Assembly: GCA_026983715.1 (NCBI GenBank)
Contig: JALSTM010000077.1
Span: 304 to 64,303 of the forward strand
Length of the DNA: 64,000 nt
Source of the DNA: Desulfobacterales bacterium
GTDB taxonomy: Bacteria; Desulfobacterota; Syntrophobacteria; B119-G9
Reading direction: 5' to 3'
Part shown: positions 1 through 64,000 of the stretch, piece by piece
Layout of the letters: the number at the start of each line of letters is the position of its first letter
Numbering within the stretch: position 1 is the first letter of the stretch
Notes under the pieces: model-generated
The model's database searches: none
The model's input: only the letters and a program-made list of their open reading frames with translations
Told to the model about the DNA's origin: nothing
Program-made: the position numbers and the translations under genes

Positions 1-407
1 ATTTCTGGCTATGACGGAATCTTGGAAATAAATTTATCGAATACCTGAATCCGTGATCGTTCACCTGGGCCGCAGGCGCAATGAAGTGCCCGGCGGGTTA
101 TAGTACGCTATATCCAGCGGGCGATGACGCCGAGGATGCGGTGCAGGTGGACGCCCCGCAGAGCGTAAAAAGATTGCTTGACTAGGTGAAGAATAATTCA
201 CCCTGGCTATGTGGCCAATGATAAGCAACTTAGACACGTTATAAAAATTAGCCATAAAGTTTCGTCGCGGATTCAGGGAATAGTTTGATCCTTATTTTCG
301 TTCTAATTCTTGTTTATTTCTGGAAAGCGTGTTTATAATTGGCAATCAATTTTACACGAAAACATTTTGTAAGCTATTGATTTGTTGAATTAGTTCAAAA
401 TGCAGAA

Positions 408-1553
408 ATGGGAAAAATTCTCTGGAAATACTTCTTGAAAGAAATGTTGGGCCCTTTCCTTGTTAGCCTCGTGGTACTTATCCTGGTGTTGCTCCTCGGG
501 AAAGTTATGAAGCTTTCCGATGTGCTTTTCTCCGGTGGAGTAACGCTGGCAGCCTTTTCAAGGATTGTTTACTTTGCTTTACCCTACTTCCTTTTGTACG
601 CAATCCCCATGGCAACGCTCCTAGGGGTTCACCTCGCTTTTCTTCGCATGGCTAACGACCGCGAAATTATAGCGTTGAAAGCTTCGGGGGTTGGATGTGG
701 CAAAATGATAGGACCTGTTTTGGTGGTGGTTATTAGCGCGTACTTGCTAACCACGTATATTTCGCTATTTGTTTTACCGGATTCTTATTTTCGTATGAGG
801 CAGTCCTTGTATGAACTGATACAAAAAAGTGGCAAGGTACTGCTAAAGGAGAGGGTTTTTGTCGACCAGTTTCCAGGTTTGTTATTTTACGTTAATCATA
901 TCGACCCGGAAACTAAGCGTCTGGAAAAAGTGCTTATCCAGGACAACAGAACGCCGGAAGCGAGGTGTACGATTTTTGCCAAATCAGGGGAATTGGTGCC
1001 TCTTAAAAATGATTCGGGATATGTTTTACAGCTTGGAAACGGAGTGATTACCCGAATAAATGACAGTATGGATACTGCTCAAAATATAAATTTCGAGAGA
1101 TACGAATTGGTACTTGGAGGGAAAAGAAAGGGGGGAGGTTTGACCCGTAGCAAGGCGAAGGAGCTAACTACAAGGCAACTTATTGAGAGAATACGAAGTA
1201 GAAAAATCGATAAAAAGCGTTCAATAAAGTACCGTTTACTGCTTCACAAAAGGATAGCATTTCCTGTATCTTGCCTGGTTCTGGGACTCATAGCTGCCCC
1301 CCTGGGTATGAAAGTTAGAGAAGACACGCGGGTTCCGGGGCTTGCCAGTGGACTTGCCATTTTTCTCGTTTACTACGTTACGCTTACCGCGGGACAGAAT
1401 TTGAGCGAAGTTGGCATAATACCGCCAGCCATAGGGCTATGGTTTGCAAATTTAGTTTTCGGAGTCCTTGCAATATTTTTCTGGGTCCAAATTTCAAGAG
1501 ACAGAGGCATGCTCGAAATACCTCTTTTGAAAAGATTATTTTCCATGAAGTAG
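408..1553 (+). CDS. lptF: LptF/LptG-family (YjgP/YjgQ) LPS export permease, first of a pair
   Basis: 381 aa, six predicted TM segments with a large periplasmic loop; typical N-terminus 'ILWKYFLKEMLGPFL'; immediately followed by a paralogous permease. Confidence 0.6.
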   Translation: MGKILWKYFLKEMLGPFLVSLVVLILVLLLGKVMKLSDVLFSGGVTLAAFSRIVYFALPYFLLYAIPMATLLGVHLAFLRMANDREIIALKASGVGCGKMIGPVLVVVISAYLLTTYISLFVLPDSYFRMRQSLYELIQKSGKVLLKERVFVDQFPGLLFYVNHIDPETKRLEKVLIQDNRTPEARCTIFAKSGELVPLKNDSGYVLQLGNGVITRINDSMDTAQNINFERYELVLGGKRKGGGLTRSKAKELTTRQLIERIRSRKIDKKRSIKYRLLLHKRIAFPVSCLVLGLIAAPLGMKVREDTRVPGLASGLAIFLVYYVTLTAGQNLSEVGIIPPAIGLWFANLVFGVLAIFFWVQISRDRGMLEIPLLKRLFSMK

Positions 1554-1579
1554 TCAGGGATAACTTCGGACAAAAGATC

Positions 1580-2659
1580 ATGAGAATTCTCTGGAGGTAC
1601 TTGATAAAATCATTTCTTCAGGTTTTTTACCTGGCTCTGGGTGGCTTCGTTGTCATTTACTTGGTGATTGACCTTTTTGAAAAGATTGATGACCTGGTGG
1701 AAGCCCAGGTCAATTTTTCCAAGATCTTTGTGTACTTTTTGTGCAAGATCCCACTCATTGTTGTTGAAGGAATACCCATGGCCATCCTTATTGCGGCTAT
1801 TATAAGCTTTGGTATTCTCGGGAAAAACAATGAAATTGTGGCCTTGAAGGCCAGTGGGATTAACCTGTTAAGGTGTATTATTCCAATTTTGACAATTGCG
1901 CTTGTCATAAGCTCGGTGGATTTTTTCTTCAATCAGGAACTGGTACCTTTTTGCCTGAAAAAAGCTAACGCTATCTGGCAAAAAGAAAGTAAGAAATCAG
2001 GGCAATCGGCGGCAATTGCTCAAGGGCGGATTTGGTGCAGGAGCGACAATGTGATTTTAAATGCCGATTACTTTGACAGACGAAATAATGTGCTAAAGAA
2101 AGTTACATTATTTATCTTCGATGGTGATTTTGATCTTGTAAGGCGAGTGGACGCAAGGGAAGCTAGGTGGTCTGGTGAGGATTGGATTTTCATAAAAGGG
2201 GTTGATCAGCAGAAGAGCAAAGGTAATGCGTGGGTAATAAAGGCATTCAAAGCTAGGGTTTTACCTATAGAGGTTAATCCGGTAAGCTTTGAGACGGTCC
2301 AGAGGATTCCCGATGAGATGAGCTTCACGGAGCTTTACAATTATGTAAGCAGGTTGGAAAAGGAAGGTTATGACACCACATATTACAGGCTTAAACTACA
2401 TTCCAAGATTTCTTTTCCAACAACAGGTGTCGTTCTCGCTTTGTTAGGCCTTTCGATAGCATTTCTCCTGGGTCGCCATTCAAGCATACCCTTGGGGGTA
2501 GCACTGGCTACAGCCCTCGCTTTTGTTTACCTAGTGGTTTTTCAGTTTTCAATTTCACTGGGCGAGGCAGGGGTGCTTCCTCCCTTAATAGCCGCCTGGA
2601 TAGGAAACGTGTTGTTTTCCATGGTGGGTTGTCTTCTCTTGCTTAGAGCCCCGTTGTGA
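1580..2659 (+). CDS. lptG: LptG-like LPS export permease; start moved to the internal ATG at 1580 (MRILWRYLIKSF)
   Basis: Paralog of the upstream permease; the 5' extension of the tracked ORF (1439-1579) overlaps the lptF 3' end and has no family-like sequence; conserved 'ILWRYL' N-terminus starts at 1580. Confidence 0.6.
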   Translation: MRILWRYLIKSFLQVFYLALGGFVVIYLVIDLFEKIDDLVEAQVNFSKIFVYFLCKIPLIVVEGIPMAILIAAIISFGILGKNNEIVALKASGINLLRCIIPILTIALVISSVDFFFNQELVPFCLKKANAIWQKESKKSGQSAAIAQGRIWCRSDNVILNADYFDRRNNVLKKVTLFIFDGDFDLVRRVDAREARWSGEDWIFIKGVDQQKSKGNAWVIKAFKARVLPIEVNPVSFETVQRIPDEMSFTELYNYVSRLEKEGYDTTYYRLKLHSKISFPTTGVVLALLGLSIAFLLGRHSSIPLGVALATALAFVYLVVFQFSISLGEAGVLPPLIAAWIGNVLFSMVGCLLLLRAPL

Positions 2660-2668
2660 TCTAGAGTT

Positions 2669-3649
2669 CTAGCTGTATAGCCAGCACCTGACATGGTGAC
2701 TTCCCTCCACCGAGTATAAATCCGGCATTTTCCCCTTGCATATGTCCATCGCTTGACGACACCTGGGATGAAAGTAACAACCGCTGGGCGGGGATGCAGG
2801 GTTTGGAACATCTCCCTTAAGTACCAAGCCTCGTCGGAAAGCCCCGGGTGTCAATCTTGGAACGGAGGCCAGCAAAGCCTTTGTGTATGGATGCTTTGGA
2901 GTGTCGTAAATCTCCTTGTTTGTGCCCACTTCTACCAGTTTTCCCACATACATAACGGCAATTCGGTCGCACATGTGGCGTACAACGTTCAAGTCATGAG
3001 ATATGAATAAATACGTAAGATCAAATTGCTCCTGGATGTCCAGCAAAAGATTAATAACTTGAGCCTGAATTGATACGTCCAGGGATGATAACGGTTCATC
3101 ACAAACAATCAACTTTGGCTCCAGCGCAAGGGCCCTTGCAATTCCAATCCGCTGACGTTGGCCTCCGCTAAATTCGTGAGGATACCTTGTAAAATGATTT
3201 TCGTGGAGCCCGACACTTTTCATCAGATGGATTACTTTTTCTTTCCTTTCTTTCGGAGTCGCAACACGGTGAATTTCCAAACCTTCCCCAATAATTGATC
3301 CGACTGTCTGGCGAGGGTTTAAGGATGCATAGGGATCCTGAAAGATGATCTGAATCTTGCGAGCCAGTTCCAATTTCTGGGTTCTACGGGAATAGTATAT
3401 ACTTTCTCCTTCCAGGTAAATATCTCCCTTGGTGGGAGGTTCCAGGCCAGCGACGAGTCTCCCAAGGGTTGATTTGCCGCATCCGCTTTCACCCACAAGC
3501 CCAAAGGTCTCTCCCTTGTTTAAAGCGAAAGATACTCCGTCCACGGCCAGGATATGAACTTTTGCCTTTTTAAAAATACCGGCATGAAGCGGATAGTATT
3601 TGGCTAAATCCTGAACTTTTATGAGCTCGCTTCCATTTGACCTGTTCAT
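2669..3649 (-). CDS. Oligopeptide/dipeptide ABC transporter ATP-binding protein (DppF/OppF-like)
   Basis: Walker A 'GESGCGKST', ABC signature 'LSGGQRQR', Walker B 'LIVCDEP'; C-terminal oligopeptide-ABC extension with cysteines (CYFHPRC). Confidence 0.8.
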   Translation of the reverse strand: MNRSNGSELIKVQDLAKYYPLHAGIFKKAKVHILAVDGVSFALNKGETFGLVGESGCGKSTLGRLVAGLEPPTKGDIYLEGESIYYSRRTQKLELARKIQIIFQDPYASLNPRQTVGSIIGEGLEIHRVATPKERKEKVIHLMKSVGLHENHFTRYPHEFSGGQRQRIGIARALALEPKLIVCDEPLSSLDVSIQAQVINLLLDIQEQFDLTYLFISHDLNVVRHMCDRIAVMYVGKLVEVGTNKEIYDTPKHPYTKALLASVPRLTPGAFRRGLVLKGDVPNPASPPSGCYFHPRCRQAMDICKGKMPDLYSVEGSHHVRCWLYS

Positions 3650-3650
3650 G

Positions 3651-4631
3651 CTAGTCTCTCTCGCACAGCCAGCATTTTACCACCTGGCCATCTTCTACTC
3701 TGAATTCCGGTGGTTCTTCATGACGGCATTTATCCAAAGCGAACTTGCACCTTGTATGAAAACGGCAACCACTAGGCCAGCTCGTGGGACTCGGAACTAT
3801 CCCCGGAATAGTGAAAAGTTTCTTACTTTTTAAAGTTTCTGTCTCGCGCGGAATAGAGGAAAGAAGTCCCTGGGTATAAGGGTGACGAGGATTTTCAAAT
3901 AATGTCTGAACAGAAAGCTTTTCCACAACTTGCCCTGCATAGAAAACGGAGACTTGCTGGCATATCGAAGCAATCACCCCCAGGTCATGAGAAACAAAAA
4001 TCATGCTAATGTTCTGCTTTTCTTGAATCTCTAACAGTAGATCAAGGATTTGTGCCTGGACAGTCACGTCTAGAGCAGTTGTAGGTTCATCGGCAATAAG
4101 GAGATCCGGTCCGCAAGCAAGTGCCATTGCTATCATAACCCTTTGTCTCAAGCCTCCGCTCAACTGGTGAGGATATTGCCGTGCCCTGTTAACGGGGTCA
4201 GGGAAGCCCACCCTATCTAAAATATGAATTGCCTTCTCGTCAGCTTCTTTCTTTGATATTTTTTCGTGGCAGTAAATGGCTTCACTTATCTGGTCTATCA
4301 CCCTAAACACCGGGTTTAAAGAACTCATGGGATCCTGAAATATCATGGATATTTTCTTACCACGGAGTTCTCTCATTTCTTCTTCCCGAATGGCAAGGAG
4401 ATTTTGAGAATTAAAAAGTATCTCTCCTTCAACGATTTTTCCTGGAGGTTGAGGAATTAGCCTCATAATTGACAAAGCCGTAACGCTTTTACCACACCCT
4501 GATTCACCTACAATTCCAAGGGTTTCACCCTTCCTTATTTGTAGGTTAATCCCGTCTACGGCCCTCGATACGCCATCGTTGGTAAAAAAGTAGGTTTTCA
4601 GGTTGGTGATTTTAAGGAGTGAGCTATTCAT
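3651..4631 (-). CDS. Oligopeptide/dipeptide ABC transporter ATP-binding protein (DppD/OppD-like)
   Basis: Walker A 'GESGCGKS', signature 'LSGGLRQR', '[12 protein letters not shown]'; C-terminal 'CRFHTRC'; stop and start adjacent to the downstream ATPase. Confidence 0.8.
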
Positions 4632-4640
4632 AGAATCGCT

Positions 4641-6008
4641 TTAATCTTCAACCGGCAAAATAAAATAGAAATTGTTACCGTAAGGTGTCGCCTCGTAGCC
4701 TGTTGAACCTCCGTGTATTTGAATGACTTTCTTCACGAAGCTAAGCCCGTGGCCGGTCCCCGGTTCGCCGAGCGAATTTCTGCCCCTGTACCCGTCTTCA
4801 AAAATCTTATCCACTTCATCTTTGTCTACATGAGGGCCCGTGCTGAAAACATTGAACTTTATTCCGTCCTTTTCTCCGTTGAAGTACTTCGGTACTTTTT
4901 CCCATCCAAAAGCTATGCACTTCACCTTTTCATTGTTAACAGTTGTGACCTCCCGTGTATATTTAAGGGCATTTGAGAAAAGGTTGGCATATACCTGAGA
5001 AATCAGTCCTACGTCAACTACAAGTTGAATTTCTATGTCCGGGACACCTCCAAGGCTGTTATCTATTTCTATGCTCTTCTGCTTGAATCGGGGTAAAAAC
5101 CTTTCCAGTTGAGGGTCAATAACTTCTTGCCTGAAGTTGCAGACTCTTTTCTTTAATACAAAAGTTCCGGCCTCGAAATGGCTTTTCCTGAATAGTGTCT
5201 CAAGGAATAGGCTTGTGTTTCTATAGTGCTTCTCAAGGTTATCGTACTCTTCTTCGAGACTGCGGTTCACTTCCGCCATTTCGAGCAGACACCTGTTTAT
5301 TTTTTCGATAGTTTCATTCTCGATGTGAGTAAGTTCAGCGCAGGATTTTTTCATGATTTCTTCAATGTGCTTATTTTTCTTAATTTTTGCACGGATCCTG
5401 TGCAAAAAAAGCCGAAAAATCATGTTTGGGACAATAACATTATGTTCAATATCAGCGATAAGCGTATTAATAAACTGTAGATGTTCACTATCCTGCTTGG
5501 CAAGAATTCGTCTATGCAGAGCGCAACCAATGCGGTCACTAATCTTCTGTAAAAAAAGGATTTCCTGAGCGTTGAGATTTTCCCCGTTTTTTATTTCGAG
5601 TGAACCCAAGTAATGATGCGGAAGACCGTACGGGTTTCTCAAGTGTTCATTTCCCATGATTGGCACGTAGAGCGAACCTTCCTGGAGATATATCTTGTTC
5701 TGTATTCTAAGAGATTGCTTATTTCGCTTTGAGGTTTTCCCTGTCTTAGCGGGAGTAGCATCACTGTCCTTTGCTTGGGTTGAAGGATCAAACAGGTGTA
5801 TCTCGGAGTCCCAGTCGAAAAACGTTTTAAGTACACCCTTGGCAATCTTGATGAGGCTTTCGAGGTCGTCGCTTTTCTGGGCAAGGTCAAAAAAGACGGT
5901 CAACGCGAAATCTTCTTCACGAGAAAAGCCGGCCCTTTCCAACTCTTTTCGTTTTTGAGATATTTGCTTGAAAATTTTGTCAGTTTCCGGACTCATAGCA
6001 CGATGCAA
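4641..6008 (-). CDS. Cytoplasmic histidine-kinase-like ATPase (HATPase_c with putative GAF-like N-terminal region)
   Basis: C-terminal N/G1/G2 boxes ('NLFSNALKYT', 'GTGHGLSFVKKVIQIHGG'); no TM segments; last member of the 10227->2669 minus-strand gene string. Confidence 0.5.
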   Translation of the reverse strand: MHRAMSPETDKIFKQISQKRKELERAGFSREEDFALTVFFDLAQKSDDLESLIKIAKGVLKTFFDWDSEIHLFDPSTQAKDSDATPAKTGKTSKRNKQSLRIQNKIYLQEGSLYVPIMGNEHLRNPYGLPHHYLGSLEIKNGENLNAQEILFLQKISDRIGCALHRRILAKQDSEHLQFINTLIADIEHNVIVPNMIFRLFLHRIRAKIKKNKHIEEIMKKSCAELTHIENETIEKINRCLLEMAEVNRSLEEEYDNLEKHYRNTSLFLETLFRKSHFEAGTFVLKKRVCNFRQEVIDPQLERFLPRFKQKSIEIDNSLGGVPDIEIQLVVDVGLISQVYANLFSNALKYTREVTTVNNEKVKCIAFGWEKVPKYFNGEKDGIKFNVFSTGPHVDKDEVDKIFEDGYRGRNSLGEPGTGHGLSFVKKVIQIHGGSTGYEATPYGNNFYFILPVED

Positions 6009-6026
6009 AATTACGTGTTGTTGCCT

Positions 6027-8348
6027 CTAAGAGGCGTTTTGTTTGCGAGAGATTCCCTCGGTTTTCAATTCTTTTAGCAGGCTTTTTGCCTTCTCTGCCT
6101 CCGAAAAATTGGGGTTGAGTTTCAAAGCCTCTTCCAACTGCTTGATTGCCTTATCTTTTTCGTTTTTTGCTTTGTAGGCAAGAGCGAGGTGATAGTGTAC
6201 CAGGGGCTCTTTCGGCAACTTTTCCATGGCATCCAGAAGGTAAGAAATAGCAAAGGCGTTAGATCCTTTTTTGTGGTATATCCATCCGATCGTATCATTT
6301 ACCCTGGGATCTTCCGGCAGGACTGCTTTTGCCTGCTGGGCAAATTTCAAAGCCTCGTCGATGTTTCCTCCATGCTCCGATAATATCCAGGCAAGGTTAT
6401 TGGCCGCTGCTCCAAACCGGGGGGAGATGTCCAGGGCTTTTCTATAATACTTTTCTGCGTCTTCATATTTTCCCTGCTGTTCGTATATCATTCCGACAAA
6501 AAGGTAGCCGGGCGAAAATTGAGGTCTTTTTTTCAAGATTTCCTCGTATTTTTTAACCGCATCATCCAATCTCCCTTCCTGCCTGTAAAGTTGTGCAAGA
6601 GAAAAATAAGCGGGTAAGTAATTCTCATCTTTCTGTATGGCCGTAAGAAACATCTTTTCGGCTTTCTTGTTGTCTTTCGAGTTGAGGGCTATTTGGCCCA
6701 AAATGTTGTAAATGTGGGAGACCTTGGGAGCTTTCTTGATTTGTTCATTGCAAAGCTCGATGGCTTTATCTCTTTGTCCTTTTCTCATGTATACCGCTAC
6801 GAGCTGCTGAAGTGCTCCCGGATGTCCCGGGATATCGGATAATACCTGTTTAAGCTTTCTTACTGCTTCGTCCTGTTTGTTCTCGACAAGGTCCAGCAAG
6901 GCTAATTTATAAATCAGTAAAGGGTTTTTGGGGCTTTTTTCAAGTGCGCTTGAATAATATTTTCTGGCTCGTGTCAGCTCTTTTTTGGCAAAGGATATAT
7001 TCCCCAGGAGTACAAGTGCTGCCGTTGAGTTTGGATTTAGCTTGAGAATTTCCTGGGCCTGATTAGTGGCCTCATCGAAATCTCTTTCCTTGAAGGCTAT
7101 TTCGGCGAGAATGAGTCTTGCCTTGATATCTCTCGGATTTAGCCTTATTTCTTTTGCGAATGCTTGCTTTGCCTGATTAATCTCTTTAGTCCCAAGGTGG
7201 GCTAAGGCTTTATAGTAGAAGACTTTGTTTAACCTAGGTGCTTCTCTGGCTGCTTCTGATAGCGCAGTGAGGGCTTCGTCATATTTTTTATCCATAAGTG
7301 CCAGGCGCCCTTTTATCAACAGAGCGCTGGGGAGCTTGGGATCTTTCTGTAAAACTTGGTCAAGAACCTTTCTGGCTTGTTCCGGATGATTAAAATCAAG
7401 GTGAAGCCTAGCGATATTTGAAAGAATTTCTAAGTTTTTCGGTTGTGACTTGTGCGCTTGCTCAAAGCTGGCCAGGGCTTCTTTGTATTTCCCTCGAAAA
7501 GCATGAAACCCACCCAATGCAAGGAGTGCCATCGGATCTTTTGGGTTGTTCTTCACAGCCTTTTCTAAAATTTCTTTTTCTTTATCCCACTTTTTTTCTA
7601 TCTCGTAATACCTGGCAAGGTTAATGTAGTGCTTGGTATTTTTTGGCTCCTTTTTTATTATTTCTCTCAGTATTTTTTCGGCCTCGGCCTTATTTCCTTT
7701 TCTTCTGTAAAGACCAGCGAGGCTGTACAAGAGATTCACATCGGAAGGATTATTCTTTACAGCATCTTTTAATACCTTTTCCGCCTTCTCGGGTTCCTTT
7801 TTCCTCTCGTAGAGTAATGCCAGGGAAATAATGCTCCGCGTCTCCTTAGGATTGTTTTTAAGATAATCTTTCAGAAGCTTCTCGGCATCATCCCATTTTT
7901 TGTTTCGTATGGCGATATTGGCGAGCAGTAACTTCAGCTTGTCGTTCTTGGGATCTAGTTGTTTTATTGTTTCTGCTTCCTTTTGGGCTTCTTTGACCTT
8001 GCCTGCCAGAAGGTAGAATTCTGCCAGCTTCAAATGAGCGTCTACGTTCTTAGGATCGAGATCGACAGTCTTAATAAACGCCCTAAAAGCTTCTCTTGCC
8101 TTTTTTGTTTTTAAATATGCCAGAGCCAGTTTGTACTGGGCTTTTGCATTTTTGGGGTTAATTTGGAGGACATTGAGATACTGAATGATAGCTTCTGGGT
8201 ATTTCCCTTCCTTGTAGTAATTTTCTGCGCTTTTGAAAAACTTGGCCTCTTTTTCCTGCGGTGAACTACAACCGAACGTAGTTGCCAGGACAAATGCCAT
8301 TATTGTAAATATCAGCGAAATATTTCGGATTCTGGTTTTGTGTACCAT
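6027..8348 (-). CDS. Large TPR-repeat lipoprotein (about 20 TPR units)
   Basis: Start placed at the ATG at 8346-8348, preceded by AGGAGG; signal peptide with lipobox 'TTFGCSS'; the rest of the protein is tandem TPR repeats (AxxYxxxG patterns). Confidence 0.75.
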   Translation of the reverse strand: MVHKTRIRNISLIFTIMAFVLATTFGCSSPQEKEAKFFKSAENYYKEGKYPEAIIQYLNVLQINPKNAKAQYKLALAYLKTKKAREAFRAFIKTVDLDPKNVDAHLKLAEFYLLAGKVKEAQKEAETIKQLDPKNDKLKLLLANIAIRNKKWDDAEKLLKDYLKNNPKETRSIISLALLYERKKEPEKAEKVLKDAVKNNPSDVNLLYSLAGLYRRKGNKAEAEKILREIIKKEPKNTKHYINLARYYEIEKKWDKEKEILEKAVKNNPKDPMALLALGGFHAFRGKYKEALASFEQAHKSQPKNLEILSNIARLHLDFNHPEQARKVLDQVLQKDPKLPSALLIKGRLALMDKKYDEALTALSEAAREAPRLNKVFYYKALAHLGTKEINQAKQAFAKEIRLNPRDIKARLILAEIAFKERDFDEATNQAQEILKLNPNSTAALVLLGNISFAKKELTRARKYYSSALEKSPKNPLLIYKLALLDLVENKQDEAVRKLKQVLSDIPGHPGALQQLVAVYMRKGQRDKAIELCNEQIKKAPKVSHIYNILGQIALNSKDNKKAEKMFLTAIQKDENYLPAYFSLAQLYRQEGRLDDAVKKYEEILKKRPQFSPGYLFVGMIYEQQGKYEDAEKYYRKALDISPRFGAAANNLAWILSEHGGNIDEALKFAQQAKAVLPEDPRVNDTIGWIYHKKGSNAFAISYLLDAMEKLPKEPLVHYHLALAYKAKNEKDKAIKQLEEALKLNPNFSEAEKAKSLLKELKTEGISRKQNAS

Positions 8349-8508
8349 TGTTCCTCCTGAGATTAATGTTAACATCTGGGCCACGCCCACGCAAAGACCA
8401 TGGCAAGTAGACTTGATAATCATAAACGATAACCAAGAAGCTGTCCAATTAAAGCCTTATGTGTCCCATTAGCATGGGGGTGGAATTTATCAATCATTTC
8501 TCGATCAT

Positions 8509-10227
8509 CTACTTTTTTACCAGTATTCCTTCCAAGTACCTGGGATCTATTGTTTCCAGATCTTTTATCCCGGAGAAATTCTCCTTGAATTGATCCAGTA
8601 CTACTTCGACATATGATGCAATCACTTGCATTGCGCTGTCAGAAGAAAATTGTATTTCACTTACAAACTTACCAGCCAGAATTTCTGACGACTGACCTAG
8701 GCTCCTTAGAGCACATGGTATTTCGGTTCTGGGGATCGGAAGGCAGGAGTATTCCCCGCGGATTTCCTTGTTTGCTATTGCTGTAATTATGATGTCATCA
8801 ATTTTTATTTCTGTCGGTTCTCCGGGTTGACCAAGGGGCCATAGATTCTGGACTATCTGGTTGTAGTCAACGTTAAGGGCGTGATATATTTCCCCCATAA
8901 ATTCTATTTCTCTCAGTTTACCCTCTGTCCAGAGGATTTCCTCGAGGGTAGAGAAGGGCTTTGTAAGTAAGCCGCCTTCAGGGGTTATTTCTAGGCACTG
9001 GGGATCGGGCGGAATAAGAGCCTCCAGTAAAGACTGGTACGGTGCCTGAAGTATTAATGTCTTGTGGGGCCAATTAGATATCCAGCCTTTTTCTATCAAT
9101 TGCTGGGCTCTTTTCTTCAATCGTTTTACAATAGTAAAACCTACTCTGAATACGGACTCCAGAGGATAAGATTTTAAGAATTCCACAGCTTCTCGTACAG
9201 ATACTATCCCTCCTTGCTCAAGTCCTAGTTCTACGTATGATACGACTTTTTCGACTGCCTTTCTCATCGATTCGGAGTCACCCAGAGAAAGGCGATCGGC
9301 TACGATAATTTTGTTTGCCAGTGAGGCGAATTCTATCTTGAGAAAGTTTAGCACTTCAAGATCTTCTATTTGTTCCACTGCCTTCGCCAGGAGGTTTCTT
9401 CCCGGTAATAAAACGAGAGGATAAATAGAAGGGGTTATATCGGGTCTCTGGATTACCGTGGATTTCTTATTTAAAAAGTGTTTTGAATACAGCTCGCCAG
9501 GCTCTATGTCTTTGTAGATTTCTAGTGCATCATAAAAGTCCGGAATAGCTAAATCTTCCAATCTTCCCTTGCGCCACCTATAAGCATCTTCTTCCAGTTC
9601 TGCCTGAATACCCCAGATGACTCCTTCCATTACCTGGAAATATAGTTTCCTGTCCAGTTCGAAAAGTGTAGCAAGGATCGTTTTCAAAAGCGGCAGCTTA
9701 TCGCCTTTTTTTGCGTTCCAGTAATAGATATTATCTATCGTGTGAGGCGGCAGCTTATCAGTGGCTTCAACGAAGTCAATATCGTCTGGGTCGGGAACTT
9801 TCTCCAGTACTAGCCACTTTTTGAGTAGTGATATCAGAAGTTCTACATCCACGTTCGAAAGCCACATGAGAAGTTGTCTTGGGGCATTTACCCTGAGAAA
9901 TTCAAGCCATTCCCACGCTTTTTCTTCTTCGGGCAAATATTTTTCCCACCATTCCAGGTCAAACAAAAACTTTAGTTGTGACGGGTTTGCATTTCTAACC
10001 AAAACGAGTGCGTCGCTTAAATCTACTTCCTTTAACGTGATGTAGAAGTCCTGTTCTGGAAATCTGCGAACCAAGGCCTCGGGGTTTGGGCTCTCCGCAA
10101 TGGCCTTGATCCTGTCTGGCGCTGGAAGATGCATTATATGTTCGATCTGCTCATCCAGGGATTTTTGATATATCTCTCCTGATGTTTTGTGTTGTGGAAA
10201 GGGTATTGTATTGTTGTTTCTTGGCAT
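8509..10227 (-). CDS. Hypothetical conserved protein (572 aa), no recognisable domain
   Basis: Long clean ORF co-directional with and 85 nt upstream of the TPR lipoprotein gene; the protein-like overlapping ORF on the opposite strand is Ser-rich junk. Confidence 0.5.
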   Translation of the reverse strand: MPRNNNTIPFPQHKTSGEIYQKSLDEQIEHIMHLPAPDRIKAIAESPNPEALVRRFPEQDFYITLKEVDLSDALVLVRNANPSQLKFLFDLEWWEKYLPEEEKAWEWLEFLRVNAPRQLLMWLSNVDVELLISLLKKWLVLEKVPDPDDIDFVEATDKLPPHTIDNIYYWNAKKGDKLPLLKTILATLFELDRKLYFQVMEGVIWGIQAELEEDAYRWRKGRLEDLAIPDFYDALEIYKDIEPGELYSKHFLNKKSTVIQRPDITPSIYPLVLLPGRNLLAKAVEQIEDLEVLNFLKIEFASLANKIIVADRLSLGDSESMRKAVEKVVSYVELGLEQGGIVSVREAVEFLKSYPLESVFRVGFTIVKRLKKRAQQLIEKGWISNWPHKTLILQAPYQSLLEALIPPDPQCLEITPEGGLLTKPFSTLEEILWTEGKLREIEFMGEIYHALNVDYNQIVQNLWPLGQPGEPTEIKIDDIIITAIANKEIRGEYSCLPIPRTEIPCALRSLGQSSEILAGKFVSEIQFSSDSAMQVIASYVEVVLDQFKENFSGIKDLETIDPRYLEGILVKK

Positions 10228-10473
10228 TTTTAATCCCGTTTCTAAATCGTCTAATTCTACATGGTACTTGTCTGCTACAACGAAGTATTAAAACCAGATC
10301 TCTGTCTCGATAAGGGTATGGGAAAAGGCCTTACATACCTATTAAAAATGATTCTCTTAAAGACAGCCATGCTCTTAAATCCTGTGTAGTTTTTAAATAT
10401 AGCTCTTTTAGTTTACTGTAACAAGGGGCTCTAGCCTAGTGAACCAATTCCCCAAAAACATTTTTAACACTTT

Positions 10474-10612
10474 GTCATTGTGAGGTATCTGCCAGAGGCA
10501 GATGGTAATGCAATCTTCCTCGGATATCAAACTCTTGGAGATTGCTTCGTTATGCTTGCAATGACCGTGCTTTAGAATACTTCCCTATAAACATGTAGCG
10601 TTTTATCGTGTC
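10474..10612. repeat. Copy A of a MITE-like intergenic repeat: terminal inverted repeats gtcattgTgag/cttgcaatgac flanking a conserved core 'gagattgcttcg', with an adjacent 41-nt module in reverse orientation
   Basis: Direct comparison with 37512-37804: shared TIR (11 nt, 1 mismatch), shared core, and the 41-nt block 'ttagaatacttccctataaacatgtagcgttttatcgtgtc' is the reverse complement of 37764-37804. Confidence 0.6.
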
Positions 10613-11066
10613 ATAATTCTTATACTACCAATGTCCGTCATAAATGAACCGCCCGCTTCGCTTAAGGCGCGAAGAACGCGAAGAAGGAAAATATTGCGGC
10701 CGGCGGGTTAACGCCGCCCACAATGCCTTGCACCCTTTCAGGGTAACAAGGGCAATGGACAACACGCATATCCTAGGAAGCGCACACAAAACACAAAGCT
10801 TCAGGCGCCAACTCAGATTGTCTGTACCAACAGCATGCCTGAAGGGCAGGCTTCTTTCCTTGAGCAGTTACACACTGCTCAAGGAAAAAACAATATCCCT
10901 TTGCGCTCTTAGCGTCTTAGCGGTTCAAACTTGGTTGCGGCTTCGCTGCCTTAGCTTTTTGGTTGAGTCAATATTTAAAAAGTGACCTATTACTTCGTAG
11001 AGGAAACCGATGATTTTGCATTCTGTGCCGGGATGTTGCAGACTGATATGAAAGTAGGTCCCAGTT

Positions 11067-12452
11067 CTAATTCGTGAACGTATCACAAGACCTGATTGCT
11101 TCCTCCAAGTTGGAGACCCCGGTTATGTGGATGCCCGATTGGGGTGGTAGGGAATGAAAATTTGCAGAGGGTAAGAGTACTCTTTCAAATCCAAGCTTTG
11201 CAGCTTCCGATACTCTAATATCTGCTCGATCAACTCCACGCACTTCGCCTACAAGACCTACTTCTCCAAAAAGTACAGTGTCTTCCGGAAATGGTTTGTC
11301 GAGGTAACAGGAAAGCAAAGCCATAACTACAGGCAAATCTATGGCCGGTTCAACTATTTTTACACCTCCTGCCACGTTTATAAAAATATCATTTCCGGCT
11401 AGGGAAATTCCAAGTTTTTTCTCCATGATGGCTATTAGCAGTGCCAGCCGATTTCCGTCAATTCCCATAGTCATTCTCCTTGGCTGGGGAAAGGAAGTTG
11501 GTGTTACAAGGCTCTGGATTTCCACCAGTATTGGTCGGGTACCTTCAATGCTGGGAACTACTACGGAACCGGAAATGTTCTTGGGGCGTTCGGAAACGAA
11601 TATGGCAGATGGATTTAATACTTCATTGAGCCCGCTGTCGGTCATTTCAAAAACACCAATTTCATTAGTTGCCCCGAAGCGATTCTTGACTGCTCTAAGT
11701 ATGCGAAAACCATGAGCACCTCCTCCTTCAAAGTAGAGTGCAGCATCTACCAAGTGCTCCAGAACCCGGGGACCAGCAATTACACCTTCCTTTGTAACAT
11801 GTCCTGCGAGAATCACGGCTATCCCGGTAATCTTAGCCATGGATAGTAAAATATTTGCACTTTCTCTGATCTGACTCAAGGAACCCGGTGGGCTTGCAGT
11901 CATTGCAGTGCGGATGGTTTGGATGGAGTCAACAGCCAGGACTGAAGGGGCCAGTTTTTCTATCATTTTGAGGATCTCTTCAAGATTGGTCTCGGTAACT
12001 ACCTTAAGATTTCTTTCCTGAATGCCTATGCGATCAGCCCTCAGCTTTACCTGCTGTAGCGATTCTTCACCTGACACATAAAGAGTCGTTAGGCCTGTTT
12101 TGCTTGCTTCTGCAAGGGCTTGAAGAAGCAAGGTAGATTTCCCGATTCCAGGATCGCCTGCAAGAAGCACAAGTGACCCCGGTACTATGCCTCCGCCTAA
12201 CACTCGGTCGAATTCACTGATACCTGTGGAGATACGGCTATCTCTTTTTACGGAGATATCGCAAATGGAAACAGGTTCCGAGGGCTGTTCCAGGAAGGAG
12301 CCGGGAATAATCCCGCGGTTCGGCCTGGGTATTTCTGTCATACAGCCCCAGCCGCCACACTCGGGACACTTTCCGAACCATTTAAGGCTTTCATGCCCGC
12401 ATTCCTGGCAAACAAAGCCTCTCACATTATTTTTGCTTGACTTTTTCTTCAT
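11067..12452 (-). CDS. radA: DNA repair protein RadA/Sms
   Basis: N-terminal C4 zinc ribbon (CQECGHESLKWFGKCPECGGWG), RecA-like Walker A 'GDPGIGKST', KNRFG motif, C-terminal Lon-like domain. Confidence 0.9.
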   Translation of the reverse strand: MKKKSSKNNVRGFVCQECGHESLKWFGKCPECGGWGCMTEIPRPNRGIIPGSFLEQPSEPVSICDISVKRDSRISTGISEFDRVLGGGIVPGSLVLLAGDPGIGKSTLLLQALAEASKTGLTTLYVSGEESLQQVKLRADRIGIQERNLKVVTETNLEEILKMIEKLAPSVLAVDSIQTIRTAMTASPPGSLSQIRESANILLSMAKITGIAVILAGHVTKEGVIAGPRVLEHLVDAALYFEGGGAHGFRILRAVKNRFGATNEIGVFEMTDSGLNEVLNPSAIFVSERPKNISGSVVVPSIEGTRPILVEIQSLVTPTSFPQPRRMTMGIDGNRLALLIAIMEKKLGISLAGNDIFINVAGGVKIVEPAIDLPVVMALLSCYLDKPFPEDTVLFGEVGLVGEVRGVDRADIRVSEAAKLGFERVLLPSANFHSLPPQSGIHITGVSNLEEAIRSCDTFTN

Positions 12453-12742
12453 GGAAACATAAAAACCAAGTTCCGGCTTGGTAGATTCAATTACCGTCAG
12501 GATGTTATTAAGAATAACTAGCTTAACTTAACACCTTTTTCCGGTGATTTTAAGCGATAAGTGATACTGCTGGATTACTTTTTCGCTTCCGATTGTGTGG
12601 GTAACAGCTTGGAATCCTCGTAATAGCGCATGCGAGAAAATTGCACGCGTCGTTGCGTTTAAATGTATTGTTTTCTACCGCCGGTTCATGTTAACATCTT
12701 GCTAAAATAAGAGCATGGAAGAGAAAAAAGGAGGTGGCAGTT

Positions 12743-13021
12743 TTGGCAACTCACAAGTCAGCAATGAAGCGAGCACGACAGAACGAACGAAGAAGATTGA
12801 GAAATAAGTCTATAAGAACCAGGGTAAAGAATGTAATAAAAAAGGTGAGGCTGGCTGTAGAGAGAAAATCTCTGGAAGAGGCACAAGAAGCGTTGAAGGA
12901 AGCGATTCCGGTGATTGATAAGGCTGCATCTAAGGGAGTTCTTCATAAAAGAAATGCAGCAAGAAAAATATCCAGGTTAACCAAAAAGGTAAACCGACTT
13001 GCAGCCAACCAGGTATCTTGA
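12743..13021 (+). CDS. rpsT: 30S ribosomal protein S20; start reassigned to the TTG at 12743 (MATHKSAMKRARQ) with RBS AAGGAGG 8 nt upstream
   Basis: Basic 92-aa protein matching the S20 N-terminal pattern (KSAxKRxRQxExRRxxN) and 'AASKGVLHKRNAARKISRL'; the tracked GTG start at 12734 overlaps the Shine-Dalgarno. Confidence 0.8.
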   Translation: MATHKSAMKRARQNERRRLRNKSIRTRVKNVIKKVRLAVERKSLEEAQEALKEAIPVIDKAASKGVLHKRNAARKISRLTKKVNRLAANQVS

Positions 13022-13071
13022 TTGTATCTAGTTTTGGGCTTGGCAGGCGTAGTGCCTTGTAGTAAAGAAAT

Positions 13072-13108
13072 CCTCCTGGTTCAAAAGCCAGGGGGATTTT
13101 GGTTTTGG
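13072..13108 (+). terminator. Rho-independent terminator after rpsT (8-bp stem cctcctgg/ccaggggg, then T-rich tract)
   Basis: Hairpin cctcctgg-ttcaaaag-ccaggggg followed by attttggttttgg; lies between convergent rpsT and the sensor-kinase gene. Confidence 0.5.
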
Positions 13109-13129
13109 ACAAAGTTCCGGGTAATTTAA

Positions 13130-14842
13130 TCAAGCAGATGGGAAATATATTCGGAAAGTAGCCCCGTTGGTTTTGCCTTCGTCCAGGGCAATTCTTCCAC
13201 CGTACTCATTAACTATTCTTCTAACAATACTCAACCCAAGTCCTGTACCCTTGGTTTTGGTGGTATAAAAGGGATCAAAAATCCTGCTGCGTATCTCTGG
13301 CGGTATTCCTGCGCCTGTATCGCTTACTATGATTTCTACTTCCGGGGTTGAGCTTTCTCCATTTATGTCCACGTTGCCAGTTTTAACGGTAAGAGTCCCT
13401 CCTTGTGGCATGGCTTCGATGGCATTGGTAAAAAGGTTCCAGAGGATTTGCTGGAGTTGTTGAGGGTCAACGGCTATCTTTAGCCCTTTTTGCGTTTCTT
13501 TGATAATTTTTATCTTGCTATTTACTTCCCAGTTACTCTTCAAAATGGTGAGAGTATCGGAAATAGTTTTGTCTACGTCAACCTCCTGTGGAGCTTTCTT
13601 CTTCGACTTGGTGAGTAGCGAAAACTCTTTCACGAGGGAATTCAAGCGCTCTATTTCCCTGGATACGATATCCATCAGGCGATTTTGCAACGGATTGAGT
13701 TTGAGTTCTTTCTTTAACATCTGTATGGAACCGCTCATGGATGCCAAAGGATTTTTGATTTCATGGGCTACCACCGCTGCCATTTCCCCTGCTAGCGCCA
13801 GTCGTTCCATGTGCTTTACCTGTTGTTCCATCTTTTTCAACACAGTAAGATCCTGAAAAACGAGTATGTGGCCGTATTGTTCTCCTTGGGTTCCTCTTAA
13901 TCTTGACAAGGAAAACCCTAGAAATAATTTTTTTCCGTCCCTTCTGACAAATTCCATCTCGCCTCTACTGGTTTTTGTGCGCCAATCTGACTCTAGCTTT
14001 TTAGTCCTGGGCAAGTAATTTGAAATATTTGGAAAAATATCTTCTACGGGAGTGTTCAGTAGTTTAGAGAGATGGTCTGTCCCGATGATTTCACTTGCGG
14101 CTCTATTGAAATAAATTATCCTGAAGTTGTTGTCCAAGGTTATTAAGCCACTGTTTATGCTTTGCACTATATTTTTGTTCAGCATCTCTAATTCGGCAAG
14201 GTCTTTTTGTTTCGCCTTCAATTGTACTTTGCTTTTCTTGAGCTCTTCCGTCAAATGGCTGCTTAAAAAGGCAACCAGGTAGAAGGCACTGCTGGTGACA
14301 AGGAGAGTATAGAGGTAACTACCCGAGGGTGCAGGGGAGGTATAATTTAGTTCTGGGGGGAGGATATATTTGAAAGCGCCGTAGTATTGAAGGTCAAGAA
14401 TAAGGCCGTAAAAAATGGAACTAGCCGATGCTATAATAAAGCTGCCACGCCTGGAAAGTATGGTGGCCGCTATTATTATTACAAGAATATAGCCGAAGGA
14501 AAATATACTGGTGATCCCGCCTGTGAAAAGAATAATCAAAGATACAAATACCGTATCGAAAAGGAGCTGCCCGTAAGCGAAGAGTACGGGATTCTTAACG
14601 TATTTCAGGTAAAGCGAAAAAATAGCTGTGAAAAAAAAGAGTGATCCGGCGAGAAGAGACAAATAGACAACGGGAAGCGAAAAGAAAGATTTGTAACGAG
14701 ACCCCTGGAAATAAAGAGTCAGACCAAGAAGAAAAGTAGCGACAAGCAGACGAAAAAATATCAGATACTTTACCTTGACGAGAATCTTTTCTTCTTCGTG
14801 CTCTTTTCCTTCTTGGGAAAAGGCAAAATTTTTCCTGGTCAT
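13130..14842 (-). CDS. Membrane sensor histidine kinase (PilS-like position downstream of pilB-pilC): multi-TM N-terminus, PAS, HisKA, HATPase_c
   Basis: About 6 TM helices in the first 200 aa; H-box 'AHEIKNPLASMSG'; N box 'NLFTNAIEAM', G boxes 'DTGAGI', 'GLGLSIV'. Confidence 0.8.
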   Translation of the reverse strand: MTRKNFAFSQEGKEHEEEKILVKVKYLIFFRLLVATFLLGLTLYFQGSRYKSFFSLPVVYLSLLAGSLFFFTAIFSLYLKYVKNPVLFAYGQLLFDTVFVSLIILFTGGITSIFSFGYILVIIIAATILSRRGSFIIASASSIFYGLILDLQYYGAFKYILPPELNYTSPAPSGSYLYTLLVTSSAFYLVAFLSSHLTEELKKSKVQLKAKQKDLAELEMLNKNIVQSINSGLITLDNNFRIIYFNRAASEIIGTDHLSKLLNTPVEDIFPNISNYLPRTKKLESDWRTKTSRGEMEFVRRDGKKLFLGFSLSRLRGTQGEQYGHILVFQDLTVLKKMEQQVKHMERLALAGEMAAVVAHEIKNPLASMSGSIQMLKKELKLNPLQNRLMDIVSREIERLNSLVKEFSLLTKSKKKAPQEVDVDKTISDTLTILKSNWEVNSKIKIIKETQKGLKIAVDPQQLQQILWNLFTNAIEAMPQGGTLTVKTGNVDINGESSTPEVEIIVSDTGAGIPPEIRSRIFDPFYTTKTKGTGLGLSIVRRIVNEYGGRIALDEGKTNGATFRIYFPSA

Positions 14843-16054
14843 TTAACCGGCTACTACTCCTGCCATCTTGAAAATTGGCAGGTACATTGAAATAACCAGA
14901 CCCCCGATAACCACCCCCAAAAATACCATCATGAAAGGTTCAAGCATGGATGTCAGAGCATCAACGGCAGCATCCACTTCTTCGTCATAATAGTCGGCTA
15001 TTTTGCCAAGCATTGCATCGAGTGCGCCGGTAGATTCCCCTACCGATATCATCTGGACAACCATGGGAGGAAATACCCCGCTATGCATCAGAGGTTCGGT
15101 AACGCTTTTACCTTCGGCCACGCTGGCTCGGGTTTCTAGTATAGCCCTTTCAATCACCTTGTTTCCGGCAGTTTTTGCAACGATATCCATGGCTTCAAGA
15201 ATGGGAACGCCGCTGCTAAGCATGGTTCCGAGGGTGCGAGTAAATTTTGCCACTGCAACCTTTCTGAGTAACATGCCGAAAACGGGCAAACGTAAAACCA
15301 GCCTGTCTGTTAAATCTCGCCCCTTTTCTGTAGCTCGAAACCTTTTAAAGGCAATAAAAAGTAAAATAATGCCGAGGATAAACCAGTGAAAGTAACTTCT
15401 GACCGTATTGCTGACATTTATAACAAACTGGGTCGGAGCAGGAAGAGCTGCGCCGAAATCTGCAAACATCTTGGAAAAAACAGGGATGACAAAGATAAGA
15501 ATAACAGCCGTTACAAGGACGGCAATTATCGTTACTATGGCAGGATAGGTCATTGCCCCCTTTACCTTTTTCTTCAAGGCGGCAATTTTTTCCATGTATG
15601 CTGCCAACCGGTTTAAAATTACATCAAGAATACCACCCACTTCCCCTGCCGCAACGAGATTGATGGTAAGTTCGTCAAATATCTGAGGGTGTTTTTTAAG
15701 AGCGTCAGCAAAGGTAGAACCTTCTTCAACGTCTTTCTGCACCTGTTTGAGAATTGTTTTGAATGTCCTGTTAGTCTGCTGTTCCTGGAGAATCTGCAAT
15801 CCCTGGACTAGCGGGAGTCCAGCGTCGATCATGGTTGCAAACTGGCGAATGAATACCACGATATCTTTTTCTTTTACCTTCGGTTGTAGCCATTTAACGT
15901 TTTCAAAAATATCTTTTGGCTTTGGCTTAATCTTGGTTACCGTAATATTCTGACGCCGCAAAAGGAGGCGCGCAATATTTTCGTTGTTGGCTTCTATTTC
16001 GCCACTCCTTTTGTTTCCCTTGGCATCTTTTCCTTTCCAAACATAGACAGGCAT
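14843..16054 (-). CDS. pilC: Type IV pilus assembly / T2SS platform protein PilC (GspF family)
   Basis: 403 aa, two repeated T2SSF domains, 3 TM segments; immediately downstream of pilB with an 11-nt gap. Confidence 0.85.
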   Translation of the reverse strand: MPVYVWKGKDAKGNKRSGEIEANNENIARLLLRRQNITVTKIKPKPKDIFENVKWLQPKVKEKDIVVFIRQFATMIDAGLPLVQGLQILQEQQTNRTFKTILKQVQKDVEEGSTFADALKKHPQIFDELTINLVAAGEVGGILDVILNRLAAYMEKIAALKKKVKGAMTYPAIVTIIAVLVTAVILIFVIPVFSKMFADFGAALPAPTQFVINVSNTVRSYFHWFILGIILLFIAFKRFRATEKGRDLTDRLVLRLPVFGMLLRKVAVAKFTRTLGTMLSSGVPILEAMDIVAKTAGNKVIERAILETRASVAEGKSVTEPLMHSGVFPPMVVQMISVGESTGALDAMLGKIADYYDEEVDAAVDALTSMLEPFMMVFLGVVIGGLVISMYLPIFKMAGVVAG

Positions 16055-16064
16055 TTAATCCCCC

Positions 16065-17801
16065 TTAATCCTTAACAGAACACCGGATTACTTCTTCAAT
16101 AGTAGTAATTCCTTCCTTTAATTTCAAAATTCCACTTTGTCTCAATGTTAGCATACCGAGTCTCATTGCTTCACGTTTTATTTCCGTGGTTGAAGCGCCC
16201 ACAAGGATCAATTCCTTTATTTCTTCGTAAATCGGCATGACTTCATACAAAGCTATTCTACCTTTATAGCCCGTGTTACTGCAAACCGGGCATCCGCTTC
16301 CCTTGTAGCATTTAAAGGTTCCAATGTCGTCTTCGTCTACCCCCAGGTCCAAGAGTACCTCTTCGGGGACTTCAACTTCTTCCTTGCACTGGAGGCATAC
16401 CCGCCTGGCCAATCTTTGTGCCAGGATGAGATTTACCGATGAAGACACCAAAAATGGCTCCACACCCATGTTCAACAGCCTGTTAATTGTACTGGGGGCA
16501 TCGTTGGTGTGAAGTGTGCTCAAGACCATGTGGCCAGTAAGTGCAGCTTTAATGGCAATTTCAGCGGTTTCGAAGTCTCTAATCTCTCCGACCATTATTA
16601 TATCGGGATCCTGCCTAAGAAAAGACCTCAGGGCAGCGGCAAAGGTGAGACCTATAGCTTCGTGAATTTGAACCTGGTTTATCCCGGGAAGGTTAAATTC
16701 TACCGGGTCTTCTGCGGTGGAAATGTTTTCCGTGGTTTTGTTTAACTCGGAAAGCGCACTATAGAGTGTGGTTGTTTTACCGCTTCCCGTGGGGCCCGTT
16801 ACAAGTACCATTCCGTAGGGCTTATGGATCGCTTCCTTGAATAGCTTGAGCTGTGTCTCCTCAAAGCCGAGTTTTGTCATGTCGAGCTGGAGGTTGGACT
16901 TGTCGAGCAATCTCAGAACCACTTTTTCCCCGAAAAGCGTCGGAAGTACCGATACCCGGAAGTCCATCTCCCCTCCCCGAACTCTGAGCTTGATCCGTCC
17001 GTCTTGAGGCAGGCGCCGCTCCGCAATATCAAGGCGGCTCATGATTTTAATACGGGAGATGAGGGCGTTTTTTAACTTCAAGGGGGGTTTCATTATTTCG
17101 TAAAGTACACCGTCGATCCGGAACCTAACCCGAAACATCTTCTCGTATGGTTCTATATGAATATCGCTGGCGCCTTTTTTTATGGCGTCCATCAGTATCA
17201 GGTTGACGAGTTTTACAACCGGTGCCTGTTCTGCTTCGTTTTCCACGGAGTCAAGATCAAAGTCGTCAGTCATGGAAACGACATCAATATCGTCATCTTC
17301 CATGCTTCCAATAACGTCTTCGAGAGATGTTGACGGATCAAAGTATTGCTGAATCACAGATATTATGGAACTTTCCGTGGCAACGTTTACCTGGATGTTC
17401 TTTCTCGTAAGAAACCTGATGTCGTCAATAATGAAGTGGTTGCTAGGATCCGCCATGGCAATACTTAGCGTATTGCCCTTGAGGGCTATGGGAACAAGCA
17501 AATATTTCTGGATCATGTGAGCCGGAATGAGGTCGATAATTTTCTGGTCAATGTCCAACTTGGTGGGATCAACTGCGGGCACCCCGAACTGGCGACTGAG
17601 AAACTCCATTAAGTCGGATTCGTTAATGTATCCCAGTTTTACAAGGCTAGAACCCAGAGAGGAACCGGATGTACTCTGGTCTTCCAGAGCCTTATCCAGC
17701 TGCTCCATTGAAATCAACGATTCTCTTAGTAGTAATTCGCCAAGCCTCTTGACGGATCGCGTTTCCAAAGCCCTTTTTAACCCCTTGAAATTAAGCCCCA
17801 A
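16065..17801 (-). CDS. pilB: Type IV pilus assembly ATPase PilB (GspE family) with N-terminal MshEN-type c-di-GMP-binding motif
   Basis: Walker A 'GPTGSGKTT', Asp/His boxes, tetracysteine motif (CLQC...CPVC); N-terminal 24-aa motif 'RLGELLLRESLISMEQLDKALEDQ'. Confidence 0.9.
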   Translation of the reverse strand: MGLNFKGLKRALETRSVKRLGELLLRESLISMEQLDKALEDQSTSGSSLGSSLVKLGYINESDLMEFLSRQFGVPAVDPTKLDIDQKIIDLIPAHMIQKYLLVPIALKGNTLSIAMADPSNHFIIDDIRFLTRKNIQVNVATESSIISVIQQYFDPSTSLEDVIGSMEDDDIDVVSMTDDFDLDSVENEAEQAPVVKLVNLILMDAIKKGASDIHIEPYEKMFRVRFRIDGVLYEIMKPPLKLKNALISRIKIMSRLDIAERRLPQDGRIKLRVRGGEMDFRVSVLPTLFGEKVVLRLLDKSNLQLDMTKLGFEETQLKLFKEAIHKPYGMVLVTGPTGSGKTTTLYSALSELNKTTENISTAEDPVEFNLPGINQVQIHEAIGLTFAAALRSFLRQDPDIIMVGEIRDFETAEIAIKAALTGHMVLSTLHTNDAPSTINRLLNMGVEPFLVSSSVNLILAQRLARRVCLQCKEEVEVPEEVLLDLGVDEDDIGTFKCYKGSGCPVCSNTGYKGRIALYEVMPIYEEIKELILVGASTTEIKREAMRLGMLTLRQSGILKLKEGITTIEEVIRCSVKD

Positions 17802-18058
17802 GAACTATTGCGATTATCGTTTTTAACTTAGGAAAATGGGCAATTTTTGTCAAGTCAAACTGATTTTTATCCTTTTTACAATGTGTTGTTGCAAAAACGT
17901 TTTTCATGGTTTACGATGAAATACTTCTGTTTATATTTATATATTGTTTTTGAATAAGACTTTGTGTTAGAGGTCTACTAACTATTCGTCTTATTCTTTA
18001 GTAAAGGATAGATCAAAATAGATAAATCAGGCAATATTTTCTGCTATAAGGGTGTAAC

Positions 18059-18982
18059 ATGAAGGTTGCATGCATTTTTCCGGGTCAGGGTTCCCAGTAC
18101 GTGGGCATGGGTAAAGAATTTTATGAAAAGTTTGATATGGTAAAGGACCTATTTGAACAAGCTTCTGACTTGATTTCCCTGGACTTAAAGAAGCTGTGTT
18201 TTTCAGGTCCCGACGAAGTGCTTACGAGCACTCAGAATGTGCAACCGGCCATAACCCTGGTTAACGTGGCATGTTACGAAGTGTTAAAAAGTTACGGGGT
18301 TGACTTTGAGGTATTTGCCGGTCACAGCCTGGGGGAATACTCGGCACTATACGCGTCTGGTGTGATGAGTTTTGAACAGGTTATAAAGTTGACAAGGCTC
18401 AGAGGGATATGTATGCACGATGCGGCGAAAAAAAATCCCGGTGCTATGGCGGCAATAATGAATATCTCGTTAGAAGAACTTGAACAAATATGTAGTAAAT
18501 TTGGTTCCGAGGTTGCCAACATAAATTCGCAGGGACAGGTAATTGTAACGGGATCAACGGCGGAGGTTGATAAAACCATTGACGAATGTAGGAAAAGAGG
18601 AGTCAAGCGTTGTATCAAGTTAAATGTAAGCGGCCCTTGGCACAGCAAGTACATGAAAGATGCTCAAAAAAGGTTGGAGCAAGCACTGGAAGAATATAAT
18701 TTTATGGATCCTTTGGTTCCCGTTATATGTAATGTCGATGCTGAATACCTCCTTTCAGGAGAAAAGGTAAGGGAAAAACTTGCATTACAGGTTTGCAAGC
18801 CGGTTTTGTGGTTGGAGTCGATGAAAAGGCTGCTAGACGACGGATACGATGTTTTTGTGGAAGTGGGCCCAAAGAAGGTGCTGAGCGGGCTTATGAAAAG
18901 AATTTCACGCAAGACGAAAATCTTACAGGTTGAAGATTCCGGAACCCTCGATGCGCTCTTGAGATTTCTGAAAAGTAATTGA
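18059..18982 (+). CDS. fabD: Malonyl-CoA:ACP transacylase
   Basis: 'IFPGQGSQYVGMG' and active-site 'GHSLGEYSAL'; 307 aa. Confidence 0.9.
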   Translation: MKVACIFPGQGSQYVGMGKEFYEKFDMVKDLFEQASDLISLDLKKLCFSGPDEVLTSTQNVQPAITLVNVACYEVLKSYGVDFEVFAGHSLGEYSALYASGVMSFEQVIKLTRLRGICMHDAAKKNPGAMAAIMNISLEELEQICSKFGSEVANINSQGQVIVTGSTAEVDKTIDECRKRGVKRCIKLNVSGPWHSKYMKDAQKRLEQALEEYNFMDPLVPVICNVDAEYLLSGEKVREKLALQVCKPVLWLESMKRLLDDGYDVFVEVGPKKVLSGLMKRISRKTKILQVEDSGTLDALLRFLKSN

Positions 18983-19115
18983 AAACCGGGATTAAGAAAT
19001 TTGTTGGAACTTATTACCTGTTATGAGCTATAGTCTGAGTATACTTCAATGCGATGATTTAAATGCGTGGTTTAAACGAGATGAAAACACGGATTATTCA
19101 GAGGAGGACGCTGAA

Positions 19116-19772
19116 ATGAGAATACCGAGGTTAGCACTTTTGATATCCATGCTTGTTATTTGCCTTTGTGCCTGGACCGGCAGTTCGTGGGGCAAGACAC
19201 CGATGGAAACGATACAAGAAGGCACGGACAAAGTAATTTCTATCCTGAAAGATCCGGCTTTGAAAGGGCCCGAACACAAAGAAGAAAGAAGACAGAAAAT
19301 TTGGGATGTGATCTCGCATTACTTTGATTTTAGAGAGATGGCCAAGCGATCGCTAGGCAGGCACTGGAGAAAATTAAATCCGCAGCAGAGGGACGAGTTT
19401 GTGGATCTGTACAGCTTTTTGTTGCAGCATTCTTACATTGGTAAAATAGACAAGTACACCAACGAAAAAGTGGTTTACCAGAAAGAAGTCATTGATGGCA
19501 AATACGCTCTGGTTAACACAATTATCCTGTCAAAAAATGACGTTCAGATACCCGTTGATTATAGGCTCAAGAAAAAAGATAACAAGTGGATGGTTTATGA
19601 TGTATCCGTAGAAGGGGTAAGCCTCGTAAACAATTACAGGGCACAATTTAATAGTGTAATTGTTTCTAAAGGGTATGATGCATTGGTTGAAAAGCTAAAG
19701 AAGAAAAAAAGCGAAGCCAAATCGGAAAAAAAGTCTGAGACGAGCGAAGGCGAGAAAACCGGGGGACAATAA
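19116..19772 (+). CDS. MlaC/Ttg2D-family periplasmic phospholipid-binding protein; start moved to the signal-peptide Met (MRIPRLALLISMLVICLCAWTG)
   Basis: Signal peptide followed by the family pattern '...FDFREMAKRSLGRHWRKLNPQQRDEF...LLQHSY'; the upstream 31 codons of the tracked ORF lack an RBS context. Confidence 0.55.
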   Translation: MRIPRLALLISMLVICLCAWTGSSWGKTPMETIQEGTDKVISILKDPALKGPEHKEERRQKIWDVISHYFDFREMAKRSLGRHWRKLNPQQRDEFVDLYSFLLQHSYIGKIDKYTNEKVVYQKEVIDGKYALVNTIILSKNDVQIPVDYRLKKKDNKWMVYDVSVEGVSLVNNYRAQFNSVIVSKGYDALVEKLKKKKSEAKSEKKSETSEGEKTGGQ

Positions 19773-19789
19773 ACTTCTTTTCCCCATAG

Positions 19790-20488
19790 TTGCCGGGGGA
19801 GAATATGCCGGGGAGGGGTTCAAATAACTATGGACACAGATCAAGGCTCAGGGAAAGGTTTTTTAATACCGGCCTTGATGGTTTCCACGATCATGAAGTA
19901 CTTGAACTTATCCTCACCTACGTAATTCCACGTAAGGATGTAAAGCCAATTGCCAAGGAATTACTTCGAGAATTCAAGTCCCTGGGAGGTGTCCTTGATG
20001 CTCCCAGGGAGCATCTTGTAAGAATAAGCGGTATAGGGGAACAGGCGGCAGGGTTTTTGAGTCTGATTCCGCAACTAATTGCAAGATATCTGAATGACAG
20101 ATGGCAAAAGAGGCGAACTTTTTCTTCCATAAAAGATGCGGCGGAATTTCTGGTGAATCAACTTAAAGCCGAAAAGTGCGAAGTTTTTTTGTGCCTCAAT
20201 CTGAGCAGCCAGAATGCATTGATTGCTACCGAGAAAATACAGAAAGGTACGGTGAACCGCGCCACCGTTTATCCAAGGCTTGTGGTTGAATCAGCATTGA
20301 AGCACAGTGCAACGGCGGTGATCCTTGCTCATAACCACCCGGGCGGTTTGCCTCAGCCCTCAGAAGCCGATCGCAAGCTTACCCGCCGTATAAAAAGGAT
20401 TTTCCAAGAAATAGATATAACGCTCCATGATCATATAATCGTTGCCGGGGAAGACTACTATTCTTTTGCAGAAAATGGTGAGCTGTAG
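19790..20488 (+). CDS. radC: RadC-family JAB/MPN domain protein (UPF0758)
   Basis: C-terminal JAMM motif 'HNHPGG' ... 'SEAD'; N-terminal HhH region. Confidence 0.8.
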   Translation: MPGENMPGRGSNNYGHRSRLRERFFNTGLDGFHDHEVLELILTYVIPRKDVKPIAKELLREFKSLGGVLDAPREHLVRISGIGEQAAGFLSLIPQLIARYLNDRWQKRRTFSSIKDAAEFLVNQLKAEKCEVFLCLNLSSQNALIATEKIQKGTVNRATVYPRLVVESALKHSATAVILAHNHPGGLPQPSEADRKLTRRIKRIFQEIDITLHDHIIVAGEDYYSFAENGEL

Positions 20489-20493
20489 GGAAC

Positions 20494-21480
20494 ATGCGGG
20501 CAGTCTTAGTAGAAGGTGAAGGGAAAAATAACACACTAGTTCTCGGGGAAACTAAAGCCCCGAAAATTGGCCCCGGGGAAGTCCTTGTTAAGGTTCGAGC
20601 CACCTCCGTAAACCAGGCTGATTTACTTCAGCGAAGAGGGCTCTACCCGCCTCCTCCCGGTGTTACCGACATCCTCGGTCTGGATATCGCCGGTGAAGTT
20701 GTGGACACACCCGGAGAAACCTCACAGTGGGAAATAGGCGAAAGAGTGTTCGGTTTTGTCACAGGGGGCGGATACGGTGAATTTGTTACCGTCCATGAAG
20801 CTCTCATTTGGCCCATGCCTTCTAGTTTTGACTTTGAAAGTGCAGCCGCCGTAGGTGAGGTGTTTGCCACGGCCTACCTCAATTTGTTTGTCCTGGGCAT
20901 GCTAAAAAAGAATGAAAAAGTGCTGGTACACGGTGGTAGTGGAGGTGTAGGTACTGCGGCAATTCAACTTGCAAAAAGGGCTGGAGCTGAAGTTTTTACC
21001 ACCGTTGGTTCCCGTGCGGGAGAAAAGATCTGTATAGAACTTGGTGCTGATTATGTCGTGAATTACATAAAAGAAGATTTTGAGAAGAAAGTCCTAGAAC
21101 TTACTTCCGGGGAAGGTCTGGACGTTGTGCTCGATTTTGTGGGAGCGCCATACCTAAACAAGCACTTGGGTATTCTCCGGGAACATGGGCGACTGGTTTT
21201 AATTGGTTTGAAAGGTGGAACCCGGACAGAGGTTTTTCTGCCGCCCCTTTTGACAAAACGGCTCACCATAATTGGATCAACGCTAAGAAGTCTTTCCCGG
21301 CAAAGGAAACAAGAGCTCGTAAAAGAATTCAGAAAAGAGGTTTTACCCCTCTTGGAGGATGGTGAGATTTTCCCCGTCATAGATTCGATATTCCCTATAA
21401 GCCAGGTAGAAGAAGCTCACGAACGGTTCCGTCAAGGCAAGCACGTTGGTAAAATTGTTTTAACCTGGCATGCGGTGTGA
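20494..21480 (+). CDS. NAD(P)H:quinone oxidoreductase / zinc-independent MDR-family oxidoreductase (Qor/PIG3-like)
   Basis: GroES-like N-terminus, Rossmann 'VLVHGGSGGVGTAAIQLAK'. Confidence 0.8.
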   Translation: MRAVLVEGEGKNNTLVLGETKAPKIGPGEVLVKVRATSVNQADLLQRRGLYPPPPGVTDILGLDIAGEVVDTPGETSQWEIGERVFGFVTGGGYGEFVTVHEALIWPMPSSFDFESAAAVGEVFATAYLNLFVLGMLKKNEKVLVHGGSGGVGTAAIQLAKRAGAEVFTTVGSRAGEKICIELGADYVVNYIKEDFEKKVLELTSGEGLDVVLDFVGAPYLNKHLGILREHGRLVLIGLKGGTRTEVFLPPLLTKRLTIIGSTLRSLSRQRKQELVKEFRKEVLPLLEDGEIFPVIDSIFPISQVEEAHERFRQGKHVGKIVLTWHAV

Positions 21481-21513
21481 TTGAGAACAATGGAGCCGGA
21501 TAATAAGCTAATC

Positions 21514-22536
21514 CTAATGCTTTCTCATCTGGTACTTCCGGACAGCGTTTATGTGTTCTCGGATCGTCTGGGAGAAAAAATGATGTCCGTTATTCATCGA
21601 TACGAAGAAAAGGTATTTTACTTTTGCGGGATTGGCTGCGGCTTTAAGCGAGGAAAGACCGGGATTGCAAATGGGGCCAGGGGGAAGACCTTTTATAACG
21701 TATGTGTTGTACGGAGTCTTTGATTCCAGGTCTTTTCTGGTAAGATTCCCATTAAAATTTTTCAGCCCGTAAATAACAGTCGGGTCACACTGTAAAAGCA
21801 TTCCTTTCTGGAGCCTGTTCAGAAAAACACCGGCAATTATCGGACGCTCTTCATCAACCATTGCCTCTTTTTCAACCATCGAGGCAAGGATAAGAACTTC
21901 ATACCTTGAGAGTGGATTGTCTGGTGATTTGTTTTTCCATATCTTGTCAAAATGCTTTTTAAACTGCGCAACCATCGCTTCTATAAGATCCTTATAGTTT
22001 TCTCTGGGTGAATAAAAATATGTGTCCGGAAAGAGGTATCCCTCCAGGGTTGGTGCTTCAATTCCAAGCTTTTCAATGAATTGCTTGTTTTTGAGCAACT
22101 GAATAATTTCGTCATAGGTACCGAGCCCGCGGTCTGAAAGTAGTCTTGCAACCTGTTTCAAGGTCAGGCCTTCAGGTATCGTTATCTTTTTGTAAGTTAA
22201 CTCACCCTGGAGTAACCTCTCCAACACATCCCTGGGAGACATGTAGGTTGTAAAATGATATTCACCTGCCTTAAGCTTTCCTTCCAATCCCATGAAAAGA
22301 ACGTAGTATTTAAATTTGAAGGCACTTGTTATAATTCCCTTATTATAAAGAATGTTTGAAATGGTTGCCAGGTCAGAGCCTTGAGGTATCCGAACTTGCC
22401 TTTGTTCGATGGTTGAACCTGCAGGTTTATTTAAAAAGGTATAAAAATCGAAGCAAATGCCCGCAAGTGAAACGAGTGCCAGAAACAGGATCGAAAACAA
22501 AGCAGTGAGGAGGTTTTTCTTGCTGCGATTGTTCAT
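21514..22536 (-). CDS. mltG: Endolytic murein transglycosylase MltG (YceG family)
   Basis: N-terminal TM anchor, YceG-like domain with 'LQCDPTVIYG' and catalytic-region 'MVEKEA'. Confidence 0.85.
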   Translation of the reverse strand: MNNRSKKNLLTALFSILFLALVSLAGICFDFYTFLNKPAGSTIEQRQVRIPQGSDLATISNILYNKGIITSAFKFKYYVLFMGLEGKLKAGEYHFTTYMSPRDVLERLLQGELTYKKITIPEGLTLKQVARLLSDRGLGTYDEIIQLLKNKQFIEKLGIEAPTLEGYLFPDTYFYSPRENYKDLIEAMVAQFKKHFDKIWKNKSPDNPLSRYEVLILASMVEKEAMVDEERPIIAGVFLNRLQKGMLLQCDPTVIYGLKNFNGNLTRKDLESKTPYNTYVIKGLPPGPICNPGLSSLKAAANPAKVKYLFFVSMNNGHHFFSQTIREHINAVRKYQMRKH

Positions 22537-22690
22537 CTTATCTGTTGTACCAAATTGTAAACGACAAATTTAACATTGACCTTTTAAAGCAGAAGGTACA
22601 TTTTTATGTTGCATGGTTAAATCAGCATTTGTACGTTGTCAGATACTTTAACTGATTCCGCAGGATCTTGGCAAGGGAGTCTTAATACTC

Positions 22691-23800
22691 ATGGATGAGC
22701 AATACATTTCTCGCTTAACAAAACTTGTAGCACAATTTTCTTCACAGTCATTTGATGCTTTTATAGTCTCCGTTCCTGAAAACCGGTACTATTTAAGTGG
22801 TTTTTCTGCTGAAGACGGCGGGCCTCAAGAGACTTCAGGATACCTGGTCATAAGTCCTGATAATAGGTACCTAGTTACCGACGGCAGGTACGAGATTCAA
22901 GCCAGAAGGGAAGCCCCTTTGTACGAAGTGATAGTGTACGAGGAAAGCCTCCTTTTGACAGTGGCAGAAATACTTAAAAATATAAGATGCGGCAAGGTCG
23001 GTTTTGAAGGGCATTACCTGACGTACACAAGTTATTCCAGGCTTGTTAATGCCTTAAAAAAAGTAGGTTACAAGTGCGAGATCGTAGCAACGGAAGATTT
23101 TGTGGAAAATTTGAGAATGATTAAGGACAGTTCCGAGATTGAATTGATTGAGTTTTCTGTTGGGAGAACTGAAGATGTACTGAGCAGGGTTGCGCAAGAG
23201 GTGAAGGAAGGGGTAAGTGAGAGGGAAATTGCACTTCTTCTGGAGATGGAATTGAAAAAATCCGGGGCTGAGAAAGTGGCTTTTGATCCCATTGTTGCTT
23301 CGGGACCTAACGGCGCTTTACCCCATGCTAAGCCTACCAAGCGGTCTTTTGCGGATGGTGATGCAGTTGTAATTGACGTTGGGGGAAAATTCAATCACTA
23401 CTGCTCGGATATGACAAGAACGCTCTTTGTCGGGTCTGCTACGGAGGAAAAGGTAAAAGTTTATAAAATTGTAAGAGAAGCACAAAAACTTGCCATTTCA
23501 TCGACTATGCCAGGAAAGACGAGTAAGGAAATTGACAGCATTGCCAGAAATTACATTGCATCCCGGGGCTACGGCGACTTTTTCGTACACGGGCTCGGAC
23601 ACGGAGTCGGGTTGGCCGTGCATGAAAAACCGGGGATCAACAAGAGGACTGACACTAAGCTGGCGCCTGGAATGGTTATAACCATTGAACCTGGCGTATA
23701 CATCAAGGATCTCGGTGGTATTCGGCTGGAAGATATGGTACTGGTAACAAAGGATGGATGCAGAGTATTGAATCGAGACATTCTGTACTACGAAATTTGA
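22691..23800 (+). CDS. Xaa-Pro aminopeptidase (M24B family)
   Basis: Creatinase N-terminus plus M24 metal-binding residues (D...D...HGLGHGVGLAVHE...E...E). Confidence 0.85.
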   Translation: MDEQYISRLTKLVAQFSSQSFDAFIVSVPENRYYLSGFSAEDGGPQETSGYLVISPDNRYLVTDGRYEIQARREAPLYEVIVYEESLLLTVAEILKNIRCGKVGFEGHYLTYTSYSRLVNALKKVGYKCEIVATEDFVENLRMIKDSSEIELIEFSVGRTEDVLSRVAQEVKEGVSEREIALLLEMELKKSGAEKVAFDPIVASGPNGALPHAKPTKRSFADGDAVVIDVGGKFNHYCSDMTRTLFVGSATEEKVKVYKIVREAQKLAISSTMPGKTSKEIDSIARNYIASRGYGDFFVHGLGHGVGLAVHEKPGINKRTDTKLAPGMVITIEPGVYIKDLGGIRLEDMVLVTKDGCRVLNRDILYYEI

Positions 23801-24041
23801 GTTTCTTGCTAGCCAGCATGGTTAGACCACCTTGGATCGGCCACAACGAACGGATGTAAGTTTTTACAAAGGCCAATCTAGAGCCGAAGACAAAATAGAC
23901 TTTCGCATAGAATAAACCTGGTCAATATTTTGACAGAAATGGGAGGAAAATAGCGAAAAATAGGCAGCTTATAATCAAAAAAATGTTTTGAAAGGGTATT
24001 TAGTATAGTTCACTTGCAAAACCATAAAAGGAGGATCGAAA

Positions 24042-24824
24042 ATGGCACACAAAGCAATCATAGTGGAGAAGCTTGAAGATGAGCGTATCGGTATTATTAC
24101 ACTGAACAGACCTGACCAGATGAACACGTTCAACGTGGACTTGGCACAGGAATTGAACGATAGTCTCAGAGAGTTTGACAAGGAAAAGACAATAAGAGTT
24201 GTGGTTGTCAAAGGGGCCGGAAAGAGCTTTTGTGCTGGGATAGATATAACTGACTTCGAGGGGAAGTCGATTCTCGAGTACAGGAAATGGATCGGCATGA
24301 TGGATGAGATGCACTGGACTATCGCAAAAATGATGAAACCCGTTATTGCAAGTGTCCATGGCTATGCCGTGGCCAACGGTGCCGGCCTCGTGGCTGCGTG
24401 TGATCTGGCAGTAGTTTCAGAAGATAGCAAGTTTGGAACCACGGCAATTAACGTGGGCCTTTTTTGCATGGGACCTGCCGTTTCGCTTGCTCGCCACGTA
24501 GGTAAGAAGCGAGCCCTAGAAATGCTCCTTAGGGGTAATATTATTGATGCCACAACTGCTGAGAGGTATGGTCTGGTAAACAAAGTGGTGCCCAGGGATC
24601 AACTGGAAGAAGAAACCATGAAACTTGCCCGTGAACTTGCATCAAAAAGTCCGATCGCACTGCAGATGGGGAAAAGATCCTACTATTCCATGTGGGATAT
24701 GAACTTCGGTGATTCCCTCGAATACATGGGGGAAGTGTTTGCACGCCTCTGCTGCACGGAAGATGCCCAAGAAGGAGTGAAAGCTTTTCTTGAAAAAAGA
24801 AAGCCCGAATGGAAGGAAAAGTAA
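24042..24824 (+). CDS. Enoyl-CoA hydratase/isomerase (crotonase superfamily)
   Basis: 'VVVVKGAGKSFCAGIDI' oxyanion-hole region; 260 aa. Confidence 0.85.
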   Translation: MAHKAIIVEKLEDERIGIITLNRPDQMNTFNVDLAQELNDSLREFDKEKTIRVVVVKGAGKSFCAGIDITDFEGKSILEYRKWIGMMDEMHWTIAKMMKPVIASVHGYAVANGAGLVAACDLAVVSEDSKFGTTAINVGLFCMGPAVSLARHVGKKRALEMLLRGNIIDATTAERYGLVNKVVPRDQLEEETMKLARELASKSPIALQMGKRSYYSMWDMNFGDSLEYMGEVFARLCCTEDAQEGVKAFLEKRKPEWKEK

Positions 24825-24852
24825 GAAGCCATTGGCAGGGTAGAGTGCTTGT

Positions 24853-25305
24853 ATGAGATCAGAGCTAGAATATTACATGAAGCTTGAATATCCTTGTGAG
24901 ATTACCCCTCTTCCAACTGAGTTGGGACCGGGATATGAGGCATGTATCCCCCAGCTCGGGAGGTATGCTTTTGCCGCAACGGGTAAAACAGTGGAAGAGG
25001 CTCTAAGAAACCTGGAAACTCGAAAAAAGAAGCTTTTCGAAAAATACCTTGAAGAAGGGATCAGCATACCTGAACCCAAGCTGGAAAAACCACAAGCCTA
25101 TAGTGGCAAGTTCGCTCTCAGGATGCCCGTGGAACTTCACAAGGAACTCGCAGAGGGTGCCAAGGCTTCTAGAATGAGTTTAAACAGTTACCTTATCTAC
25201 CTGCTGACAAAGTATCATGGCAGGGAGGTTTATTTGAGACAATTTGAGCGTATATTGAAGCGGGTAGAAAATCTTGAAAAAAGGTTGATAAAGGATTTTG
25301 ATTAG
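24853..25305 (+). CDS. HicB-family antitoxin-like protein (RNase H-like fold plus C-terminal RHH); no HicA partner seen
   Basis: N-terminal 'YPCEITPLPTELGPGYEACIPQLG' pattern and C-terminal 'MSLNSYLIYLL' ribbon-helix-helix. Confidence 0.55.
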   Translation: MRSELEYYMKLEYPCEITPLPTELGPGYEACIPQLGRYAFAATGKTVEEALRNLETRKKKLFEKYLEEGISIPEPKLEKPQAYSGKFALRMPVELHKELAEGAKASRMSLNSYLIYLLTKYHGREVYLRQFERILKRVENLEKRLIKDFD

Positions 25306-25364
25306 ATTTCAAGTACCGTTTTGAAATGCTTGTGCAAGTTGGCCGTAAAGGGAAGGGGAGAAAC

Positions 25365-26183
25365 ATGTGGTCAGGGAAAAAGCTAGGGTTTATCGGTGGC
25401 GGTAATATGGGAGGGGCTTTGATCAAGGGAGTTCTCAAGGCAGGGCTCCTTGAACCCTCCAGCATACTTGTTAGTGATGTTTCAGGAGAAAGACTGGAAT
25501 TTTTGTCCGCGGAATTTGGTGTCCGTACATTCAAATCCAACGTAGATGTTGTAAACAATTCCGATGTTGTTATCTTGGCGATAAAACCCCAGGTCATGGC
25601 AACGGTTTTGGAGGGAATAAAAGGCAGCGTCGGAGACAAGCACCTGTTGGTGTCAATTATGGCGGGGGTAAAACTCGCTACCATTTCAAGCGTGCTGGGA
25701 AAGGAAGTCCCCATGATAAGGGTTATGCCGAATACCCCCGCGCTGGTCCTGGAGGGAGCTTCTGCGCTAGCATGTGGTTCTAAGGCAACCGATGAACACC
25801 GGAAACTTGCGCTGTCAATATTTTCTGCAGTTGGTGAAGTGGTGGAGGTTGAAGAAAAATTACTCGATGCCGTGACCGGTCTCAGCGGAAGTGGCCCAGC
25901 TTATATTTTGCTTGTAATTGAAGCACTTACTGACGGTGGTGTCATGGCAGGGTTGCCAAGGCCAACGGCACTCAAACTTGCCCTTCAAACTACTCTCGGA
26001 GCCGCAAAGCTTATGGCGGAAACAGGACTTCATTCCGCAGCCTTGAAAGACCAGATTACGTCCCCCGGTGGGACTACGATCTACGGGCTTGAGGTTCTTG
26101 AATCTGGTGGTGCAAGAGGGCTTTTTATGCGAGCTGTCCAAACCGCTACTAAAAGATCCGAGGAACTTGGAAAGAAAGGGTAG
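25365..26183 (+). CDS. proC: Pyrroline-5-carboxylate reductase; start at the Met giving 'MWSGKKLGFIGGGNMG'
   Basis: Rossmann 'GFIGGGNMGGALIKG', C-terminal dimerisation domain 'TSPGGTT'. Confidence 0.85.
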   Translation: MWSGKKLGFIGGGNMGGALIKGVLKAGLLEPSSILVSDVSGERLEFLSAEFGVRTFKSNVDVVNNSDVVILAIKPQVMATVLEGIKGSVGDKHLLVSIMAGVKLATISSVLGKEVPMIRVMPNTPALVLEGASALACGSKATDEHRKLALSIFSAVGEVVEVEEKLLDAVTGLSGSGPAYILLVIEALTDGGVMAGLPRPTALKLALQTTLGAAKLMAETGLHSAALKDQITSPGGTTIYGLEVLESGGARGLFMRAVQTATKRSEELGKKG

Positions 26184-26202
26184 TGTAATGCTTGTCTTAA
26201 GA

Positions 26203-26225
26203 GAAGGAGCGAAGGGCGCTCCTTC
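26203..26225. terminator. Bidirectional hairpin terminator between convergent proC and the PEP-CTERM gene (9-bp stem gaaggagcg/cgctccttc)
   Basis: Perfect 9-bp stem, 5-nt loop; T-rich on the + side (ttgttaattctttgcttt) and on the complementary side. Confidence 0.5.
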
Positions 26226-26233
26226 CCGAGTTG

Positions 26234-27067
26234 TTAATTCTTTGCTTTCCTCCGGGTAAGCCCCACAAGGAAAACCACGCCACTTCCCAGGAGCAAAAGG
26301 GAACCAGGAATGGGAACTGTAGTGGAAACCGGATTTGGAGATTCAAACTCGACTTCACTTAGAAATAGCCAGAACATTCCGTTGTGAGCACTGTTGGAGT
26401 CATTATTCCATAAAATATCAGCGTATTCCCAGTCGTTACCACTTTCTTGTAGTTGACTGAATATATTCCAATTACTAAGAGTGATAGAAATCTCATCGTT
26501 GCTCTGTATATCCAGGCTACCAAGATCGAAGCTTATTTCATGGAGCCTCCCGTTGTTGTACCCGTTATCGGTACCAGACCTTCCTTTTAGAAAAGAACTT
26601 GTAAGCGAAACGAGCTCGGTGCCGTTTCTCTTTATTGAGATTTCTCCCGGATAGACAACGTTAAAGCTATGAATGGCATCCTGGTTGGTCCATAGGTTTA
26701 TTGACGAAAGCTCAAAACTTTGCTGGAAAGAGAAGGTGATAGTGACGGGGTTATTGGCGTAATCTCCTTTGCTTATCCTTCCATCTTGGTCTGCGTTACC
26801 CTGGTAAGAAATGCCCCACCAACCTACCCAATCCTGGTAATCCTCGGTCCAATTATCTTGCCCCCTGATACCATCTGTGAGCTTGGTGTAAGATGAGTCA
26901 TCATAGGTATAGGATCCCCCATTTATCCAGCCGGCATTAGGCTCTCTGGAAAAACTGTAACTTGACGGCATTACTAAGTAAGCATAAGAAGGCACATTCA
27001 ATGCCAAGCCAATTCCCAACAAAAACACTATCAACACTGCTTTTTTTATACTATTTCTTGGTAACAT
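26234..27067 (-). CDS. Secreted PEP-CTERM (exosortase-sorted) protein, variant signal 'VPIPGS-LLLLGSGVVFLVGL-TRRKAKN'
   Basis: N-terminal signal peptide; C-terminal tripartite sorting signal (P-rich motif, hydrophobic helix, basic tail); Ser/Asn/Trp-rich, low complexity. Confidence 0.65.
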   Translation of the reverse strand: MLPRNSIKKAVLIVFLLGIGLALNVPSYAYLVMPSSYSFSREPNAGWINGGSYTYDDSSYTKLTDGIRGQDNWTEDYQDWVGWWGISYQGNADQDGRISKGDYANNPVTITFSFQQSFELSSINLWTNQDAIHSFNVVYPGEISIKRNGTELVSLTSSFLKGRSGTDNGYNNGRLHEISFDLGSLDIQSNDEISITLSNWNIFSQLQESGNDWEYADILWNNDSNSAHNGMFWLFLSEVEFESPNPVSTTVPIPGSLLLLGSGVVFLVGLTRRKAKN

Positions 27068-27352
27068 TTTTTCCTCCCGTTTTAATTACATAGATTCTCT
27101 ATATCATGTTATTTGCTAGAAGTATACCAATTATGATCATTGCAAAATATGTTCTGTGATTTGAGGCTGTTATATTGTTATGTAAAAACTGGCGTTGCTA
27201 GCAGGTCGTTTAGTTAAGTGGAAAAACTTTACCGTTTTTAAGAAAATATTTATCCATAAATTTGATGCCGGTATTAATTGGAATTGGCGCTAACTTCCTG
27301 TAATGACGTGTTTTTAAGTTTATGTCTAAGGTTGGAGATAGCTTTCCTGTTG

Positions 27353-28369
27353 TTATTTCCTTGGCTTCTTGGTGTTATTACAAGGGCTGGATCTTTTCAG
27401 CACTTTTTGAGCGAATGGTGAATTTGAAAGCAAGCTCTCAACTAATCCAAAACTTGAAATTTTACCTGAATACTTGGCTGCCACTCTGATCTGTCCGGTT
27501 ACCCTGCTGGTGGATTCCGGTGACAAAAGATTCGTTCCTTCCTTTTCGGAAGCCAGATTGAAAAATTCGATGACCGGCACAAAATTAACACCACTTTTTC
27601 GAGCCAAATTGCTCAATTCATCAAAGTAGAGAGGAAGCGTGCAAAAGTCCTGTTTTTTCGTTCCTATCCCGTCCTGATAATAGATTGAATCTATGTGCGC
27701 TGATGAAAAAATTTTTCTCCAGAATTTTGCCATCCCAAGCGGGCTTAACTTGCAGTTACTGAAACCGGATATCGCAATTTTAGTACCAGGAGAGACCTTT
27801 TTAATTTCACCCGTAACTTCTTTCAAAAAGAGTAAGAGAACCTTTCTTTTTTCAGGTTTAATCCAATTCGTGTCGTCGATCTCCTGGGGTATGTACCATC
27901 CTGCAAAAGCCGGATGACGGTGCACTAGCGGATAAAGTTCTCTTAGCAGTTGAAGGGAATCATGTGCTAGGCGAGCAAAGTAAATCTTAAGACTCCGGGG
28001 CCTTTCCTTGATTCGTACCCAAAATTCAGGGTCGTGAATTAAGCCGATCTTAAGCTTGATTTGGTTTGACTTTGCAATATCGAGAAAGTCAACCACGGTA
28101 ATCTTTGCAATCATTTTCCTGTAGGGCGTAAAAAAAGGGTTCTTGTTTATGGCTGTCCACTGCAAAATGACTTCTCGTATTCCAACATCATGAAGTTTCC
28201 TGAATATTTTTTCCCAGTCTGACTTCTCCAGGGAACTTTTCTCCTGGTCTAGTTGAATAAATGTAGAGGATATTGAGGGTTCCGCACAAGCCGTACTTGC
28301 TAAAGTACTTAAAATGAACAGCAAAAATATAAGTATGTATTTATTTTGTTTCCCAGTAGCCAATACCAT
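27353..28369 (-). CDS. Secreted hypothetical protein, possibly a glycoside-hydrolase-like TIM-barrel protein; positional analogue of E. coli ybcH
   Basis: Signal peptide (LASTACA/EP); no firm motif; last gene of the wecB-nfrB-nfrA string, 59 nt after the NfrA-like gene. Confidence 0.4.
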   Translation of the reverse strand: MVLATGKQNKYILIFLLFILSTLASTACAEPSISSTFIQLDQEKSSLEKSDWEKIFRKLHDVGIREVILQWTAINKNPFFTPYRKMIAKITVVDFLDIAKSNQIKLKIGLIHDPEFWVRIKERPRSLKIYFARLAHDSLQLLRELYPLVHRHPAFAGWYIPQEIDDTNWIKPEKRKVLLLFLKEVTGEIKKVSPGTKIAISGFSNCKLSPLGMAKFWRKIFSSAHIDSIYYQDGIGTKKQDFCTLPLYFDELSNLARKSGVNFVPVIEFFNLASEKEGTNLLSPESTSRVTGQIRVAAKYSGKISSFGLVESLLSNSPFAQKVLKRSSPCNNTKKPRK

Positions 28370-28428
28370 TTATTGTTATGCCTATTAAAAATGCTAGAAA
28401 CTAACCTTACGTTTCCTGTGTTAGAAGT

Positions 28429-31400
28429 TTAGTAACTGATTATCAGTGTTAGAAAGAATCCATCTATCTTTCTTTTGTCTACTCCCCCTGCAGTCAGTTC
28501 ACCCCGTTTATAGTAAGCAAGTAACTCCGCGCTATGGTGATCGCTTAAGTAACTGGTTCCTCCCCAGAAATACTTCCCTGATATTCCGATACCCCCCTCA
28601 ATAAAAGAACTGTCCTCCCTGTCAGGGGTGTACCATATTCCGTCTGCGATCAAGTGCGGGGTAAGAACAAATTTCGGGTATACCTTGAAGCTCCACCCTT
28701 GTCTTAATTCCCCGTACCAGAGCATCCGGTCACGATGGGGAAAGTAGTAATTGATTTCGCTGTAAAGGTACGAATAATTCCAATTATCTTTTACTGTGTT
28801 CAATTCGTACCCCCTCGACCAATCGTAGAGGCCTCTAACGAGCCAGTTATCTTCAGAGTCGTCGCCGATAGAAAAAAGCCTTTCCATTCCTACCTTGAAC
28901 TTGAGTTTTTTGAAAGGCTTGTATCTTAACCCAATGGCTCCTTGCCAGGTGTCCGAATCGGTGTCCAGGGAATCTTCCCGGAGATTTACAGTGGTTCTGG
29001 CTATCGCCTCCAGAATCCTGTAGTCCCGGAATCCTATCCTAGGTAGAACCCATGTCCCTTCGAACCCCATGGTGCCTCGGGCAAGAATGCGCTCTCCTGC
29101 TCCGAGGGTTCCTCTTTCTATCGTACCGGTATCACCCGTAACAAAAGCGTCCCAGGCGGTGAAAGAAAATTTCTTGGTAAGTGCCGTGATTTCTCTCTTA
29201 TATTTCTCCCGTTTTAGTTCTGCTTCTACTTCGCTTGCCGGACTTCCAAAACAGGTAAGAGGCAGGCAATCAATTGCTTTTTTGAACTTTTCAACCCCTT
29301 CCTCATTCTGGTATGTTTGCATGTAGAGGTATGCTAAATCTGCGTGAAGATCAACCTGGTCAGGGTCTTTCCGAAGAGATTCTTTGAAAGCTGCTATTGC
29401 TTCACGGGGTTTTCCATTTTCCTTGAGAGCATCCCCGTAAGCTGATAGGTATATACTGTTTCTGTCAAGTTCAACGGCTCTTCGGAAAGCTCGCAATGCC
29501 TCGTGCTTTTCACCCAGTTCTTTGTTTACCTTGCCGAGTTCAAACCATGTTTCTGCCCGGTTGCTTGTATTAGTCAATTCTTCCCAGAGAGTTTTTGACT
29601 TTTTGAGTTCCCCGATTTGGTGGTAACATTTGGCCAGTTCTTTTTTCCTCAATATTTGCTTGTCTCGCGACAAAGTTTCCCACGATCCGGAACGAAGAAT
29701 GCTGATAGCCTGGGCAGGCTGTCCTTTTCGAGCTTCAACAATTCCGAGGTACAGTCTTGCAGTGGATGTGTTTCTTATGGAAAGAGCTTCCCTGAGTGCT
29801 TTTTCTGCCTCTTCCAGAGCCCCTTCTTGGAGAGCGAGGTATCCACACTGTTCATAAAGCAGATAGCGTTTTTGGTCATCAAGTAAGCTAGAATCTTTTT
29901 TGCCCAACCTTAGATAATGAAGGGCTACACCAGGCTTTTTCATAAGATAGTAGCTGTTTGCTATGGCTAAAAGTATTTCCGGGCCCTTTTTCATCCTATA
30001 AGCTTCAAGAAAATGTTCTATTGCTTCCTCGTGTAAACCCATGCCATCCAATGCATAGCCAAGGTTCAGCCTGTAACTCACGTTCTTAGGATATTTTTCT
30101 ACCAAGCGATAAAAGTAATCCCTAGCTTCCGAATATTTTGCCTGCTTTAGTTTTATGGTTCCGAGTTGCTTGAAAAGTTCGATTTTAAGCTTCCCCGAGG
30201 TGGCAAGAGTTCTAGCTCGCTCGAGGCTTTTCTCTGCTCCTTCATAGTTACGAACCTCGAACTGTGCATTTGCCATCCCAAGAAGTGCCCTTAATCGGAC
30301 TCGAGCACTCAAGCGCTTCTTGTTTAAAACGTTCCTAAATTGAGAAATGGCTTTGTTCGGTTGACCAAGGCGCGCGTAAAGGTAGCCAAGCTGGAGGTGA
30401 ATTTTCGTTGCCGTGTTCTCACGAAGGGAATTCTCAAGTGCTTTGTTAAGATGATAGAGTGCTTTTTTGGGTTCTTTCGTGTCCAAGTACAAGATGGCCA
30501 GCTCCTGGTGGGCCTCTCCTATTTTCTGTCCCTTTTTACCTGATTTCAGAATATATTCTTTAAGGAGGGGAATTGCTGTCCCGGGATTACCTGCTGCCTG
30601 GTAGCTTGTAGCGGCCATCATGAGAAGTTCATACCTTTTTTTTCCTCCTACCTCAAAAGCTTTAAGGAAATAATCTCCTGCCTTACGATGATTGCCAGTG
30701 TGGGAGTATAGAGTTGCTATTCGAGTAAGTATCTGCGGATCTTTCCCTTTAGTTTTCCTTTCTAGTTGTAGCAAAATCTCTAGTGCCCTTCGATATTTCT
30801 TCTGTTTTTCTAGGGCTACCGCCAGAGATTCCATGGCGGCAGGGCTTTTTTTAAGTTCACTGGCTTTTGAGAGATATAGCTGTGCAAGTTCTGGCTTGTT
30901 AAGTTTCAGGTAAAGCTCCCCTAGAGCCCGATTCGTTTTGTAGTTATCAGGGGCAATTTTGAGCGCATTCTTAAATGCTTCCTCCGCCTTGTCTAGTTTT
31001 CCCAGTTTTTCCTGCTCAAAGCCGAGGTACTGGTATGCAGACAACCTATCGTGTTCTGAAAGCCCAAGTTTGATCGCGTGTTCAAGAGACTCCACTGCTT
31101 CAAGGTCTTTGCCCACGGATCCCTGAAGTATCCCAAGTGCAAGGAAGTATTCCGGTTTCCGGGAAAGCGATGCTGCTTCGGCCATCTCTTCTTCAGCTTC
31201 CACGAGCTTTCCCTGTTTCTCAAGGGTTATAACAAGTTCCCTCATAACCTCGGGATCACGCTTTACTCGGAGTGCTTCCCGGTAGAACTTCTCTGCCAGT
31301 TTCAATTTACCGAGCTTGTATGCCAGGGTGCCCTTTTTTCGGGCAATTTTTACACGTCTTTCATTGTTCGCCGGTGGTAAAGTCACGGAATTAAGAATTT

Positions 31401-32220
31401 TAAAGGCCTCTTCGAAATACCCTTCCTTTTCAAGGTAGGTTACAAGAATCAACCTGGTATCTAGAGCCGGGTTTAATTCTATGCTTTTCTTAATCAACTT
31501 GATTGCCCTTTTGGTTTCTCCAAGGGAGTCCGCCATGACGGCAATCTTTTTAAGGGCAATGGGATCCATGGAATATTTTAAAGCAAGATGCGACAACTTG
31601 GAAATTGCCAAATCTTTTTGAGATGTGGCGGCAAGAGCTTTGATCTCCAGCAAGCTAAGGTCAAGATCTTTCTCTCGTTCGGGGAGCTTTTCAAGAAGCC
31701 TAAGAATTCTCTTGTAATCAGCTTGTCTTGCGAGAATAAAAAGGGCGTTTTTGAGTGCCCTGTTCTTTGTGGTAGGCTCCCTTGCGGTCGAAACCACGTC
31801 TAAAAAATCTTTTAAGGCTGCACTTGTTTTCCCAATCTCGCTGTACGAAGTTCCCCTGCACAGAAGTGCGTTAACTTCGTGGGGATCATGGCTTAAAATG
31901 ATAGTAGCCTGGGAAATTGCCTGGTCGTATTTCTTCAAGTTGTAGTATTGGTACATCAGTGTTAGCCTTGCCCGGTCATCCAGCGGCTTAATTTTAAGGT
32001 ATTCTTTTAATTCCTTTATGGCTTCTTCATACTTTTCTTCTTTTATGAGGCGATAAGCCATGTCAAGATGCGGATAACTCTTGAACTGTTTGATTTCCCT
32101 GGATATCCATCCTCCGTTGTTCTTTTCTTTTTCCTTGGCTGACACGGAAAAAGAGACATAGACAAGGCTACTGGTTAGAAGCAGAAAAAAGACCCAAAAT
32201 ATTTTTAAATGCTTATTCAT
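28429..32220 (-). CDS. NfrA/PgaA/BcsC-like outer-membrane exopolysaccharide export protein: signal peptide, very long TPR array, C-terminal beta-barrel
   Basis: 1263 aa; many TPR units; last ~300 aa are Gly/aromatic-rich alternating strands ending in aromatic residue '...LTLIISY'; overlaps the upstream GT2 synthase gene by 8 nt. Confidence 0.7.
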   Translation of the reverse strand: MNKHLKIFWVFFLLLTSSLVYVSFSVSAKEKEKNNGGWISREIKQFKSYPHLDMAYRLIKEEKYEEAIKELKEYLKIKPLDDRARLTLMYQYYNLKKYDQAISQATIILSHDPHEVNALLCRGTSYSEIGKTSAALKDFLDVVSTAREPTTKNRALKNALFILARQADYKRILRLLEKLPEREKDLDLSLLEIKALAATSQKDLAISKLSHLALKYSMDPIALKKIAVMADSLGETKRAIKLIKKSIELNPALDTRLILVTYLEKEGYFEEAFKILNSVTLPPANNERRVKIARKKGTLAYKLGKLKLAEKFYREALRVKRDPEVMRELVITLEKQGKLVEAEEEMAEAASLSRKPEYFLALGILQGSVGKDLEAVESLEHAIKLGLSEHDRLSAYQYLGFEQEKLGKLDKAEEAFKNALKIAPDNYKTNRALGELYLKLNKPELAQLYLSKASELKKSPAAMESLAVALEKQKKYRRALEILLQLERKTKGKDPQILTRIATLYSHTGNHRKAGDYFLKAFEVGGKKRYELLMMAATSYQAAGNPGTAIPLLKEYILKSGKKGQKIGEAHQELAILYLDTKEPKKALYHLNKALENSLRENTATKIHLQLGYLYARLGQPNKAISQFRNVLNKKRLSARVRLRALLGMANAQFEVRNYEGAEKSLERARTLATSGKLKIELFKQLGTIKLKQAKYSEARDYFYRLVEKYPKNVSYRLNLGYALDGMGLHEEAIEHFLEAYRMKKGPEILLAIANSYYLMKKPGVALHYLRLGKKDSSLLDDQKRYLLYEQCGYLALQEGALEEAEKALREALSIRNTSTARLYLGIVEARKGQPAQAISILRSGSWETLSRDKQILRKKELAKCYHQIGELKKSKTLWEELTNTSNRAETWFELGKVNKELGEKHEALRAFRRAVELDRNSIYLSAYGDALKENGKPREAIAAFKESLRKDPDQVDLHADLAYLYMQTYQNEEGVEKFKKAIDCLPLTCFGSPASEVEAELKREKYKREITALTKKFSFTAWDAFVTGDTGTIERGTLGAGERILARGTMGFEGTWVLPRIGFRDYRILEAIARTTVNLREDSLDTDSDTWQGAIGLRYKPFKKLKFKVGMERLFSIGDDSEDNWLVRGLYDWSRGYELNTVKDNWNYSYLYSEINYYFPHRDRMLWYGELRQGWSFKVYPKFVLTPHLIADGIWYTPDREDSSFIEGGIGISGKYFWGGTSYLSDHHSAELLAYYKRGELTAGGVDKRKIDGFFLTLIISY

Positions 32221-34456
32221 TTTCCTGTTCCCGTATCATTTCATCAAGGTAGGATTCTGAAAGCAATCCCAGCCGAACGAGAAGTTCTCCGAATTTTGGA
32301 GTTTCGAGTTCCTGGTGTTTCAATATATGTTCTAAATCTGACCTGGTTATCAGGCCCTTTTCAACCAGATATTCACCAAACCGAACCCTCTCCACTGCTT
32401 CATCAAGGTATTCATCCAGTGCTGACTTGAGTTCCTCACGCGTTACGAGTCCTTTATTTACAAGGATTTCCCCCAGGCGCTTATATGCCTTTTTTTGCAT
32501 TCGTGCAGCTTTGCGAAGGTCTTCTTCCGCTACTTTTCCTCGCCTGAGAGCAATTTCTCCGATCCTTGACCTGGGTTGCTTTTTCGTTAATCTTTCGTAT
32601 CCTTTCCGAATAGCGAGACTTATGTCTCCATGTGTGACGAGCTTTAGCACTATGGGCTTTCCCACCTGGTTTTCCAGTTCCGATAAAACCTCCCTTGGAA
32701 GAAGGGTTTCCGTGCCTACCTCTATTGCCCCTTTACTGGAAATTCCTATAGGGAAGACGCTATATTTGATTGCGAGCCTTCTGGGGAATTTTTTAAGGAG
32801 GTCAAGCGGGGTTTTATAGGGGTCGATTTCAGCGATTTCAAGGCCAAACTGTTGTCCCAGGGCTTGGAGCAAAATGTTTTCTGATACAAATCCCATATCC
32901 AGGAGAATTTTCCCGAGAAGCTCTTCTTTTTCCTTTTGTATCATAAGGGCTTTTTCAAGTTGACCGAGGGTTATAAACCGTTTTTCTATCAAAAGGTCTC
33001 CTAGGCGCTGTCGGTAACCTCTGAGTTCTTCCTCGGTGGGATAAACGTGTTCTGTCTTCTCCCAGGGAATAATTTTTCCTGTTGCCTTGTACCTTGCGTA
33101 AATCCAGATTGCTCGAATAGTTGCGAAAAAATTTACACAGTTTGACCACGGAAGGCGAGGTATGGCCAAGAGTGCCTGTGCAGGCCCGTACATGTTCCAC
33201 ACGCAGCAAACCCTCCAAGTTAATCTCCAGCAAAGGAAAAAGAGGTTAATCAGAAGGAGAGTCCAAAGTAGTGTGCCAGGGGAAATCAAGGGAGGATAAT
33301 GGTAAGCGGAAGGGTTTTTCCACTCGTAGATAAAGAGGCCTATTATAAAAATTGCAAGCACATTTCCCAGCAGGTTAATCTGGTTGGTGATGAGAGACTT
33401 TCTATCCCGATAGAGCATAAACTTGTTCATGAAACTTCCGTACCAACCAACATAAGACCATCCCTGCAAGGCGATTCCAACGACCCAGCGGGATTTCTGT
33501 CTCACTGCATCCGTAAATCTTTTCGGAAAAAATTCCTGTACCGCTATGTACTCCTTCTTTTTTTTCTTTTGGATTTTTCCATTTCTCGGGAGCGTGATTT
33601 CTCTCTCAATGGCTTTCCTGACAAAAATCTGCTCCAGGTTAAACTCGCCCATCTCGAGACCCAGTTCGTAGTCTTCGGCGAGAGAGTGTACGTTTAGAAT
33701 TTGGCCCCTGTTCTTTTCCCGCAGTAGTTCAACGGTTCTTCTGCTAAGCGCTGTGCCGACACCGGCAGAAGGCAGTATTTTGGTTAAACTTTCCCGGACC
33801 ACGAGATCACGGGTATGGTTTTCTGCAAATTCGTCCAAGTAATGGTTTCTCGTAAACTGATACCATTCCCCTGCAATCGGTAAAACCGGAAGCTGGATCA
33901 TGTCCTTGCGAGGAATTAGGTAATTGAAAAGTTTAAGAGTCAAGGGATGTAATATGTCTTCTGCGTCTTCTATCACGAAAATCTCGAACTTCCTGTCATG
34001 TTCTTTTTCGTATACCCGGATTCCTTCAAACACCCAGTTTAGACAGTCCGCTTTGTTCGTAGGACCATTCTTAGGGCAGGTTATGCGCTCTACGTTGTCG
34101 TAATGCTCGCGGACAATATCTATTTCTTTTCTTGTTTCCGGGTCATTGGGGTAGGTGCCCACAAAGATTGTATAGTTACTATAGTTTAGGGTCCTTAATG
34201 TGTTTTCAACCATGTTCCTAATAACAGCACTTTCATCCCAACAGGGGATCAAGATTGCAACCGGTTTCTCAGGAACACCCTGCAACTGCCTTTCATCTAG
34301 TGGTTTGTACTTTTTCATCACGAAGAACTTCCTGTATAGAGTCCTAAATATCCAGTACAGATCGATGGATAGTTCCTCGATTCCGTTCCACGTAAAGACT
34401 ACTCCGCAGACTATCAGGAGTATCTTGGTAGCTAGTAGTATATAAGCCATGATCAT
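32213..34456 (-). CDS. NfrB-like inner-membrane family-2 glycosyltransferase (EPS synthase) with C-terminal GSPII_E_N/MshEN c-di-GMP-binding domain and four further tandem MshEN motifs
   Basis: N-terminal TM, GT2 core (ILIPCWDE...DAED...), 4-6 TM block, then 'RLGDLLIEKRFITLGQLEKALMIQ' plus 'RIGEIALRRGKVAEEDLRKAARMQ', 'RLGEILVNKGLVTREELKSALDEY', 'RFGEYLVEKGLITRSDLEHILKHQ', 'KFGELLVRLGLLSESYLDEMIREQ'; 747 aa versus 745 aa for E. coli NfrB. Confidence 0.75.
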   Translation of the reverse strand: MIMAYILLATKILLIVCGVVFTWNGIEELSIDLYWIFRTLYRKFFVMKKYKPLDERQLQGVPEKPVAILIPCWDESAVIRNMVENTLRTLNYSNYTIFVGTYPNDPETRKEIDIVREHYDNVERITCPKNGPTNKADCLNWVFEGIRVYEKEHDRKFEIFVIEDAEDILHPLTLKLFNYLIPRKDMIQLPVLPIAGEWYQFTRNHYLDEFAENHTRDLVVRESLTKILPSAGVGTALSRRTVELLREKNRGQILNVHSLAEDYELGLEMGEFNLEQIFVRKAIEREITLPRNGKIQKKKKKEYIAVQEFFPKRFTDAVRQKSRWVVGIALQGWSYVGWYGSFMNKFMLYRDRKSLITNQINLLGNVLAIFIIGLFIYEWKNPSAYHYPPLISPGTLLWTLLLINLFFLCWRLTWRVCCVWNMYGPAQALLAIPRLPWSNCVNFFATIRAIWIYARYKATGKIIPWEKTEHVYPTEEELRGYRQRLGDLLIEKRFITLGQLEKALMIQKEKEELLGKILLDMGFVSENILLQALGQQFGLEIAEIDPYKTPLDLLKKFPRRLAIKYSVFPIGISSKGAIEVGTETLLPREVLSELENQVGKPIVLKLVTHGDISLAIRKGYERLTKKQPRSRIGEIALRRGKVAEEDLRKAARMQKKAYKRLGEILVNKGLVTREELKSALDEYLDEAVERVRFGEYLVEKGLITRSDLEHILKHQELETPKFGELLVRLGLLSESYLDEMIREQENE

Positions 34457-35673
34457 AAATTCAATTTCAGTTTCATATTGGTTTCTGTCTTCCCAGTTCG
34501 TCGAGAAAAATCAGGAGATGAAAATTGCTCTTCAGCCTCAAGCAGGGGAGCGACTCCACGACTAAACCTTTCGATGGCAAGCCTTATGCGCCTACTTGCA
34601 TGTCCGTCACCAAAGGGGTTAGGCATATCGAAACAACGAAAACGCTTCTCGGTATCCAGAATCTTCATCACTTCTTCGACGATTCTTTTCCTGTTTCTCC
34701 CTGCCAAAACACCACGATTTTGATATATAATTTCAGGACGTTCAGTGTGATCCCTCAGTATTACTAAGGGCACGTTATAATATGTTGCCTCTTCCTGTAT
34801 TCCGCCTGAATCTGTCATTGTGAGAGTTGAGTTCTTGAGCGTGTATAACGTGTCCGGGTAATCCAAAGGTTCCAGGAGGTGAACTCTCCTGTTTGGCTCT
34901 AGAATCGATTTCACAGTTGCTCTAACCCTCGGGTTCATGTGTAGCGGGAAAATAAATTCGACATCAGATCGAAGTGAGCTTATTTCATTTATGGCATCGC
35001 AAATATTGCGGAGAGGCTGCCCCCAGGATTCCCGACGATGAGATGTTACGAGTATAATCTTATTGTTACCCTGGCTTAGATTATGGATAAATCTTTTGAT
35101 GTTCACCGATGCAAACTTCTCCATCTTTTTGATAGCATCTATGACCGGATTGCCGGTCACATAGATGGTGTCTTCAGGAATTCCTTCGGTTAAGAGGTTT
35201 TTCTTAGCTGTAAGAGTTGGTGCAAGGTGCACACTTGTAATGGTACTTATTAGCTTCCTATTTCCTTCCTCGGGATAAGGACTATACAAGTTGTGTGTAC
35301 GCAAGCCGGCTTCAACGTGAAATACTGGGATCTTGCAATAATAGGCTACAAGGGCTGAAGCGAACGCACTGGAAGTATCTCCCTGCACAAGAAAGATATC
35401 AGGTGCTAAATCCGCTATAGCAACATCCATTTTCATTGTAATTCGCGAGATAATCTGGTTGAGTGATTGTTGATGTTCCATGATTCCAAGATCTATGTCG
35501 GGGGTTATGTCAAAGACTTTTAAAATGCGTTGTAACATGTCGTTGTGTTGCCCCGTGGTTACAACAAGCGTTTGAATGTCTCCAGATTCTTTCAGGGCTT
35601 TAATTACAGGACCCAGTTTTATCGCTTCGGGCCTGGTGCCGACGGCAACAAGAATTTTTGGTAGAGTGGTCAT
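34453..35673 (-). CDS. wecB: UDP-N-acetylglucosamine 2-epimerase (non-hydrolysing), WecB/MnaA (NfrC equivalent)
   Basis: 'KILVAVGTRPEAIKLGPVIKAL', 'HVEAGLRT', 'DSGGIQEEA' motifs; 4-nt overlap (ATGA) with the downstream GT2 gene. Confidence 0.9.
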   Translation of the reverse strand: MTTLPKILVAVGTRPEAIKLGPVIKALKESGDIQTLVVTTGQHNDMLQRILKVFDITPDIDLGIMEHQQSLNQIISRITMKMDVAIADLAPDIFLVQGDTSSAFASALVAYYCKIPVFHVEAGLRTHNLYSPYPEEGNRKLISTITSVHLAPTLTAKKNLLTEGIPEDTIYVTGNPVIDAIKKMEKFASVNIKRFIHNLSQGNNKIILVTSHRRESWGQPLRNICDAINEISSLRSDVEFIFPLHMNPRVRATVKSILEPNRRVHLLEPLDYPDTLYTLKNSTLTMTDSGGIQEEATYYNVPLVILRDHTERPEIIYQNRGVLAGRNRKRIVEEVMKILDTEKRFRCFDMPNPFGDGHASRRIRLAIERFSRGVAPLLEAEEQFSSPDFSRRTGKTETNMKLKLNL

Positions 35674-36204
35674 TTGGTTTACGCGTTTTTGTCAGGAAAC
35701 AGCCTAAAATCGGGTAATAATCAGCAACGTACCATTAAGCAACGTTTGGGTAATCTCTAACGATTAATTTATTACAATACTTTTATGATTATTAATTGCC
35801 TGTTTTCGCAAAGATAATATTTTCTATTTAAATGATAAAGATTCATGTTTTCGTACACTAAACTAGCAATAATATCAAGTGATTTCGGTCAAAAGTTTTA
35901 TTATTCCACAAGCTATCCTGATTTTTAGCAAAAGGAATTATCAAAGTTAGACTTATTCGATACTTTTTTGGGGGGCCAGTGGAGACTTTCCTATTGACTA
36001 TTTTTTGTGATCCCTATATTTATACCCGGTTAGTTGAACAGATTTGATGGTCGTCAGTTAATGCCCACCAAGCCGGATACTGCCCTATGATCGGTGATAG
36101 TGAAAATAGTTATCGGGCACTGTAACCGAGTTTGCGGAGCTGTACCCTCCGGAATTTTGCCAGCTTTTGGTTATATCCAAAATTGTTTGTTTAACCGCAA
36201 ATAA

Positions 36205-36783
36205 ATGTTAGAAGCTCTTATAACATCCAAAACACGTCTCCGTGTTCTAATGCGTTTGTTCTTAAATCCTGAACAAGAGGTGTATATAAGGAAACTTGCC
36301 TCCGAGTTTGGAATATCATCAAATCTTGCAAGCGAAGAATTTCATTCGCTAAGCAAGGCGGGATACCTCGTTAGCAGAAAAGACGGAAGGCAAATATTTT
36401 ATCGAGCAAATACTAAGCACCCTCTTTTTCCGGAAATTCATTCAATGGTAAGAAAAGCCATTGGGGTTAAGCATATCGAGGAAATTATTTTGAAAAAACT
36501 GGGCAACGTTGAACAGGCTTTCGTTGTCGATGACTATGCTGAGGGAAGAGATACGGGAGTTATTGATTTGGTTATAGTTGGTGATATTAATAGAAGTAAT
36601 CTGAACAACTTGGTAGAAAAGACCGAAAGGCTCATTAAAAGAAAGATACGTTCACTAGTGCTGGATAGAAAAGAATTTTTGAACCTAAAAACATATTTTG
36701 CCGATAGGCCAAAGTTGACGCTTTACCCTTTGGGTTTTGAGTCCCTGGAGATCCCTTCTGGAGAAATCACGCTAAACGCTTAA
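36205..36783 (+). CDS. Winged-HTH (ArsR-like) regulator fused to a nucleotidyltransferase-like domain
   Basis: N-terminal wHTH (IRKLASEFGISSNLASEEFHSLSKAGYLVSRKDGRQIFYR); C-terminal 'GVIDLVIVGD' Pol-beta-like NTase signature. Confidence 0.5.
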   Translation: MLEALITSKTRLRVLMRLFLNPEQEVYIRKLASEFGISSNLASEEFHSLSKAGYLVSRKDGRQIFYRANTKHPLFPEIHSMVRKAIGVKHIEEIILKKLGNVEQAFVVDDYAEGRDTGVIDLVIVGDINRSNLNNLVEKTERLIKRKIRSLVLDRKEFLNLKTYFADRPKLTLYPLGFESLEIPSGEITLNA

Positions 36784-37511
36784 GGAGGGTTGGATTTTCG
36801 GTCTTGAGATTTGGGTGGAGAAATGAGTCTAAGTTTGCAAAATTCTTCGCTTTTCTGTGCCTTGGCGGGAGAAAGACATATGCTCCCGTAGAGACGCGGA
36901 GCTGCCGCGAATACACTAAGATAATTTAATTTATTTCGGTAAACGTTTTATTCTCGGAAATTCCTGGAAAGGCGTTAAATATACTGCTGAAGGGATATTA
37001 AAGTTTATTTAACTGGGATAAAGAGGTAAAATTTTTAGTAAAGGAATTCAATTTCAAGCTTTTATGATGTTTAAGCTATTCCGGGATGTCGTAGGAATAC
37101 CAGTGGTTTTTGGTGAAACTATCAAGAAAATCACCGCATAAATTTCCAATGTCAACATTTGACCTCGTGACCACCATGAGTAAAAAGCATGGAAAAAGAG
37201 TTTTGGATAAAGCACCCTTTGGAAACATGTCGATTCTTGAGAAGAGGGGGATTTAATTATTTTCCCGCTGAAACCAGTAAGCACAATTGGAAGGTGCAAT
37301 CCGTCTGATAAAAGGCTTTGTTAAGCTGTGTGAGATCATTCTCAGTTTGATGAGAGGAGCAAGGGAGGTCTTCTGGTTGTTTAAAACAGGAAGTGTTGAA
37401 AGAAAGCTAAAGCTTTTTACTCAACTCATTCAGGGTAAAGTTCTAAGGCAGCAAAGCCGCAACCAAAACCCAGGACAAAGATTGATGGTTTCGTAAAAAG
37501 TCCAAAAACCG

Positions 37512-37804
37512 GTCATTGCGAGGATCCCAAACCCACTTTATGACAATGTTTTCGGCTTAATTTCAAGATGTATGGTTTAAAGTGGGTGTGGGAGACGCGG
37601 CAATCTCATCAGCAAGAGATTGAGGATTAGGGATGAATCAGCTTCTGGTTTACTCCTTAATCCATCAATTCTTACCCCGGTCTTGCCCCCATAATCATTG
37701 AGATTGCTTCGCTTCGCTCGCAATGACAAAACAGGAGATTTTTTGCGATACTGTCAGGATTAAGACACGCTAAAGCGTTACATGTTTATAGGGAAGTATT
37801 CTAA
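37512..37804. repeat. Copy B of the MITE-like intergenic repeat (TIR gtcattgCgag/ctcgcaatgac, core 'gagattgcttcg', 41-nt module in forward orientation), longer than copy A
   Basis: See copy A; 37764-37804 'gacacgctaaagcgttacatgtttatagggaagtattctaa' is the reverse complement of 10572-10612 (about 36/41 identical). Confidence 0.6.
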
Positions 37805-38173
37805 CAATCAAACTTGACATTCTGAGCAGTGTGCAAAACCAAGGGTTTAATTTCAAACTTGTAGTTATTAGTGTTTTTGGTAGAATCGTGGATAAATTAA
37901 AAAGACACTGATAAGTTGGGGCTTATAACACCAAGAATTAATTAAAACAAGTAGGACAAGAACAATTCAAAACCGTGATTCAGGTAGGAGCGAAACGTAA
38001 GGCCAGAATCTACCACTCTCCGGCTGGATGCGTGGTAGAAGCCTGCCCCTGATTGAATCAAGGGGGCTGGCATTACGTACAAAAGGCCATATGGCTATCT
38101 GAAGATTTAATCGGAGGGTCCTCAACATATAAGGTAATTATCGAGGTGTAAAAAAGATCGTCTTTATAACGTC

Positions 38174-39271
38174 ATGAGATCTTACTTCAAAGACAAACGT
38201 GTTCTTGTTACAGGAGCTTGCGGAACTGTTGGTCGTGAGCTTGTCCGTCAGTTGTTGGAAAACTACGGCGTCAGCGAACTTGTTGCTCTTGATAATAATG
38301 AAACCGAACTTTTTATTCTTGAAGAACGTCTTTCAAGTTATAGTAATAGTTCTTTCTTTTTAGCCGACATCAGAGACCGTGACAAACTTTGCCGCAAAAT
38401 GCAACACATGCATATAGTCTTTCATACTGCTGCATTTAAACACGTTATCATGTGTGAACGTTCACCTTTCGAAGCGGTACAAACTAATATCCTTGGTGTC
38501 AACAATATCATTTATGCGGCCTTAGAAAACAAAGTTGAACGGGTAATTTTTACAAGCTCAGATAAAGCGGTAAACCCAACAAACGTCATGGGAACTTCCA
38601 AGCTTATGGGTGAGCGTCTTATGACTGCAGCTAACGGTAATCTGCGAGATGGGCGTCAAATATTTGCTTCAACCCGGTTTGGAAATGTGTTGGGTTCCCG
38701 AGGTTCAGTGATACCTATTTTCCGTGAGCAAATTCGACGAGGTGGCCCTGTAACTCTAACGGATCCATCGATGACGCGGTTTATAATGAGCGTGCAAGAG
38801 GCAGTGAGGTTGGTTATTGAATCAACCTTTCTTGCAAGAGGTGGAGAGGTTTTTATCACCAAAATGCCAGTGATGCGAATACAGGACCTTGCTAAGGTCA
38901 TGATAGAGGAATTGGCTCCGGTTTATGGGTATCACCCGGACGAGATAGAAATAAAGCTGATCGGTGTAAAAGCGGGCGAAAAAATGTACGAGGAACTCAT
39001 GAACCATGAAGAAACAAGAAGAGCAGTGGAACTAGAGCGTTACTTCGTGGTTTTACCCGCATTCACAGGTCTTTACCGCAAAATAGATTATTCATATCCT
39101 ACTACTCTTTCTACCCATGTAACAAATCCTTATAATTCCGCAATTGAAAAGCCTCTTTCAGCCGACGAACTTCGACACTTTCTCGTAGAAAACAAACTCT
39201 TAGAGGAAGATTTGTACACTTATCGTCATCCTGCAAGACGTTATTGGCCGAACGAAAAAGAGGGTCAATGA
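38174..39271 (+). CDS. UDP-GlcNAc 4,6-dehydratase, PseB/FlaA1/CapD family (extended SDR)
   Basis: 'VLVTGACGTVGREL', 'DKAVNPTNVMGTSKL', 'RFGNVLGSRGSVIPIF', 'MTRF' match the PseB/FlaA1 pattern. Confidence 0.8.
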   Translation: MRSYFKDKRVLVTGACGTVGRELVRQLLENYGVSELVALDNNETELFILEERLSSYSNSSFFLADIRDRDKLCRKMQHMHIVFHTAAFKHVIMCERSPFEAVQTNILGVNNIIYAALENKVERVIFTSSDKAVNPTNVMGTSKLMGERLMTAANGNLRDGRQIFASTRFGNVLGSRGSVIPIFREQIRRGGPVTLTDPSMTRFIMSVQEAVRLVIESTFLARGGEVFITKMPVMRIQDLAKVMIEELAPVYGYHPDEIEIKLIGVKAGEKMYEELMNHEETRRAVELERYFVVLPAFTGLYRKIDYSYPTTLSTHVTNPYNSAIEKPLSADELRHFLVENKLLEEDLYTYRHPARRYWPNEKEGQ

Positions 39272-39323
39272 AGTATTCTTGAGAGCTACTAGGAGTGGTT
39301 CCCGTCTACTCAGAGGTGGTTTT

Positions 39324-40514
39324 ATGAAAAAACACATACTTATACTTGGCGGTGATGGCTATCTCGGTTGGCCCACTGCCATGTATTTCTCTAACCGAGA
39401 TTATAAAGTAACAGTTGTAGATAACTATTTCCGGAGAAATGCTTGTACGGAACTTGACGTGGGCATGCTTTACCCGGTGCCGACTTTGATTCAGCGTGCC
39501 AAAATCTGGTATGATCTCACAGGAAAAGAGATAAAAGTGGTGATCGGTGACCTTACCGATCCTGAACTTATGCGGGCACTATTTGATGGTACCATAGTTT
39601 ACAATTGGGCTGTCAACCCCGAGTTTACCGGGGTGCCGGAGACTGTCATTCACTATGCCGAACAACCCTCTGCTCCCTATTCCCTTATTAATTACAAGTA
39701 TGCAAATATAACTATCAAAAATAATCTCTTGGTAACTAACAACCTTATGTTTGCTGTTCGCGATTATTCTTCTGATACTCATATCATAAAGCTAGGCACC
39801 ATGGGAGAGTACGGAACGCCAAACATTGACATAGAAGAAGGGTGGATTGAAATTGAGCACAAAGGTCGCAAGGATAGGTTCCTTTTTCCTCGCCAGGCCA
39901 GTTCGCTTTATCATACCACTAAAATAATGGATACAGATCTTCTTTGGTTTGGTGTAAGAATGTGGAATCTGCGTGTTACTGACCTTATGCAAGGTCCGGT
40001 TTACGGAATAGAGACGGAGGAATCAAAACTAGATCCGCGTTTACGCACCCTTTTCAACTATGATGAAATTTTCGGTACAATACTTAATCGTTTCATCGTG
40101 CAGGCTGTGGTGGATTATCCTTTAACTGTCTATGGAAAGGGAGGACAGACTCGTGGTTATCTGAACATCAATGATACGCTACAGTGTGTCCACATGTCAG
40201 AAATAACTCCGGCTCAACCTGGTGAACTTCGCATTTTTAACCAAATTATGGAAACTTTTTCAGTTAATGAATTGGCTGAAAAAGTTTGTAACGTGGGCAG
40301 ATCTCTTGGGTATAATGTCCGGGTCAACCATATCGATAACCCCCGTAAAGAAGCTGAAGATCATTACTATAATCCGACGTATCAAGGTTTAATAGAAATC
40401 GGAGTTAAGCCTCACTATCTCACCAAAAAAGTTTTACTAGAAATGTTCCAAATAGTTGAGCAGTACAAGGAGAACGTTAGAACTGACGTTATTTTTAGAG
40501 GGATTAAGTGGTAA
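39324..40514 (+). CDS. sqdB: UDP-sulfoquinovose synthase homolog (SQD1/SqdB/Agl3 family); start at the ATG with RBS (MKKHILILGGDGY)
   Basis: About 400-aa extended SDR; recalled SQD1 blocks 'GGDGYxGWxTA', 'KLGTMGEYGTPNIDIEEG', 'LTVYGKGGQTRGYL', 'FSVNELA', 'NPRxEAEEHYYN' all present. Confidence 0.75.
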   Translation: MKKHILILGGDGYLGWPTAMYFSNRDYKVTVVDNYFRRNACTELDVGMLYPVPTLIQRAKIWYDLTGKEIKVVIGDLTDPELMRALFDGTIVYNWAVNPEFTGVPETVIHYAEQPSAPYSLINYKYANITIKNNLLVTNNLMFAVRDYSSDTHIIKLGTMGEYGTPNIDIEEGWIEIEHKGRKDRFLFPRQASSLYHTTKIMDTDLLWFGVRMWNLRVTDLMQGPVYGIETEESKLDPRLRTLFNYDEIFGTILNRFIVQAVVDYPLTVYGKGGQTRGYLNINDTLQCVHMSEITPAQPGELRIFNQIMETFSVNELAEKVCNVGRSLGYNVRVNHIDNPRKEAEDHYYNPTYQGLIEIGVKPHYLTKKVLLEMFQIVEQYKENVRTDVIFRGIKW

Positions 40515-40648
40515 TTTTAGCAATTGATAAATGGTTATACTCTGATGAAGGTAGTCCCCGGTACGGGTAAGCAATTTGTAAATCTTGTCATGCCATACTA
40601 ATGAATGGTCTCTTTTGATTGATAGTGATCAACCGGATAGTTGGTTAA

Positions 40649-41950
40649 GTGGACTTTGCGCGTAAAGTTGTTAATACGGCGGGTGCAACATTCATTGTTC
40701 GCATATTGGGTTTGGCTGGATCTGTTGTGCTCGGCCGATTACTTGGACCTGAAGGACTGGGAGTATACAGTATACTCCGGGCTATTCCATCTTTCCTTGT
40801 GGCTTTAACATGTGTGGGACTACCAACTGCCGCAGTCTACTACGTTTCTCGCGAACCACAAAATCGACCTCAGATAACTGCGACACTATTCTTTTATGCT
40901 ATAGTATGTGGAAGTATTATCGCCATAGGGCTCTGGATTTCGAGTCCCCTTTTAAATAAGCTCTATTTCAAAGGAGTCTTGAAAGGCTCTTATTTTGTGC
41001 TTCTTAGTTTCCTTGTGCCTTTTATGCTGTTTGTGAGGCTCGGAAGTGCAATACTGCAGGGACTGTATCGGATTACGGAACGAAATGGTGTGGAGATCCT
41101 CCTCCGTACCGTTCTAATACTAGGTTATTTGGCGCTAGTATGGCTGGTAAAGTGGCACATTTTTGGTGCGTTAACAAGCTTAGTTATAGCTCATTGTTTA
41201 ACTGCATTTTACGTTCTATTTTTTGTTAGGCGTGATATAAAATTTACTGTTAGCCGAAATTTCGCAATAATACGTCGTATGTTCGGATATGCCCTGTCGG
41301 CCTTCCTTGGACAGTTTCTCGAACAGATGGAGGGAAATATCATCTTCTTAATACTCGGAATGTTTATCGAATCGGCAAGTCTTGGCTTATTTGCCGTAGC
41401 AATAGCGCTTGGTGGCTTTGTATTATTTCCAAGTACCGCTATAGCGAGACCAATGCTTCCGAGACTAGCGCGAATGGATGAGAAAGAAGCTGGTCGCGCA
41501 TTTATTCAAGTGATACAGGTCGGTCTGATTCTATCCACCCTCACAGCAGTTGCTGTTGTTGTAATTGCACCATATGCGGTTCCTTTGTTGTATGGTTCAA
41601 AATTCAATGGCGTCACAAGAATATTGATCGTCTTGCTTCCGGGGTTTATAGCAGGGGCAATGTTGAGCTTTGTTAGGGTGTATTTTTTGAGTACCGGGAA
41701 ACCCCTCTGGAGAATGTACATGAGCATGTTTAGAGCTGTGTTACTGTTGGTCTCAATCGTAGTGGGAGGAATCAGTGGGGGAATACTCGGGGCGGCAATT
41801 GGTATGACGGTGGGGTTGATTATCACCTTGTTCGGAGCCTTGTGTTTTATTTTTTGGTATAATCCGATTATTGAGTTTCGAGATATGATAGTTGCCTGGA
41901 CAGCAACTGTAACCTATGTCAAGGCATTTATCGGCAGTAGAAAAAGATGA
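40649..41950 (+). CDS. Polysaccharide biosynthesis flippase (MOP/Wzx family)
   Basis: 433 aa, about 12 TM; N-terminal 'VVNTAGATFIVRILGLAGSVVLGRLLGPEGLGVY' typical of PF01943/Wzx proteins. Confidence 0.7.
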   Translation: MDFARKVVNTAGATFIVRILGLAGSVVLGRLLGPEGLGVYSILRAIPSFLVALTCVGLPTAAVYYVSREPQNRPQITATLFFYAIVCGSIIAIGLWISSPLLNKLYFKGVLKGSYFVLLSFLVPFMLFVRLGSAILQGLYRITERNGVEILLRTVLILGYLALVWLVKWHIFGALTSLVIAHCLTAFYVLFFVRRDIKFTVSRNFAIIRRMFGYALSAFLGQFLEQMEGNIIFLILGMFIESASLGLFAVAIALGGFVLFPSTAIARPMLPRLARMDEKEAGRAFIQVIQVGLILSTLTAVAVVVIAPYAVPLLYGSKFNGVTRILIVLLPGFIAGAMLSFVRVYFLSTGKPLWRMYMSMFRAVLLLVSIVVGGISGGILGAAIGMTVGLIITLFGALCFIFWYNPIIEFRDMIVAWTATVTYVKAFIGSRKR

Positions 41951-42054
41951 CTGAAGCCATACGTAACTAAAATGGCAACTTCTGAAAAAAGACTGAAGCT
42001 TCGGACTGACGGTTTTTTGTTGAGAACTTCACAGGAAAGAAATGTGTTAAGTGT

Positions 42055-43113
42055 ATGGAAACGGTGGGAATAGATCCAAGAAGCTACAAACACATCTATG
42101 TTTATGGTACTCCTAGAGGTGCAACTAACCTTTTTTGCGCATTACTTCATAATCATACAAATATAGTTGCTATTAATCATAGATCGACGAGAAAGTATCT
42201 CAATCATTTAATAGAAACGAAACGATCGGCTGAAAGATCTCACTGGTTATTCAATATAAAGGACCTAATTTATGAAAAAGGTGGCCCAGCAAAAGATTTT
42301 ACGTGCATTTCTTATATCCTGTTTGACAAGGTTCACTGGGCATCTGATCGTGCCTTTCAACATGTTGAACTCACCCTGTCACGAGTTCGGTCTGGTCTTG
42401 CTGATGGTATCGTCCTAATCCGCCATCCGCTTCAGGTCCTAAAATCAATGGACAATTTCCACCGACGTTACGGACGTCCCAGATGGGCTCTTACACGCTT
42501 CAATGTACTTCGTTACTTGGTGCAGTATTTTTTACCCCAACTGTGGCTTCTAAAAATTAAGGGAATATATGGAATTGTAGTAGAAGCTTTCGTTAAGAAT
42601 TTGCCTTATAGTTATCGGGATCTATGTGAAAAACTCGGGATACCGTTTGAACTTAGATTTGCTGATTTTCGCTTGACTTTTGAGGATGCGCTAACATGGA
42701 CAGGTGGTAAGTTTGTAATACGGAAATCTGAAGTTGTGGGGGGAGGTTCGTTCTTGACCTCCAAAAGTATAAAAGCACCTGCTCAAGATGTTTATTTTGA
42801 CCCGATAAGCGGTGAGCCCACGTGGGGTTATGGCCAGTTTAATCCTGCGTTACCATTAAATCCTGAAAGACTAATGAGAAGTAATGAGAATTTTGATTTA
42901 CCTACTAGCAGCCTCATTAGGGAAGTATTCTGTAAAGGAATTTCAAAAAAAGATGTGGATTACCTTTTTGAAACAAGATTGTTGGACGTCGAAAGGCTTC
43001 GGGAGTTTGACATGAAGGGAATCGGAAACATTATGTTTCATCTGTTGAATCGATTTCCGCCACCGAAGTGGTTGCAATGGTCCTGGAAATATTTGCGTTC
43101 AAGACCTTATTGA
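42055..43113 (+). CDS. Putative sulfotransferase-fold protein
   Basis: Possible 5'-PSB P-loop 'YGTPRGATNLF' and 3'-PB-like 'LIRHPLQVLKS'; no TM; sits between the flippase and the NeuB-like gene. Confidence 0.4.
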   Translation: METVGIDPRSYKHIYVYGTPRGATNLFCALLHNHTNIVAINHRSTRKYLNHLIETKRSAERSHWLFNIKDLIYEKGGPAKDFTCISYILFDKVHWASDRAFQHVELTLSRVRSGLADGIVLIRHPLQVLKSMDNFHRRYGRPRWALTRFNVLRYLVQYFLPQLWLLKIKGIYGIVVEAFVKNLPYSYRDLCEKLGIPFELRFADFRLTFEDALTWTGGKFVIRKSEVVGGGSFLTSKSIKAPAQDVYFDPISGEPTWGYGQFNPALPLNPERLMRSNENFDLPTSSLIREVFCKGISKKDVDYLFETRLLDVERLREFDMKGIGNIMFHLLNRFPPPKWLQWSWKYLRSRPY

Positions 43114-43190
43114 AAGTTCTTGCATATAGGTGGTAGGTTCACATTTTTAAGTACTATCTCGGAAAGCGTGTATACAAAGGAGGAGAAAGG

Positions 43191-43997
43191 ATGGAGCTTA
43201 TAGCGGAAATAGGTTGGAATCATATGGGGGATTTCCAACTGTTAAAGAAGATGGTAAGAGCAGCGGCTGAAGCGGGTGCTACATATGCTAAGTTTCAAAC
43301 ATGGAGAGTAAAAAATCTCAAGCCTGGTCCATGGGACGAGGATGGACGTAGAGATATTTATAAAGCCGCTGAGCTAACGACGAGTGATTTTTTTAAAGTT
43401 AAGAGAACTTGTGAAGAACATGGTGTTAATTTTCTGACCAGTGTTTTTAATCCGGAAGATTTAGAAGATATGGCCCGTGTATCAGACGAAGCCATAAAGA
43501 TTCCCTCTCCAGAGGTCGCAAATATTCCTCTTTTGGAAGGAGCCGGGAAATTGTTCAAAAAGGTTTACCTTTCAACCGGTGCTAGTACTGAAGAAGAATT
43601 AGACCAAGCGATTGATATACTTAGATCTTTAGACTGCGAGTTAACGTTACTTCATTGTGTTTCTATCTACCCGTGCCCTGATGATAAAGTTAATCTCCCG
43701 AGGATCAAAAGACTAAAAGAGAAACATTCTCGGGTGGGTTTTTCCGATCATACTCCCGATAATTTGAGTGCTCTGTTCGCTATTGCACTGGGAGTTGACT
43801 GCATCGAGAAACACTTCACCATTGATAAAAACCTCCCGGGCAGGGATAATCGTTTCGCCCTGTTGCCTGATGAGTTTAAAGCTATTGCAGATGCTGCAGC
43901 TCGTTATGAGCTCATGTCACATGACTTAGGTCTCGAATTTCAACCTGAAGAAAAAGAACAGCGTGAAATCTATCGGGGTAGATGGAGTGGGAGGTAG
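43191..43997 (+). CDS. NeuB/PseI-family sugar-phosphate (PEP) condensing synthase, TIM-barrel only, lacking the C-terminal SAF domain
   Basis: 'IAEIGWNHMGDFQLLKKMVRAAAEAGATYAKFQTW' N-terminal signature of the N-acetylneuraminate synthase family; 268 aa versus about 340 aa for canonical NeuB. Confidence 0.7.
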   Translation: MELIAEIGWNHMGDFQLLKKMVRAAAEAGATYAKFQTWRVKNLKPGPWDEDGRRDIYKAAELTTSDFFKVKRTCEEHGVNFLTSVFNPEDLEDMARVSDEAIKIPSPEVANIPLLEGAGKLFKKVYLSTGASTEEELDQAIDILRSLDCELTLLHCVSIYPCPDDKVNLPRIKRLKEKHSRVGFSDHTPDNLSALFAIALGVDCIEKHFTIDKNLPGRDNRFALLPDEFKAIADAAARYELMSHDLGLEFQPEEKEQREIYRGRWSGR

Positions 43998-44003
43998 AAC
44001 CAC

Positions 44004-45275
44004 ATGTCGAGAAGAAACCCCAAGGTTACTATAGTTGTGCGCGCCAAAAATGAAGAGTTCTGGATAGGGAAGACGCTTGAACAGATAAACCGCCAGACGT
44101 TCCAGGATTTAGAGGTTGTCCTCGTAGACAGTGGGAGTACGGATAGCACCGTTTCAATCTTTCGCAATTATCGACCAAAAGATTCAGTAGTTGATTTGAA
44201 GGACTTTAAGCCGGGGAAAGCCATCAATGTTGGTATTGAGGCCGGTAGAGGTGAACTGATAGTTGTGCTTTCAGCTCACTGTGTACCGGTGGATGAGAAT
44301 TGGCTTGCTAGCTTCATAAAAGTTATGAAAAACGAAAAAGTGGCAGCTGCATATGGCAGACAACTTCCGTTGCCCTCTTCACACCCGCTGGATAAGCGAG
44401 ATTTACTGAACATTTTTGGTATTGAGGCAAAAATCCAGAAAAAAGACACGTTTTTTCATAACGCAAATAGTATAATTCGCCGTGAGATTTGGGAGCAGGT
44501 ACCCTTTGATCCAGATGTTTCTCACATAGAAGATCGTTTGTGGGCTCAAAAAATTATTTCTATGGGCAAGTACATCGCTTATGAACCAGATGCGGCTGTT
44601 TATCATCACCATGGTATTAATCATTACTCTGACCTCAAGAGAGCAGAAGTCATTTCTGATTTGCTTGTCCGCAGTACCATGATCAATGGCAATGAATATC
44701 CTGAATATTTGAAGCCCGAAAATGAACCAATCCTCTTCTGCTTGTTAGGGCATAACCGAGATGTTCACGATCGGTATGTTCCTATTATTCAACAGGTTTC
44801 AAAGAAATTTCAGAAATCAAAAGTCCTAGTTAATACCCGTGTTCCAGAAATGCTATCGGATTATGATGTTATAGCAGTACCTAGACTAGATAGTGAAGAT
44901 CATCTGACTTTTGTGGACATATTGGCAAAAATGATGAATTGTGCGCATTTAGATGGTTTCTTCCCAAATTGCATCGTGTATCTTAACCCAAAGCTTGAGG
45001 GTTTGAATGTAGATATGGTCCATGATTTGGTAGTTCAGTATTATAGAGGGATGTATGATTCCGTCTTTTTTGCCAGGGAAGAGTATAATAATTTATGGGT
45101 AAAAAAGGGAGATACTTACAAGCAACTTATGGCGGATTACGCTCCTAGAGCAGAAAAAACGCCTATACTTGTGGCTCAATATGGATACGGAACAGCTACG
45201 AAGCCACAGTTTATCAGATCACGTGATTTTGTTGGTCCCAAGGTTGGGATTATCCGTATCAAGGAGGCAAGATGA
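44004..45275 (+). CDS. Family-2 glycosyltransferase with about 200-aa uncharacterised C-terminal extension
   Basis: GT2 N-terminus 'VTIVVRAKNEEFWIGKTLEQINRQTFQDLEVVLVDSGSTDST', DxD-like 'EDR'; C-terminal half has no recognisable motif. Confidence 0.7.
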   Translation: MSRRNPKVTIVVRAKNEEFWIGKTLEQINRQTFQDLEVVLVDSGSTDSTVSIFRNYRPKDSVVDLKDFKPGKAINVGIEAGRGELIVVLSAHCVPVDENWLASFIKVMKNEKVAAAYGRQLPLPSSHPLDKRDLLNIFGIEAKIQKKDTFFHNANSIIRREIWEQVPFDPDVSHIEDRLWAQKIISMGKYIAYEPDAAVYHHHGINHYSDLKRAEVISDLLVRSTMINGNEYPEYLKPENEPILFCLLGHNRDVHDRYVPIIQQVSKKFQKSKVLVNTRVPEMLSDYDVIAVPRLDSEDHLTFVDILAKMMNCAHLDGFFPNCIVYLNPKLEGLNVDMVHDLVVQYYRGMYDSVFFAREEYNNLWVKKGDTYKQLMADYAPRAEKTPILVAQYGYGTATKPQFIRSRDFVGPKVGIIRIKEAR

Positions 45276-46000
45276 TAAACGGAAAAAAAGTTTTGGGTAT
45301 AACATTGGCGCGGGGTGGCTCAAAATCTGTTCCAAAAAAGAACATACGTCCCCTTGCGGGTAAACCGCTCATCGCTTACACTATTGAGGCTGCCTTATCC
45401 TCTTCCTACCTTGACGACTACATCGTGTCCACGGAAGATCAGGAAATTGCAGATATTTGCTCAGATCTTGGAGCACGAGTACCATTCCTGAGACCAGTAG
45501 AACTTGCCTCAGATACAGCTTCCTCGGCGGATGCCCTTTGCCATGCTGTTGATTTCGTTGAGCATGAACGTGGTGAAAAATTTGATTATGTAATTGAACT
45601 TATGGCTACAAACCCTTTCAAAACGTCATTGCAGATTGACAAGGCATTGGAAAAGTTGGATGAGACGGGAGCTGATTCAGTTATAGCGGTGACCCGCGTT
45701 TGGGATTATCATCCGGCGAGAATTAAAAAACTGGATGATAAAGGCCGTTTGGTAAATTTTTGCGTACCAGAACCTTTGGAGGCCCGCAGACAGGATCTAA
45801 CACCGCCAGCATATATCAGATGCGGATCTATTTACGCGTTGCGACGTGATTATTTAATGACTACTAAAACGCGCTACGGGTCAAAAGAATCGTACGCACT
45901 AGTAGTTCCCGAAGAAGAATCAATCAATATTGATAACGAATTTGACTTTGCTCTTGCTGAGATCATTATTGAAAAGAGAAAGAAAATTGCAGGTGGATAA
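45272..46000 (+). CDS. CMP-nonulosonate (acylneuraminate) cytidylyltransferase family protein (NeuA/PseF/LegF-like)
   Basis: 'LGITLARGGSKSVPKKNIRPLAGKPLIAYTI' CTP_transf_3 signature; 4-nt overlap with the upstream GT2. Confidence 0.8.
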   Translation: MINGKKVLGITLARGGSKSVPKKNIRPLAGKPLIAYTIEAALSSSYLDDYIVSTEDQEIADICSDLGARVPFLRPVELASDTASSADALCHAVDFVEHERGEKFDYVIELMATNPFKTSLQIDKALEKLDETGADSVIAVTRVWDYHPARIKKLDDKGRLVNFCVPEPLEARRQDLTPPAYIRCGSIYALRRDYLMTTKTRYGSKESYALVVPEEESINIDNEFDFALAEIIIEKRKKIAGG

Positions 46001-46007
46001 TTGAAAA

Positions 46008-47030
46008 ATGGATATTCAATACAAACGCTGGAAAGCATTTGCGAGTTTCGTATCCCAATACCGTGAAGATGGTCATTATTCTTCTCTTTGGTCGGAGTTT
46101 ATCCGTGACTTCACCATAGAGCCTGGTGAATTCAAGGAGGTAAATAAGTTCATTCAAAAAAATTGCCGGGGCTATAGTTTCCTTGATAGCCCATCAGTTT
46201 TCCCTAAGTTTAGAGATGCCACTGAGCTCACATTCGGGCTTGCCGTCCACATAATTGACTCTATTTGGCGCCGGCTTCTGAGCGCAGCCAGGAGTAATAG
46301 GTTGGGGAGGCAATTAGATTGGCGTACATATAAAGTGTATGCTTTTTTGCGAAAAAACGGCATCAAAATTGATGATTACCTGGGGCCGGTTTCAAGAGTT
46401 CACCCAGTACGTATAAGCTATAATTCTTTAAAAACAGTTTATTTTGCTCATAAAGTATTTTCCAACTGCGCCTTCGATAATGATCGAAGAAATTTCTTTC
46501 TGGAAGTAGGTGCAGGAGCAGCTAACTTTCTTATCATTACAGCTTTCCGCTTTTCAAAACTCAGTTACTACGTTGTAGATCTTCCTGAAATGCTCTTAGT
46601 ATCATCGTTTGAAACATTAAAGCACGTTCCGGGTGCGCACATTTATATGCCAAATGATGTGGAAAACGGTGTCTTAGAACAACCACTTCGTGGAGACAAG
46701 AATTTTATTTTTTTGACCCCGTCGCAAATAGGAAGAATTCCTAACAACAGTATCGACTTAGCTCTGAACATAGAATCTTTCGCAGAAATGCCACAGAATG
46801 TAGCTGAAAGTTACATTGACTTTTTCTATCGCATACTTAAGCCTGGTGCTTATATGTTCACAGCCAATCGCGAATCAAGGATCATTTCTGAAAATGGTAG
46901 TTTCACATGTTACTGGAAGTTACCGTATTCTGACAAAGATAAAATAATTTTATGGGAATACTGCCCCATGCGGCAGTTTATGATGAACGGGATGTCCCCG
47001 AATATTAACAGGCTCGCTCGCGTGCCATAG
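46008..47030 (+). CDS. Putative SAM-dependent (sugar O-)methyltransferase
   Basis: Class I MTase motif I 'FLEVGAGAANF', acidic motif II 'YVVDLPE', downstream 'NIESFAEMP'. Confidence 0.45.
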   Translation: MDIQYKRWKAFASFVSQYREDGHYSSLWSEFIRDFTIEPGEFKEVNKFIQKNCRGYSFLDSPSVFPKFRDATELTFGLAVHIIDSIWRRLLSAARSNRLGRQLDWRTYKVYAFLRKNGIKIDDYLGPVSRVHPVRISYNSLKTVYFAHKVFSNCAFDNDRRNFFLEVGAGAANFLIITAFRFSKLSYYVVDLPEMLLVSSFETLKHVPGAHIYMPNDVENGVLEQPLRGDKNFIFLTPSQIGRIPNNSIDLALNIESFAEMPQNVAESYIDFFYRILKPGAYMFTANRESRIISENGSFTCYWKLPYSDKDKIILWEYCPMRQFMMNGMSPNINRLARVP

Positions 47031-47068
47031 TGAGATAGTTGTCCGTGTATTGACTGTTAGGAGATTCG

Positions 47069-48025
47069 ATGAGTAAAATGTATAAGCTTCTTGTCATCAC
47101 ACCTATAGCCCACATAAAGGGACTTAGGCATAAGTTAGCCTCTTGTTTTGATTTAATTGAGTACCCCGATCCTGTTTTTGACGATATTAGAGAAACCTTG
47201 CCTGCTATTGACTCCGTTTTCACAAATCCTAACAAATCAAAGGTACCGATTGATAGGCACTTTATGAGTTTGGCCAAGAACCTTAAAACCATTGCTACAG
47301 CCTCCACCGGGCTCATACATATTGACATGGAGGAGGCTCGGCGACGAGGTGTCAAAGTCATTTCTCTTACCAGAGAAATCGAAACAATTGAAAAAATTAG
47401 CTCTACGGCAGAACATGCTCTGGCATTAACATTGTCCGCGTTGCGTCGGATACCTTGGGCTTTTGAGGATGTTCTAAATGGAAACTGGGACTATGAAAAG
47501 TTCATAGGCCGACAGTTTGACTATTTAACTGTAGGAGTAATCGGCTGGGGACGTCTGGGGAAAATGTATGCTCGCTATGTCCAGGCACTCGGTGCGAAAG
47601 TGTTGGTCTGTGATCCAGCTTACACAGAGAAACAATGCCCGTATGCTTTGGTGGATCTGCAAGATCTGGTGCGACGCTCTGACATCATCTCCATACACAT
47701 CCATGCAACCCCTGAGAACATCGGCTTATTCGGGAAACAGTTGCTGTATTTAGCCAAGCCAGATGTGCTTATAGTCAACACCTCCCGCGGTGAGATTATC
47801 GACGAGCCGGCCATGGTCGAGTTTCTGGAAACCAATCCAAAAGCTATGTTGGCCACTGATGTGCTTGCCGATGAACTCAAGCATAAGTGGGGAAGTCCGA
47901 TATTCGATCTGGCCAAACGCGGTGGTAACGTCCTCATCACTCCACACATCGGCGGCATGACGCGGGAAGCGCAGGAGATTGCTTACCATCGTGTAGCAGA
48001 TATGCTTATCGAGTTCTTCGAATGA
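47069..48025 (+). CDS. D-isomer-specific 2-hydroxyacid dehydrogenase (NAD-binding)
   Basis: 'VGVIGWGRLGKMYARYVQALGAKVLVCD' Rossmann; catalytic R/E/H pattern ('TSRGEIIDE', 'ITPHIGG'). Confidence 0.8.
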   Translation: MSKMYKLLVITPIAHIKGLRHKLASCFDLIEYPDPVFDDIRETLPAIDSVFTNPNKSKVPIDRHFMSLAKNLKTIATASTGLIHIDMEEARRRGVKVISLTREIETIEKISSTAEHALALTLSALRRIPWAFEDVLNGNWDYEKFIGRQFDYLTVGVIGWGRLGKMYARYVQALGAKVLVCDPAYTEKQCPYALVDLQDLVRRSDIISIHIHATPENIGLFGKQLLYLAKPDVLIVNTSRGEIIDEPAMVEFLETNPKAMLATDVLADELKHKWGSPIFDLAKRGGNVLITPHIGGMTREAQEIAYHRVADMLIEFFE

Positions 48026-49089
48026 ACACAAATACCAACGCTGAAACAATAAACATAAAGCCTAGCCGGATCGCTCAGATTGATATTATCAAAGGTATTG
48101 CCATCATAGGGGTGATTATACTGCATAGCATTCCTGCTAAGATCAAAATGTCGACACATGCTGCATTGCACATCCAGCAGGCGGTGCCTGTTTTTATCGT
48201 GGTCTTCGGTTTCAATAGCAGATTACTTTTAATGCGGTACTCAAGTAAATACACAAGGGATTTTGATTGGCGGAGGTATCTCAGTAATAGATTTAGTAGA
48301 ATAGTGCTACCACTATCGTTAATTTGGGTGCTTTCTTTAGTCATCGGCATTGGGATGAAGAGTTTTTTAAAAGATGATGTGATGTATTTTGGCCCAATGT
48401 TGCTTTTTGGAAGACTCCCGTACAGAGGTCCAGGTAATTACTACATATCCGTAATTATTCAATTAGTCATTATTGCACCAATACTTTTATCGCTTTATGA
48501 AAAAAACAAGAAACTGGCACTGATTGGAATTTTTTTAGTCGACTTGGCCTTTCAATTGGGCTTTGGAAGCCTTTCTATAGTAGATGAAGCAACATACGAA
48601 TACATATGTACCCGCTTTTTATTTATGATGGTACTCGGTTTCTGGTTGCATGATCATATGGATCTTTTTTCAAAAAATAATATATGGCTACTTTTGTTAT
48701 CTACCTTCAGTATTGTTTATCTTGTAAGTTTTGGGAATACTGAATTTTCTTATTTTAGAGGTGGTATGAACAATTATGAAAATCTTTTAGCTTCTTTTTA
48801 TACAGCCGCCCTCGTGTTGACCCTATTAAATATTTTGCCAAAAGAAGAAAAAAACATCACGAGCAGATTTGTAGCTAAATGTGGGCGACTTTCCTGGCAA
48901 ATTTTTCTAGTTCAGATAGTCTACTTTCCAATCATACGGTACGTAGTAGATTACCCTAATGTATTTAAAGGGCATGATGTGTCTATTCAGATGGCGCTCT
49001 TAATTGTATATTTGAGCTTGAATATCTCGTTTTGCTATCTATTAGGCTATGCTCTTCAACGCTTTGAGAATAAATACCTGCGCTTATGA
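48022..49089 (+). CDS. Membrane acyltransferase family 3 (sugar O-acyltransferase)
   Basis: 10 TM; N-terminal 'RIAQIDIIKGIAIIGVIILHS' typical of Acyltransf_3. Confidence 0.7.
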   Translation: MNTNTNAETINIKPSRIAQIDIIKGIAIIGVIILHSIPAKIKMSTHAALHIQQAVPVFIVVFGFNSRLLLMRYSSKYTRDFDWRRYLSNRFSRIVLPLSLIWVLSLVIGIGMKSFLKDDVMYFGPMLLFGRLPYRGPGNYYISVIIQLVIIAPILLSLYEKNKKLALIGIFLVDLAFQLGFGSLSIVDEATYEYICTRFLFMMVLGFWLHDHMDLFSKNNIWLLLLSTFSIVYLVSFGNTEFSYFRGGMNNYENLLASFYTAALVLTLLNILPKEEKNITSRFVAKCGRLSWQIFLVQIVYFPIIRYVVDYPNVFKGHDVSIQMALLIVYLSLNISFCYLLGYALQRFENKYLRL

Positions 49090-49243
49090 TAAAAAATTTT
49101 CGAAGGTAAGGAAATCATTGTATTAATAATGAAATGGTTTCATGTGTAGAATTCTGGGAAACGTTACTTCGATTTTTATCAGATATAAGCAGATGAGCAA
49201 AAGAATATTAAACAGAAGAGGCAGATAGGTATACGGAGAAGAA

Positions 49244-50326
49244 GTGCACAATTTTTTCCTTGCATTTACACCCTATCATGTATTGTTATCGTGTGCGGTA
49301 GCTCTTCAAGAATGCACCAATGATTACAACCACCTAGTGATTCGCCCGAGTTTTTCACATGCACAAGTATTGACATCGCTTCTTTCCAATTGGCAAGGGT
49401 CTCCATTTACCAAGATCTCTGTTATTCGTGGATTACATGGTGTGGTTAATGAAGGATTGAGAAGATTGATACTGAAAATGAATACGGTTAAATTGACGAA
49501 AATGGTGATGAAAGAGAGGGTCAATAAAGTTTATGTGGGCTCAGACGGAAGTCCCGAATCGCAAGGGGCCTTGTATTTTGCCAAGAGTTCTAATCGAGAA
49601 AGCAAGGGAATTTATATCGAAGACGGTTCCGCCGCATATAGCGCTGCCCGCTTCTCCGAAAGAAAGGCATGGAAAGAGAATGTTGAAAAGATTTTTTACG
49701 GAACCTGGTGGGAACATATCAACATTCATGGTACCTCGAAATGGACTGATGAAGCCAGGTTAATTTATCCTCGATTTGCGAGACCTGAGTTGAGAACTAG
49801 GGTCTTAAAAGGCATTGACAGGAGAAAAATATTGTGTCTGAGAAAAGCAAAATGGCCTGCCGAATATTTGTCAACCATGGGGCTTAATCAAGTGACCTTA
49901 CGATCAATTGATGGTCTACTTCTGTTGCCTCGTTCGACTTTGGTGGGTGGAATTTCAAATCTTGTATCTATTGTCGATAAGTTTGTGTATCAGGCTTCCA
50001 AACATCATCTGACGATCGGAATCAAGTGTCACCCACGCGATGTTGCGCAAGAATTTCTTGCAAACTGGGACAATAAACACGTGCAGGTGTTGCCGAGTTC
50101 GGTACCTGTGGAACTTCTGTATCTTTATGGTAGCGACAACCTCAGGTTCGTTGTGGCGGGGGGGTCCACTTCTCTCTTAACAGCTCGGTGGTTGCTAAGT
50201 AATGCAAAAATTGTTTGCACTTTATCCTTTTCTAAATCTCTGGATAATCGACTTATGGGTACTTTTCAGAAACTGGGTATCAAGTTGTCCGGATCAGCGG
50301 AAGAAACTTTTGGGTTGATGATCTGA
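49244..50326 (+). CDS. Putative GT52-like (sialyltransferase-type) glycosyltransferase carrying an 'HP' motif
   Basis: Architectural similarity to Lst-type GT52 enzymes (N-terminal 'FTPYHVLLS', mid 'VYVGSDGS', 'IKCHPRD' HP motif); no other family fits; follows the CMP-sugar synthetase genes. Confidence 0.4.
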   Translation: MHNFFLAFTPYHVLLSCAVALQECTNDYNHLVIRPSFSHAQVLTSLLSNWQGSPFTKISVIRGLHGVVNEGLRRLILKMNTVKLTKMVMKERVNKVYVGSDGSPESQGALYFAKSSNRESKGIYIEDGSAAYSAARFSERKAWKENVEKIFYGTWWEHINIHGTSKWTDEARLIYPRFARPELRTRVLKGIDRRKILCLRKAKWPAEYLSTMGLNQVTLRSIDGLLLLPRSTLVGGISNLVSIVDKFVYQASKHHLTIGIKCHPRDVAQEFLANWDNKHVQVLPSSVPVELLYLYGSDNLRFVVAGGSTSLLTARWLLSNAKIVCTLSFSKSLDNRLMGTFQKLGIKLSGSAEETFGLMI

Positions 50327-50445
50327 CCTAAGTCATAATTCACTCTGAGTGTCTCTCAAAGGTTTTTGCCTATCCAAGGTGATATTATTCCCATGGTGAT
50401 AAGTTTTTTAAGATCAATTTCACATAACCGGAAGCGTGAAAGATT

Positions 50446-51807
50446 GTGCTTAAAATAAGGCCTCATTATTTCCTTTATATGCTTGCAGCCAGTTTGCCTT
50501 TATCCGCCTTTCCATTCTTGAATTTCGAAACAAGGGCGATCACTTGGGACTGGGTTGTGCTGAGCGTACTGCTTCTTGTTTTTTTTGTTTCAGTGGCAAT
50601 GGGGAAAAAGGTTAAAATACCTCGGGACGAAGTCCTGCTATTCCTTTTTCTGTTTAATTTTTTTCTAATGCTTTCGGGAATACGTCCTGCACTATCTGAG
50701 AATAGTAAACAACTTTTAGATTTTCTCACCGCGTGGCCTCAATATGTGCTTTTTTCTTTGGCATTTGTGGTGATTGCAAGCTTACGTTGCCAGGCTTCGG
50801 TAGTTCGTTCAATATTGCAATGGTATCTTGTTGTAGCGTGGGTAGTGGCGATGTTTGGAATAATCCAGGCAATATCCCATTGGCTATTTCGTGTTGATCT
50901 CTATCCAAGATTAACTCACGTTATGTATACAAAATCTGAAAGCGGCTATGAAATGTATTTGGGCGGTCTGAGTCGGGCAGTCTCCATATTTGAAGAACCT
51001 CGTCAATTCGGAGAATATCTCGATGTGGCTTTTTTTACCACATTAATGAGTTTTCAATGGGATCCTCCGATATTCCGACATCGGTGGATGAGGAGAACTA
51101 TTTTTTCGGCCCTTCTGGTAGGAATACTTTTATCTCTCTCCACCAGCGCATATTTAGGGTTCGTAATCATGGCAATTCTTGTAATTGGAATTTCGGGAAC
51201 TCGGTTGCGCAAAAGGATTATAATGATGCTCCTTATGGGTCTAACAGGTGGACTTTTTTTCGCTTATATTCTGAAAATAAAATTTGGAGTCAGTTTAGGA
51301 GGATATTTGGCTAAACGGTTTCATACCCTACACCATGCCAGGGAAATTCTTGAATTAGATGTCGAACTTGGTGGGATCGCAAGATATATTAGGGGAACAA
51401 TAATAGCTCTTAAAGTGGCAGTTGAGAATCCTGTGTTCGGTACGGGGGTTAACCAGTCGCATTACTGGCTGAGCCCATATGAGAGTTTGGGGCCTGTGGT
51501 CATGCCTCCATTTGATCTTCTCGCATCAGTAGGGATACTGGGAACAACTTGTTTTGTTGGTTTTTTTTACGCACTGATGAAAAGGGCTTGCAATATAAGA
51601 AAACAACTTGGCGAAAAGAATCGCTTTGAAATAGAAACAGCGTTGGGATTGCTAGGAATTGCGGTTATCGCTACGTTAGGGGCAAGTTGGCACCAATATA
51701 ACACTAGCCTATTTTGGTTTCCGGTGTATGTTGCTACACTAATCATTTATAGTATGCCGACTTGGAAATTGAGATCTCCGGTTAAAAGCAATACGGATGA
51801 AAAATAG
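50446..51807 (+). CDS. O-antigen/EPS polymerase or ligase (Wzy/O-antigen-ligase-like, about 10 TM with a large periplasmic loop)
   Basis: 453 aa polytopic membrane protein; periplasmic loop between TM9-10 region; sits in a Wzx-containing locus. Confidence 0.6.
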   Translation: MLKIRPHYFLYMLAASLPLSAFPFLNFETRAITWDWVVLSVLLLVFFVSVAMGKKVKIPRDEVLLFLFLFNFFLMLSGIRPALSENSKQLLDFLTAWPQYVLFSLAFVVIASLRCQASVVRSILQWYLVVAWVVAMFGIIQAISHWLFRVDLYPRLTHVMYTKSESGYEMYLGGLSRAVSIFEEPRQFGEYLDVAFFTTLMSFQWDPPIFRHRWMRRTIFSALLVGILLSLSTSAYLGFVIMAILVIGISGTRLRKRIIMMLLMGLTGGLFFAYILKIKFGVSLGGYLAKRFHTLHHAREILELDVELGGIARYIRGTIIALKVAVENPVFGTGVNQSHYWLSPYESLGPVVMPPFDLLASVGILGTTCFVGFFYALMKRACNIRKQLGEKNRFEIETALGLLGIAVIATLGASWHQYNTSLFWFPVYVATLIIYSMPTWKLRSPVKSNTDEK

Positions 51808-52993
51808 TAAGGTTTTGATACTGTCAAATGCGCCTAGGCCAATTCCAAGATTGTTGTGTCAAATCAGCAGTTTGACGAAACTGGGGATAACTACGGATGT
51901 TTTATGCTGGCAACGAAGAAAGGGGGCTGTGGAAAGTGAGAAAATCGGCTGCCGAGTTGAGCAGATTTGTCTCCCTGCTCCCAAAGGGAAACCTTTTTTA
52001 ATATTTTGTATGCCCCTTTTATGGTTCTTAATGGTAAAAAAAGTACTTCGCCATTCTTTCAATGTTATTCACTGCACTCATCTTGGTTTGTTGCCTATGG
52101 CTGTTTTTCTGGGAAAGATTAAAAAAGCAAAAGTTGTTTACGACGATTATGATTTTGATAGTTTCAGAATAACAGAAATGATGGTTCCTCCTTTGAAGCC
52201 TTTGGGCAAAATTATTGCCATGGGAATAGAAAAGATTTTTCTCAGGCACGTAGATCACATCTTTGTAATCGATACTGCTGGAGATACTCTGTTACAACAC
52301 TACCGACGATATACTCCTAATGTCACATCCATTGCAAATTATCCAATATTAAACCAAAACGCTTTTAGTGGCACGAAAGAAATTCCCACGAATCTGCGCA
52401 AGGTGCTCGGGGATAAGACATTGATTTATGTGGGAGGAATAGAGATAGCCAAGGGTTGGAATGTGCTGTTAGAGTCTCTGAATCTGGTCAGAAATGAAAT
52501 TCCGGCTGTAAACCTTGTGATTCTGGGTGATTTTTCCGATCAGAAGCAAAAAGAGCAGTTTGATCACACCGTTAAAAAATATGAACTGAGCAGTCACGTT
52601 CAAGTTCTTGGATGGTTACCATATGAACAGATGATTCAGTATATTCGAGCATCACAAATAGGTATGGCGCTTTATCAGCCGAACCCAAGGTATCGATTAT
52701 CGAAAGGAAACGCACGTAAAATATATACGTATATGAGCTGCGGCATCCCAGTCATTGGCCCTGAATTTGGCGAAATAGGGACAATTCTTGTAAAGGAAAA
52801 GTGCGGACTAGTGGTTGATACGACCAACTCGCGTTTGGTTGCAGACGCCATTCTGTTTTTACTAACCCATCCGGAGGAACTTAACAGGATGGGGAAAAAC
52901 GGGCTCGAAGCAGTGACAAAACGGTACAATTGGGAAAATGAGAGTAAGAAATTCATAGCGGCCTATAGAACATTGCTCGATCAATTAACATAG
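51797..52993 (+). CDS. Glycosyltransferase family 4 (GT-B, retaining)
   Basis: C-terminal EX7E region 'MSCGIPVIGPEFGEIGTILVKEKCGLVV'. Confidence 0.8.
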   Translation: MKNSKVLILSNAPRPIPRLLCQISSLTKLGITTDVLCWQRRKGAVESEKIGCRVEQICLPAPKGKPFLIFCMPLLWFLMVKKVLRHSFNVIHCTHLGLLPMAVFLGKIKKAKVVYDDYDFDSFRITEMMVPPLKPLGKIIAMGIEKIFLRHVDHIFVIDTAGDTLLQHYRRYTPNVTSIANYPILNQNAFSGTKEIPTNLRKVLGDKTLIYVGGIEIAKGWNVLLESLNLVRNEIPAVNLVILGDFSDQKQKEQFDHTVKKYELSSHVQVLGWLPYEQMIQYIRASQIGMALYQPNPRYRLSKGNARKIYTYMSCGIPVIGPEFGEIGTILVKEKCGLVVDTTNSRLVADAILFLLTHPEELNRMGKNGLEAVTKRYNWENESKKFIAAYRTLLDQLT

Positions 52994-53138
52994 AGCTTTG
53001 AAATCGAAATGATATGGTTGGCAGATAACAGAGAAAGGAGGTAACACAATTTGAGTTATCGCAACGATTACTTCAAAAATTGAGAGTTTCAAAAAGACAT
53101 GAATGCGTGGTGGAGAATATTTGGGAGGTGAGTATAAA

Positions 53139-53768
53139 ATGTCGGAGGAACATTATGTAGAATCAGGGAAAAATTGCCTATTCCAACATGGTGTGGTGTT
53201 AGGGCTGCGTTATAAAGAAGGTTGTTCTCCGTTTAGAGTCGGTAATGGAGCGTGTATTCGTACCGGCACAATTATTTATGCTGACGTAATTGCAGGGGAC
53301 GATTTTCAAACGGGGCACAACGTTCTAATTAGGGAGAAAACTGTTTTCGGCAATCATATTGTAGTGGGTACTAATACAGTTATTGATGGGCACGTGACAA
53401 TAGGTGACTTTGTGAAAGTAGAATCAAATTGTTACATACCCACCCATGTAACTATTGGCTCTCGTGTATTCTTTGGACCGGGTGTGATCCTTACCAACGA
53501 TCGATATCCTCAAAAGATGAGAGATCAATATCGACCTGAAGGACCAGTAATTGAGGACGGAGTAACACTGGGTGCCGGTGTGGTAGTTTTGCCGGGAGTA
53601 ACAGTAGGAAAAGGTTCTTTTGTCGCTGCAGGTGCAGTGGTAACAAAAGACATCCCCTCCATGAGTTTTGTCAAAGGAATACCTGGTAAAATTTCTTCCC
53701 TACCGGACAAATTGAGGGAGTTCAATATGGCTAAAAACTGGAGGAAGTACCTGAATGAAAAAGATTAG
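53139..53768 (+). CDS. Left-handed beta-helix (hexapeptide) sugar N-acetyltransferase, WbpD/PglD-like; start at ATG 53139 with RBS GGGAGGTG
   Basis: Repeated [LIV]GxxxxI hexapeptides ('IGDFVKVESNCYIPTHVTIGSRVFFGPGVIL...GVTLGAGVVVLPGVTVG'). Confidence 0.8.
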   Translation: MSEEHYVESGKNCLFQHGVVLGLRYKEGCSPFRVGNGACIRTGTIIYADVIAGDDFQTGHNVLIREKTVFGNHIVVGTNTVIDGHVTIGDFVKVESNCYIPTHVTIGSRVFFGPGVILTNDRYPQKMRDQYRPEGPVIEDGVTLGAGVVVLPGVTVGKGSFVAAGAVVTKDIPSMSFVKGIPGKISSLPDKLREFNMAKNWRKYLNEKD

Positions 53769-54774
53769 AGTTGCTTTGATTGGTTGTGGTAAACAGGCAG
53801 AGAAACATCTTGCAAGCCTTATGGCATATCCAAATGTCGATGTGATACTTTCTGATATGCAACCTGATCTTGCCCGATCTTTGGCCAAGAAAAACAAAGT
53901 GGCATGTGTGGATTATCCGGAGGAGGTATTCGAAATTAACGATGTACTAGCGGTTCTAATATGTACACCGACGGCTTCGCACGCTGGTTTGATTAAAAAA
54001 GCGCTTGAAAATGGTAAAGATGTCTTTTGCGAGAAACCTTTGTGCGTAAAACTTGAAGAAGCTTTTGAGTTGAAGGATCTGGAGGAAAAAACAGGCCACA
54101 GCGTGATGGTTGGCTATATTTACCGTTATGTACCAATATTTGAGGAGGGTCACCGACTGTTTTCAAAATACAGGATAGATGAAGAGAGCCTGATTCTAGG
54201 GAAACCTTTGAGCGCTTTTTTTAGACTCGGCGGACGAGGTGGTCATAGAGCGTGGAAGCATAGCAAAAACCGAGGCGGTGGTGCCATAAACGAAATGCTG
54301 GTTCACATGATTGATCTTGCCAATTGGTACTTTGGGCCTCTCTACGATGTAGAAGTTATTTCGAATGAGTTGAAGTGTCCGGAGCGGATAATCGAGGGAG
54401 ACCTTTTGAAGGTTGACGCAGAAGATTTCGTTATGATTCGCTGCTTCGGATTTTCCGGTGTAGAAATCTTTTGTCAAGCTGACCTCATTACACCGGCATT
54501 TAACCAGTATGTTGAGATACAGTGTGAAAATGGAACCTTCATGGGCTCCATACAACCTGAAATGCCTTCGTTTGTTTATATGAAAAGGGCGCGGGGAGGA
54601 TACGAAGCTGGAAAGACAGTGCTCAAATATGGTAAGAGGAAAGTCTTAGATATTCAAATGGCCCATTTTATCAAGGTCATATCAGAAAGAAAAAGGCCAG
54701 ATCGTAATCGTATCGAAGACTCGATTGAATTGATGAGAATTATCCGAGAGATATTATCGCAGAGTAGAAAATGA
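53755..54774 (+). CDS. Gfo/Idh/MocA-family NAD-dependent sugar oxidoreductase (WbpB-like)
   Basis: 'KIRVALIGCGKQAEKH' Rossmann; 14-nt overlap with the acetyltransferase gene. Confidence 0.8.
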   Translation: MKKIRVALIGCGKQAEKHLASLMAYPNVDVILSDMQPDLARSLAKKNKVACVDYPEEVFEINDVLAVLICTPTASHAGLIKKALENGKDVFCEKPLCVKLEEAFELKDLEEKTGHSVMVGYIYRYVPIFEEGHRLFSKYRIDEESLILGKPLSAFFRLGGRGGHRAWKHSKNRGGGAINEMLVHMIDLANWYFGPLYDVEVISNELKCPERIIEGDLLKVDAEDFVMIRCFGFSGVEIFCQADLITPAFNQYVEIQCENGTFMGSIQPEMPSFVYMKRARGGYEAGKTVLKYGKRKVLDIQMAHFIKVISERKRPDRNRIEDSIELMRIIREILSQSRK

Positions 54775-55916
54775 ATAAGAAAAATAACATACTGATGGCG
54801 GAAATCAAGCTGACTGATGCGGAAGTTGAAGCTGCAGTCCGTGTGCTTAGATCTGGGAAGCTGCGGCAGGGCAAGGAATGCAGAGCTTTTGAGGAAGAGT
54901 TTGCGGAAAAAGTGGGTGCAAAATGTGCTGTTACATGCGCTAGTGGTACAGCTGCACTGCATCTCGCTTACATGACACTGCTTAAACCTTCTGATGAAGT
55001 GCTGGTACCAAGTTTCACCTTTATTGCTACGGCGAGCATGGTCACGATGTCGGGGGGGAAACCAGTTTTCTGTGATATAGATCCTGAGACTTTTCTGATA
55101 GATTTAAGAGATGCTGAGAGGAAGATAACATCACGAACAAAAGTTATTTCTCCTGTCCACCTCTTTGGAAATCCTTGTGATGTCGAAGCAATTAGAAAGT
55201 TTGCTGATAAATATGGACTGAAAATCGTCTGGGATGCAGCTCAGGCTCACGGTGCGACTTTTAAAGGGAAAGATGTGGGTTCTTTTGGCGAGTTTGTATG
55301 TTATTCGTTTTATCCTTCAAAAAATATGTTTGTCGGTGAAGGTGGAATGATCTGCACAAACAATTCGGAACTTGGAAATAGGGTCAGATATCTTAGAACA
55401 CACGGTCAAACGGATAAATATTACCATACCATGTTGGGTTTTAACTACCGCATGACTGATGTGGAAGCAGCGATCGGAAGGGAACAATTAAAACGACTAG
55501 ATAGCATGTTGCATATTAGGAGGCAAAATGCGGAAATCCTGAACAGAGGTTTGACAGGCATACAAGGGATTCGGCCCCAAAAGACCACTCCCAACGCTTG
55601 TCATGCGTGGCATCAGTACAGCGTAGTAATAGAACCTGAAGATTTTCGGTGTACTAGAGCTGAACTTGCAAAATTTTTGGAAGCAAGAGGGGTCGCCACC
55701 AACGTTCATTATCCACGCGGATTGCATCAACAGCCCATTTTTGAAAGGATGTACGGAAAAGTTGTTCTTCCAAACACTGAATCTCTTGCGAAAAACATCC
55801 TAGCATTGCCCGTGCATCATGGATTGTCTAAAGCTGATGTAGAGAGGATTGTTGAAGTGATATATGAAGCTGGTCGACACTTTAATGGCAAAACGCATGG
55901 CCTATCCCAAGTGTAA
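54771..55916 (+). CDS. DegT/DnrJ/EryC1/StrS PLP-dependent sugar aminotransferase (WbpE/PseC/PglE-like)
   Basis: 'CTNNSELGNRVRYLRTHGQ', 'FYPSKNM' PLP-lysine region; 4-nt overlap with upstream gene. Confidence 0.85.
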   Translation: MNKKNNILMAEIKLTDAEVEAAVRVLRSGKLRQGKECRAFEEEFAEKVGAKCAVTCASGTAALHLAYMTLLKPSDEVLVPSFTFIATASMVTMSGGKPVFCDIDPETFLIDLRDAERKITSRTKVISPVHLFGNPCDVEAIRKFADKYGLKIVWDAAQAHGATFKGKDVGSFGEFVCYSFYPSKNMFVGEGGMICTNNSELGNRVRYLRTHGQTDKYYHTMLGFNYRMTDVEAAIGREQLKRLDSMLHIRRQNAEILNRGLTGIQGIRPQKTTPNACHAWHQYSVVIEPEDFRCTRAELAKFLEARGVATNVHYPRGLHQQPIFERMYGKVVLPNTESLAKNILALPVHHGLSKADVERIVEVIYEAGRHFNGKTHGLSQV

Positions 55917-55952
55917 CCAAACTGGCAAGGATCTCGGTTTAAATAGAATGAT

Positions 55953-57170
55953 ATGAAAGTCTGGATACTTAATCATTACGCTGGTACTCCAGATACTACG
56001 CCGGCGATACGTCCCTACAGTTATGGCAAGGAACTAGTGCGACGAGGGCACGAAGTAACTATATTTGCTTCCAGCTTCAGCCATTATTCATTCGAAGAAG
56101 AACATCTTGCTCCTGGTGAAAGCTGGAAAGCAGAATACTACGATGGAATAAGATTCATCTGGGTAAAAACGCGGCCTTATTTTCGGAATGATTGGCGACG
56201 TTTTGCGAATATGGTTGATTACTCCCTATGGGCTTTACTGATCGGTGTGAAGAGCAGAGAAAAACCGGACGTTATCATAGGCACGTGCGGTCATCTCCTG
56301 GGTGTTCTGGCTGCTTATTTTCTCTCTCTTTTTAAAGGAAGTCGCTTTTTTTATGAGCCAACTGATCTGTGGCCTGAATCCTTGATAGATCTAGGCGCAA
56401 TTTCTGAGAAGGGGTTGGTTGCCAGGGGGCTTCGAATCTTGAGTAAGTTCCTGTGCGTTAAGGCTGAAGGAATCATAACTAATCTTCCCAATTTGGGTGA
56501 TTATGTAGAGGCTTTTGGTGTATCAAGGGACAAAGTGATATATTTACCCAATGGCGTAGACTTTTCCATTTACAAAGGGATAAAACCTTACGACGGGGGA
56601 GCTGGCAAGACTTTTACCATCATGTACATAGGTGGTTTTGCTAAGGCTCATGGGTTGGAGTACACTATCGAAGCCGCTCGCATACTTAAAGATGAAGGGT
56701 TTGACGGAATTCGTTTTGTCTTGGTAGGGGATGGACCAGAGAAAAGTAAGTTAGAAAAGATTTGTAATGAAATGGGACTCGAAAACGTTGAGTTTTGGGG
56801 CTGGGTCCCGAAGGCGAAACTTCCGAAAGTTATGGAGAAAGCTGATGCCTTTTCTTGTAGTTCGCTGGATATGCCTGTGCATAGATTTGGCATGGGTTTT
56901 AATAAGCTCTACGATTATCTGGTTGCCGGTCGTCCAATCATTTATTCCGTTAATTCGAAAAATCGCCCTGTTGATGAGGCTCGGGCAGGAATTTCCATAC
57001 CTGCTGAAAGTGCTGAGTCACTTGCAGTTGCAGTGAAGATGCTTGTTTCTATGACCCCTGAGCAACGCCGCGAAATGGGGAACAACGGCTTTATTTACGT
57101 GAAAAAAAATCACGATTTTGAGATCCTGGGCGGGAAGCTTGAATCAGCCTTACAACAAAGCCTTTCATAA
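55953..57170 (+). CDS. Glycosyltransferase family 4
   Basis: GT-B two-domain pattern; C-terminal 'AFSCSSLDMPVHRFGMGFNKLYDYLVAGRPII'. Confidence 0.8.
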   Translation: MKVWILNHYAGTPDTTPAIRPYSYGKELVRRGHEVTIFASSFSHYSFEEEHLAPGESWKAEYYDGIRFIWVKTRPYFRNDWRRFANMVDYSLWALLIGVKSREKPDVIIGTCGHLLGVLAAYFLSLFKGSRFFYEPTDLWPESLIDLGAISEKGLVARGLRILSKFLCVKAEGIITNLPNLGDYVEAFGVSRDKVIYLPNGVDFSIYKGIKPYDGGAGKTFTIMYIGGFAKAHGLEYTIEAARILKDEGFDGIRFVLVGDGPEKSKLEKICNEMGLENVEFWGWVPKAKLPKVMEKADAFSCSSLDMPVHRFGMGFNKLYDYLVAGRPIIYSVNSKNRPVDEARAGISIPAESAESLAVAVKMLVSMTPEQRREMGNNGFIYVKKNHDFEILGGKLESALQQSLS

Positions 57171-57217
57171 GTGATGAAATCATCTCTTAAAATGTGTGAA
57201 AAAAATGCAAACAAAAA

Positions 57218-57961
57218 GTGCCTGTAGCTTCTGGGAGTAAGGATTCTGGGTTGAGTCTTGGTGAAAAAGCGACATGTAATTTAAAAATGGGGTTGAAGGC
57301 TGGTGGTGCACCCAGAATGTGGAAGCGCATTATCCGGCATTCTATTCCACATATAAAGCAGCTCGTGTTGCCCGGTAGCCAAATTCTTGAAGTTGGTTAT
57401 GGTGATGGATTACTAAGCTGCTATTTGGTCCAAAAACTGGGTTGGTATCTAACTGGTTTTGATATTTCACCCGAAGCCCATGAGACTGCAATCAAGAATG
57501 CCAAACGTTTTGGACTGGAAGACAGAGCTGAATTTCGCTTTTGCAGTCCTGAAGAAACTTGGCAGCATTGCGGTCGATATGATGCGGTGTTCATCAAAAC
57601 AGTACTTTATAGTTCGCCAAATTTGGCCGAATACGGCAGGAGGCTTGACTGGATTATATCAGTGCTGAGACCAGGAGGTGTGCTGATTAATTTTGAAACC
57701 GGCCGAGCTAACTACCTTGTGAATATTTACCGCCGGATAAGGAGGAGGGAATACACAAATTTATGTCTTTATACTAGCGAGGTAGAGGCCTTGTATAATG
57801 CCCGGTTTGACATAGTTTTTAGAAGATACTATGGAGGGTGGAGCCAGTTTGCTGCTCCCATTAAAGGTGTTTACAATTTCATGGTCCTGCTGGAGGAAAG
57901 TTTTCGACCAAGGGGCCCGGATAATTGTTTTGCTGTGAGCATCATTGCCAAGAAACGATAA
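57218..57961 (+). CDS. Class I SAM-dependent methyltransferase (start uncertain; alternative ATGs at 57287 and 57317)
   Basis: Motif I 'ILEVGYGDGLLS', motif II 'AVFIKTVLY'. Confidence 0.65.
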   Translation: MPVASGSKDSGLSLGEKATCNLKMGLKAGGAPRMWKRIIRHSIPHIKQLVLPGSQILEVGYGDGLLSCYLVQKLGWYLTGFDISPEAHETAIKNAKRFGLEDRAEFRFCSPEETWQHCGRYDAVFIKTVLYSSPNLAEYGRRLDWIISVLRPGGVLINFETGRANYLVNIYRRIRRREYTNLCLYTSEVEALYNARFDIVFRRYYGGWSQFAAPIKGVYNFMVLLEESFRPRGPDNCFAVSIIAKKR

Positions 57962-58451
57962 CTTGAAGTATCCAATTGCTGCACAAAGACGTGATATTGT
58001 ATTGGTGTTCTTGGGCTAAAGGAAGAGCTTTTCTATTTGAGGAAACTCTGATTAGTTACTTAGTTTGCCTATGGTCTCTTGCACGTCATACCGGACCCCT
58101 GATCCAGTCAGGGACAGGCTCTGATCCGGGGTCCAATTAAAGAATCCTAGGTTCCGATTCTACGCTTCGCTCCGGCCGGAATAACGATTTCTAAGTTGTG
58201 ATCATCCTACTTGTTTAATTGATTGTACTCCTAAAAATCGGAACTAATCGGAGCTTCCCTGATTGAAGAGATTTAATAACTTTTGGATCTTTGGTGTTGG
58301 GATCCAGGACGGCAGGTGAGGCAGGTCTGGTACTCAAGTAATAGCGGAAGTATTCTAATCAAAACCCCATTGAAGATTTTATCAAAATCCCCAATGACTC
58401 GTTATAATGAGCTGCAAACTCAAGCAATGGTTTTCCGATCCACGAGGAGTT

Positions 58452-59099
58452 ATGAAACGAGGTTTTGACATTGTCTGTGCTGCTACAGGTCTGTTGGTTT
58501 TGAGCCCCTTGCTGATCTTGATTGCCCGGAGGATTAAAAAGGAAGATGGCGGTCCTATTTTTTACAGGGGTGAGAGGGTCGGACGGCATGGTAAGACTTT
58601 CAGAATTTATAAGTTCAGAACTATGGTCGTGGATGCGGAGAAAATAGGTCCGTGTTCTACGTCGGAAGAAGATCCGAGGATTACTAGAATCGGGCATTTT
58701 TTAAGGAAACGTAAGCTTGATGAATTACCACAATTGATAAACGTGCTGTTGGGAGACATGAGTATCGTTGGGCCTAGACCCGAAGTAAAACGTTTTGTAG
58801 ACATGTTTACGGATAGAGAAAAAGCTATTCTATCGGTTAGGCCAGGAATTACTGACTGGGCATCCATATGGAACTGTGATGAGGGTTCAGTGCTGGCAGG
58901 TGCGAAAGATCCCGATAAGGTTTACCTTGAACAAATTCGACCTACAAAAATTGCATTGCAACTAAAATACGTTGAAGAACAAAGTTTTCGCACAGATCTA
59001 AAAATAATATTCTTAACTCTGCTTGCCGTGATTAACCCTGAGATTAAAATGATCCGAGAAATTAGGCAATATATAATCCCTCACAATAACCCGGTCTAA
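58452..59099 (+). CDS. Undecaprenyl-phosphate sugar phosphotransferase (small PglC/WbaP-C-terminal type initiating transferase); start at 'MKRGFDIV'
   Basis: 'KRGFDIVCAATGLLVLSPLLILIA' TM helix, 'DELPQLINVLLGDMSIVGPRPE' catalytic signature of the bacterial sugar transferase family. Confidence 0.85.
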   Translation: MKRGFDIVCAATGLLVLSPLLILIARRIKKEDGGPIFYRGERVGRHGKTFRIYKFRTMVVDAEKIGPCSTSEEDPRITRIGHFLRKRKLDELPQLINVLLGDMSIVGPRPEVKRFVDMFTDREKAILSVRPGITDWASIWNCDEGSVLAGAKDPDKVYLEQIRPTKIALQLKYVEEQSFRTDLKIIFLTLLAVINPEIKMIREIRQYIIPHNNPV

Positions 59100-59117
59100 T
59101 ACGTTTGGAGGATAATA

Positions 59118-60095
59118 GTGGGTTACTCGAGAGAACTACTTGCGAATCTATATCGCACAATGGTTCGCATCAGATTTTGCGAAGAAAGCTTGGTCAAACC
59201 TATTTTGAAAGGTGAAATAATATGTCCGTGTCATTTATATTCTGGGCAAGAGGCTGTTGCGGCCGGCATTTGTGAGTCTTTGAATGAGAAAGATTACGTG
59301 TTTGGTACTCATCGGTCTCATGGACACTTTTTAGCTATGGGTGGAGCTATGAGGGATTTGTTGGCGGAGATTTTTACCCGGGAAACAGGGTGTTCGAGAG
59401 GTAGGGGAGGTTCCATGCACTTGATTGACCCTGGAAAGGGAATTATGGGAGCTGCTCCTATTGTTGCCGGTACAATTTCTCTCGCCATGGGTGCCGCCCT
59501 TGCTTCTAATTTGCGCGGTGAGAAGAGAGTGGCTGTGAGTTTCTTTGGAGATGGGGCAGCAGGTGAAGGAGTGCTCTACGAATGCCTTAATTTTGCGGCT
59601 TTAAAAAAACTACCATTGGTATTTGTCTGCGAAAATAATTTTTATTCTACTCACATGCCGATACAAGAATGCAGAGTTAATGGAGACATTTACAAGATTG
59701 CAGAGCCTTTTTCCGTTAAGTCTTCTAAAGTCGATGGAAATGACGTTTTAAAGGTGTACGAGGCAGGTAAGGAAGCAATTGAGTTTTGTAGAAAAGGGGA
59801 AGGACCTGTGTTTCTTGAATGTAAAACTTATCGCTTTAGAGGCCATGTGGGCCCTGACGACAATATTCAGGGAACGCATACCGACATACGCCCGAGGGAA
59901 GAAGTTGAAAGTTGGTTAAAAAAGGATCCGATAACACGATTTGAGAAATATCTGCTGGAGAATAATCTTCTAAGTGAAAAACTACTTGATGGTATTAAGA
60001 AAGAGATTAGTGACGAAGTTGAAGAGTCCATTGAATTTGCGAAAAACAGTCCGTATCCTGAAGCAAAGGAATTAACCCGATATGTCTATAAATAG
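59118..60095 (+). CDS. TPP-dependent 2-oxoacid dehydrogenase E1 component, alpha subunit (PdhA/AcoA-like)
   Basis: 'GQEAVAAGI', 'THRSHGH', TPP-binding 'GDGAAGEGVLYECLNFA'; 14-nt overlap with the beta subunit. Confidence 0.85.
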   Translation: MGYSRELLANLYRTMVRIRFCEESLVKPILKGEIICPCHLYSGQEAVAAGICESLNEKDYVFGTHRSHGHFLAMGGAMRDLLAEIFTRETGCSRGRGGSMHLIDPGKGIMGAAPIVAGTISLAMGAALASNLRGEKRVAVSFFGDGAAGEGVLYECLNFAALKKLPLVFVCENNFYSTHMPIQECRVNGDIYKIAEPFSVKSSKVDGNDVLKVYEAGKEAIEFCRKGEGPVFLECKTYRFRGHVGPDDNIQGTHTDIRPREEVESWLKKDPITRFEKYLLENNLLSEKLLDGIKKEISDEVEESIEFAKNSPYPEAKELTRYVYK

Positions 60096-61077
60096 AAAAC
60101 TACAATACAGTCTGGCAATCAATGAAGCATTGCATCAAATGATGGCAGTTAATGATTCGGTCTTTTTAATGGGACAGGGTGTAAAGAGTCCCTGGTACGT
60201 TGGAAACACTGCAAGAGGACTGCTGGAGAAATTTGGAAATGGCCGAGTGATAGACACCCCAGTGTCTGAGAATTCCATAACTGGTGCCGGGGTGGGGGCA
60301 GCAATTGCTGGGATGAGACCGATTATTGTGCATCCTAGAATGGATTTTATGCTCTACGCCATGGATCCCATAATAAATGAAGCAGCTAACTGGTATTATA
60401 TGAATGGTGGCAGAGTATCCGTACCTGTAGTTATATGGGGTATAATAAATAGGGGTGGAGAACAAGCAGCACAGCATTCCCAAGCCCTTCACTCGATATT
60501 TTCACACGTTCCGGGCCTCAAGGTTGTTATGCCTTCGACTCCTTACGACGCAAAAGGGCTAATGATAGCAGCTATAGAGGATGATAATCCTGTTGTATTT
60601 ATAGATGATAGATGGCTCTACGGAATCGAAGATTTTGTTCCTGAAGAAATTTACATTGTGGAGATCGGAAAGGGAATTATTCGGAAAGAAGGGTCTGATA
60701 TCACGCTTGTTTCCATATCGTTCATGGCCCATCAGGCTCTTGAAGCTGCTAACAGACTAGCAGAAGAGAACATACATGTTGAAGTTATTGATCTTCGCTC
60801 CGCAAAACCAATAGATACCGAAATAATTATTGATTCATTGAAAAAAACAGGTTTTCTAGTTGTGCTGGATGGGGGCTGGAAAACCTGTGGTTTCTCATCA
60901 GAAGTGGCCGCCATCGTCGCAGAAAAAGGATACCAATATCTCAGGGGGCCAATAAGACGTATAACTCTTCCGGATTGTCCTGCTCCTGCAAGCTCGGTGC
61001 TTGAAAAAGCATATTACCCGAATTCTGATAATATTGTCGCTAACATAAAATCCTATCTAGAAAATTTCCATCGATGA
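60082..61077 (+). CDS. TPP-dependent 2-oxoacid dehydrogenase E1 component, beta subunit (transketolase-like Pyr and C-terminal domains)
   Basis: 'VFLMGQGV', 'DTPVSENSITGAGVGAAIAGMRPI', 'KVVMPSTPYDAKGLM'. Confidence 0.85.
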   Translation: MSINRKLQYSLAINEALHQMMAVNDSVFLMGQGVKSPWYVGNTARGLLEKFGNGRVIDTPVSENSITGAGVGAAIAGMRPIIVHPRMDFMLYAMDPIINEAANWYYMNGGRVSVPVVIWGIINRGGEQAAQHSQALHSIFSHVPGLKVVMPSTPYDAKGLMIAAIEDDNPVVFIDDRWLYGIEDFVPEEIYIVEIGKGIIRKEGSDITLVSISFMAHQALEAANRLAEENIHVEVIDLRSAKPIDTEIIIDSLKKTGFLVVLDGGWKTCGFSSEVAAIVAEKGYQYLRGPIRRITLPDCPAPASSVLEKAYYPNSDNIVANIKSYLENFHR

Positions 61078-61099
61078 AAGAGACGGAGGTTAAATCAAT

Positions 61100-62227
61100 A
61101 TGGGATACAAGGTTCGATTTGTTGACCCTGCCAGGAACTACCGAATGATCAAGGAAGAAATAGACAAAGCTTACTTCGAAGTAATGAGCAAAGGAGATTT
61201 GATTGACCGGCAGCATTTAAGAGATTTTGAGGCTAATCTGGCGGCCTTCGTAGGAACAAAATACGCCGTGGGGCTAAATAGTGGATATGATGCTCTGCAC
61301 ATGTCACTAAGAGCGGCGGGAGTCGGTCTGGGAGATGAGGTTATCGTGCCTTCTCATACCTTTGTTGCGACAGCATCTGCAGTAGTGAATGTTGGAGCAA
61401 AGCCGGTTCTTGTTGATGTGGGAAAGGACTTCAATATTGATTGCAGCAAGATAGAGGAAGCTATTACAGAGCAGACAAAAGCAATTATTCCGGTACACCT
61501 GAATGGCTACATGGCAGATATGGAAAGAATTATGGAACTTGCTAACAAGTATAATCTTGTGGTGATAGAAGACGCTTGCCAGAGTCTGGGAGCAAGCATG
61601 TTGGATGAAAAAGCAGAGGGTAAGAAAAAAAAGGCAGGTTCGTGGGGGCTTACCGGATGCTGGAGTTTCTATCCATTCAAAATGCTTGGTGGTTACGGTG
61701 ATGGAGGAGCTATTACTACTAACGATCCAGATGTGGCTCTGTTCGCGAGACGCATGAGGTTTAACGGTGAAGATCGTGAAACTGGGGAGTACCACGGGCA
61801 TGGATTTACCTGCCTGCTAGATAACCTTCAAGCTGCGTTTCTTGACGTGAAACTGAGATATTTACCTGAATGGATAAAGAGAAGGCAAGAAATTGCCAAG
61901 CGTTACAGAAGGGGGCTTAAAGACTTAGAAGACCTTATGCTACCTCACTATGATGATCCGAGAAGGGATCATGTTTACCAGAATTATGTGGTTAGATCAA
62001 AGCAGGGGGATGAATTTTCTAATTATCTCAAGGCAAATGGTGTAGAAGTATTGATTCAATTCAGGAAGCCCTATTACAAGCACAAAGCTTTACAGTTGGA
62101 AGACAGGGGATTCCCTGAAACTGAGGCGCTAAGTAAAGAGGTATGTTCTTTGCCGATGAATGTGGAAATAACTGATGAAGAAGTCGATTATGTTATTTCT
62201 GTTGTGCGCAGTTTCTATTCAAAATAA
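61100..62227 (+). CDS. DegT/DnrJ/EryC1/StrS-family PLP enzyme (sugar aminotransferase or dehydratase)
   Basis: 'VPSHTFVATASAVV', 'EDACQSLGA', 'SFYPFKMLGGYGDGGA' with lysine. Confidence 0.8.
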   Translation: MGYKVRFVDPARNYRMIKEEIDKAYFEVMSKGDLIDRQHLRDFEANLAAFVGTKYAVGLNSGYDALHMSLRAAGVGLGDEVIVPSHTFVATASAVVNVGAKPVLVDVGKDFNIDCSKIEEAITEQTKAIIPVHLNGYMADMERIMELANKYNLVVIEDACQSLGASMLDEKAEGKKKKAGSWGLTGCWSFYPFKMLGGYGDGGAITTNDPDVALFARRMRFNGEDRETGEYHGHGFTCLLDNLQAAFLDVKLRYLPEWIKRRQEIAKRYRRGLKDLEDLMLPHYDDPRRDHVYQNYVVRSKQGDEFSNYLKANGVEVLIQFRKPYYKHKALQLEDRGFPETEALSKEVCSLPMNVEITDEEVDYVISVVRSFYSK

Positions 62228-62259
62228 AAACATAGAGCTTTCTACAAGAAAGGGATGCA

Positions 62260-63417
62260 ATGGCTCTCAACTTAAGTTCCCGACACGAATTGGTGAGGCA
62301 ATCCGAAATACGTAATATGTCTGTTGAATGTGATAGAATGGGGGGGATTAATTTATCACAAGGAATAAGTGATTTGGCTGTACCCAAGTGTGTGATGATG
62401 GCAGCCCAAAAGGCAATAGAAGGAGGATATAATTCTTATACCCATTTCAGTGGATTGGAGGAGCTTCGAAAAGCTATTGCAGAAAAGCAAAAAAAATATA
62501 CCGGGATGGATATCGATCCTGAAAACGAAATTGTCGTTAGTGCAGGCTCGACAGGAGCGTTTTACTGTGCATGCCTTGCTCTTTTAAATCCAGGAGATGA
62601 AGTAATCTTGTTTGAGCCATATTACGGCTATCACAAGACAACTTTGGTTGCAGCAGGGGCGGTACCGGTTTATGTTCGTCTTTCTCCTCCTGAATGGACC
62701 TTTACAGATGAATCGTTGGAATCAGTTGTTTCAGGAAAAACAAGAGGAATACTCATCAATACGCCTGCTAATCCTTCAGGAAAGGTGTTCAGTAAAGAGG
62801 AACTTGATCGGATTGCTGAATTTGCTTCCAATTATGATCTTTTTGTATTCACAGATGAAATCTATGAACACTTTCTCTATGACGGGAAGGAACATATCGC
62901 TCCGGCGACCATTCCCGGGATGAGGGAAAGGACGATTACCATATCGGGTTTATCAAAGACTTTTAGCATCACTGGTTGGAGAATCGGATATTCTATTTGT
63001 GATCCCAAATGGTCCAGAAGTATTGGTTACTTTAATGACCTTATATACGTATGTGCCCCTTCGCCACTGCAGATGGGCGTAGCTAAAGGCTTGATAGACT
63101 TGGATAAAGACTTTTACCAACATATCTCCCAACAATTTCAGAGAAAACGAGATATGGTTTGTAATTCTTTGAGAGAAGCAAATCTTAACCCCTTTGTTCC
63201 CGAAGGGGCATATTATATTTTGGCAGATATTTCAAGAATACCGGGAAAAAGCAGCAATGAACGTTGCTTATATATTTTGCGTGAGATAGGAGTTGCGAGC
63301 GTGCCGGGTAGTGCCTTTTACCACGACAAATCGGGGGAGAAGTTAGCAAGATTTTGTTTTGCAAAAGAAGATTACGTTTTGAGCGAAGCTTGCACGAGAT
63401 TAAAGAGTTTGAAATAA
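62260..63417 (+). CDS. Class I/II (aspartate-aminotransferase-fold) PLP aminotransferase
   Basis: 'INLSQGISDL', 'LINTPANPSGKVFS', 'SGLSKTFSITGWRIGY' PLP-lysine region. Confidence 0.8.
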   Translation: MALNLSSRHELVRQSEIRNMSVECDRMGGINLSQGISDLAVPKCVMMAAQKAIEGGYNSYTHFSGLEELRKAIAEKQKKYTGMDIDPENEIVVSAGSTGAFYCACLALLNPGDEVILFEPYYGYHKTTLVAAGAVPVYVRLSPPEWTFTDESLESVVSGKTRGILINTPANPSGKVFSKEELDRIAEFASNYDLFVFTDEIYEHFLYDGKEHIAPATIPGMRERTITISGLSKTFSITGWRIGYSICDPKWSRSIGYFNDLIYVCAPSPLQMGVAKGLIDLDKDFYQHISQQFQRKRDMVCNSLREANLNPFVPEGAYYILADISRIPGKSSNERCLYILREIGVASVPGSAFYHDKSGEKLARFCFAKEDYVLSEACTRLKSLK

Positions 63418-63467
63418 GGGCTATGCAAAGCTTTCTCATTTTGTGAACCTAATGGTCGTTCTCGATG

Positions 63468-64000
63468 TTACTGGGTCTTCACAAAAATGTCATCGAACCA
63501 AACGATACCGGTAGTTTTATAAAGCAACAAGTAAGGTTGCACGGCAACTACACCCTTGTTCCATGTTTTTACGATCTGTTTTAGTTGCCAATCATGGGTA
63601 CCGGCGTCAAACTTCAAGGGGTAATAATACCAACGAACTGTTCCATCTTCAAAGGTTACCTTGAAATCTAGGCAATAGAAACCACCTCTTTGTACGTTAT
63701 GAGCCTTGGACCAACCTCCAAAAAGAAGCGTTTTAGGATACGGTGCGTCGAACCGGACCTTTTCTCCGTACCATCCAACATAGGTTGCAGTAGTATTTTG
63801 TATTTTTACAGAGTGTGTTCCCTCATGCGATTCATCTGTTCCCCATTCCCCCGGGTCCACGTTGGCTTGCTTTCCTTGGGTTACTTGCTCATATAAATGC
63901 CATCCAGATACAAAGGATTTTCCTTTTTCAAGTGTGGAGTTATAGATTAAGTTATCGGGCTCAGGGATTACAAAAATGTCATCGAACCAAACGGTACCGG
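63468..64000 (-). CDS. C-terminal part of a protein made of tandem ~164-aa repeat domains (continues beyond the window end)
   Basis: Reading frame stays open upstream of the tracked GTG start through position 64000; the motif 'WFDDIFV' (gtcatcgaaccaaacgRtaccgg) recurs at 63484-63508 and 63976-64000, exactly 492 nt apart. Confidence 0.5.
   Translation of the reverse strand, partial: GTVWFDDIFVIPEPDNLIYNSTLEKGKSFVSGWHLYEQVTQGKQANVDPGEWGTDESHEGTHSVKIQNTTATYVGWYGEKVRFDAPYPKTLLFGGWSKAHNVQRGGFYCLDFKVTFEDGTVRWYYYPLKFDAGTHDWQLKQIVKTWNKGVVAVQPYLLLYKTTGIVWFDDIFVKTQ

Follow-up and report, generated by a model that had tools for sequence, protein, structure and literature searches.

The two related non-coding repeats that bracket about 27 kb of the window (the whole stretch of 64,000 nucleotides analysed here) are two non-autonomous copies, gene-less and defective, of one family of transposable elements, which we designate element E. 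Together with an autonomous element of 1.7 kb, an inferred CTAA-specific mobility of single strands and an insertion with deletion at the second copy, they make up an explanation of the whole that we consider probable. The original prediction had seen here a single MITE-like element in partially inverted orientation, and all the sequence matches it listed are present in the window: GTCATTGTGAG from 10474 and GTCATTGCGAG from 37512, the complement CTCGCAATGAC at 37717-37727 and CTTGCAATGAC at 10555-10565, the core GAGATTGCTTCG..GCAATGAC at 10538-10565 and 37700-37727 (0 expected in shuffles), and a 41-nt module in opposite orientations, 10572-10612 being the reverse complement of 37764-37804 at 38/41 positions. 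Both loci also lie, as described, in unusually long non-coding gaps (ORF-free from 10228 to 11066 at locus A and from 36784 to 38173 at locus B). The inverted match extends beyond the 41 nt, to 10572-10620 against 37756-37804 (43/49, with 26 nt exact; 0 expected, 100 shuffles), and a second inverted match that had been overlooked joins 10931-10954 with 37443-37466 (TTGGTTGCGGCTTYGCTGCC|TTAG). The repeated unit is therefore 10572-10950 on the minus strand and 37447-37804 on the plus strand, and the limits first drawn, 10474-10612 and 37512-37804, are not boundaries of a mobile unit. What had been read as one element is really two repeat families, adjoining or nested: the 41-nt module forms the 3' end of E, and the supposed terminal inverted repeats GTCATTGYGAG belong to a separate palindrome family, H.

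Features of element E and palindrome family H in the window
Feature	Position	Strand	Remark
E copy A, "A-type", 379 nt, no own ORF	10572..10950	-	bounded by the family 5' 20-mer and the 3' module
Copy A 5' terminal 20-mer GGCAGCGAAGCCGCAACCAA	10931..10950	-	common to copy B, 62 CTAA-flanked metagenome copies and L024
Copy A 3' module, ending ...ACATGTTTATAGGGAAGTATTCTAA, includes the 41-nt module	10572..10620	-	43/49 inverted match to 37756-37804
CTAA directly 5' of copy A (TTAG on plus)	10951..10954	-	presumed target tetranucleotide
E copy B, "B-type", 358 nt, no ORF	37447..37804	+	edges are the breakpoints against the ENA strain
Copy B 5' terminal 20-mer GGCAGCAAAGCCGCAACCAA	37447..37466	+	family 5' end
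Copy B 3' module	37756..37804	+	inverted match to the copy A module
CTAA directly 5' of copy B	37443..37446	+	also left breakpoint of the strain polymorphism
H copy A, inverted units GTCATTGTGAGG..AATGCAATCTTC and GAGATTGCTTCG..CTTGCAATGAC	10474..10565	.	6 nt beyond the E copy A 3' end
H inside copy B, GTCATTGCGAG ... CTCGCAATGAC, nested hairpins	37512..37727	.	11-nt arms, 100% complementary
3' remnant of a gene found intact in a sister strain; stop TGA 37815-37817	37805..37817	+	L001 ORF crosses the junction

The two window copies share only the 20-nt 5' end GGCAGCRAAGCCGCAACCAA and the 3' end of about 49 nt (...ACATGTTTATAGGGAAGTATTCTAA), and each is preceded by CTAA. At unrelated sites, copy A recurs with 97-99% identity (L056 and L077) and copy B with 88-95% identity in about 12 copies. 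Screening of metagenomes yielded 113 loci with 118 exact 5' 20-mers, 62 of them preceded by CTAA and these mostly from one metagenome, Ga0256841. The refuting case named beforehand, that of a mere two copies, is thus not borne out; the alternative idea of a genome-wide REP/MITE family holds in that both families are dispersed, multi-copy and composed of small non-coding elements, but the unit had been drawn wrongly. Upstream of CTAA the bases are unrelated between copies, save for an A at position -9 in 47/61. Each of the 34 complete elements (186-1696 nt) terminates with the 3' module and continues into an unrelated 3' flank; 33 of them are non-coding and, at 186-588 nt, have the small size and multiple copies of MITEs. 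Members of the family have only their termini in common, namely the hairpin-bearing 5' 20-mer and an approximately 50-nt 3' module with TTCTAA at its end, and the interiors of A-types and B-types are unrelated. Terminal inverted repeats are absent, the 5' end GGCAGCGAAGCC... being unrelated to the reverse complement of the 3' end, TTAGAATACTTCC... In the 20-mer of copy A a short GC hairpin, its loop 3 nt long, is followed by CAACCAA, and across the family the stem is kept while the loop varies (GAA, AAA, GTA, TTC, TAT); the 3' module forms only a weak hairpin with a stem of 3-5 bp. Folded as single-stranded DNA, both window copies are strongly structured (z = -4.5 for copy A and -4.6 for copy B). 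Furthermore, three head-to-tail tandems (L078, L085, L106) have the junction TTCTAA|GGCAGC with one shared CTAA, and at a different locus (L004) a B-type copy is joined directly to an A-type copy. Elements are co-oriented with neighbouring ORFs at 43/64 sites.

Two elements, L024 (1696 nt) and L125 (about 1.7 kb), carry both E ends, the CTAA flank and a single ORF of 510 amino acids; they are among the 36 elements on which the E 3' end occurs. Termini common to small non-coding copies and a larger coding element belong to the classical definition of a MITE, and the 510-aa protein is presumably the transposase. It has no match in Pfam, NCBIfam, PHROG or PDB sequences, and for Pfam and NCBIfam this held with E-value limits as loose as 1 to 10. 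Its homologues fall into more than 3117 clusters, all unnamed and mostly on contigs of 1.7-2.4 kb, and a search for relatives gave 11,816 representatives at 50% identity (E-value <= 0.001). Identical proteins occur at several sites (P0120 at 3, P0089 at at least 8), and the elements encoding them conserve a hairpin-CAACCAAA 5' end and a ...CTA(A) 3' end. No copy of the gene turned up in the window or among the loci retrieved from Ga0256841. The structural model (pLDDT 85.9, pTM 0.74) predicts two TBP-like saddles and a winged helix; Foldseek matched it with TBP and viral TBP-like proteins at a probability of 0.85-0.99, with no transposase among the matches.

Insertion would most likely proceed, as we infer, strand-specifically behind CTAA, by a mechanism like that of IS200/IS605. 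The 510-aa protein would recognise the asymmetric ends and cut one DNA strand at two points, directly behind the flanking 5' CTAA and behind the CTAA in which the element ends; the element would then move as a single strand or as a circle with a TTCTAA-GGCAGC junction and re-insert 3' of another CTAA, much as IS200/IS605 elements do by "peel and paste" or IS91 elements by rolling circle. The protein doing so would stand outside both of these families, with a predicted fold of the class used by Rep_trans nicking enzymes. Flanks of CTAA, ACAG and CCAA occur, and in the subfamily of P0089 the 3' end, CCTA, differs from the conserved 5' flank, CCCAAAG; a rule of the same tetranucleotide at both cuts is therefore not general.

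The strains differ at copy B. A 99.9%-identical sister strain is collinear with the window over 1-10777, approximately 10722-37446 and 37798-49271, and where the window has copy B it has sugar-modification genes over at least 4.2 kb; the window allele therefore looks like an insertion with an adjacent deletion, and copy B appears to mark a strain-specific loss of genes. Homology of the window with L002 and L003 ends at 37446, an ORF of L001 (2-721) continues past the L001 junction 701/702 into sequence common to L001 and the window, and the last sugar-modification gene has left a stump beside copy B. The deletion would have taken place, after insertion, between two ATTCTAA repeats. Copy A occurs in each of the three strains seen, and no empty site came to light, either for it or for copy B. 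The 27-kb inversion for which the paired repeats had been proposed as substrates has left no sign in the collinear strain; moreover, the two E copies share only 20 and 49 nt and are 55% identical overall, and are therefore poor substrates for recombination. The enclosed 27 kb is, as the prediction stated, ordinary chromosome and not an island.

Palindrome family H is a second, independent repeat family, of which one member has been incorporated into B-type elements and another adjoins copy A. The H module is constant in all B-type copies, with a simpler version in the short ones (186-231 nt), and H also lies beside the 3' end of E in L045 and L079 (spacer AGCAC[G/A] or AGCAGA). A very unlikely reading takes GTCATTGYGAG/CTYGCAATGAC as the ends of a single MITE, with the 41-nt module internal or adjacent and flipped, and the pair as driving a 27-kb inversion. 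The inverted 11-mers are indeed perfect in copy B and such palindromes form a real dispersed family, but the module lies outside the palindrome in A and within the same larger unit in B, many of the elements carrying it are palindrome-free (A-types, autonomous copies), palindromes occur alone without it, and the sister strain is collinear; the family alignments contradict this reading. A cut-and-paste MITE of an IS5-type DDE transposon, inserting at YTAR sites with a 4-bp CTAA duplication, is unlikely as well. IS5-group elements duplicate CTAA/YTAR, and CTAA forms both the 5' flank and the final four bases in 61/62 E copies, as does ACAG in a second subfamily; within the CTAA subfamily such a duplication is indistinguishable from a target CTAA plus a CTAA with which the element itself terminates. 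In L093 and L029 there is clearly no duplication, as the flank is CCAA and the element ends in CTAA followed by TATC and TAAC, respectively, and relatives with P0120 and P0089 show none either (11 sites). E also has no terminal inverted repeats at all, its autonomous protein matches no DDE model in Pfam or NCBIfam, and the predicted fold is not RNase-H-like. NCBIfam transposase models include ISfinder families.

Intergenic position, co-orientation with flanking genes, strong single-strand structure and a gene start 345-370 nt downstream of each window copy would suit structural or regulatory elements maintained by the host (REP-like RNA stabilisers, terminators or small-RNA genes) instead of transposons. 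We regard this as quite unlikely, as Rfam gave no match, sites resembling promoters and terminators occur as often as expected by chance, only the termini are conserved and these are common to a protein-coding element, and both the tandems and the strain breakpoints exactly at the element edges speak against it; individual copies may nevertheless have been exapted by the host. Non-coding cassettes of an integron-like array, with a composite site of 49-nt module and 20-mer, are hardly credible: module and 20-mer are contiguous in tandems with a constant junction, and the two strains have different "cassettes" at the copy B site, but paired R''/R' core sites of the attC kind are missing from the junction (there is no RYYYAAC...GTTRRRY pair on the same strand), most E copies stand singly amid unrelated genes, with no integrase seen nearby, and the alternative "cassette" at B is without both termini, its last gene running into the shared flank.

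Beyond the window, we tentatively suggest that the protein defines a large undescribed IS superfamily, with the two window copies as defective members and at least 11,800 clusters at 50% identity in metagenomes from soil, sediment, marine and vent environments. On this view the transposase would represent a new type of catalyst, namely a tyrosine nickase that combines a double TBP fold with a winged helix and may be distantly related to Rep_trans; it would move single strands to tetranucleotide-defined sites, and subfamilies would have been re-targeted (CTAA, ACAG, CCAA) with no change in the 20-nt 5' end.

Among known systems, classical MITEs resemble E in being small, non-coding, multi-copy and AT-target-associated, in having termini common to a larger coding element and in breaking short-read assemblies; they differ in that E has neither terminal inverted repeats nor a demonstrable target-site duplication. 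H resembles the RAYT-mobilised REP/REPIN doublets, which are likewise short inverted doublets of one unit with a spacer, dispersed in intergenic DNA, with nested-hairpin variants, and frequent neighbours or targets of other insertion elements; it has no GTAG-type 5' motif. IS110/IS1111, with a DEDD transposase and a long sequence-specific target, was rejected: DEDD models do not match the 510-aa protein, and conservation upstream of the element is limited to 4 nt and an A-rich bias. With IS91, ISCR and Helitrons, E shares the lack of inverted ends and, where this can be assessed, of duplication, a tetranucleotide beside one end, a single large ORF, head-to-tail tandems and deletion or rearrangement next to one end, whereas its target is CTAA rather than GTTC/CTTG, and its protein shows no HUH-Y2 transposase signature, the IS91 models in Pfam and NCBIfam giving no match. 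IS200/IS605 and the derived PATEs have, like E, asymmetric ends without inverted repeats, a 5' hairpin, insertion directly 3' of a fixed tetranucleotide with no duplication (for E in those subfamilies that permit a judgement), short, structured derived forms that retain only the ends, and an orientation bias relative to neighbouring genes; in IS200/IS605, as in E, the 5' UTR of the transposase gene has a stem over the ribosome-binding site. Unlike them, autonomous E encodes neither the Y1 HUH transposase TnpA nor TnpB and has a weak 3' hairpin, and its protein, without Pfam or NCBIfam match, is predicted to form a double TBP-like saddle. A TBP-like fold has been reported for Rep_trans nickases, with a TBP-like core followed by a winged helix in Rep-Arvir (PMC13107129). 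Rep_trans proteins (PF02486; pT181 RepC/RepD, archaeal Rep-Arvir) serve plasmid and phage replication, in contrast to the chromosomal, IS-like 510-aa family, whose protein is about 200 residues longer; it has no Pfam match to PF02486, and against pT181 RepC profiles hhalign gave probabilities of 0.06-0.7%, the RepC profile being narrow (members at least 81% identical). In the model of the 510-aa protein a TBP-like core precedes a winged helix, an order like that of Rep-Arvir, and invariant Tyr, Asp/Glu and Arg lie on beta strands; the motif order FD ... R-I-[EQ] ... [IM]-Y-[ND]-K ... R-x-E of the 510-aa protein can be aligned by eye with RepC.

Every sequence match behind the original prediction, in which a single MITE-like repeat in two copies brackets about 27 kb, was checked and is real, but the repeat unit was wrongly bounded. 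Both loci lie in long ORF-free gaps. The 28-nt direct match GAGATTGCTTCG....GCTYGCAATGAC occurs just at these two places in the 64 kb even when three mismatches are permitted (0 expected by chance), and the 41-nt inverted match (38/41) extends to 49 nt, including 26 nt exact, with 0 expected in shuffles. A k-mer comparison of both gaps revealed a second inverted match, absent from the original prediction (TTGGTTGCGGCTTYGCTGCC followed by TTAG), which means that in one orientation both loci hold the same unit. This unit, here called E, runs from GGCAGCRAAGCCGCAACCAA to ...ACATGTTTATAGGGAAGTATTCTAA, directly preceded by CTAA. The palindrome accompanying each copy belongs to a different repeat family, H, so that two families had been merged into one.

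Repeat features of the window and matching contigs of a 99.9%-identical strain, in window coordinates.
Feature	Position	Strand	Remark
E copy A	10572-10950	-	379 nt
E copy B	37447-37804	+	358 nt
H at copy A	10474-10565		6 nt beyond 3' end of E; begins with GTCATTGTGAG, complement ends at 10565
H at copy B	37512-37727		inside E; begins with GTCATTGCGAG, complement ends at 37727
28-nt direct match	10538-10565 and 37700-37727
49-nt inverted match	10572-10620 and 37756-37804
Second inverted match	10931-10954 and 37443-37466
Contig k141_235813	1-10777		equal to window
Contig k141_625070	~10722 to 37446		start by coordinate arithmetic
Contig k141_199454	37798-49271		matches window

The interiors of copies A and B are unrelated (55% global identity), and the two represent separate types, A-type and B-type; copy A is 97-99% identical to two other loci (L056 and L077) and copy B 88-95% identical to about 12 copies. 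Folded as single-stranded DNA, the copies gave z-scores of -4.5 and -4.6, respectively, the interior pairing with itself and the termini being drawn together. Rfam returned nothing credible, either for the whole window at the gathering threshold or for both gaps at E-value <=1, and promoter and terminator scans of the gaps stayed at chance level. A role of the 49-nt module as a shared promoter or NtcA-like site was dropped, since the module is the end of a dispersed element. Isolated matches to GTCATTGYGAG, exact or with one mismatch, at 34814, 29500 and 33902 lie in coding genes without partner motifs and look like chance. Two GC-rich hairpins were also seen at 37960-38100 (tctaccac...gtggtaga and gcctgcccc...ggggctggc), approximately 80-200 nt upstream of a PseB-like gene at 38174; they have no Rfam match and might possibly serve a leader or riboswitch-like role.

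The GTCATTGCGAG...CTCGCAATGAC palindromes of H are inverted doublets of a unit of approximately 28 nt with variable nested hairpins, often preceded by (G)YAACATTTT, and in this they resemble REPIN doublets. They stand alone in many related contigs (e.g. L080 4330-4474, L025 637-788, L054 1971-2057 and L103 1161-1247), and H is a repeat family separate from E. The two are associated: H lies <=20 nt from the 3' end in 6 of 34 complete E elements, and three of those six pairs have a common spacer, AGCAC[G/A] or AGCAGA. Units of the GTCATTGCGAG type and "RSRNQ / TEDTE" pseudo-ORFs are widespread, a background that we do not use as evidence.

The alternative offered in the original prediction, a genome-wide repeat family, proved right, as E is dispersed and present in multiple copies at different insertion sites. 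We screened 185,579 GTDB species genomes with the E 3' 20-mer and JGI metagenomes with the 5' 20-mer. The genome scan yielded one match, the contig L004, and this subfamily is thus almost absent among GTDB species representatives. In L004 a B-type copy (92-96% identical to that of the window) is fused to an A-type copy at TTCTAA-GGCAGC, with unrelated genes adjoining. This 2.3-kb contig, identical to L085 (JALSTN010000204.1 = Ga0256841_1039764), is made up for the most part of E and H repeats and is binned as "Saprospiraceae", an assignment that is doubtful because such repeats are typical of the window's organism, whose RadA is closest to those of Desulfobacterota MAGs. Among named homologues of the window's RadA the nearest, at 55-58% identity, are from such MAGs; unnamed homologues are more similar (up to 73-75%), and the host is thus an uncultured lineage. 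The metagenome scan gave 113 loci. Exact matches to the 5' 20-mer were preceded by CTAA in 62 of 118 cases; judged by their following sequence, 36 of these CTAA-flanked ends are A-type, 20 B-type and 5 of a third type. The bulk are from one metagenome, Ga0256841, and often at contig ends, as repeats break short-read assembly. Upstream of CTAA there is just an A-rich bias (A at -9 in 47/61). No flanking DNA is common to the metagenome loci and the window, hence the insertion sites differ. The 34 complete elements extracted (186-1696 nt) all end with the 3' module, have unrelated 3' flanks and no inverted ends (0/34), and include three head-to-tail tandems. Among viral contigs the sole match, L118, was a chance match within coding sequence. 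A further subfamily in soil and sediment metagenomes (L014, L069, L074, L084, L104, L083) has a 5' 20-mer identical to that of E, carries ACAG instead of CTAA both as 5' flank and as its last four bases, ends in ..TTAGTGGTACAG and occurs in tandem in L083; inside, it is built of tandem 8-9-mers, e.g. CGCAGAGGA, arranged as nested palindromes.

The other reading, an inversion of the enclosed 27 kb between the oppositely oriented copies, found no support when strains were compared. Searches for exactly matching proteins led to Logan unitigs and to contigs of a 99.9%-identical strain (ENA ERZ27262647); nothing was obtained for radA or for the neighbouring 572-aa protein, and the variant P0247 gave the left-flank contigs. 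For the 572-aa gene (8509-10227, minus strand) downstream of copy A, NCBIfam gave no match; P0247, a near-identical variant in the same 90%-identity cluster, is listed with DUF6178 (PF19676) in a precomputed table. The strain is collinear with the window, shows no inversion and has copy A. Contigs and unitigs break inside E or at its boundary (10596, ~10722, 10777 and 37446), a pattern to be expected for a repeat. In this strain, at least 4.2 kb of genes occupy the site of copy B (window 37443-37817): after ...GTTCTAA follow methyltransferase, glycosyltransferase and membrane-protein genes (contig L002, 11243-14769), and the window sequence is rejoined at ...AAATTCTAA followed by CAATC (contig L001, 1-701; the gene spans L001 to 721). 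The stop codon of the last gene lies in DNA common to the window (37815-37817), so the window keeps a 13-nt stump of this gene at 37805-37817. In the simplest history, E would have inserted after a CTAA, and at least 4.2 kb would then have been lost between two ATTCTAA repeats, one being the element's own end, by either the transposase or simple microhomology. Copy B would thus mark the loss of a surface-polysaccharide modification gene block between near-identical strains.

The third type of E is a 1696-nt element (L024) with the same 5' 20-mer, the same 3' end of about 50 nt and the CTAA flank, containing one ORF of 510 aa. A 95%-identical copy with the same anatomy occupies another site in a hydrothermal-vent metagenome (L125). 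Short E copies with identical 3' end co-occur with autonomous copies in the same metagenomes (e.g. L107 and L024), and such sharing of termini is what a pairing of non-autonomous with autonomous elements predicts. Among relatives of the 510-aa protein, identical proteins were found at three sites for P0120 and at eight or more for P0089; all these sites have a GC hairpin and then CAACCAAA at the 5' end and ...TAAG-N3-5-CTA(A) at the 3' end, and show neither target duplication nor inverted ends. In the locus L131 (2034-2273) a P0089 insertion adjoins a short ORF that has a Cas12f1-like/TnpB C-terminal match, albeit weak, suggesting that mobile elements of two kinds lie side by side. The 5' UTR of autonomous elements (L024 minus strand 12-140, L119-L123, L129-L138) holds a stem, GGCGYYC...GRRCGCC, which upstream of the 510-aa ORF extends to the ATG and takes in the ribosome-binding site. 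With compensatory changes between subfamilies (GGCGCCC/GGAGCGCC; GGCGTTCT/AGAACGCC; GGCGCT/AGCGCC), this stem probably exerts translational control of the transposase.

The 510-aa protein had no match in Pfam or NCBIfam even at E-value 1, no credible match in PHROG and none among PDB sequences, by single sequence or profile. None of the 120 best homologues has a Pfam domain precomputed, and all are unnamed or "hypothetical". The candidates scored comprise more than 3117 90%-identity clusters of homologues, and 50%-identity representatives include 11,816 relatives at E-value <=1e-3 and 1,573 at <=1e-30, so E leads to a very large, wholly unannotated protein family. The contigs that carry most of these homologues measure 1.7-2.4 kb and so match the element in size. 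From 40 homologues AlphaFold produced a confident model (pLDDT 85.9, pTM 0.74), in which two alpha/beta saddles (residues ~12-177 and ~235-379) are followed by a helical C-terminal region with a winged helix. Foldseek found nothing in PDB at E-value <=1e-3; informative matches above that cut-off were archaeal TBP (probability 0.85) and winged-helix proteins, and searches of viral models returned TBP and TBP-like factors (probability 0.8-0.99). Over 102 members (27-46% identity) D20, R21, Y138, Y140, G147, P158, N166, E242, Y316, R324 and E326 are invariant, all on predicted strands except G147 and P158. We speculate that Y316, in a K-M-Y-[DN]-K strand beside R324-x-E326, may be the candidate nucleophile. 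A TBP-like fold was described for Rep_trans rolling-circle initiators (the pT181 RepC/RepD family) and, together with a winged helix, for archaeal Rep-Arvir proteins (2026; PMC13107129), and RepC was therefore compared directly with the 510-aa protein. Five short motifs could be aligned by eye in the same order; hhalign gave probabilities <1% with a RepC profile that is narrow, all its sequences being >=81% identical. We regard the Rep_trans link as a lead, not a result.

The window feature itself is ordinary: two small mobile-element relics, non-autonomous insertion elements of a known kind. The E family, unlike them, is out of the ordinary, and its parent family is possibly a new transposase class. 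NCBIfam transposase models were built to cover ISfinder families; if they do, the complete NCBIfam miss would suggest that the 510-aa family lies outside the current classification. Full-text literature on new IS families and on the motifs GTCATTGCGAG, CTCGCAATGAC, LRFARND and GCCGCAACCAA returned unrelated primers and papers only. If confirmed, the family would extend the few known transposition chemistries by a new enzyme type. It would also explain the recurrent 1.7-2.4 kb "hypothetical protein" contigs and repeat-broken assemblies of environmental metagenomes, and account for nested-palindrome repeat families from which gene callers derive spurious small ORFs. There is also practical interest in enzymes that recognise short programmable single-strand motifs.

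E has asymmetric ends and a fixed 5'-flanking tetranucleotide that resembles its last four bases; subfamilies that allow a judgement show no duplication, tandems have one common CTAA, and non-autonomous derivatives keep just the ends. The orientation bias is modest, 43 of 64 sites being co-oriented with neighbouring ORFs. The traits of E are hallmarks of strand-specific (IS200/IS605) or rolling-circle (IS91) transposition and not of DDE cut-and-paste. A 4-bp duplication of IS5-like type was rejected, given the lack of inverted ends and relatives without duplication, as was an integron attC at the tandem junction, where paired core sites are missing. We propose that the 510-aa protein would nick one of the strands 3' of CTAA at each boundary, and that E would leave as a single strand or a circle with the TTCTAA-GGCAGC joint (...GTATTCTAA-GGCAGCGAAGCC...) and re-enter after another CTAA; use of the CTAA ending a resident copy would yield tandems. 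With its asymmetric ends and tetranucleotide target, the 510-aa family behaves like an insertion-sequence transposase that matches no Pfam or NCBIfam transposase family. E differs from IS91 in having no Y2 HUH and from IS110 in having no DEDD, and it is separated from the DDE families on the same kind of ground. Without the Y1 HUH TnpA that defines the IS200/IS605 family E falls outside it, but it works like IS200/IS605 and its PATE derivatives.

Follow-up and report, generated by a model that had tools for sequence, protein, structure and literature searches.

A predicted Nfr-type exopolysaccharide operon with a three-module MshEN-type tail in a Desulfobacterales bacterium

Organization of the locus and its neighbouring genes

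The window, i.e. the whole stretch of DNA that was analysed (64 kb), carries four consecutive minus-strand genes preceded by a presumed promoter region, as listed below.

35674..36204: intergenic region upstream of wecB, 531 nt, presumably the promoter region of both wecB and a divergent regulator gene
34453..35673, minus strand: wecB, 406 aa, first gene of the operon, predicted non-hydrolysing UDP-GlcNAc 2-epimerase
32213..34456, minus strand: nfrB-like gene, 747 aa, predicted inner-membrane processive GT2 synthase with a C-terminal c-di-GMP-binding tail
28429..32220, minus strand: nfrA-like gene, 1263 aa, predicted outer-membrane exporter with a signal peptide, a long TPR solenoid and a C-terminal beta-barrel
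27353..28369, minus strand: ybcH-like DUF4434 gene, 338 aa, N-terminal signal sequence, candidate periplasmic glycosidase-like protein

The gene boundaries were read directly from the sequence. The stop of wecB and the start of the nfrB-like gene overlap by 4 nt (ATGA, 34453-34456), the stop of the nfrB-like gene and the start of the nfrA-like gene overlap by 8 nt (ATGAATAA, 32213-32220), and the nfrA-like gene is separated from the DUF4434 gene by 59 nt. The reading frames and both overlaps were found exactly as an earlier note on this DNA had described them, namely as four minus-strand genes with overlapping or near-contiguous boundaries. The first overlap predicts translational coupling of wecB to the nfrB-like gene, and the reading-frame overlaps are the basis on which co-transcription of the four genes is proposed. 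An Rfam scan of the whole 64-kb window found no RNA family and therefore no c-di-GMP riboswitch.

The genes on both sides of the module were compared with 80 related loci.

26234..27067, minus strand: PEP-CTERM-like secreted protein, 277 aa, 285 nt downstream of the module
36205..36783, plus strand: divergent ArsR/SmtB-like wHTH protein, 192 aa, possible local regulator and candidate module member

The C-terminus of the PEP-CTERM-like protein (VPIPGSLLLLGSGVVFLVGLTRRKAKN) consists of VPIPGS, a hydrophobic helix and an RRKAKN tail, its HMM matches (PepA, XDP1) were sub-threshold (best 23.4 bits, cut-off 80), and no Pfam match was obtained. The gene was rejected as a member of the module, being set apart by the 285-nt spacer, having its own strong ribosome-binding site (GGGAGG) and lacking homologues throughout the 80 related loci; it is a neighbour and probably no part of the module. 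The adjacency of this PEP-CTERM-like gene, pointed out in the earlier note, is not conserved. A PrsT-like TPR protein encoded elsewhere in the window passed its cut-off (448 bits, cut-off 312), and the organism therefore probably has a PEP-CTERM/exosortase sorting system.

The divergent wHTH protein scored 38.6 bits with NF033788, under the cut-off of 55, and 21 bits with Rrf2. In the closest relative (locus L019, 76% identity in the first 384 residues), wecB is likewise preceded by a divergent gene for a homologue with 83% identity; none was seen in the other loci. A 25-kb glycan/nonulosonic-acid cluster (38174-63417), which encodes a NeuB/PseI-like synthase and a cytidylyltransferase, lies on the other strand and begins 2.5 kb away, beyond the divergent regulator gene.

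Synthase and its C-terminal tail

In E. coli, NfrB, NfrA and YbcH together with WecB (NfrC) make the glycan receptor of phage N4 (Junkermeier & Hengge 2021, PMC8669469; Sellner et al. 2021, PMC8669472). By BLASTP, residues 2-747 of the NfrB-like protein were aligned with residues 7-743 of E. coli K-12 NfrB at 36% identity (E 1e-150), so that the homology covers the full length, transmembrane region and C-terminal tail included, and goes beyond the generic GT2 core, as had been supposed. The model NF012033 was also passed (632 bits, cut-off 537). GT2 domains and MshEN were identified in the protein, as were three stretches matching NF053729 (c-di-GMP_motif), and hydrophobic segments were located at residues 1-26, 354-380 and 389-414. 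The domains discussed here are as follows.

33332..34264, minus strand: GT2 catalytic domain, approximately residues 65-375, with D164-A-E-D167, A260-E-D262 and Q320-K-S-R-W324
32849..33007, minus strand: predicted c-di-GMP module 1, residues 484-536, N-terminal part of a canonical MshEN domain; the Pfam match at 537-620 continues the module
32408..32566, minus strand: predicted c-di-GMP module 2, residues 631-683, overlapping a Pfam DUF4388 match
32225..32383, minus strand: predicted c-di-GMP module 3, residues 692-744

The GT2 domain was matched by Pfam Glyco_tranf_2_3 (102 bits) and Glyco_trans_2_3 (84 bits). Among 79 aligned NfrB homologues, D164, E166, E261, Q320, R323 and W324 are invariant and D262 is present in 78, while the motif corresponding to 'TED' reads 'AED' here and in 2/79 homologues overall. 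In E. coli NfrB, D169, D267 and W330 are essential (PMC8669469), and mutation of these residues or of L490, G491 and L537 in the tail abolishes or reduces N4 infection (PMC8669469, PMC8669472). The first three are aligned with D164, D262 and W324 and the last three with L485, G486 and L533, respectively; all six residues shown to be essential are thus conserved in the NfrB-like protein.

The tail contains six 24-residue motifs, which start at residues 484, 513, 631, 660, 692 and 721 and pair into three 53-residue modules; the count of five motifs given previously has to be replaced accordingly. Nor is the tail enlarged, as had been claimed, since E. coli NfrB has 745 aa, compared with 747 aa here, and the alignment runs to E. 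coli residue 743. The Pfam MshEN model scored 37.2 bits (cut-off 23.1) and NF053729 scored 140 bits in its three stretches (cut-off 38), with the best stretch at 484-536. The module HMM built in this work scored 58, 55 and 52 bits for modules 1, 2 and 3, respectively. All six 24-mers agree with 7-10 of 11 consensus positions (7 and 10 for those of module 2), and three of them, including both from module 3, fit the relaxed MshEN pattern taken from Wang et al. 2016 (PMC5013675). In module 1, motif II begins with L instead of R/K/P. By sequence search, module 1 was matched to MshE in PDB 5HTL and to the c-di-GMP-binding domains of PilF, and module 3 was additionally matched to the N-terminus of TIGR03029 EpsG. 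A single-sequence AF2 model of the tail (residues 470-747) was of low confidence, with a mean pLDDT of 39.5.

The number of 53-residue modules in members of the NfrB family is 0, 1, 2 or 3. Three intact copies are present in the NfrB-like protein, whereas four of the six 24-mers of the E. coli NfrB tail are partly or wholly degenerate and two of its modules are largely lost. At the other end of the series stand 11 related NfrB homologues in which no module is found and the operon is kept. This graded series of 0-3 modules on an otherwise conserved synthase is a natural variant set for studying ligand gating. Residues 414-745 of E. coli NfrB bind c-di-GMP, the Kd being about 1 uM (PMC8669469, PMC8669472), and modules 2 and 3 may bind the ligand as well. 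If so, up to three c-di-GMP could be bound per subunit and a steep, threshold-like response would be possible. That the NfrB tail works as a modular multi-site c-di-GMP sensor is accordingly put forward as a tentative idea, which we hold at less than even odds. No diguanylate cyclase or phosphodiesterase (GGDEF/EAL) gene was found anywhere in the 64-kb window, and a link of the synthase to a local diguanylate cyclase was rejected for that reason.

Epimerase, exporter and DUF4434 protein

By HMM search, WecB was assigned to the equivalog TIGR00236 (405.8 bits, cut-off 210) and to Pfam Epimerase_2 (354 bits), and it reached merely 96.6 bits with the NeuC model, the cut-off of which is 236. These scores place it with the non-hydrolysing WecB-type epimerases, unlike the NeuC type of sialic-acid pathways. 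The E. coli system requires WecB but not WecC (PMC8669469, PMC8669472), and a dedicated supply of UDP-ManNAc by the WecB-type epimerase is predicted here at the sequence level.

In the NfrA-like protein, many TPR families were matched over approximately residues 50-990, a region that gives many unspecific matches, and Pfam NfrA_C was matched at residues 1087-1238 (71.9 bits, cut-off 25). The BLASTP alignment with E. coli NfrA was limited to residues 908-1263 against 631-990, with 21% identity and an E value of 2e-7.

28432..29178, minus strand: predicted beta-barrel of the NfrA-like protein, approximately residues 1015-1263, ending in an aromatic residue (…LIISY)

The last 263 residues were modelled from a 5-sequence alignment as an outer-membrane barrel of about 12 strands. 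A homologue search with these residues alone returned none at E <= 1e-5 because the relatives share too few exact 5-mers. When the search was repeated with a 28-sequence alignment of the C-terminus from related loci, just four proteins were recovered, and the barrel model therefore rests on the 5-sequence alignment. A signal peptide, a TPR region and a C-terminal NfrA_C barrel are thus predicted by the domain matches and the model, in agreement with the C-terminal beta-barrel that had been expected in this 1263-aa protein. The barrels of PgaA and BcsC have 16 strands, and the exporter barrel, with its approximately 12 modelled strands, appears narrower. The protein was earlier described as enlarged: the figures, 1263 aa compared with 990 aa in E. 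coli, are correct, but full-length NfrA_C proteins have mostly 1000-1330 aa, so that 1263 aa is typical and 990 aa lies at the short end of the family.

The fourth protein was matched by Pfam DUF4434 (PF14488) with 144.6 bits (cut-off 30) and aligned with E. coli YbcH at 27% identity (E 3e-20). Its gene follows the nfrA-like gene directly, and the suggestion of a secreted protein in the ybcH position is supported by this homology. A profile of 32 DUF4434 homologues matched PDB 4H41 ('putative alpha-L-fucosidase') over the full length (E 1.3e-15), and two glutamates are conserved, E163 in all and E268 in nearly all of the homologues. Hydrolase activity is suggested by these similarities; YbcH/DUF4434, previously termed a putative scaffold, may thus be a hydrolase like those of other synthase-dependent systems.

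PDB sequence searches returned no solved NfrA, NfrB or YbcH, just generic TPR proteins and the N-domains of MshE, PilF and PilB. The three Nfr proteins were all under the respective NCBI equivalog cut-offs, i.e. NfrB-like with NF008411 (NfrB; 663/1170 bits, protein residues 3-727 and positions 2-720 of the 723 of the model), NfrA-like with NF007302 (NfrA; 60/1223 bits) and the DUF4434 protein with NF007404 (YbcH; 124/344 bits). As judged from these scores, they are distant homologues of the E. coli proteins and not equivalogs by NCBI criteria.

Interpretation and relation to known systems

The module identity proposed in the earlier note, NfrB/NfrA/YbcH plus WecB, is borne out by the alignment with NfrB over its full length, the barrel at the C-terminus, the DUF4434/YbcH homology and the overlapping frames, and none of the findings that the note listed as refuting it was obtained. 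Among the related loci with enough flanking sequence, 37 of 74, in many phyla, have a wecB homologue as the immediate upstream neighbour of nfrB in the same orientation, and 39 of 56 encode NfrA_C followed by DUF4434 downstream of nfrB. In 18 related loci, drawn from several phyla, the whole set of four is encoded on one strand with its order unchanged, and the arrangement is for this reason not due to chance. Read from the sequence, it is a real operon, predicted to serve the c-di-GMP-controlled synthesis and export of a sugar polymer of the cell surface.

With a probability of roughly 0.85, the locus is considered to encode an Nfr-type system for synthase-dependent exopolysaccharide production. 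UDP-GlcNAc would be converted to UDP-ManNAc by WecB, and the NfrB-like protein, as an inner-membrane processive GT2 synthase, would polymerise the sugar and move the chain across the inner membrane after being switched on by the binding of c-di-GMP to the three MshEN-type modules of its cytoplasmic tail. The chain would then be taken over by the NfrA-like protein, with the TPR solenoid of about 950 residues in the periplasm and the C-terminal barrel of about 12 strands as the exit through the outer membrane, and the YbcH/DUF4434 protein, as a periplasmic glycosidase-like accessory, may trim or release the polymer. Both the ManNAc nature of the polymer and the activation by c-di-GMP in the Desulfobacterales host are inferred.

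The same machinery might instead make another product, the NfrB-like protein polymerising a sugar other than ManNAc (e.g. GlcNAc or a mixture) while the product of wecB goes mainly to a different pathway, e.g. that of the glycan cluster. The E. coli polymer was left chemically undefined in PMC8669469 and PMC8669472, the cluster at 38174-63417, with its NeuB/PseI-like synthase and cytidylyltransferase, could consume ManNAc-derived precursors, and AED stands here in place of TED; but the stop of wecB overlaps the start of the nfrB-like gene, wecB lies directly upstream of nfrB in half of the related loci with enough flanking sequence (37/74), a linkage also reported in PMC8669469, the epimerase is of the WecB and not of the NeuC type, and the cluster is on the other strand, past the divergent regulator gene. 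We regard this explanation as unlikely. That the four genes are independent and merely adjacent, the epimerase having a housekeeping role, the GT2 and TPR proteins being generic and the DUF unrelated to them, could be argued from the unspecific matches of the TPR region and from the scan for sigma-70 promoters and terminators, which gave fewer hits with the real than with the shuffled sequence, is uninformative about transcription units and so cannot establish an operon. This is effectively refuted, because the synteny is conserved, with the same order in 18 loci across phyla; the coding overlaps of 4 and 8 nt and the specific homology of each protein to its E. coli Nfr counterpart likewise leave it hardly any credibility.

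Another explanation concerns the regulation, with a synthase that is not gated by c-di-GMP, tail modules that act as oligomerisation or partner-binding elements, and control at the level of transcription, e.g. by the ArsR-like protein, the gene of which is kept upstream in L019. In its favour are the lack of GGDEF and EAL genes in the 64-kb window, the 11 module-free homologues that nevertheless retain the operon and the missing R/K/P at the head of motif II in module 1. The consensus positions kept in all six 24-mers, three of them fitting the relaxed pattern, the conserved equivalents of E. coli L490, G491 and L537, the NF053729 score far over its cut-off (140 compared with 38 bits) and the binding of c-di-GMP by the homologous E. 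coli tail (PMC8669469, PMC8669472) argue against it, and it is judged quite improbable.

Taken as an Nfr-type exopolysaccharide system, the module is an ordinary member of its family, the wide distribution and wecB linkage of which were already published in 2021. The belief that the system is described only in enterobacteria is contradicted by the 1,841 NfrB homologues of Junkermeier & Hengge 2021 (PMC8669469), in which 406 non-E. coli species are represented, mostly gamma- and betaproteobacteria and occasionally members of the alpha, delta and epsilon subdivisions, the wecB gene being linked directly to nfrB in every case where there is no second one. The locus adds one more uncultured bacterium to the family. 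The operon was also found in Acidobacteriota, Verrucomicrobiota/Kiritimatiellia, Omnitrophota and Elusimicrobia, which goes slightly beyond the descriptions in PMC8669469 and PMC8669472.

The E. coli Nfr system is the closest in organization, with synthase, exporter and DUF4434 protein in the same order, the NfrA_C barrel domain in common, NfrB homology over the full length including the whole tail, conservation of the tested catalytic and c-di-GMP-binding residues, and dependence on a WecB-type epimerase. It differs in that its wecB lies in the ECA cluster, whereas wecB is the first operon gene here, an arrangement already described for species without another wecB (PMC8669469). The identities are low (36% for NfrB, 21% for NfrA and 27% for YbcH), the TPR region of the NfrA-like protein is longer by about 270 residues, and no gene for a DgcJ-like cyclase is found near the module. 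The PgaABCD system for poly-beta-1,6-GlcNAc likewise combines a c-di-GMP-activated inner-membrane GT2 synthase with a TPR-plus-barrel exporter (PgaA) and a periplasmic polymer-processing protein, and the cellulose system BcsA/BcsB/BcsC/BcsZ combines a c-di-GMP-activated processive GT2 with a TPR-plus-barrel exporter (BcsC) and an operon-encoded periplasmic glycoside hydrolase (BcsZ). The 53-residue unit of two 24-residue motifs is shared with the MshEN domains of the ATPases MshE, PilB and PilF (Wang et al. 2016, PMC5013675), several of which are arranged in tandem in Thermus PilF; the modules are carried by an ATPase there and by a glycosyltransferase here, where modules 2 and 3 stand without the remaining MshEN domain.

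Gene layout and identity of the encoded proteins

The stretch 27353-35673 is well supported as an Nfr-type synthase-dependent exopolysaccharide operon and, judged from its sequence, it is most probably c-di-GMP-gated. The four minus-strand genes with overlapping boundaries claimed in the earlier note were found at the same coordinates.

Genes of the Nfr-type operon and the adjoining gene
34453-35673, minus strand: wecB, gene 1 (406 aa)
32213-34456, minus strand: nfrB-like, gene 2 (747 aa)
28429-32220, minus strand: nfrA-like, gene 3 (1263 aa)
27353-28369, minus strand: ybcH-like DUF4434 gene, gene 4 (338 aa)
26234-27067: PEP-CTERM-like neighbour gene, next after gene 4

The junctions were read directly from the sequence: ATGA at 34453-34456 is shared by the wecB stop and the nfrB start, and the 8-nt overlap ATGAATAA at 32213-32220 holds the nfrB stop and the nfrA start. 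The nfrA-like and DUF4434 genes are separated by 59 nt, and the DUF4434 gene and the 26234-27067 gene by 285 nt, the latter with its own GGGAGG ribosome-binding site.

By profile search, the gene 1 product is a predicted non-hydrolysing UDP-GlcNAc 2-epimerase (TIGR00236, 405.8 bits, cut-off 210; NeuC model, only 96.6 bits). The NfrB-like protein carries two GT2 Pfam domains and MshEN, with the c-di-GMP_motif model NF053729 matched in three stretches (140 bits summed). The NfrB model NF008411 was matched end-to-end at 663 bits (under its equivalog cut-off of 1170) and the related model NF012033 at 632 bits (over its cut-off of 537). In direct comparison with the E. coli K-12 nfrB-nfrA-ybcH region, residues 2-747 were aligned with residues 7-743 of NfrB (36% identity, E 1e-150), which bears out homology past the GT2 core, across the membrane region and the entire tail. 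N4 infection of E. coli depends on six NfrB residues, the glycosyltransferase residues D169, D267 and W330 and the MshEN residues L490, G491 and L537 (Junkermeier & Hengge, PMC8669469); by global alignment these correspond to D164, D262, W324, L485, G486 and L533, respectively, all conserved. D164, E166, E261, Q320, R323 and W324 are invariant in the alignment of 79 NfrB homologues, and D262 is present in 78/79. The protein is otherwise well conserved, with two departures from consensus: 'TED' reads 'AED' (residues 260-262, window 33671-33679; alanine in just 2/79 homologues), and Leu513 (window 32918-32920) opens motif II of module 1, where the consensus is Arg/Lys/Pro.

The NfrA-like protein was matched by TPR families over approximately residues 50-990 and by Pfam NfrA_C at residues 1087-1238 (71.9 bits, cut-off 25), and only its C-terminal 356 residues align with E. 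coli NfrA (21% identity, E 2e-7). No solved NfrA structure was found by PDB sequence search. Residues 1001-1263 were modelled with only four homologues, one of them already labelled 'bacteriophage N4 adsorption protein A' by JGI, and gave 12 long beta-strands (mean pLDDT 77.7, pTM 0.74); together with NfrA_C, the model agrees with the expected C-terminal beta-barrel, and tentatively the NfrA-type exporter barrel is possibly 12-stranded. In a collection of 1.84 billion proteins, the barrel-domain profile matched 813 cluster representatives, 657 of which reach E <= 1e-10. The protein is indeed longer than the 990 aa of E. coli NfrA, but the proposed enlargement falls away, since full-length NfrA_C proteins are mostly 1000-1330 aa: 1263 aa is typical and the E. 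coli protein is short.

The c-di-GMP modules of the NfrB-like tail

The c-di-GMP site of MshEN consists of two 24-residue motifs and a 5-residue linker, together a 53-residue unit (Wang et al., PMC5013675). The tail had been credited with five motifs and regarded as enlarged. Six 24-mers were counted (starts at residues 484, 513, 631, 660, 692 and 721; 7-10 of 11 consensus positions matched), which pair as three modules (residues 484-536, 631-683 and 692-744) that each score 52-58 bits against a purpose-built HMM of the module; E. coli NfrB has 745 aa and is homologous up to its end, so no enlargement is seen. In the E. coli protein, module 2 and the second half of module 3 are decayed (3-4/11 consensus positions).

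The 3' end of nfrB is complete in 78 related loci; adding the window protein and E. coli NfrB gives 80 proteins, of which 11, 24, 27 and 18 carry 0, 1, 2 and 3 modules, with lengths of about 500, 540, 690 and 750 aa, respectively. Loci with a module-less NfrB (e.g. Methylobacter, Thiomicrorhabdus) keep the downstream nfrA and DUF4434 genes and often the upstream wecB.

Residues 691-740 (module 3, window 32225-32383) also match positions 3-52 of TIGR03029, the EpsG chain-length-determinant tyrosine kinase (53 bits); the N-terminus of this kinase family may therefore carry an MshEN-type c-di-GMP module.

Surroundings of the operon

The 64-kb window contains no gene for a GGDEF or EAL protein, and no riboswitch or any other Rfam family was detected in it by Rfam scan.

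Further features of the window
36205-36783, plus strand: ArsR/SmtB-like wHTH protein, divergent from wecB, with a C-terminal extension of ~120 residues
38174-63417, plus strand: glycan cluster with PseB/FnlA-like dehydratase, MOP flippase, NeuB/PseI-like synthase, PseF-like cytidylyltransferase, sugar O-methyltransferase, polysialyltransferase-like gene, acyltransferase, GT1/GT4 enzymes, Bac_transf priming transferase, E1 dehydrogenase pair and aminotransferases
39279-40514, plus strand: UDP-sulfoquinovose-synthase-like gene in the glycan cluster (400 bits, under the cut-off of 575)

A lineage-specific role in regulating the Nfr operon is possible for the ArsR/SmtB-like protein: an 83%-identical gene lies in the equivalent divergent position (3775-4302) in L019, the closest related locus, and is absent in more distant loci. 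The glycan cluster is large and separate, of Wzx type with nonulosonic-acid genes, on the strand opposite to the Nfr operon. As to the adjacent PEP-CTERM gene reported before, the 26234-27067 protein has a plausible sorting tail, but all model matches are sub-threshold and no homologue adjoins the module in any related locus (best 80 of 124); the gene is treated as a neighbour.

A TPR protein (6027-8423, minus strand) was matched as PrsT of the XrtA/PEP-CTERM system (448 bits, cut-off 312) and adjoins a histidine kinase (4641-6008, minus strand); it suggests that the organism has an exosortase system, with no exosortase gene in the window. The type IV pilus ATPase PilB (16065-17801, minus strand, 824.6 bits), followed by genes for PilC (14843-16054) and a PilS-like histidine kinase (13130-14842), also has a 53-residue c-di-GMP module at its N-terminus (NF053729, 64 bits) and is thus a second predicted MshEN-type receptor in the window. 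A DUF6178 protein (572 aa, 8509-10227, minus strand, 448 bits) and a HicB antitoxin-domain protein (150 aa, 24853-25305, plus strand), flanked by housekeeping genes, were also recorded.

Distribution and comparison with known systems

When one genome was scanned for each GTDB species, relatives were encoded on 124 stretches; the best 80 loci were retained. In L019, the best of these, from a Desulfobacterales MAG, the contig includes 384 residues of the NfrB relative, which are 76% identical, and wecB lies upstream of nfrB; the other NfrB relatives (best 80 of 124) are 37-53% identical. Hosts include Desulfovibrionales, Acidobacteriota, Verrucomicrobiota/Kiritimatiellia, Nitrosomonas, Methylobacter, Thiomicrorhabdus, Omnitrophota and Elusimicrobia. 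Among these best 80 of 124, wecB lies directly upstream on the same strand in 37/74 loci with sufficient flank, NfrA_C and then DUF4434 follow downstream in 39/56, and the complete ordered four-gene set occurs in 18. The window proteins are already in public collections (NCBI/JGI and two metagenome assemblies).

The earlier view that the system is described only in enterobacteria was wrong, because 1,841 NfrB homologues have been reported, 1,705 of these homologues with MshEN (PMC8669469), and an Nfr cluster is known in Achromobacter (PMC8669472). Apart from E. coli, the homologues cover 406 species, most of them from the gamma and beta subdivisions of Proteobacteria and some from alpha, delta and epsilon (PMC8669469). 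In that census wecB is directly linked to nfrB wherever the organism is without another wecB (PMC8669469), and the wecB-first order of the window is already published architecture.

The fourth gene was recognised as the YbcH counterpart (DUF4434, 144.6 bits; 27% identity to E. coli YbcH, E 3e-20). YbcH was regarded as a putative periplasmic scaffold in the 2021 E. coli paper. A profile of 32 DUF4434 proteins from related loci matches PDB 4H41 along its full length (E 1.3e-15), which suggests a glycosidase-like protein and not a scaffold; the title of 4H41, 'putative alpha-L-fucosidase', is a guess by its depositors. In the alignment of these 32 proteins, E163 (YIPxEIDD) is invariant and E268 (VVExF) nearly so.

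Three points go slightly beyond the cited literature: NfrB proteins form a series with 0-3 modules, all three being intact in the window protein; YbcH/DUF4434 is putatively glycosidase-like; and the Nfr operon occurs outside Proteobacteria. More tentatively, a fourth point is that the exporter barrel may have 12 strands. All are family-level observations. By analogy, the DUF4434 protein would resemble BcsZ, PslG and the C-terminal domain of PgaB as a glycosidase-like partner.

Follow-up and report, generated by a model that had tools for sequence, protein, structure and literature searches.

How many c-di-GMP sites does an NfrB-type synthase carry on its C-terminal tail? NfrB is a model for MshEN-controlled polysaccharide synthesis and for production of the phage N4 receptor, and to our knowledge it is the sole MshEN protein of E. 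coli. It has so far been treated as a GT domain followed by a single MshEN domain. The question is raised by an nfrB homologue in a 64,000-nucleotide stretch of Desulfobacterales DNA (the window), for which an initial annotation proposed one full MshEN domain followed by four more MshEN motifs, possibly with multivalent ligand binding.

The nfrB locus

The nfrB homologue (32213..34456, minus strand) is an ORF of 747 amino acids with a GT2 synthase domain, transmembrane helices and a C-terminal c-di-GMP sensor tail. The GT2 catalytic domain (residues 65-375; 33332..34264, minus strand) was matched by Pfam Glyco_tranf_2_3 (6e-29) and Glyco_trans_2_3 (1e-23) and contains D164, D262 and Q320-x-x-R323-W324. 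When aligned with E. coli NfrB, D164, D262 and W324 line up with D169, D267 and W330, and the signature residues (the DxD Asp, the TED-region Asp and QxxRW) are invariant in all 121 NfrB sequences of our family sample, which consisted of 120 close homologues and E. coli NfrB. A Kyte-Doolittle scan showed that the GT domain and the tail are joined by two transmembrane-like hydrophobic stretches (residues 354-380 and 389-414; 33215..33397, minus strand), which agrees with the reported topology of E. coli NfrB. The NCBIfam model NF008411 (NfrB) matched residues 3-727 with 663 bits, below its equivalog cutoff of 1170. By comparison, NF012033 (PRK15489, 'glycosyl transferase family protein') gave 632 bits and was above its cutoff of 537. 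Because the first cutoff was missed and the second was passed, we consider the protein a distant NfrB orthologue and not an enterobacterial equivalog.

The gene lies in an operon with the order wecB-nfrB-nfrA-ybcH. Upstream is a wecB/nfrC homologue encoding a UDP-GlcNAc 2-epimerase (34453..35673, minus strand; TIGR00236 405.8 bits with a cutoff of 210, Pfam Epimerase_2 8e-106), whose sequence overlaps the start of nfrB by 4 nt. The end of nfrB overlaps by 8 nt with an nfrA homologue encoding TPR repeats and an NfrA_C outer-membrane barrel (28429..32220, minus strand; Pfam NfrA_C 6e-20 and many TPR families). This is followed by a gene for a YbcH-like DUF4434 protein (27353..28369, minus strand; Pfam DUF4434 6e-42, and NCBIfam PRK09936 1e-35, under its cutoff). 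The wecB-nfrB-nfrA-ybcH context is conserved in relatives, and synteny with nfrA and ybcH recurs in most of 80 related loci. A search of the window for a diguanylate cyclase partner found no GGDEF ORF.

Three MshEN_N modules in the tail

The region 33007..32228 on the minus strand maps exactly to residues 484..743 of the ORF. The tail contains six 24-residue MshEN motifs that form three 53-residue MshEN_N modules, and the motif spacing in all three is exactly 24+5+24. The initial annotation had described a five-motif array; the number is six because two motifs lie within the full domain. Module 1 (residues 484-536, with M1 at 484-507 and M2 at 513-536; 32849..33007, minus strand) is the best stretch matched by NCBIfam NF053729 (c-di-GMP_motif), over profile positions 1-53 of 53. 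It is followed by an MshEN_C subdomain of the T2SSE_N alpha/beta type (residues 537-620; 32597..32848, minus strand) that matched Pfam PF05157 MshEN over profile positions 1-84 of 90. Residues 484-620 are thus a complete MshEN domain, as had been annotated, and the structural match to MshE described below agrees with this. Module 2 (residues 631-683, with M3 at 631-654 and M4 at 660-683; 32408..32566, minus strand) and module 3 (residues 692-744, with M5 at 692-715 and M6 at 721-744; 32225..32383, minus strand) contain the four extra motifs, which start at residues 631 (RIGEIALRRGKVAEEDLRKAARMQ), 660 (RLGEILVNKGLVTREELKSALDEY), 692 (RFGEYLVEKGLITRSDLEHILKHQ) and 721 (KFGELLVRLGLLSESYLDEMIREQ). 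Pfam DUF4388 also matches residues 630-690, over module 2. An MshEN_C subdomain, as in a full MshEN/GSPII domain, is present after module 1 only and absent after modules 2 and 3. Modules 2 and 3 are set apart by 8 residues, the protein ends 3 residues past module 3, and AlphaFold2 (AF2) predicted only helices here; these modules are therefore bare MshEN_N units and not full MshEN domains.

The Wang 2016 regular expressions were too rigid for these motifs, since the strict pattern fits just one of them and the relaxed pattern fits three of six here and zero to four in homologues. We therefore used profile searches. An HMM built from module 1 alone (120 homologues) matched module 2 in register at residues 631-680 (i-E 8e-9) and module 3 in register at 692-737 (i-E 4.5e-8). 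With NF053729, the whole protein scored 140 bits in three stretches. Residues 621-747 alone scored 97.9 bits in two stretches against a cutoff of 38, and the best stretch was residues 692-744, covering profile positions 1-53 of 53. The C-terminal 127 amino acids scored 58.8 bits, and the maximum among 2000 composition-matched shuffles was 10.8 bits. By the profiles and the shuffle test, the four extra motifs are genuine and are present as first quoted. All three MshEN_N units are homologous to one another, 53 residues long and of canonical motif geometry.

Predicted structure of the tail

The AF2 model of residues 621-747 (pLDDT 88.3) has eight helices arranged as two four-helix bundles (4+4). 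In Foldseek, the top matches of this model were 5htl (MshE) and 8pdk (PilF GSPII-B), both of which are c-di-GMP complexes, with 57-58 aligned columns, an rmsd of 1.3-1.6 Å and a probability of 0.97-1.0. The alignment spans one bundle, and the output is silent on whether this is module 2 or module 3. The E-values for this 127-residue model (0.8 to 3) fall short of significance because just 57 residues make up the aligned unit, and the matches were judged by their rmsd, probability and ranking. The model of residues 472-747 (pLDDT 88.4, pTM 0.80) has strands as well as helices over residues 537-620 and matched MshE (5htl) with a TMt of 0.83 over 140 columns. All three modules were modelled as four-helix bundles, and Foldseek aligned module 1, inside the full MshEN domain, and one extra bundle to solved c-di-GMP complexes. 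From the pTM, the tail as a whole is predicted to form one compact, packed unit. No solved NfrB structure was found among PDB sequences.

Module number across the NfrB family

The extra modules are not special to this protein, since the module-1 HMM gave exactly three matches in 103 of the 121 NfrB sequences and E. coli NfrB has a degenerate form of the same tail. Among 80 species-level loci, 15 had three modules, 28 had two, 25 had one and 12 had none; one of the one-module ORFs and one of the no-module ORFs run off a contig end. These classes are largely clade-structured on a tree of the GT domain. In two-module proteins, the second module fit the module-2 profile best in 22 of 27 cases (23 counting locus L079), which as a test of module-2 versus module-3 orthology is indicative only because the module-3 HMM, taken from the global alignment, kept only five sequences at the gappy C-terminus of that alignment. 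In L079 the first module was also scored best as module 2. These results show that a large NfrB clade commonly has three modules in its tail and that E. coli NfrB has decayed from this form. They suggest that the usual family tail is an MshEN domain plus two further MshEN_N bundles.

A search of a literature collection found no earlier account of extra NfrB modules and no NfrB structure, in keeping with the view of the initial annotation that the extra motifs were undescribed for NfrB. NfrB is entered only as 'Glyco_trans_2_3 - MshEN' in Supplementary Table 4 of Wang 2016. Thus, the three-module NfrB tail is apparently unreported. Multi-module MshEN receptors are already known, both as (MshEN_N)2 proteins and as PilF, which has three GSPII domains of which two bind.

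Ligand determinants and the number of c-di-GMP sites

Mutation of G11 or G40 of VcMshE (motif position 3 in each motif) abolishes c-di-GMP binding. Mutation of G3, L2, L17 or L21 costs more than 10-fold affinity or abolishes binding, and mutation of an Arg or Gln in the motif costs less than 5-fold (Wang 2016). The Gln at motif position 24 makes H-bonds to ribose and phosphate. In module 1, L485, G486, G515 and L533 align with L490, G491, G519 and L537 of E. coli NfrB, which have been mutated in N4 infection studies; L490, G491 and G519 are needed for infection. All six motifs of the tail retain Gly at position 3 (G633, G662, G694 and G723 in modules 2 and 3) and a hydrophobic residue at position 2. 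Module 3 passes at all determinant positions (F693/L708/L712 in M5 and F722/L737/I741 in M6), and its twelve ligand positions (R692/F693/G694, L708, L712 and Q715; K721/F722/G723, L737, I741 and Q744) are all canonical or conservative. In module 2 this is true of ten of twelve. The departures are A651, in place of Leu at M3 position 21, and Y683, in place of Gln at M4 position 24; the position-24 Gln is present as Q654, Q715 and Q744 in the other extra motifs. On the determinant test (G3, L2, L17 and L21), A651 is the sole failure of module 2, and L661/L676/L680 of M4 pass. These residues likely leave the tail with an obligate c-di-GMP site and, in addition, a probable second one. At least one more intact site seems to persist in many non-enterobacterial NfrB proteins, this one included.

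The reading we prefer, to which we give an even chance, is that this protein is an NfrB-type, c-di-GMP-controlled GT2 exopolysaccharide synthase with an MshEN_N-MshEN_C-MshEN_N-MshEN_N tail, in which module 1 and likely module 3 bind the ligand. By analogy with E. coli NfrB, which requires G491 (G486 here), the obligate sensor would be module 1. Module 3, with every ligand determinant kept, would most likely bind a second c-di-GMP. Module 2, with A651 and Y683, may bind weakly or not at all and is probably mainly a structural or coupling element. Binding of c-di-GMP to the tail would then relieve inhibition of the GT domain, through a tail-GT coupling that we infer entirely. The activated synthase might polymerise a ManNAc-type sugar from UDP-ManNAc provided by the co-encoded WecB, whose match to TIGR00236 (406 bits) is consistent with such a supply. 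NfrA would export the polymer, with YbcH as a putative auxiliary. As in PilF, two sites of unlike affinity might widen or sharpen the response to c-di-GMP. Speaking against this reading, E. coli NfrB works with both of its extra modules apparently dead, and the window has no diguanylate cyclase gene.

A less probable reading, which we hold to be possible, is that modules 2 and 3 are ligand-free helical-bundle scaffolds and only module 1 binds c-di-GMP. Such scaffolds could serve in coupling module 1 to the GT domain, in oligomerisation, or in docking of a partner, for instance a diguanylate cyclase; in E. coli, DgcJ contacts NfrB. The determinants are intact in 120 of 120 homologues for module 1 versus 49 for module 2 and 59 for module 3, yet three modules are kept in 103 of 121 sequences. 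With the determinants kept in so few, the constraint under which modules 2 and 3 persist across the family is something other than c-di-GMP binding. A spacer, Q-R-x-x-Y-x-R-L-G-D, and the Tyr at M4 position 24 are near-invariant (Tyr is the family norm, with Gln at this position in just 2%), which is atypical of a pure c-di-GMP site. E. coli NfrB also retains the skeleton with dead motifs, and the pTM of 0.80 points to a packed assembly. PilF GSPII-A is a non-binding homologue in which binding was still absent after the MshEN consensus sequence was restored, so that consensus is insufficient to predict binding. However, in the protein studied here module 3 has twelve of twelve ligand positions and module 2 has ten, NF053729 rates the 621-747 fragment 60 bits over its cutoff, and MshEN_N modules bind c-di-GMP in isolation (Kd 0.35 µM).

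We consider it unlikely that the tail is a fully multivalent, cooperative receptor with three c-di-GMP per protomer, leading to ultrasensitive activation or c-di-GMP-driven oligomerisation. The position-3 Gly and hydrophobic position 2 of all six motifs and the exact spacing of all three modules fit with this idea, and all three modules pass the determinant test in 27 of the 120 homologues. However, a Leu of the triangular cluster has given way to A651, and single mutations of the conserved hydrophobic positions lower affinity more than 10-fold. Y683 stands in place of the Gln that makes bonds to ribose and phosphate, and PilF, with three motif-bearing domains, binds just two ligands. The multivalency originally proposed finds partial support: all determinants are present in module 3, but module 2 has A651 and Y683, and the family-wide counts for both modules are far lower than for module 1. 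Finally, a chance resemblance or low-complexity origin is exceedingly improbable and was rejected: the tail consists of helices with many L, E, K and R residues and the strict regular expression fits just one motif, as expected if a Leu/Glu-rich helical tail happened to fit a loose motif, but the real score of 58.8 bits lies far from the 10.8 bits at most of the shuffles, independent profiles (the module-1 HMM and NF053729) match in register, the region is kept across phyla, and the modelled fold agrees with MshEN_N.

With regard to the family, we tentatively raise the idea, which we think has well under an even chance, that NfrB-type synthases are multi-site c-di-GMP sensors in which the number of live modules (zero to three) has been repeatedly tuned in evolution. 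If so, three-module NfrB would, with two or three ligands bound to each protomer, give a threshold or graded exopolysaccharide response, c-di-GMP could also drive assembly of the synthase, and the single-site E. coli NfrB would be a decayed exception that misrepresents regulation in the family. NfrB proteins with zero, one, two and three modules provide a natural series for studying what sets the sensitivity of a synthase to a second messenger. No new kind of domain or mechanism emerges, because tandem MshEN_N proteins and PilF already show the principle.

Comparison with known systems

The closest known system is E. coli K-12 NfrB (b0569), the c-di-GMP-activated glycosyltransferase of the Nfr/N4-glycan-receptor system. 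At 745 residues versus 747, it is collinear with our protein over its full length with 35% identity (262 identities over 753 alignment columns) and shares the GT2 catalytic residues, transmembrane segments and module-1 c-di-GMP residues. Its C-terminal 115 residues have position-by-position homology with our protein, but both RLG glycines of module 2 have been lost (AML and LFA; G to L or A), M6 reads SMQ (G to Q), and only M5 (PLGKFLVTEGVISQETLDRVLTIQ) is canonical among the extra motifs. With NF053729, E. coli NfrB scores 66 bits in two stretches compared to 140 bits in three. E. coli also has an nfrB-nfrA-ybcH operon with overlapping genes, but wecB, which is inside the operon in the window, is elsewhere in the E. 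coli genome.

Thermus thermophilus PilF has three consecutive GSPII/MshEN domains and thus, like our protein, three motif pairs of unequal conservation; in phmmer, residues 484-682 align to PilF 167-357. Its c-di-GMP sites have affinities of 6 nM and 460 nM, and one copy is non-binding. PilF differs in being a T4P assembly ATPase, whereas the output here is a membrane GT2 synthase, and in that its copies, which lie at the N-terminus, are all full GSPII domains with N and C subdomains, whereas MshEN_C is found here on the first copy only.

Tandem bare MshEN_N without T2SSE_N1/MshEN_C, as in modules 2 and 3, is described for the (MshEN_N)2 proteins Cyanothece cce_1044, Geobacter lovleyi Glov_2742 ((MshEN_N)2-CheX) and M. 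xanthus MXAN_7396 (Wang 2016), which we compared by description. These stand alone or are fused to CheX or REC-cyclase, and none is listed behind a complete MshEN in a glycosyltransferase. Methylobacillus EpsG-type tyrosine kinases (MshEN_N-AAA_31) are polysaccharide-pathway proteins with a bare MshEN_N like that of our tail, and module 3 aligns with positions 3-53 of the TIGR03029 profile (50 bits for the 621-747 fragment). They have one module, which is N-terminal in a BY-kinase, whereas the modules described here form the tail of a synthase.

Six MshEN motifs form a three-module tail

The feature (33007..32228, minus strand) is precisely the stretch that encodes residues 484-743 within an ORF of 747 aa (32213..34456, minus strand). 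The initial annotation counted five motifs in this tail, four of them beyond one full MshEN domain. All four extra motifs read as quoted and start at residues 631, 660, 692 and 721, but the count was off by one because the full domain already holds two (484-507 and 513-536). The observation is confirmed with six motifs, which are arranged as three 53-residue units, modules 1 to 3 (484-536, 631-683 and 692-744). The alpha/beta subdomain MshEN_C is present after module 1 only (Pfam MshEN, 537-620); 8 residues lie between modules 2 and 3, and 3 more follow module 3 before the C-terminus.

Chance resemblance of the repeat was excluded by three results. A profile built only from module 1 of 120 homologues matched modules 2 and 3 in register (i-E of 8e-9 and 4.5e-8), the real tail scored 58.8 bits compared to no more than 10.8 bits in 2000 shuffles, and the independent curated NCBIfam model NF053729, a c-di-GMP motif model, gave 97.9 bits (cutoff 38) on residues 621-747 alone. 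Module 3 spans this last profile from end to end.

An AlphaFold2 model of residues 621-747, built from a 30-sequence alignment, contains eight helices in a 4+4 pattern (pLDDT 88.3). The top Foldseek matches in the PDB were the c-di-GMP complexes of Vibrio cholerae MshE and Thermus thermophilus PilF GSPII-B, both superposed over 57-58 columns at 1.3-1.6 Å. The aligned span is one bundle, with the output silent on which of the two, and the E-values are weak because the aligned unit is very short. In a model of residues 472-747, the first 140 residues overlay a full MshEN domain (TMt 0.83), in line with the full domain described in the initial annotation. The confidence of this model (pLDDT 88.4, pTM 0.80) suggests that the four tail subdomains are packed as one body rather than as beads on a string.

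The window protein is a typical three-module NfrB

The ORF lies in a tightly packed minus-strand operon with a wecB/nfrC-type UDP-GlcNAc 2-epimerase gene (34453-35673; TIGR00236, 406 bits), an nfrA homologue encoding TPR repeats and an NfrA_C barrel (28429-32220) and a DUF4434/ybcH-like gene (27353-28369). The NCBIfam NfrB model matched residues 3-727 with 663 bits, short of the 1170 set for enterobacterial equivalogs; the cutoff of a related model, NF012033, was passed. Escherichia coli K-12 NfrB (745 aa) aligned collinearly at 35% identity. D164, D262 and Q320xxR323W324 are the counterparts of catalytic residues probed by mutagenesis in E. coli, and none of them varies among 121 sequences (120 homologues and E. 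coli NfrB); L485, G486 and G515 of module 1 likewise align with mutagenized E. coli residues. By sequence, this is an NfrB orthologue of a distant lineage. The strongest pointer to the host is a Desulfobacterales MAG, which is 76% identical over the N-terminal 384 residues. A nearly identical protein on a 30-kb Logan/ENA contig (P0001) differs only by G498S, a non-determinant position within the first motif.

In a search of 5.8 billion proteins, almost all of the top 120 homologues are 740-785 aa long and align over the whole query, and exactly three module matches were found in 103 of the 121 sequences. Across the family, the extra motifs also have a canonical consensus (for instance, RLGDILVEEG.. 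and RLGEFLVENGYITQEQLEQALELQ). We also scanned 80 loci (L002-L081), one genome per species, where the NfrB ORF starts near position 8001 if the full 8-kb flank is available. These form a graded series. Three modules occur at 15 loci (Desulfovibrionales, some Acidobacteriota, Binatia). Two occur at 28 (Verrucomicrobiota, Kiritimatiellia, Terriglobia), where the ORFs stop right after module 2. One module occurs at 25 loci (Nitrosomonas, Methylococcaceae and others), mostly stopping right after a bare MshEN_N, and none at 12 (Methylobacter, Thiomicrorhabdus); one ORF in each of these last two classes is cut by a contig end. In a rough neighbor-joining tree of the GT domain, module classes are largely clade-structured, with truncated forms nested inside three- and two-module clades. 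The wecB-nfrB-nfrA-ybcH synteny is unrelated to module number and the operon is otherwise unchanged. Judging from these sequences, the three-module tail is a family trait and not a peculiarity of the window protein, which is typical of the three-module clade.

Ligand determinants and proposed role of the modules

In V. cholerae MshE, mutating the position-3 glycine abolishes c-di-GMP binding, and every conserved hydrophobic residue is worth more than 10-fold compared to less than 5-fold for Arg and Gln. All six motifs of the window protein retain the glycine, and position 2 is hydrophobic in each. Module 3 has the full set of determinants in both halves (R/K-F-G, L17, L/I21, Q24); module 2 deviates at A651 (position 21 of its first motif) and Y683, which replaces the final Gln of its second.

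The determinant set, defined as Gly 3 plus hydrophobic residues at positions 2, 17 and 21 of each motif in a module, is intact in 120/120 homologues for module 1, 49/120 for module 2 and 59/120 for module 3. With so many extra modules lacking it, selection acts more strongly to keep the bundles than to preserve the sites for ligand. In the main rival explanation, the extra bundles would serve as ligand-free scaffolds, or a partner such as a diguanylate cyclase would dock on them. This reading would suit these counts, and the complete module 3 seen here would speak for a ligand site. Fully cooperative binding at three sites, along the lines of the multivalency first proposed, is possible but less likely; module 3 and the 27/120 homologues with all three modules intact fit it, and module 2 fits it poorly. 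The original interpretation is supported in part.

We favor a division of labor. Module 1 would be the obligate c-di-GMP sensor, by homology with E. coli mutants, module 3 a probable second site, and module 2 a weakened site or coupling element. The tail, which is probably packed, sits directly after the transmembrane helices. By analogy with the E. coli system, we infer that ligand binding lifts an inhibition on the GT2 domain and that this domain would polymerize a ManNAc-type glycan from UDP-ManNAc supplied by WecB for export through NfrA.

In three-module homologues, the spacer between the two motifs of module 2 (32408-32566, minus strand) is near-invariant (Q-R-x-x-Y-x-R-L-G-D; QKKAYKRLGE here, residues 654-663) and residue 683 is almost always Tyr, not Gln. 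Both features are absent from canonical MshEN_N, where the spacer is non-conserved. This conservation suggests that module 2 has a role particular to this family. Positions 31-81 of Pfam DUF4388 (PATAN domain) also match module 2 (residues 630-690; 32387-32569, minus strand) with 33.9 bits (gathering score 25), and most homologues carry the same precomputed match. It may be that the helical insert in PATAN domains resembles MshEN_N.

Neighboring genes

At seven loci (L011, L024, L043, L050, L071, L073 and L081), ORFs of 778-1052 aa with a GG[DE]EF motif, identified by motif match only, are located no more than a few kb from the nfr genes and in most cases directly adjoin them; L011 has an additional 319-aa ORF of this kind. 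These candidates would fit local c-di-GMP signaling as with DgcJ in E. coli. No GG[DE]EF-motif ORF was found in the window. The window encodes a second MshEN protein, a T2SSE-type ATPase of the secretion or pilus kind (579 aa; 16068-17804, minus strand; Pfam T2SSE 498 bits, MshEN 82 bits) with the canonical motif RLGELLLRESLISMEQLDKALEDQ at residue 20. A separate surface-polysaccharide cluster (38174-46000, plus strand) encodes a CapD/PseB-like Polysacc_synt_2 dehydratase, an epimerase, a flippase, a NeuB-family synthase and a GT2. ORFs of 277 aa (26234-27067, minus strand) and 192 aa (36205-36783, plus strand) flank the nfr operon; these and a 352-aa ORF (42055-43113, plus strand) had no Pfam match at E <= 1e-4.

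Comparison with known systems

We found no description or solved structure of the extra NfrB modules in the literature searched or among PDB sequences, and Wang et al. entered NfrB as 'Glyco_trans_2_3 - MshEN'. As far as we could find, the three-module tail is undescribed for NfrB, in agreement with the initial annotation. E. coli NfrB has the same three-module skeleton. However, the glycine of RLG has been lost from both motifs of its module 2, and the last motif has SMQ instead, with only the fifth motif still canonical. Conceptually close are (MshEN_N)2 proteins and PilF. The latter carries such motifs in three GSPII domains, but only two ligands are bound (6 nM and 460 nM), and GSPII-A did not regain binding when its sequence was returned to the MshEN consensus. 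PilF is a warning against inferring c-di-GMP binding from motifs in extra modules.
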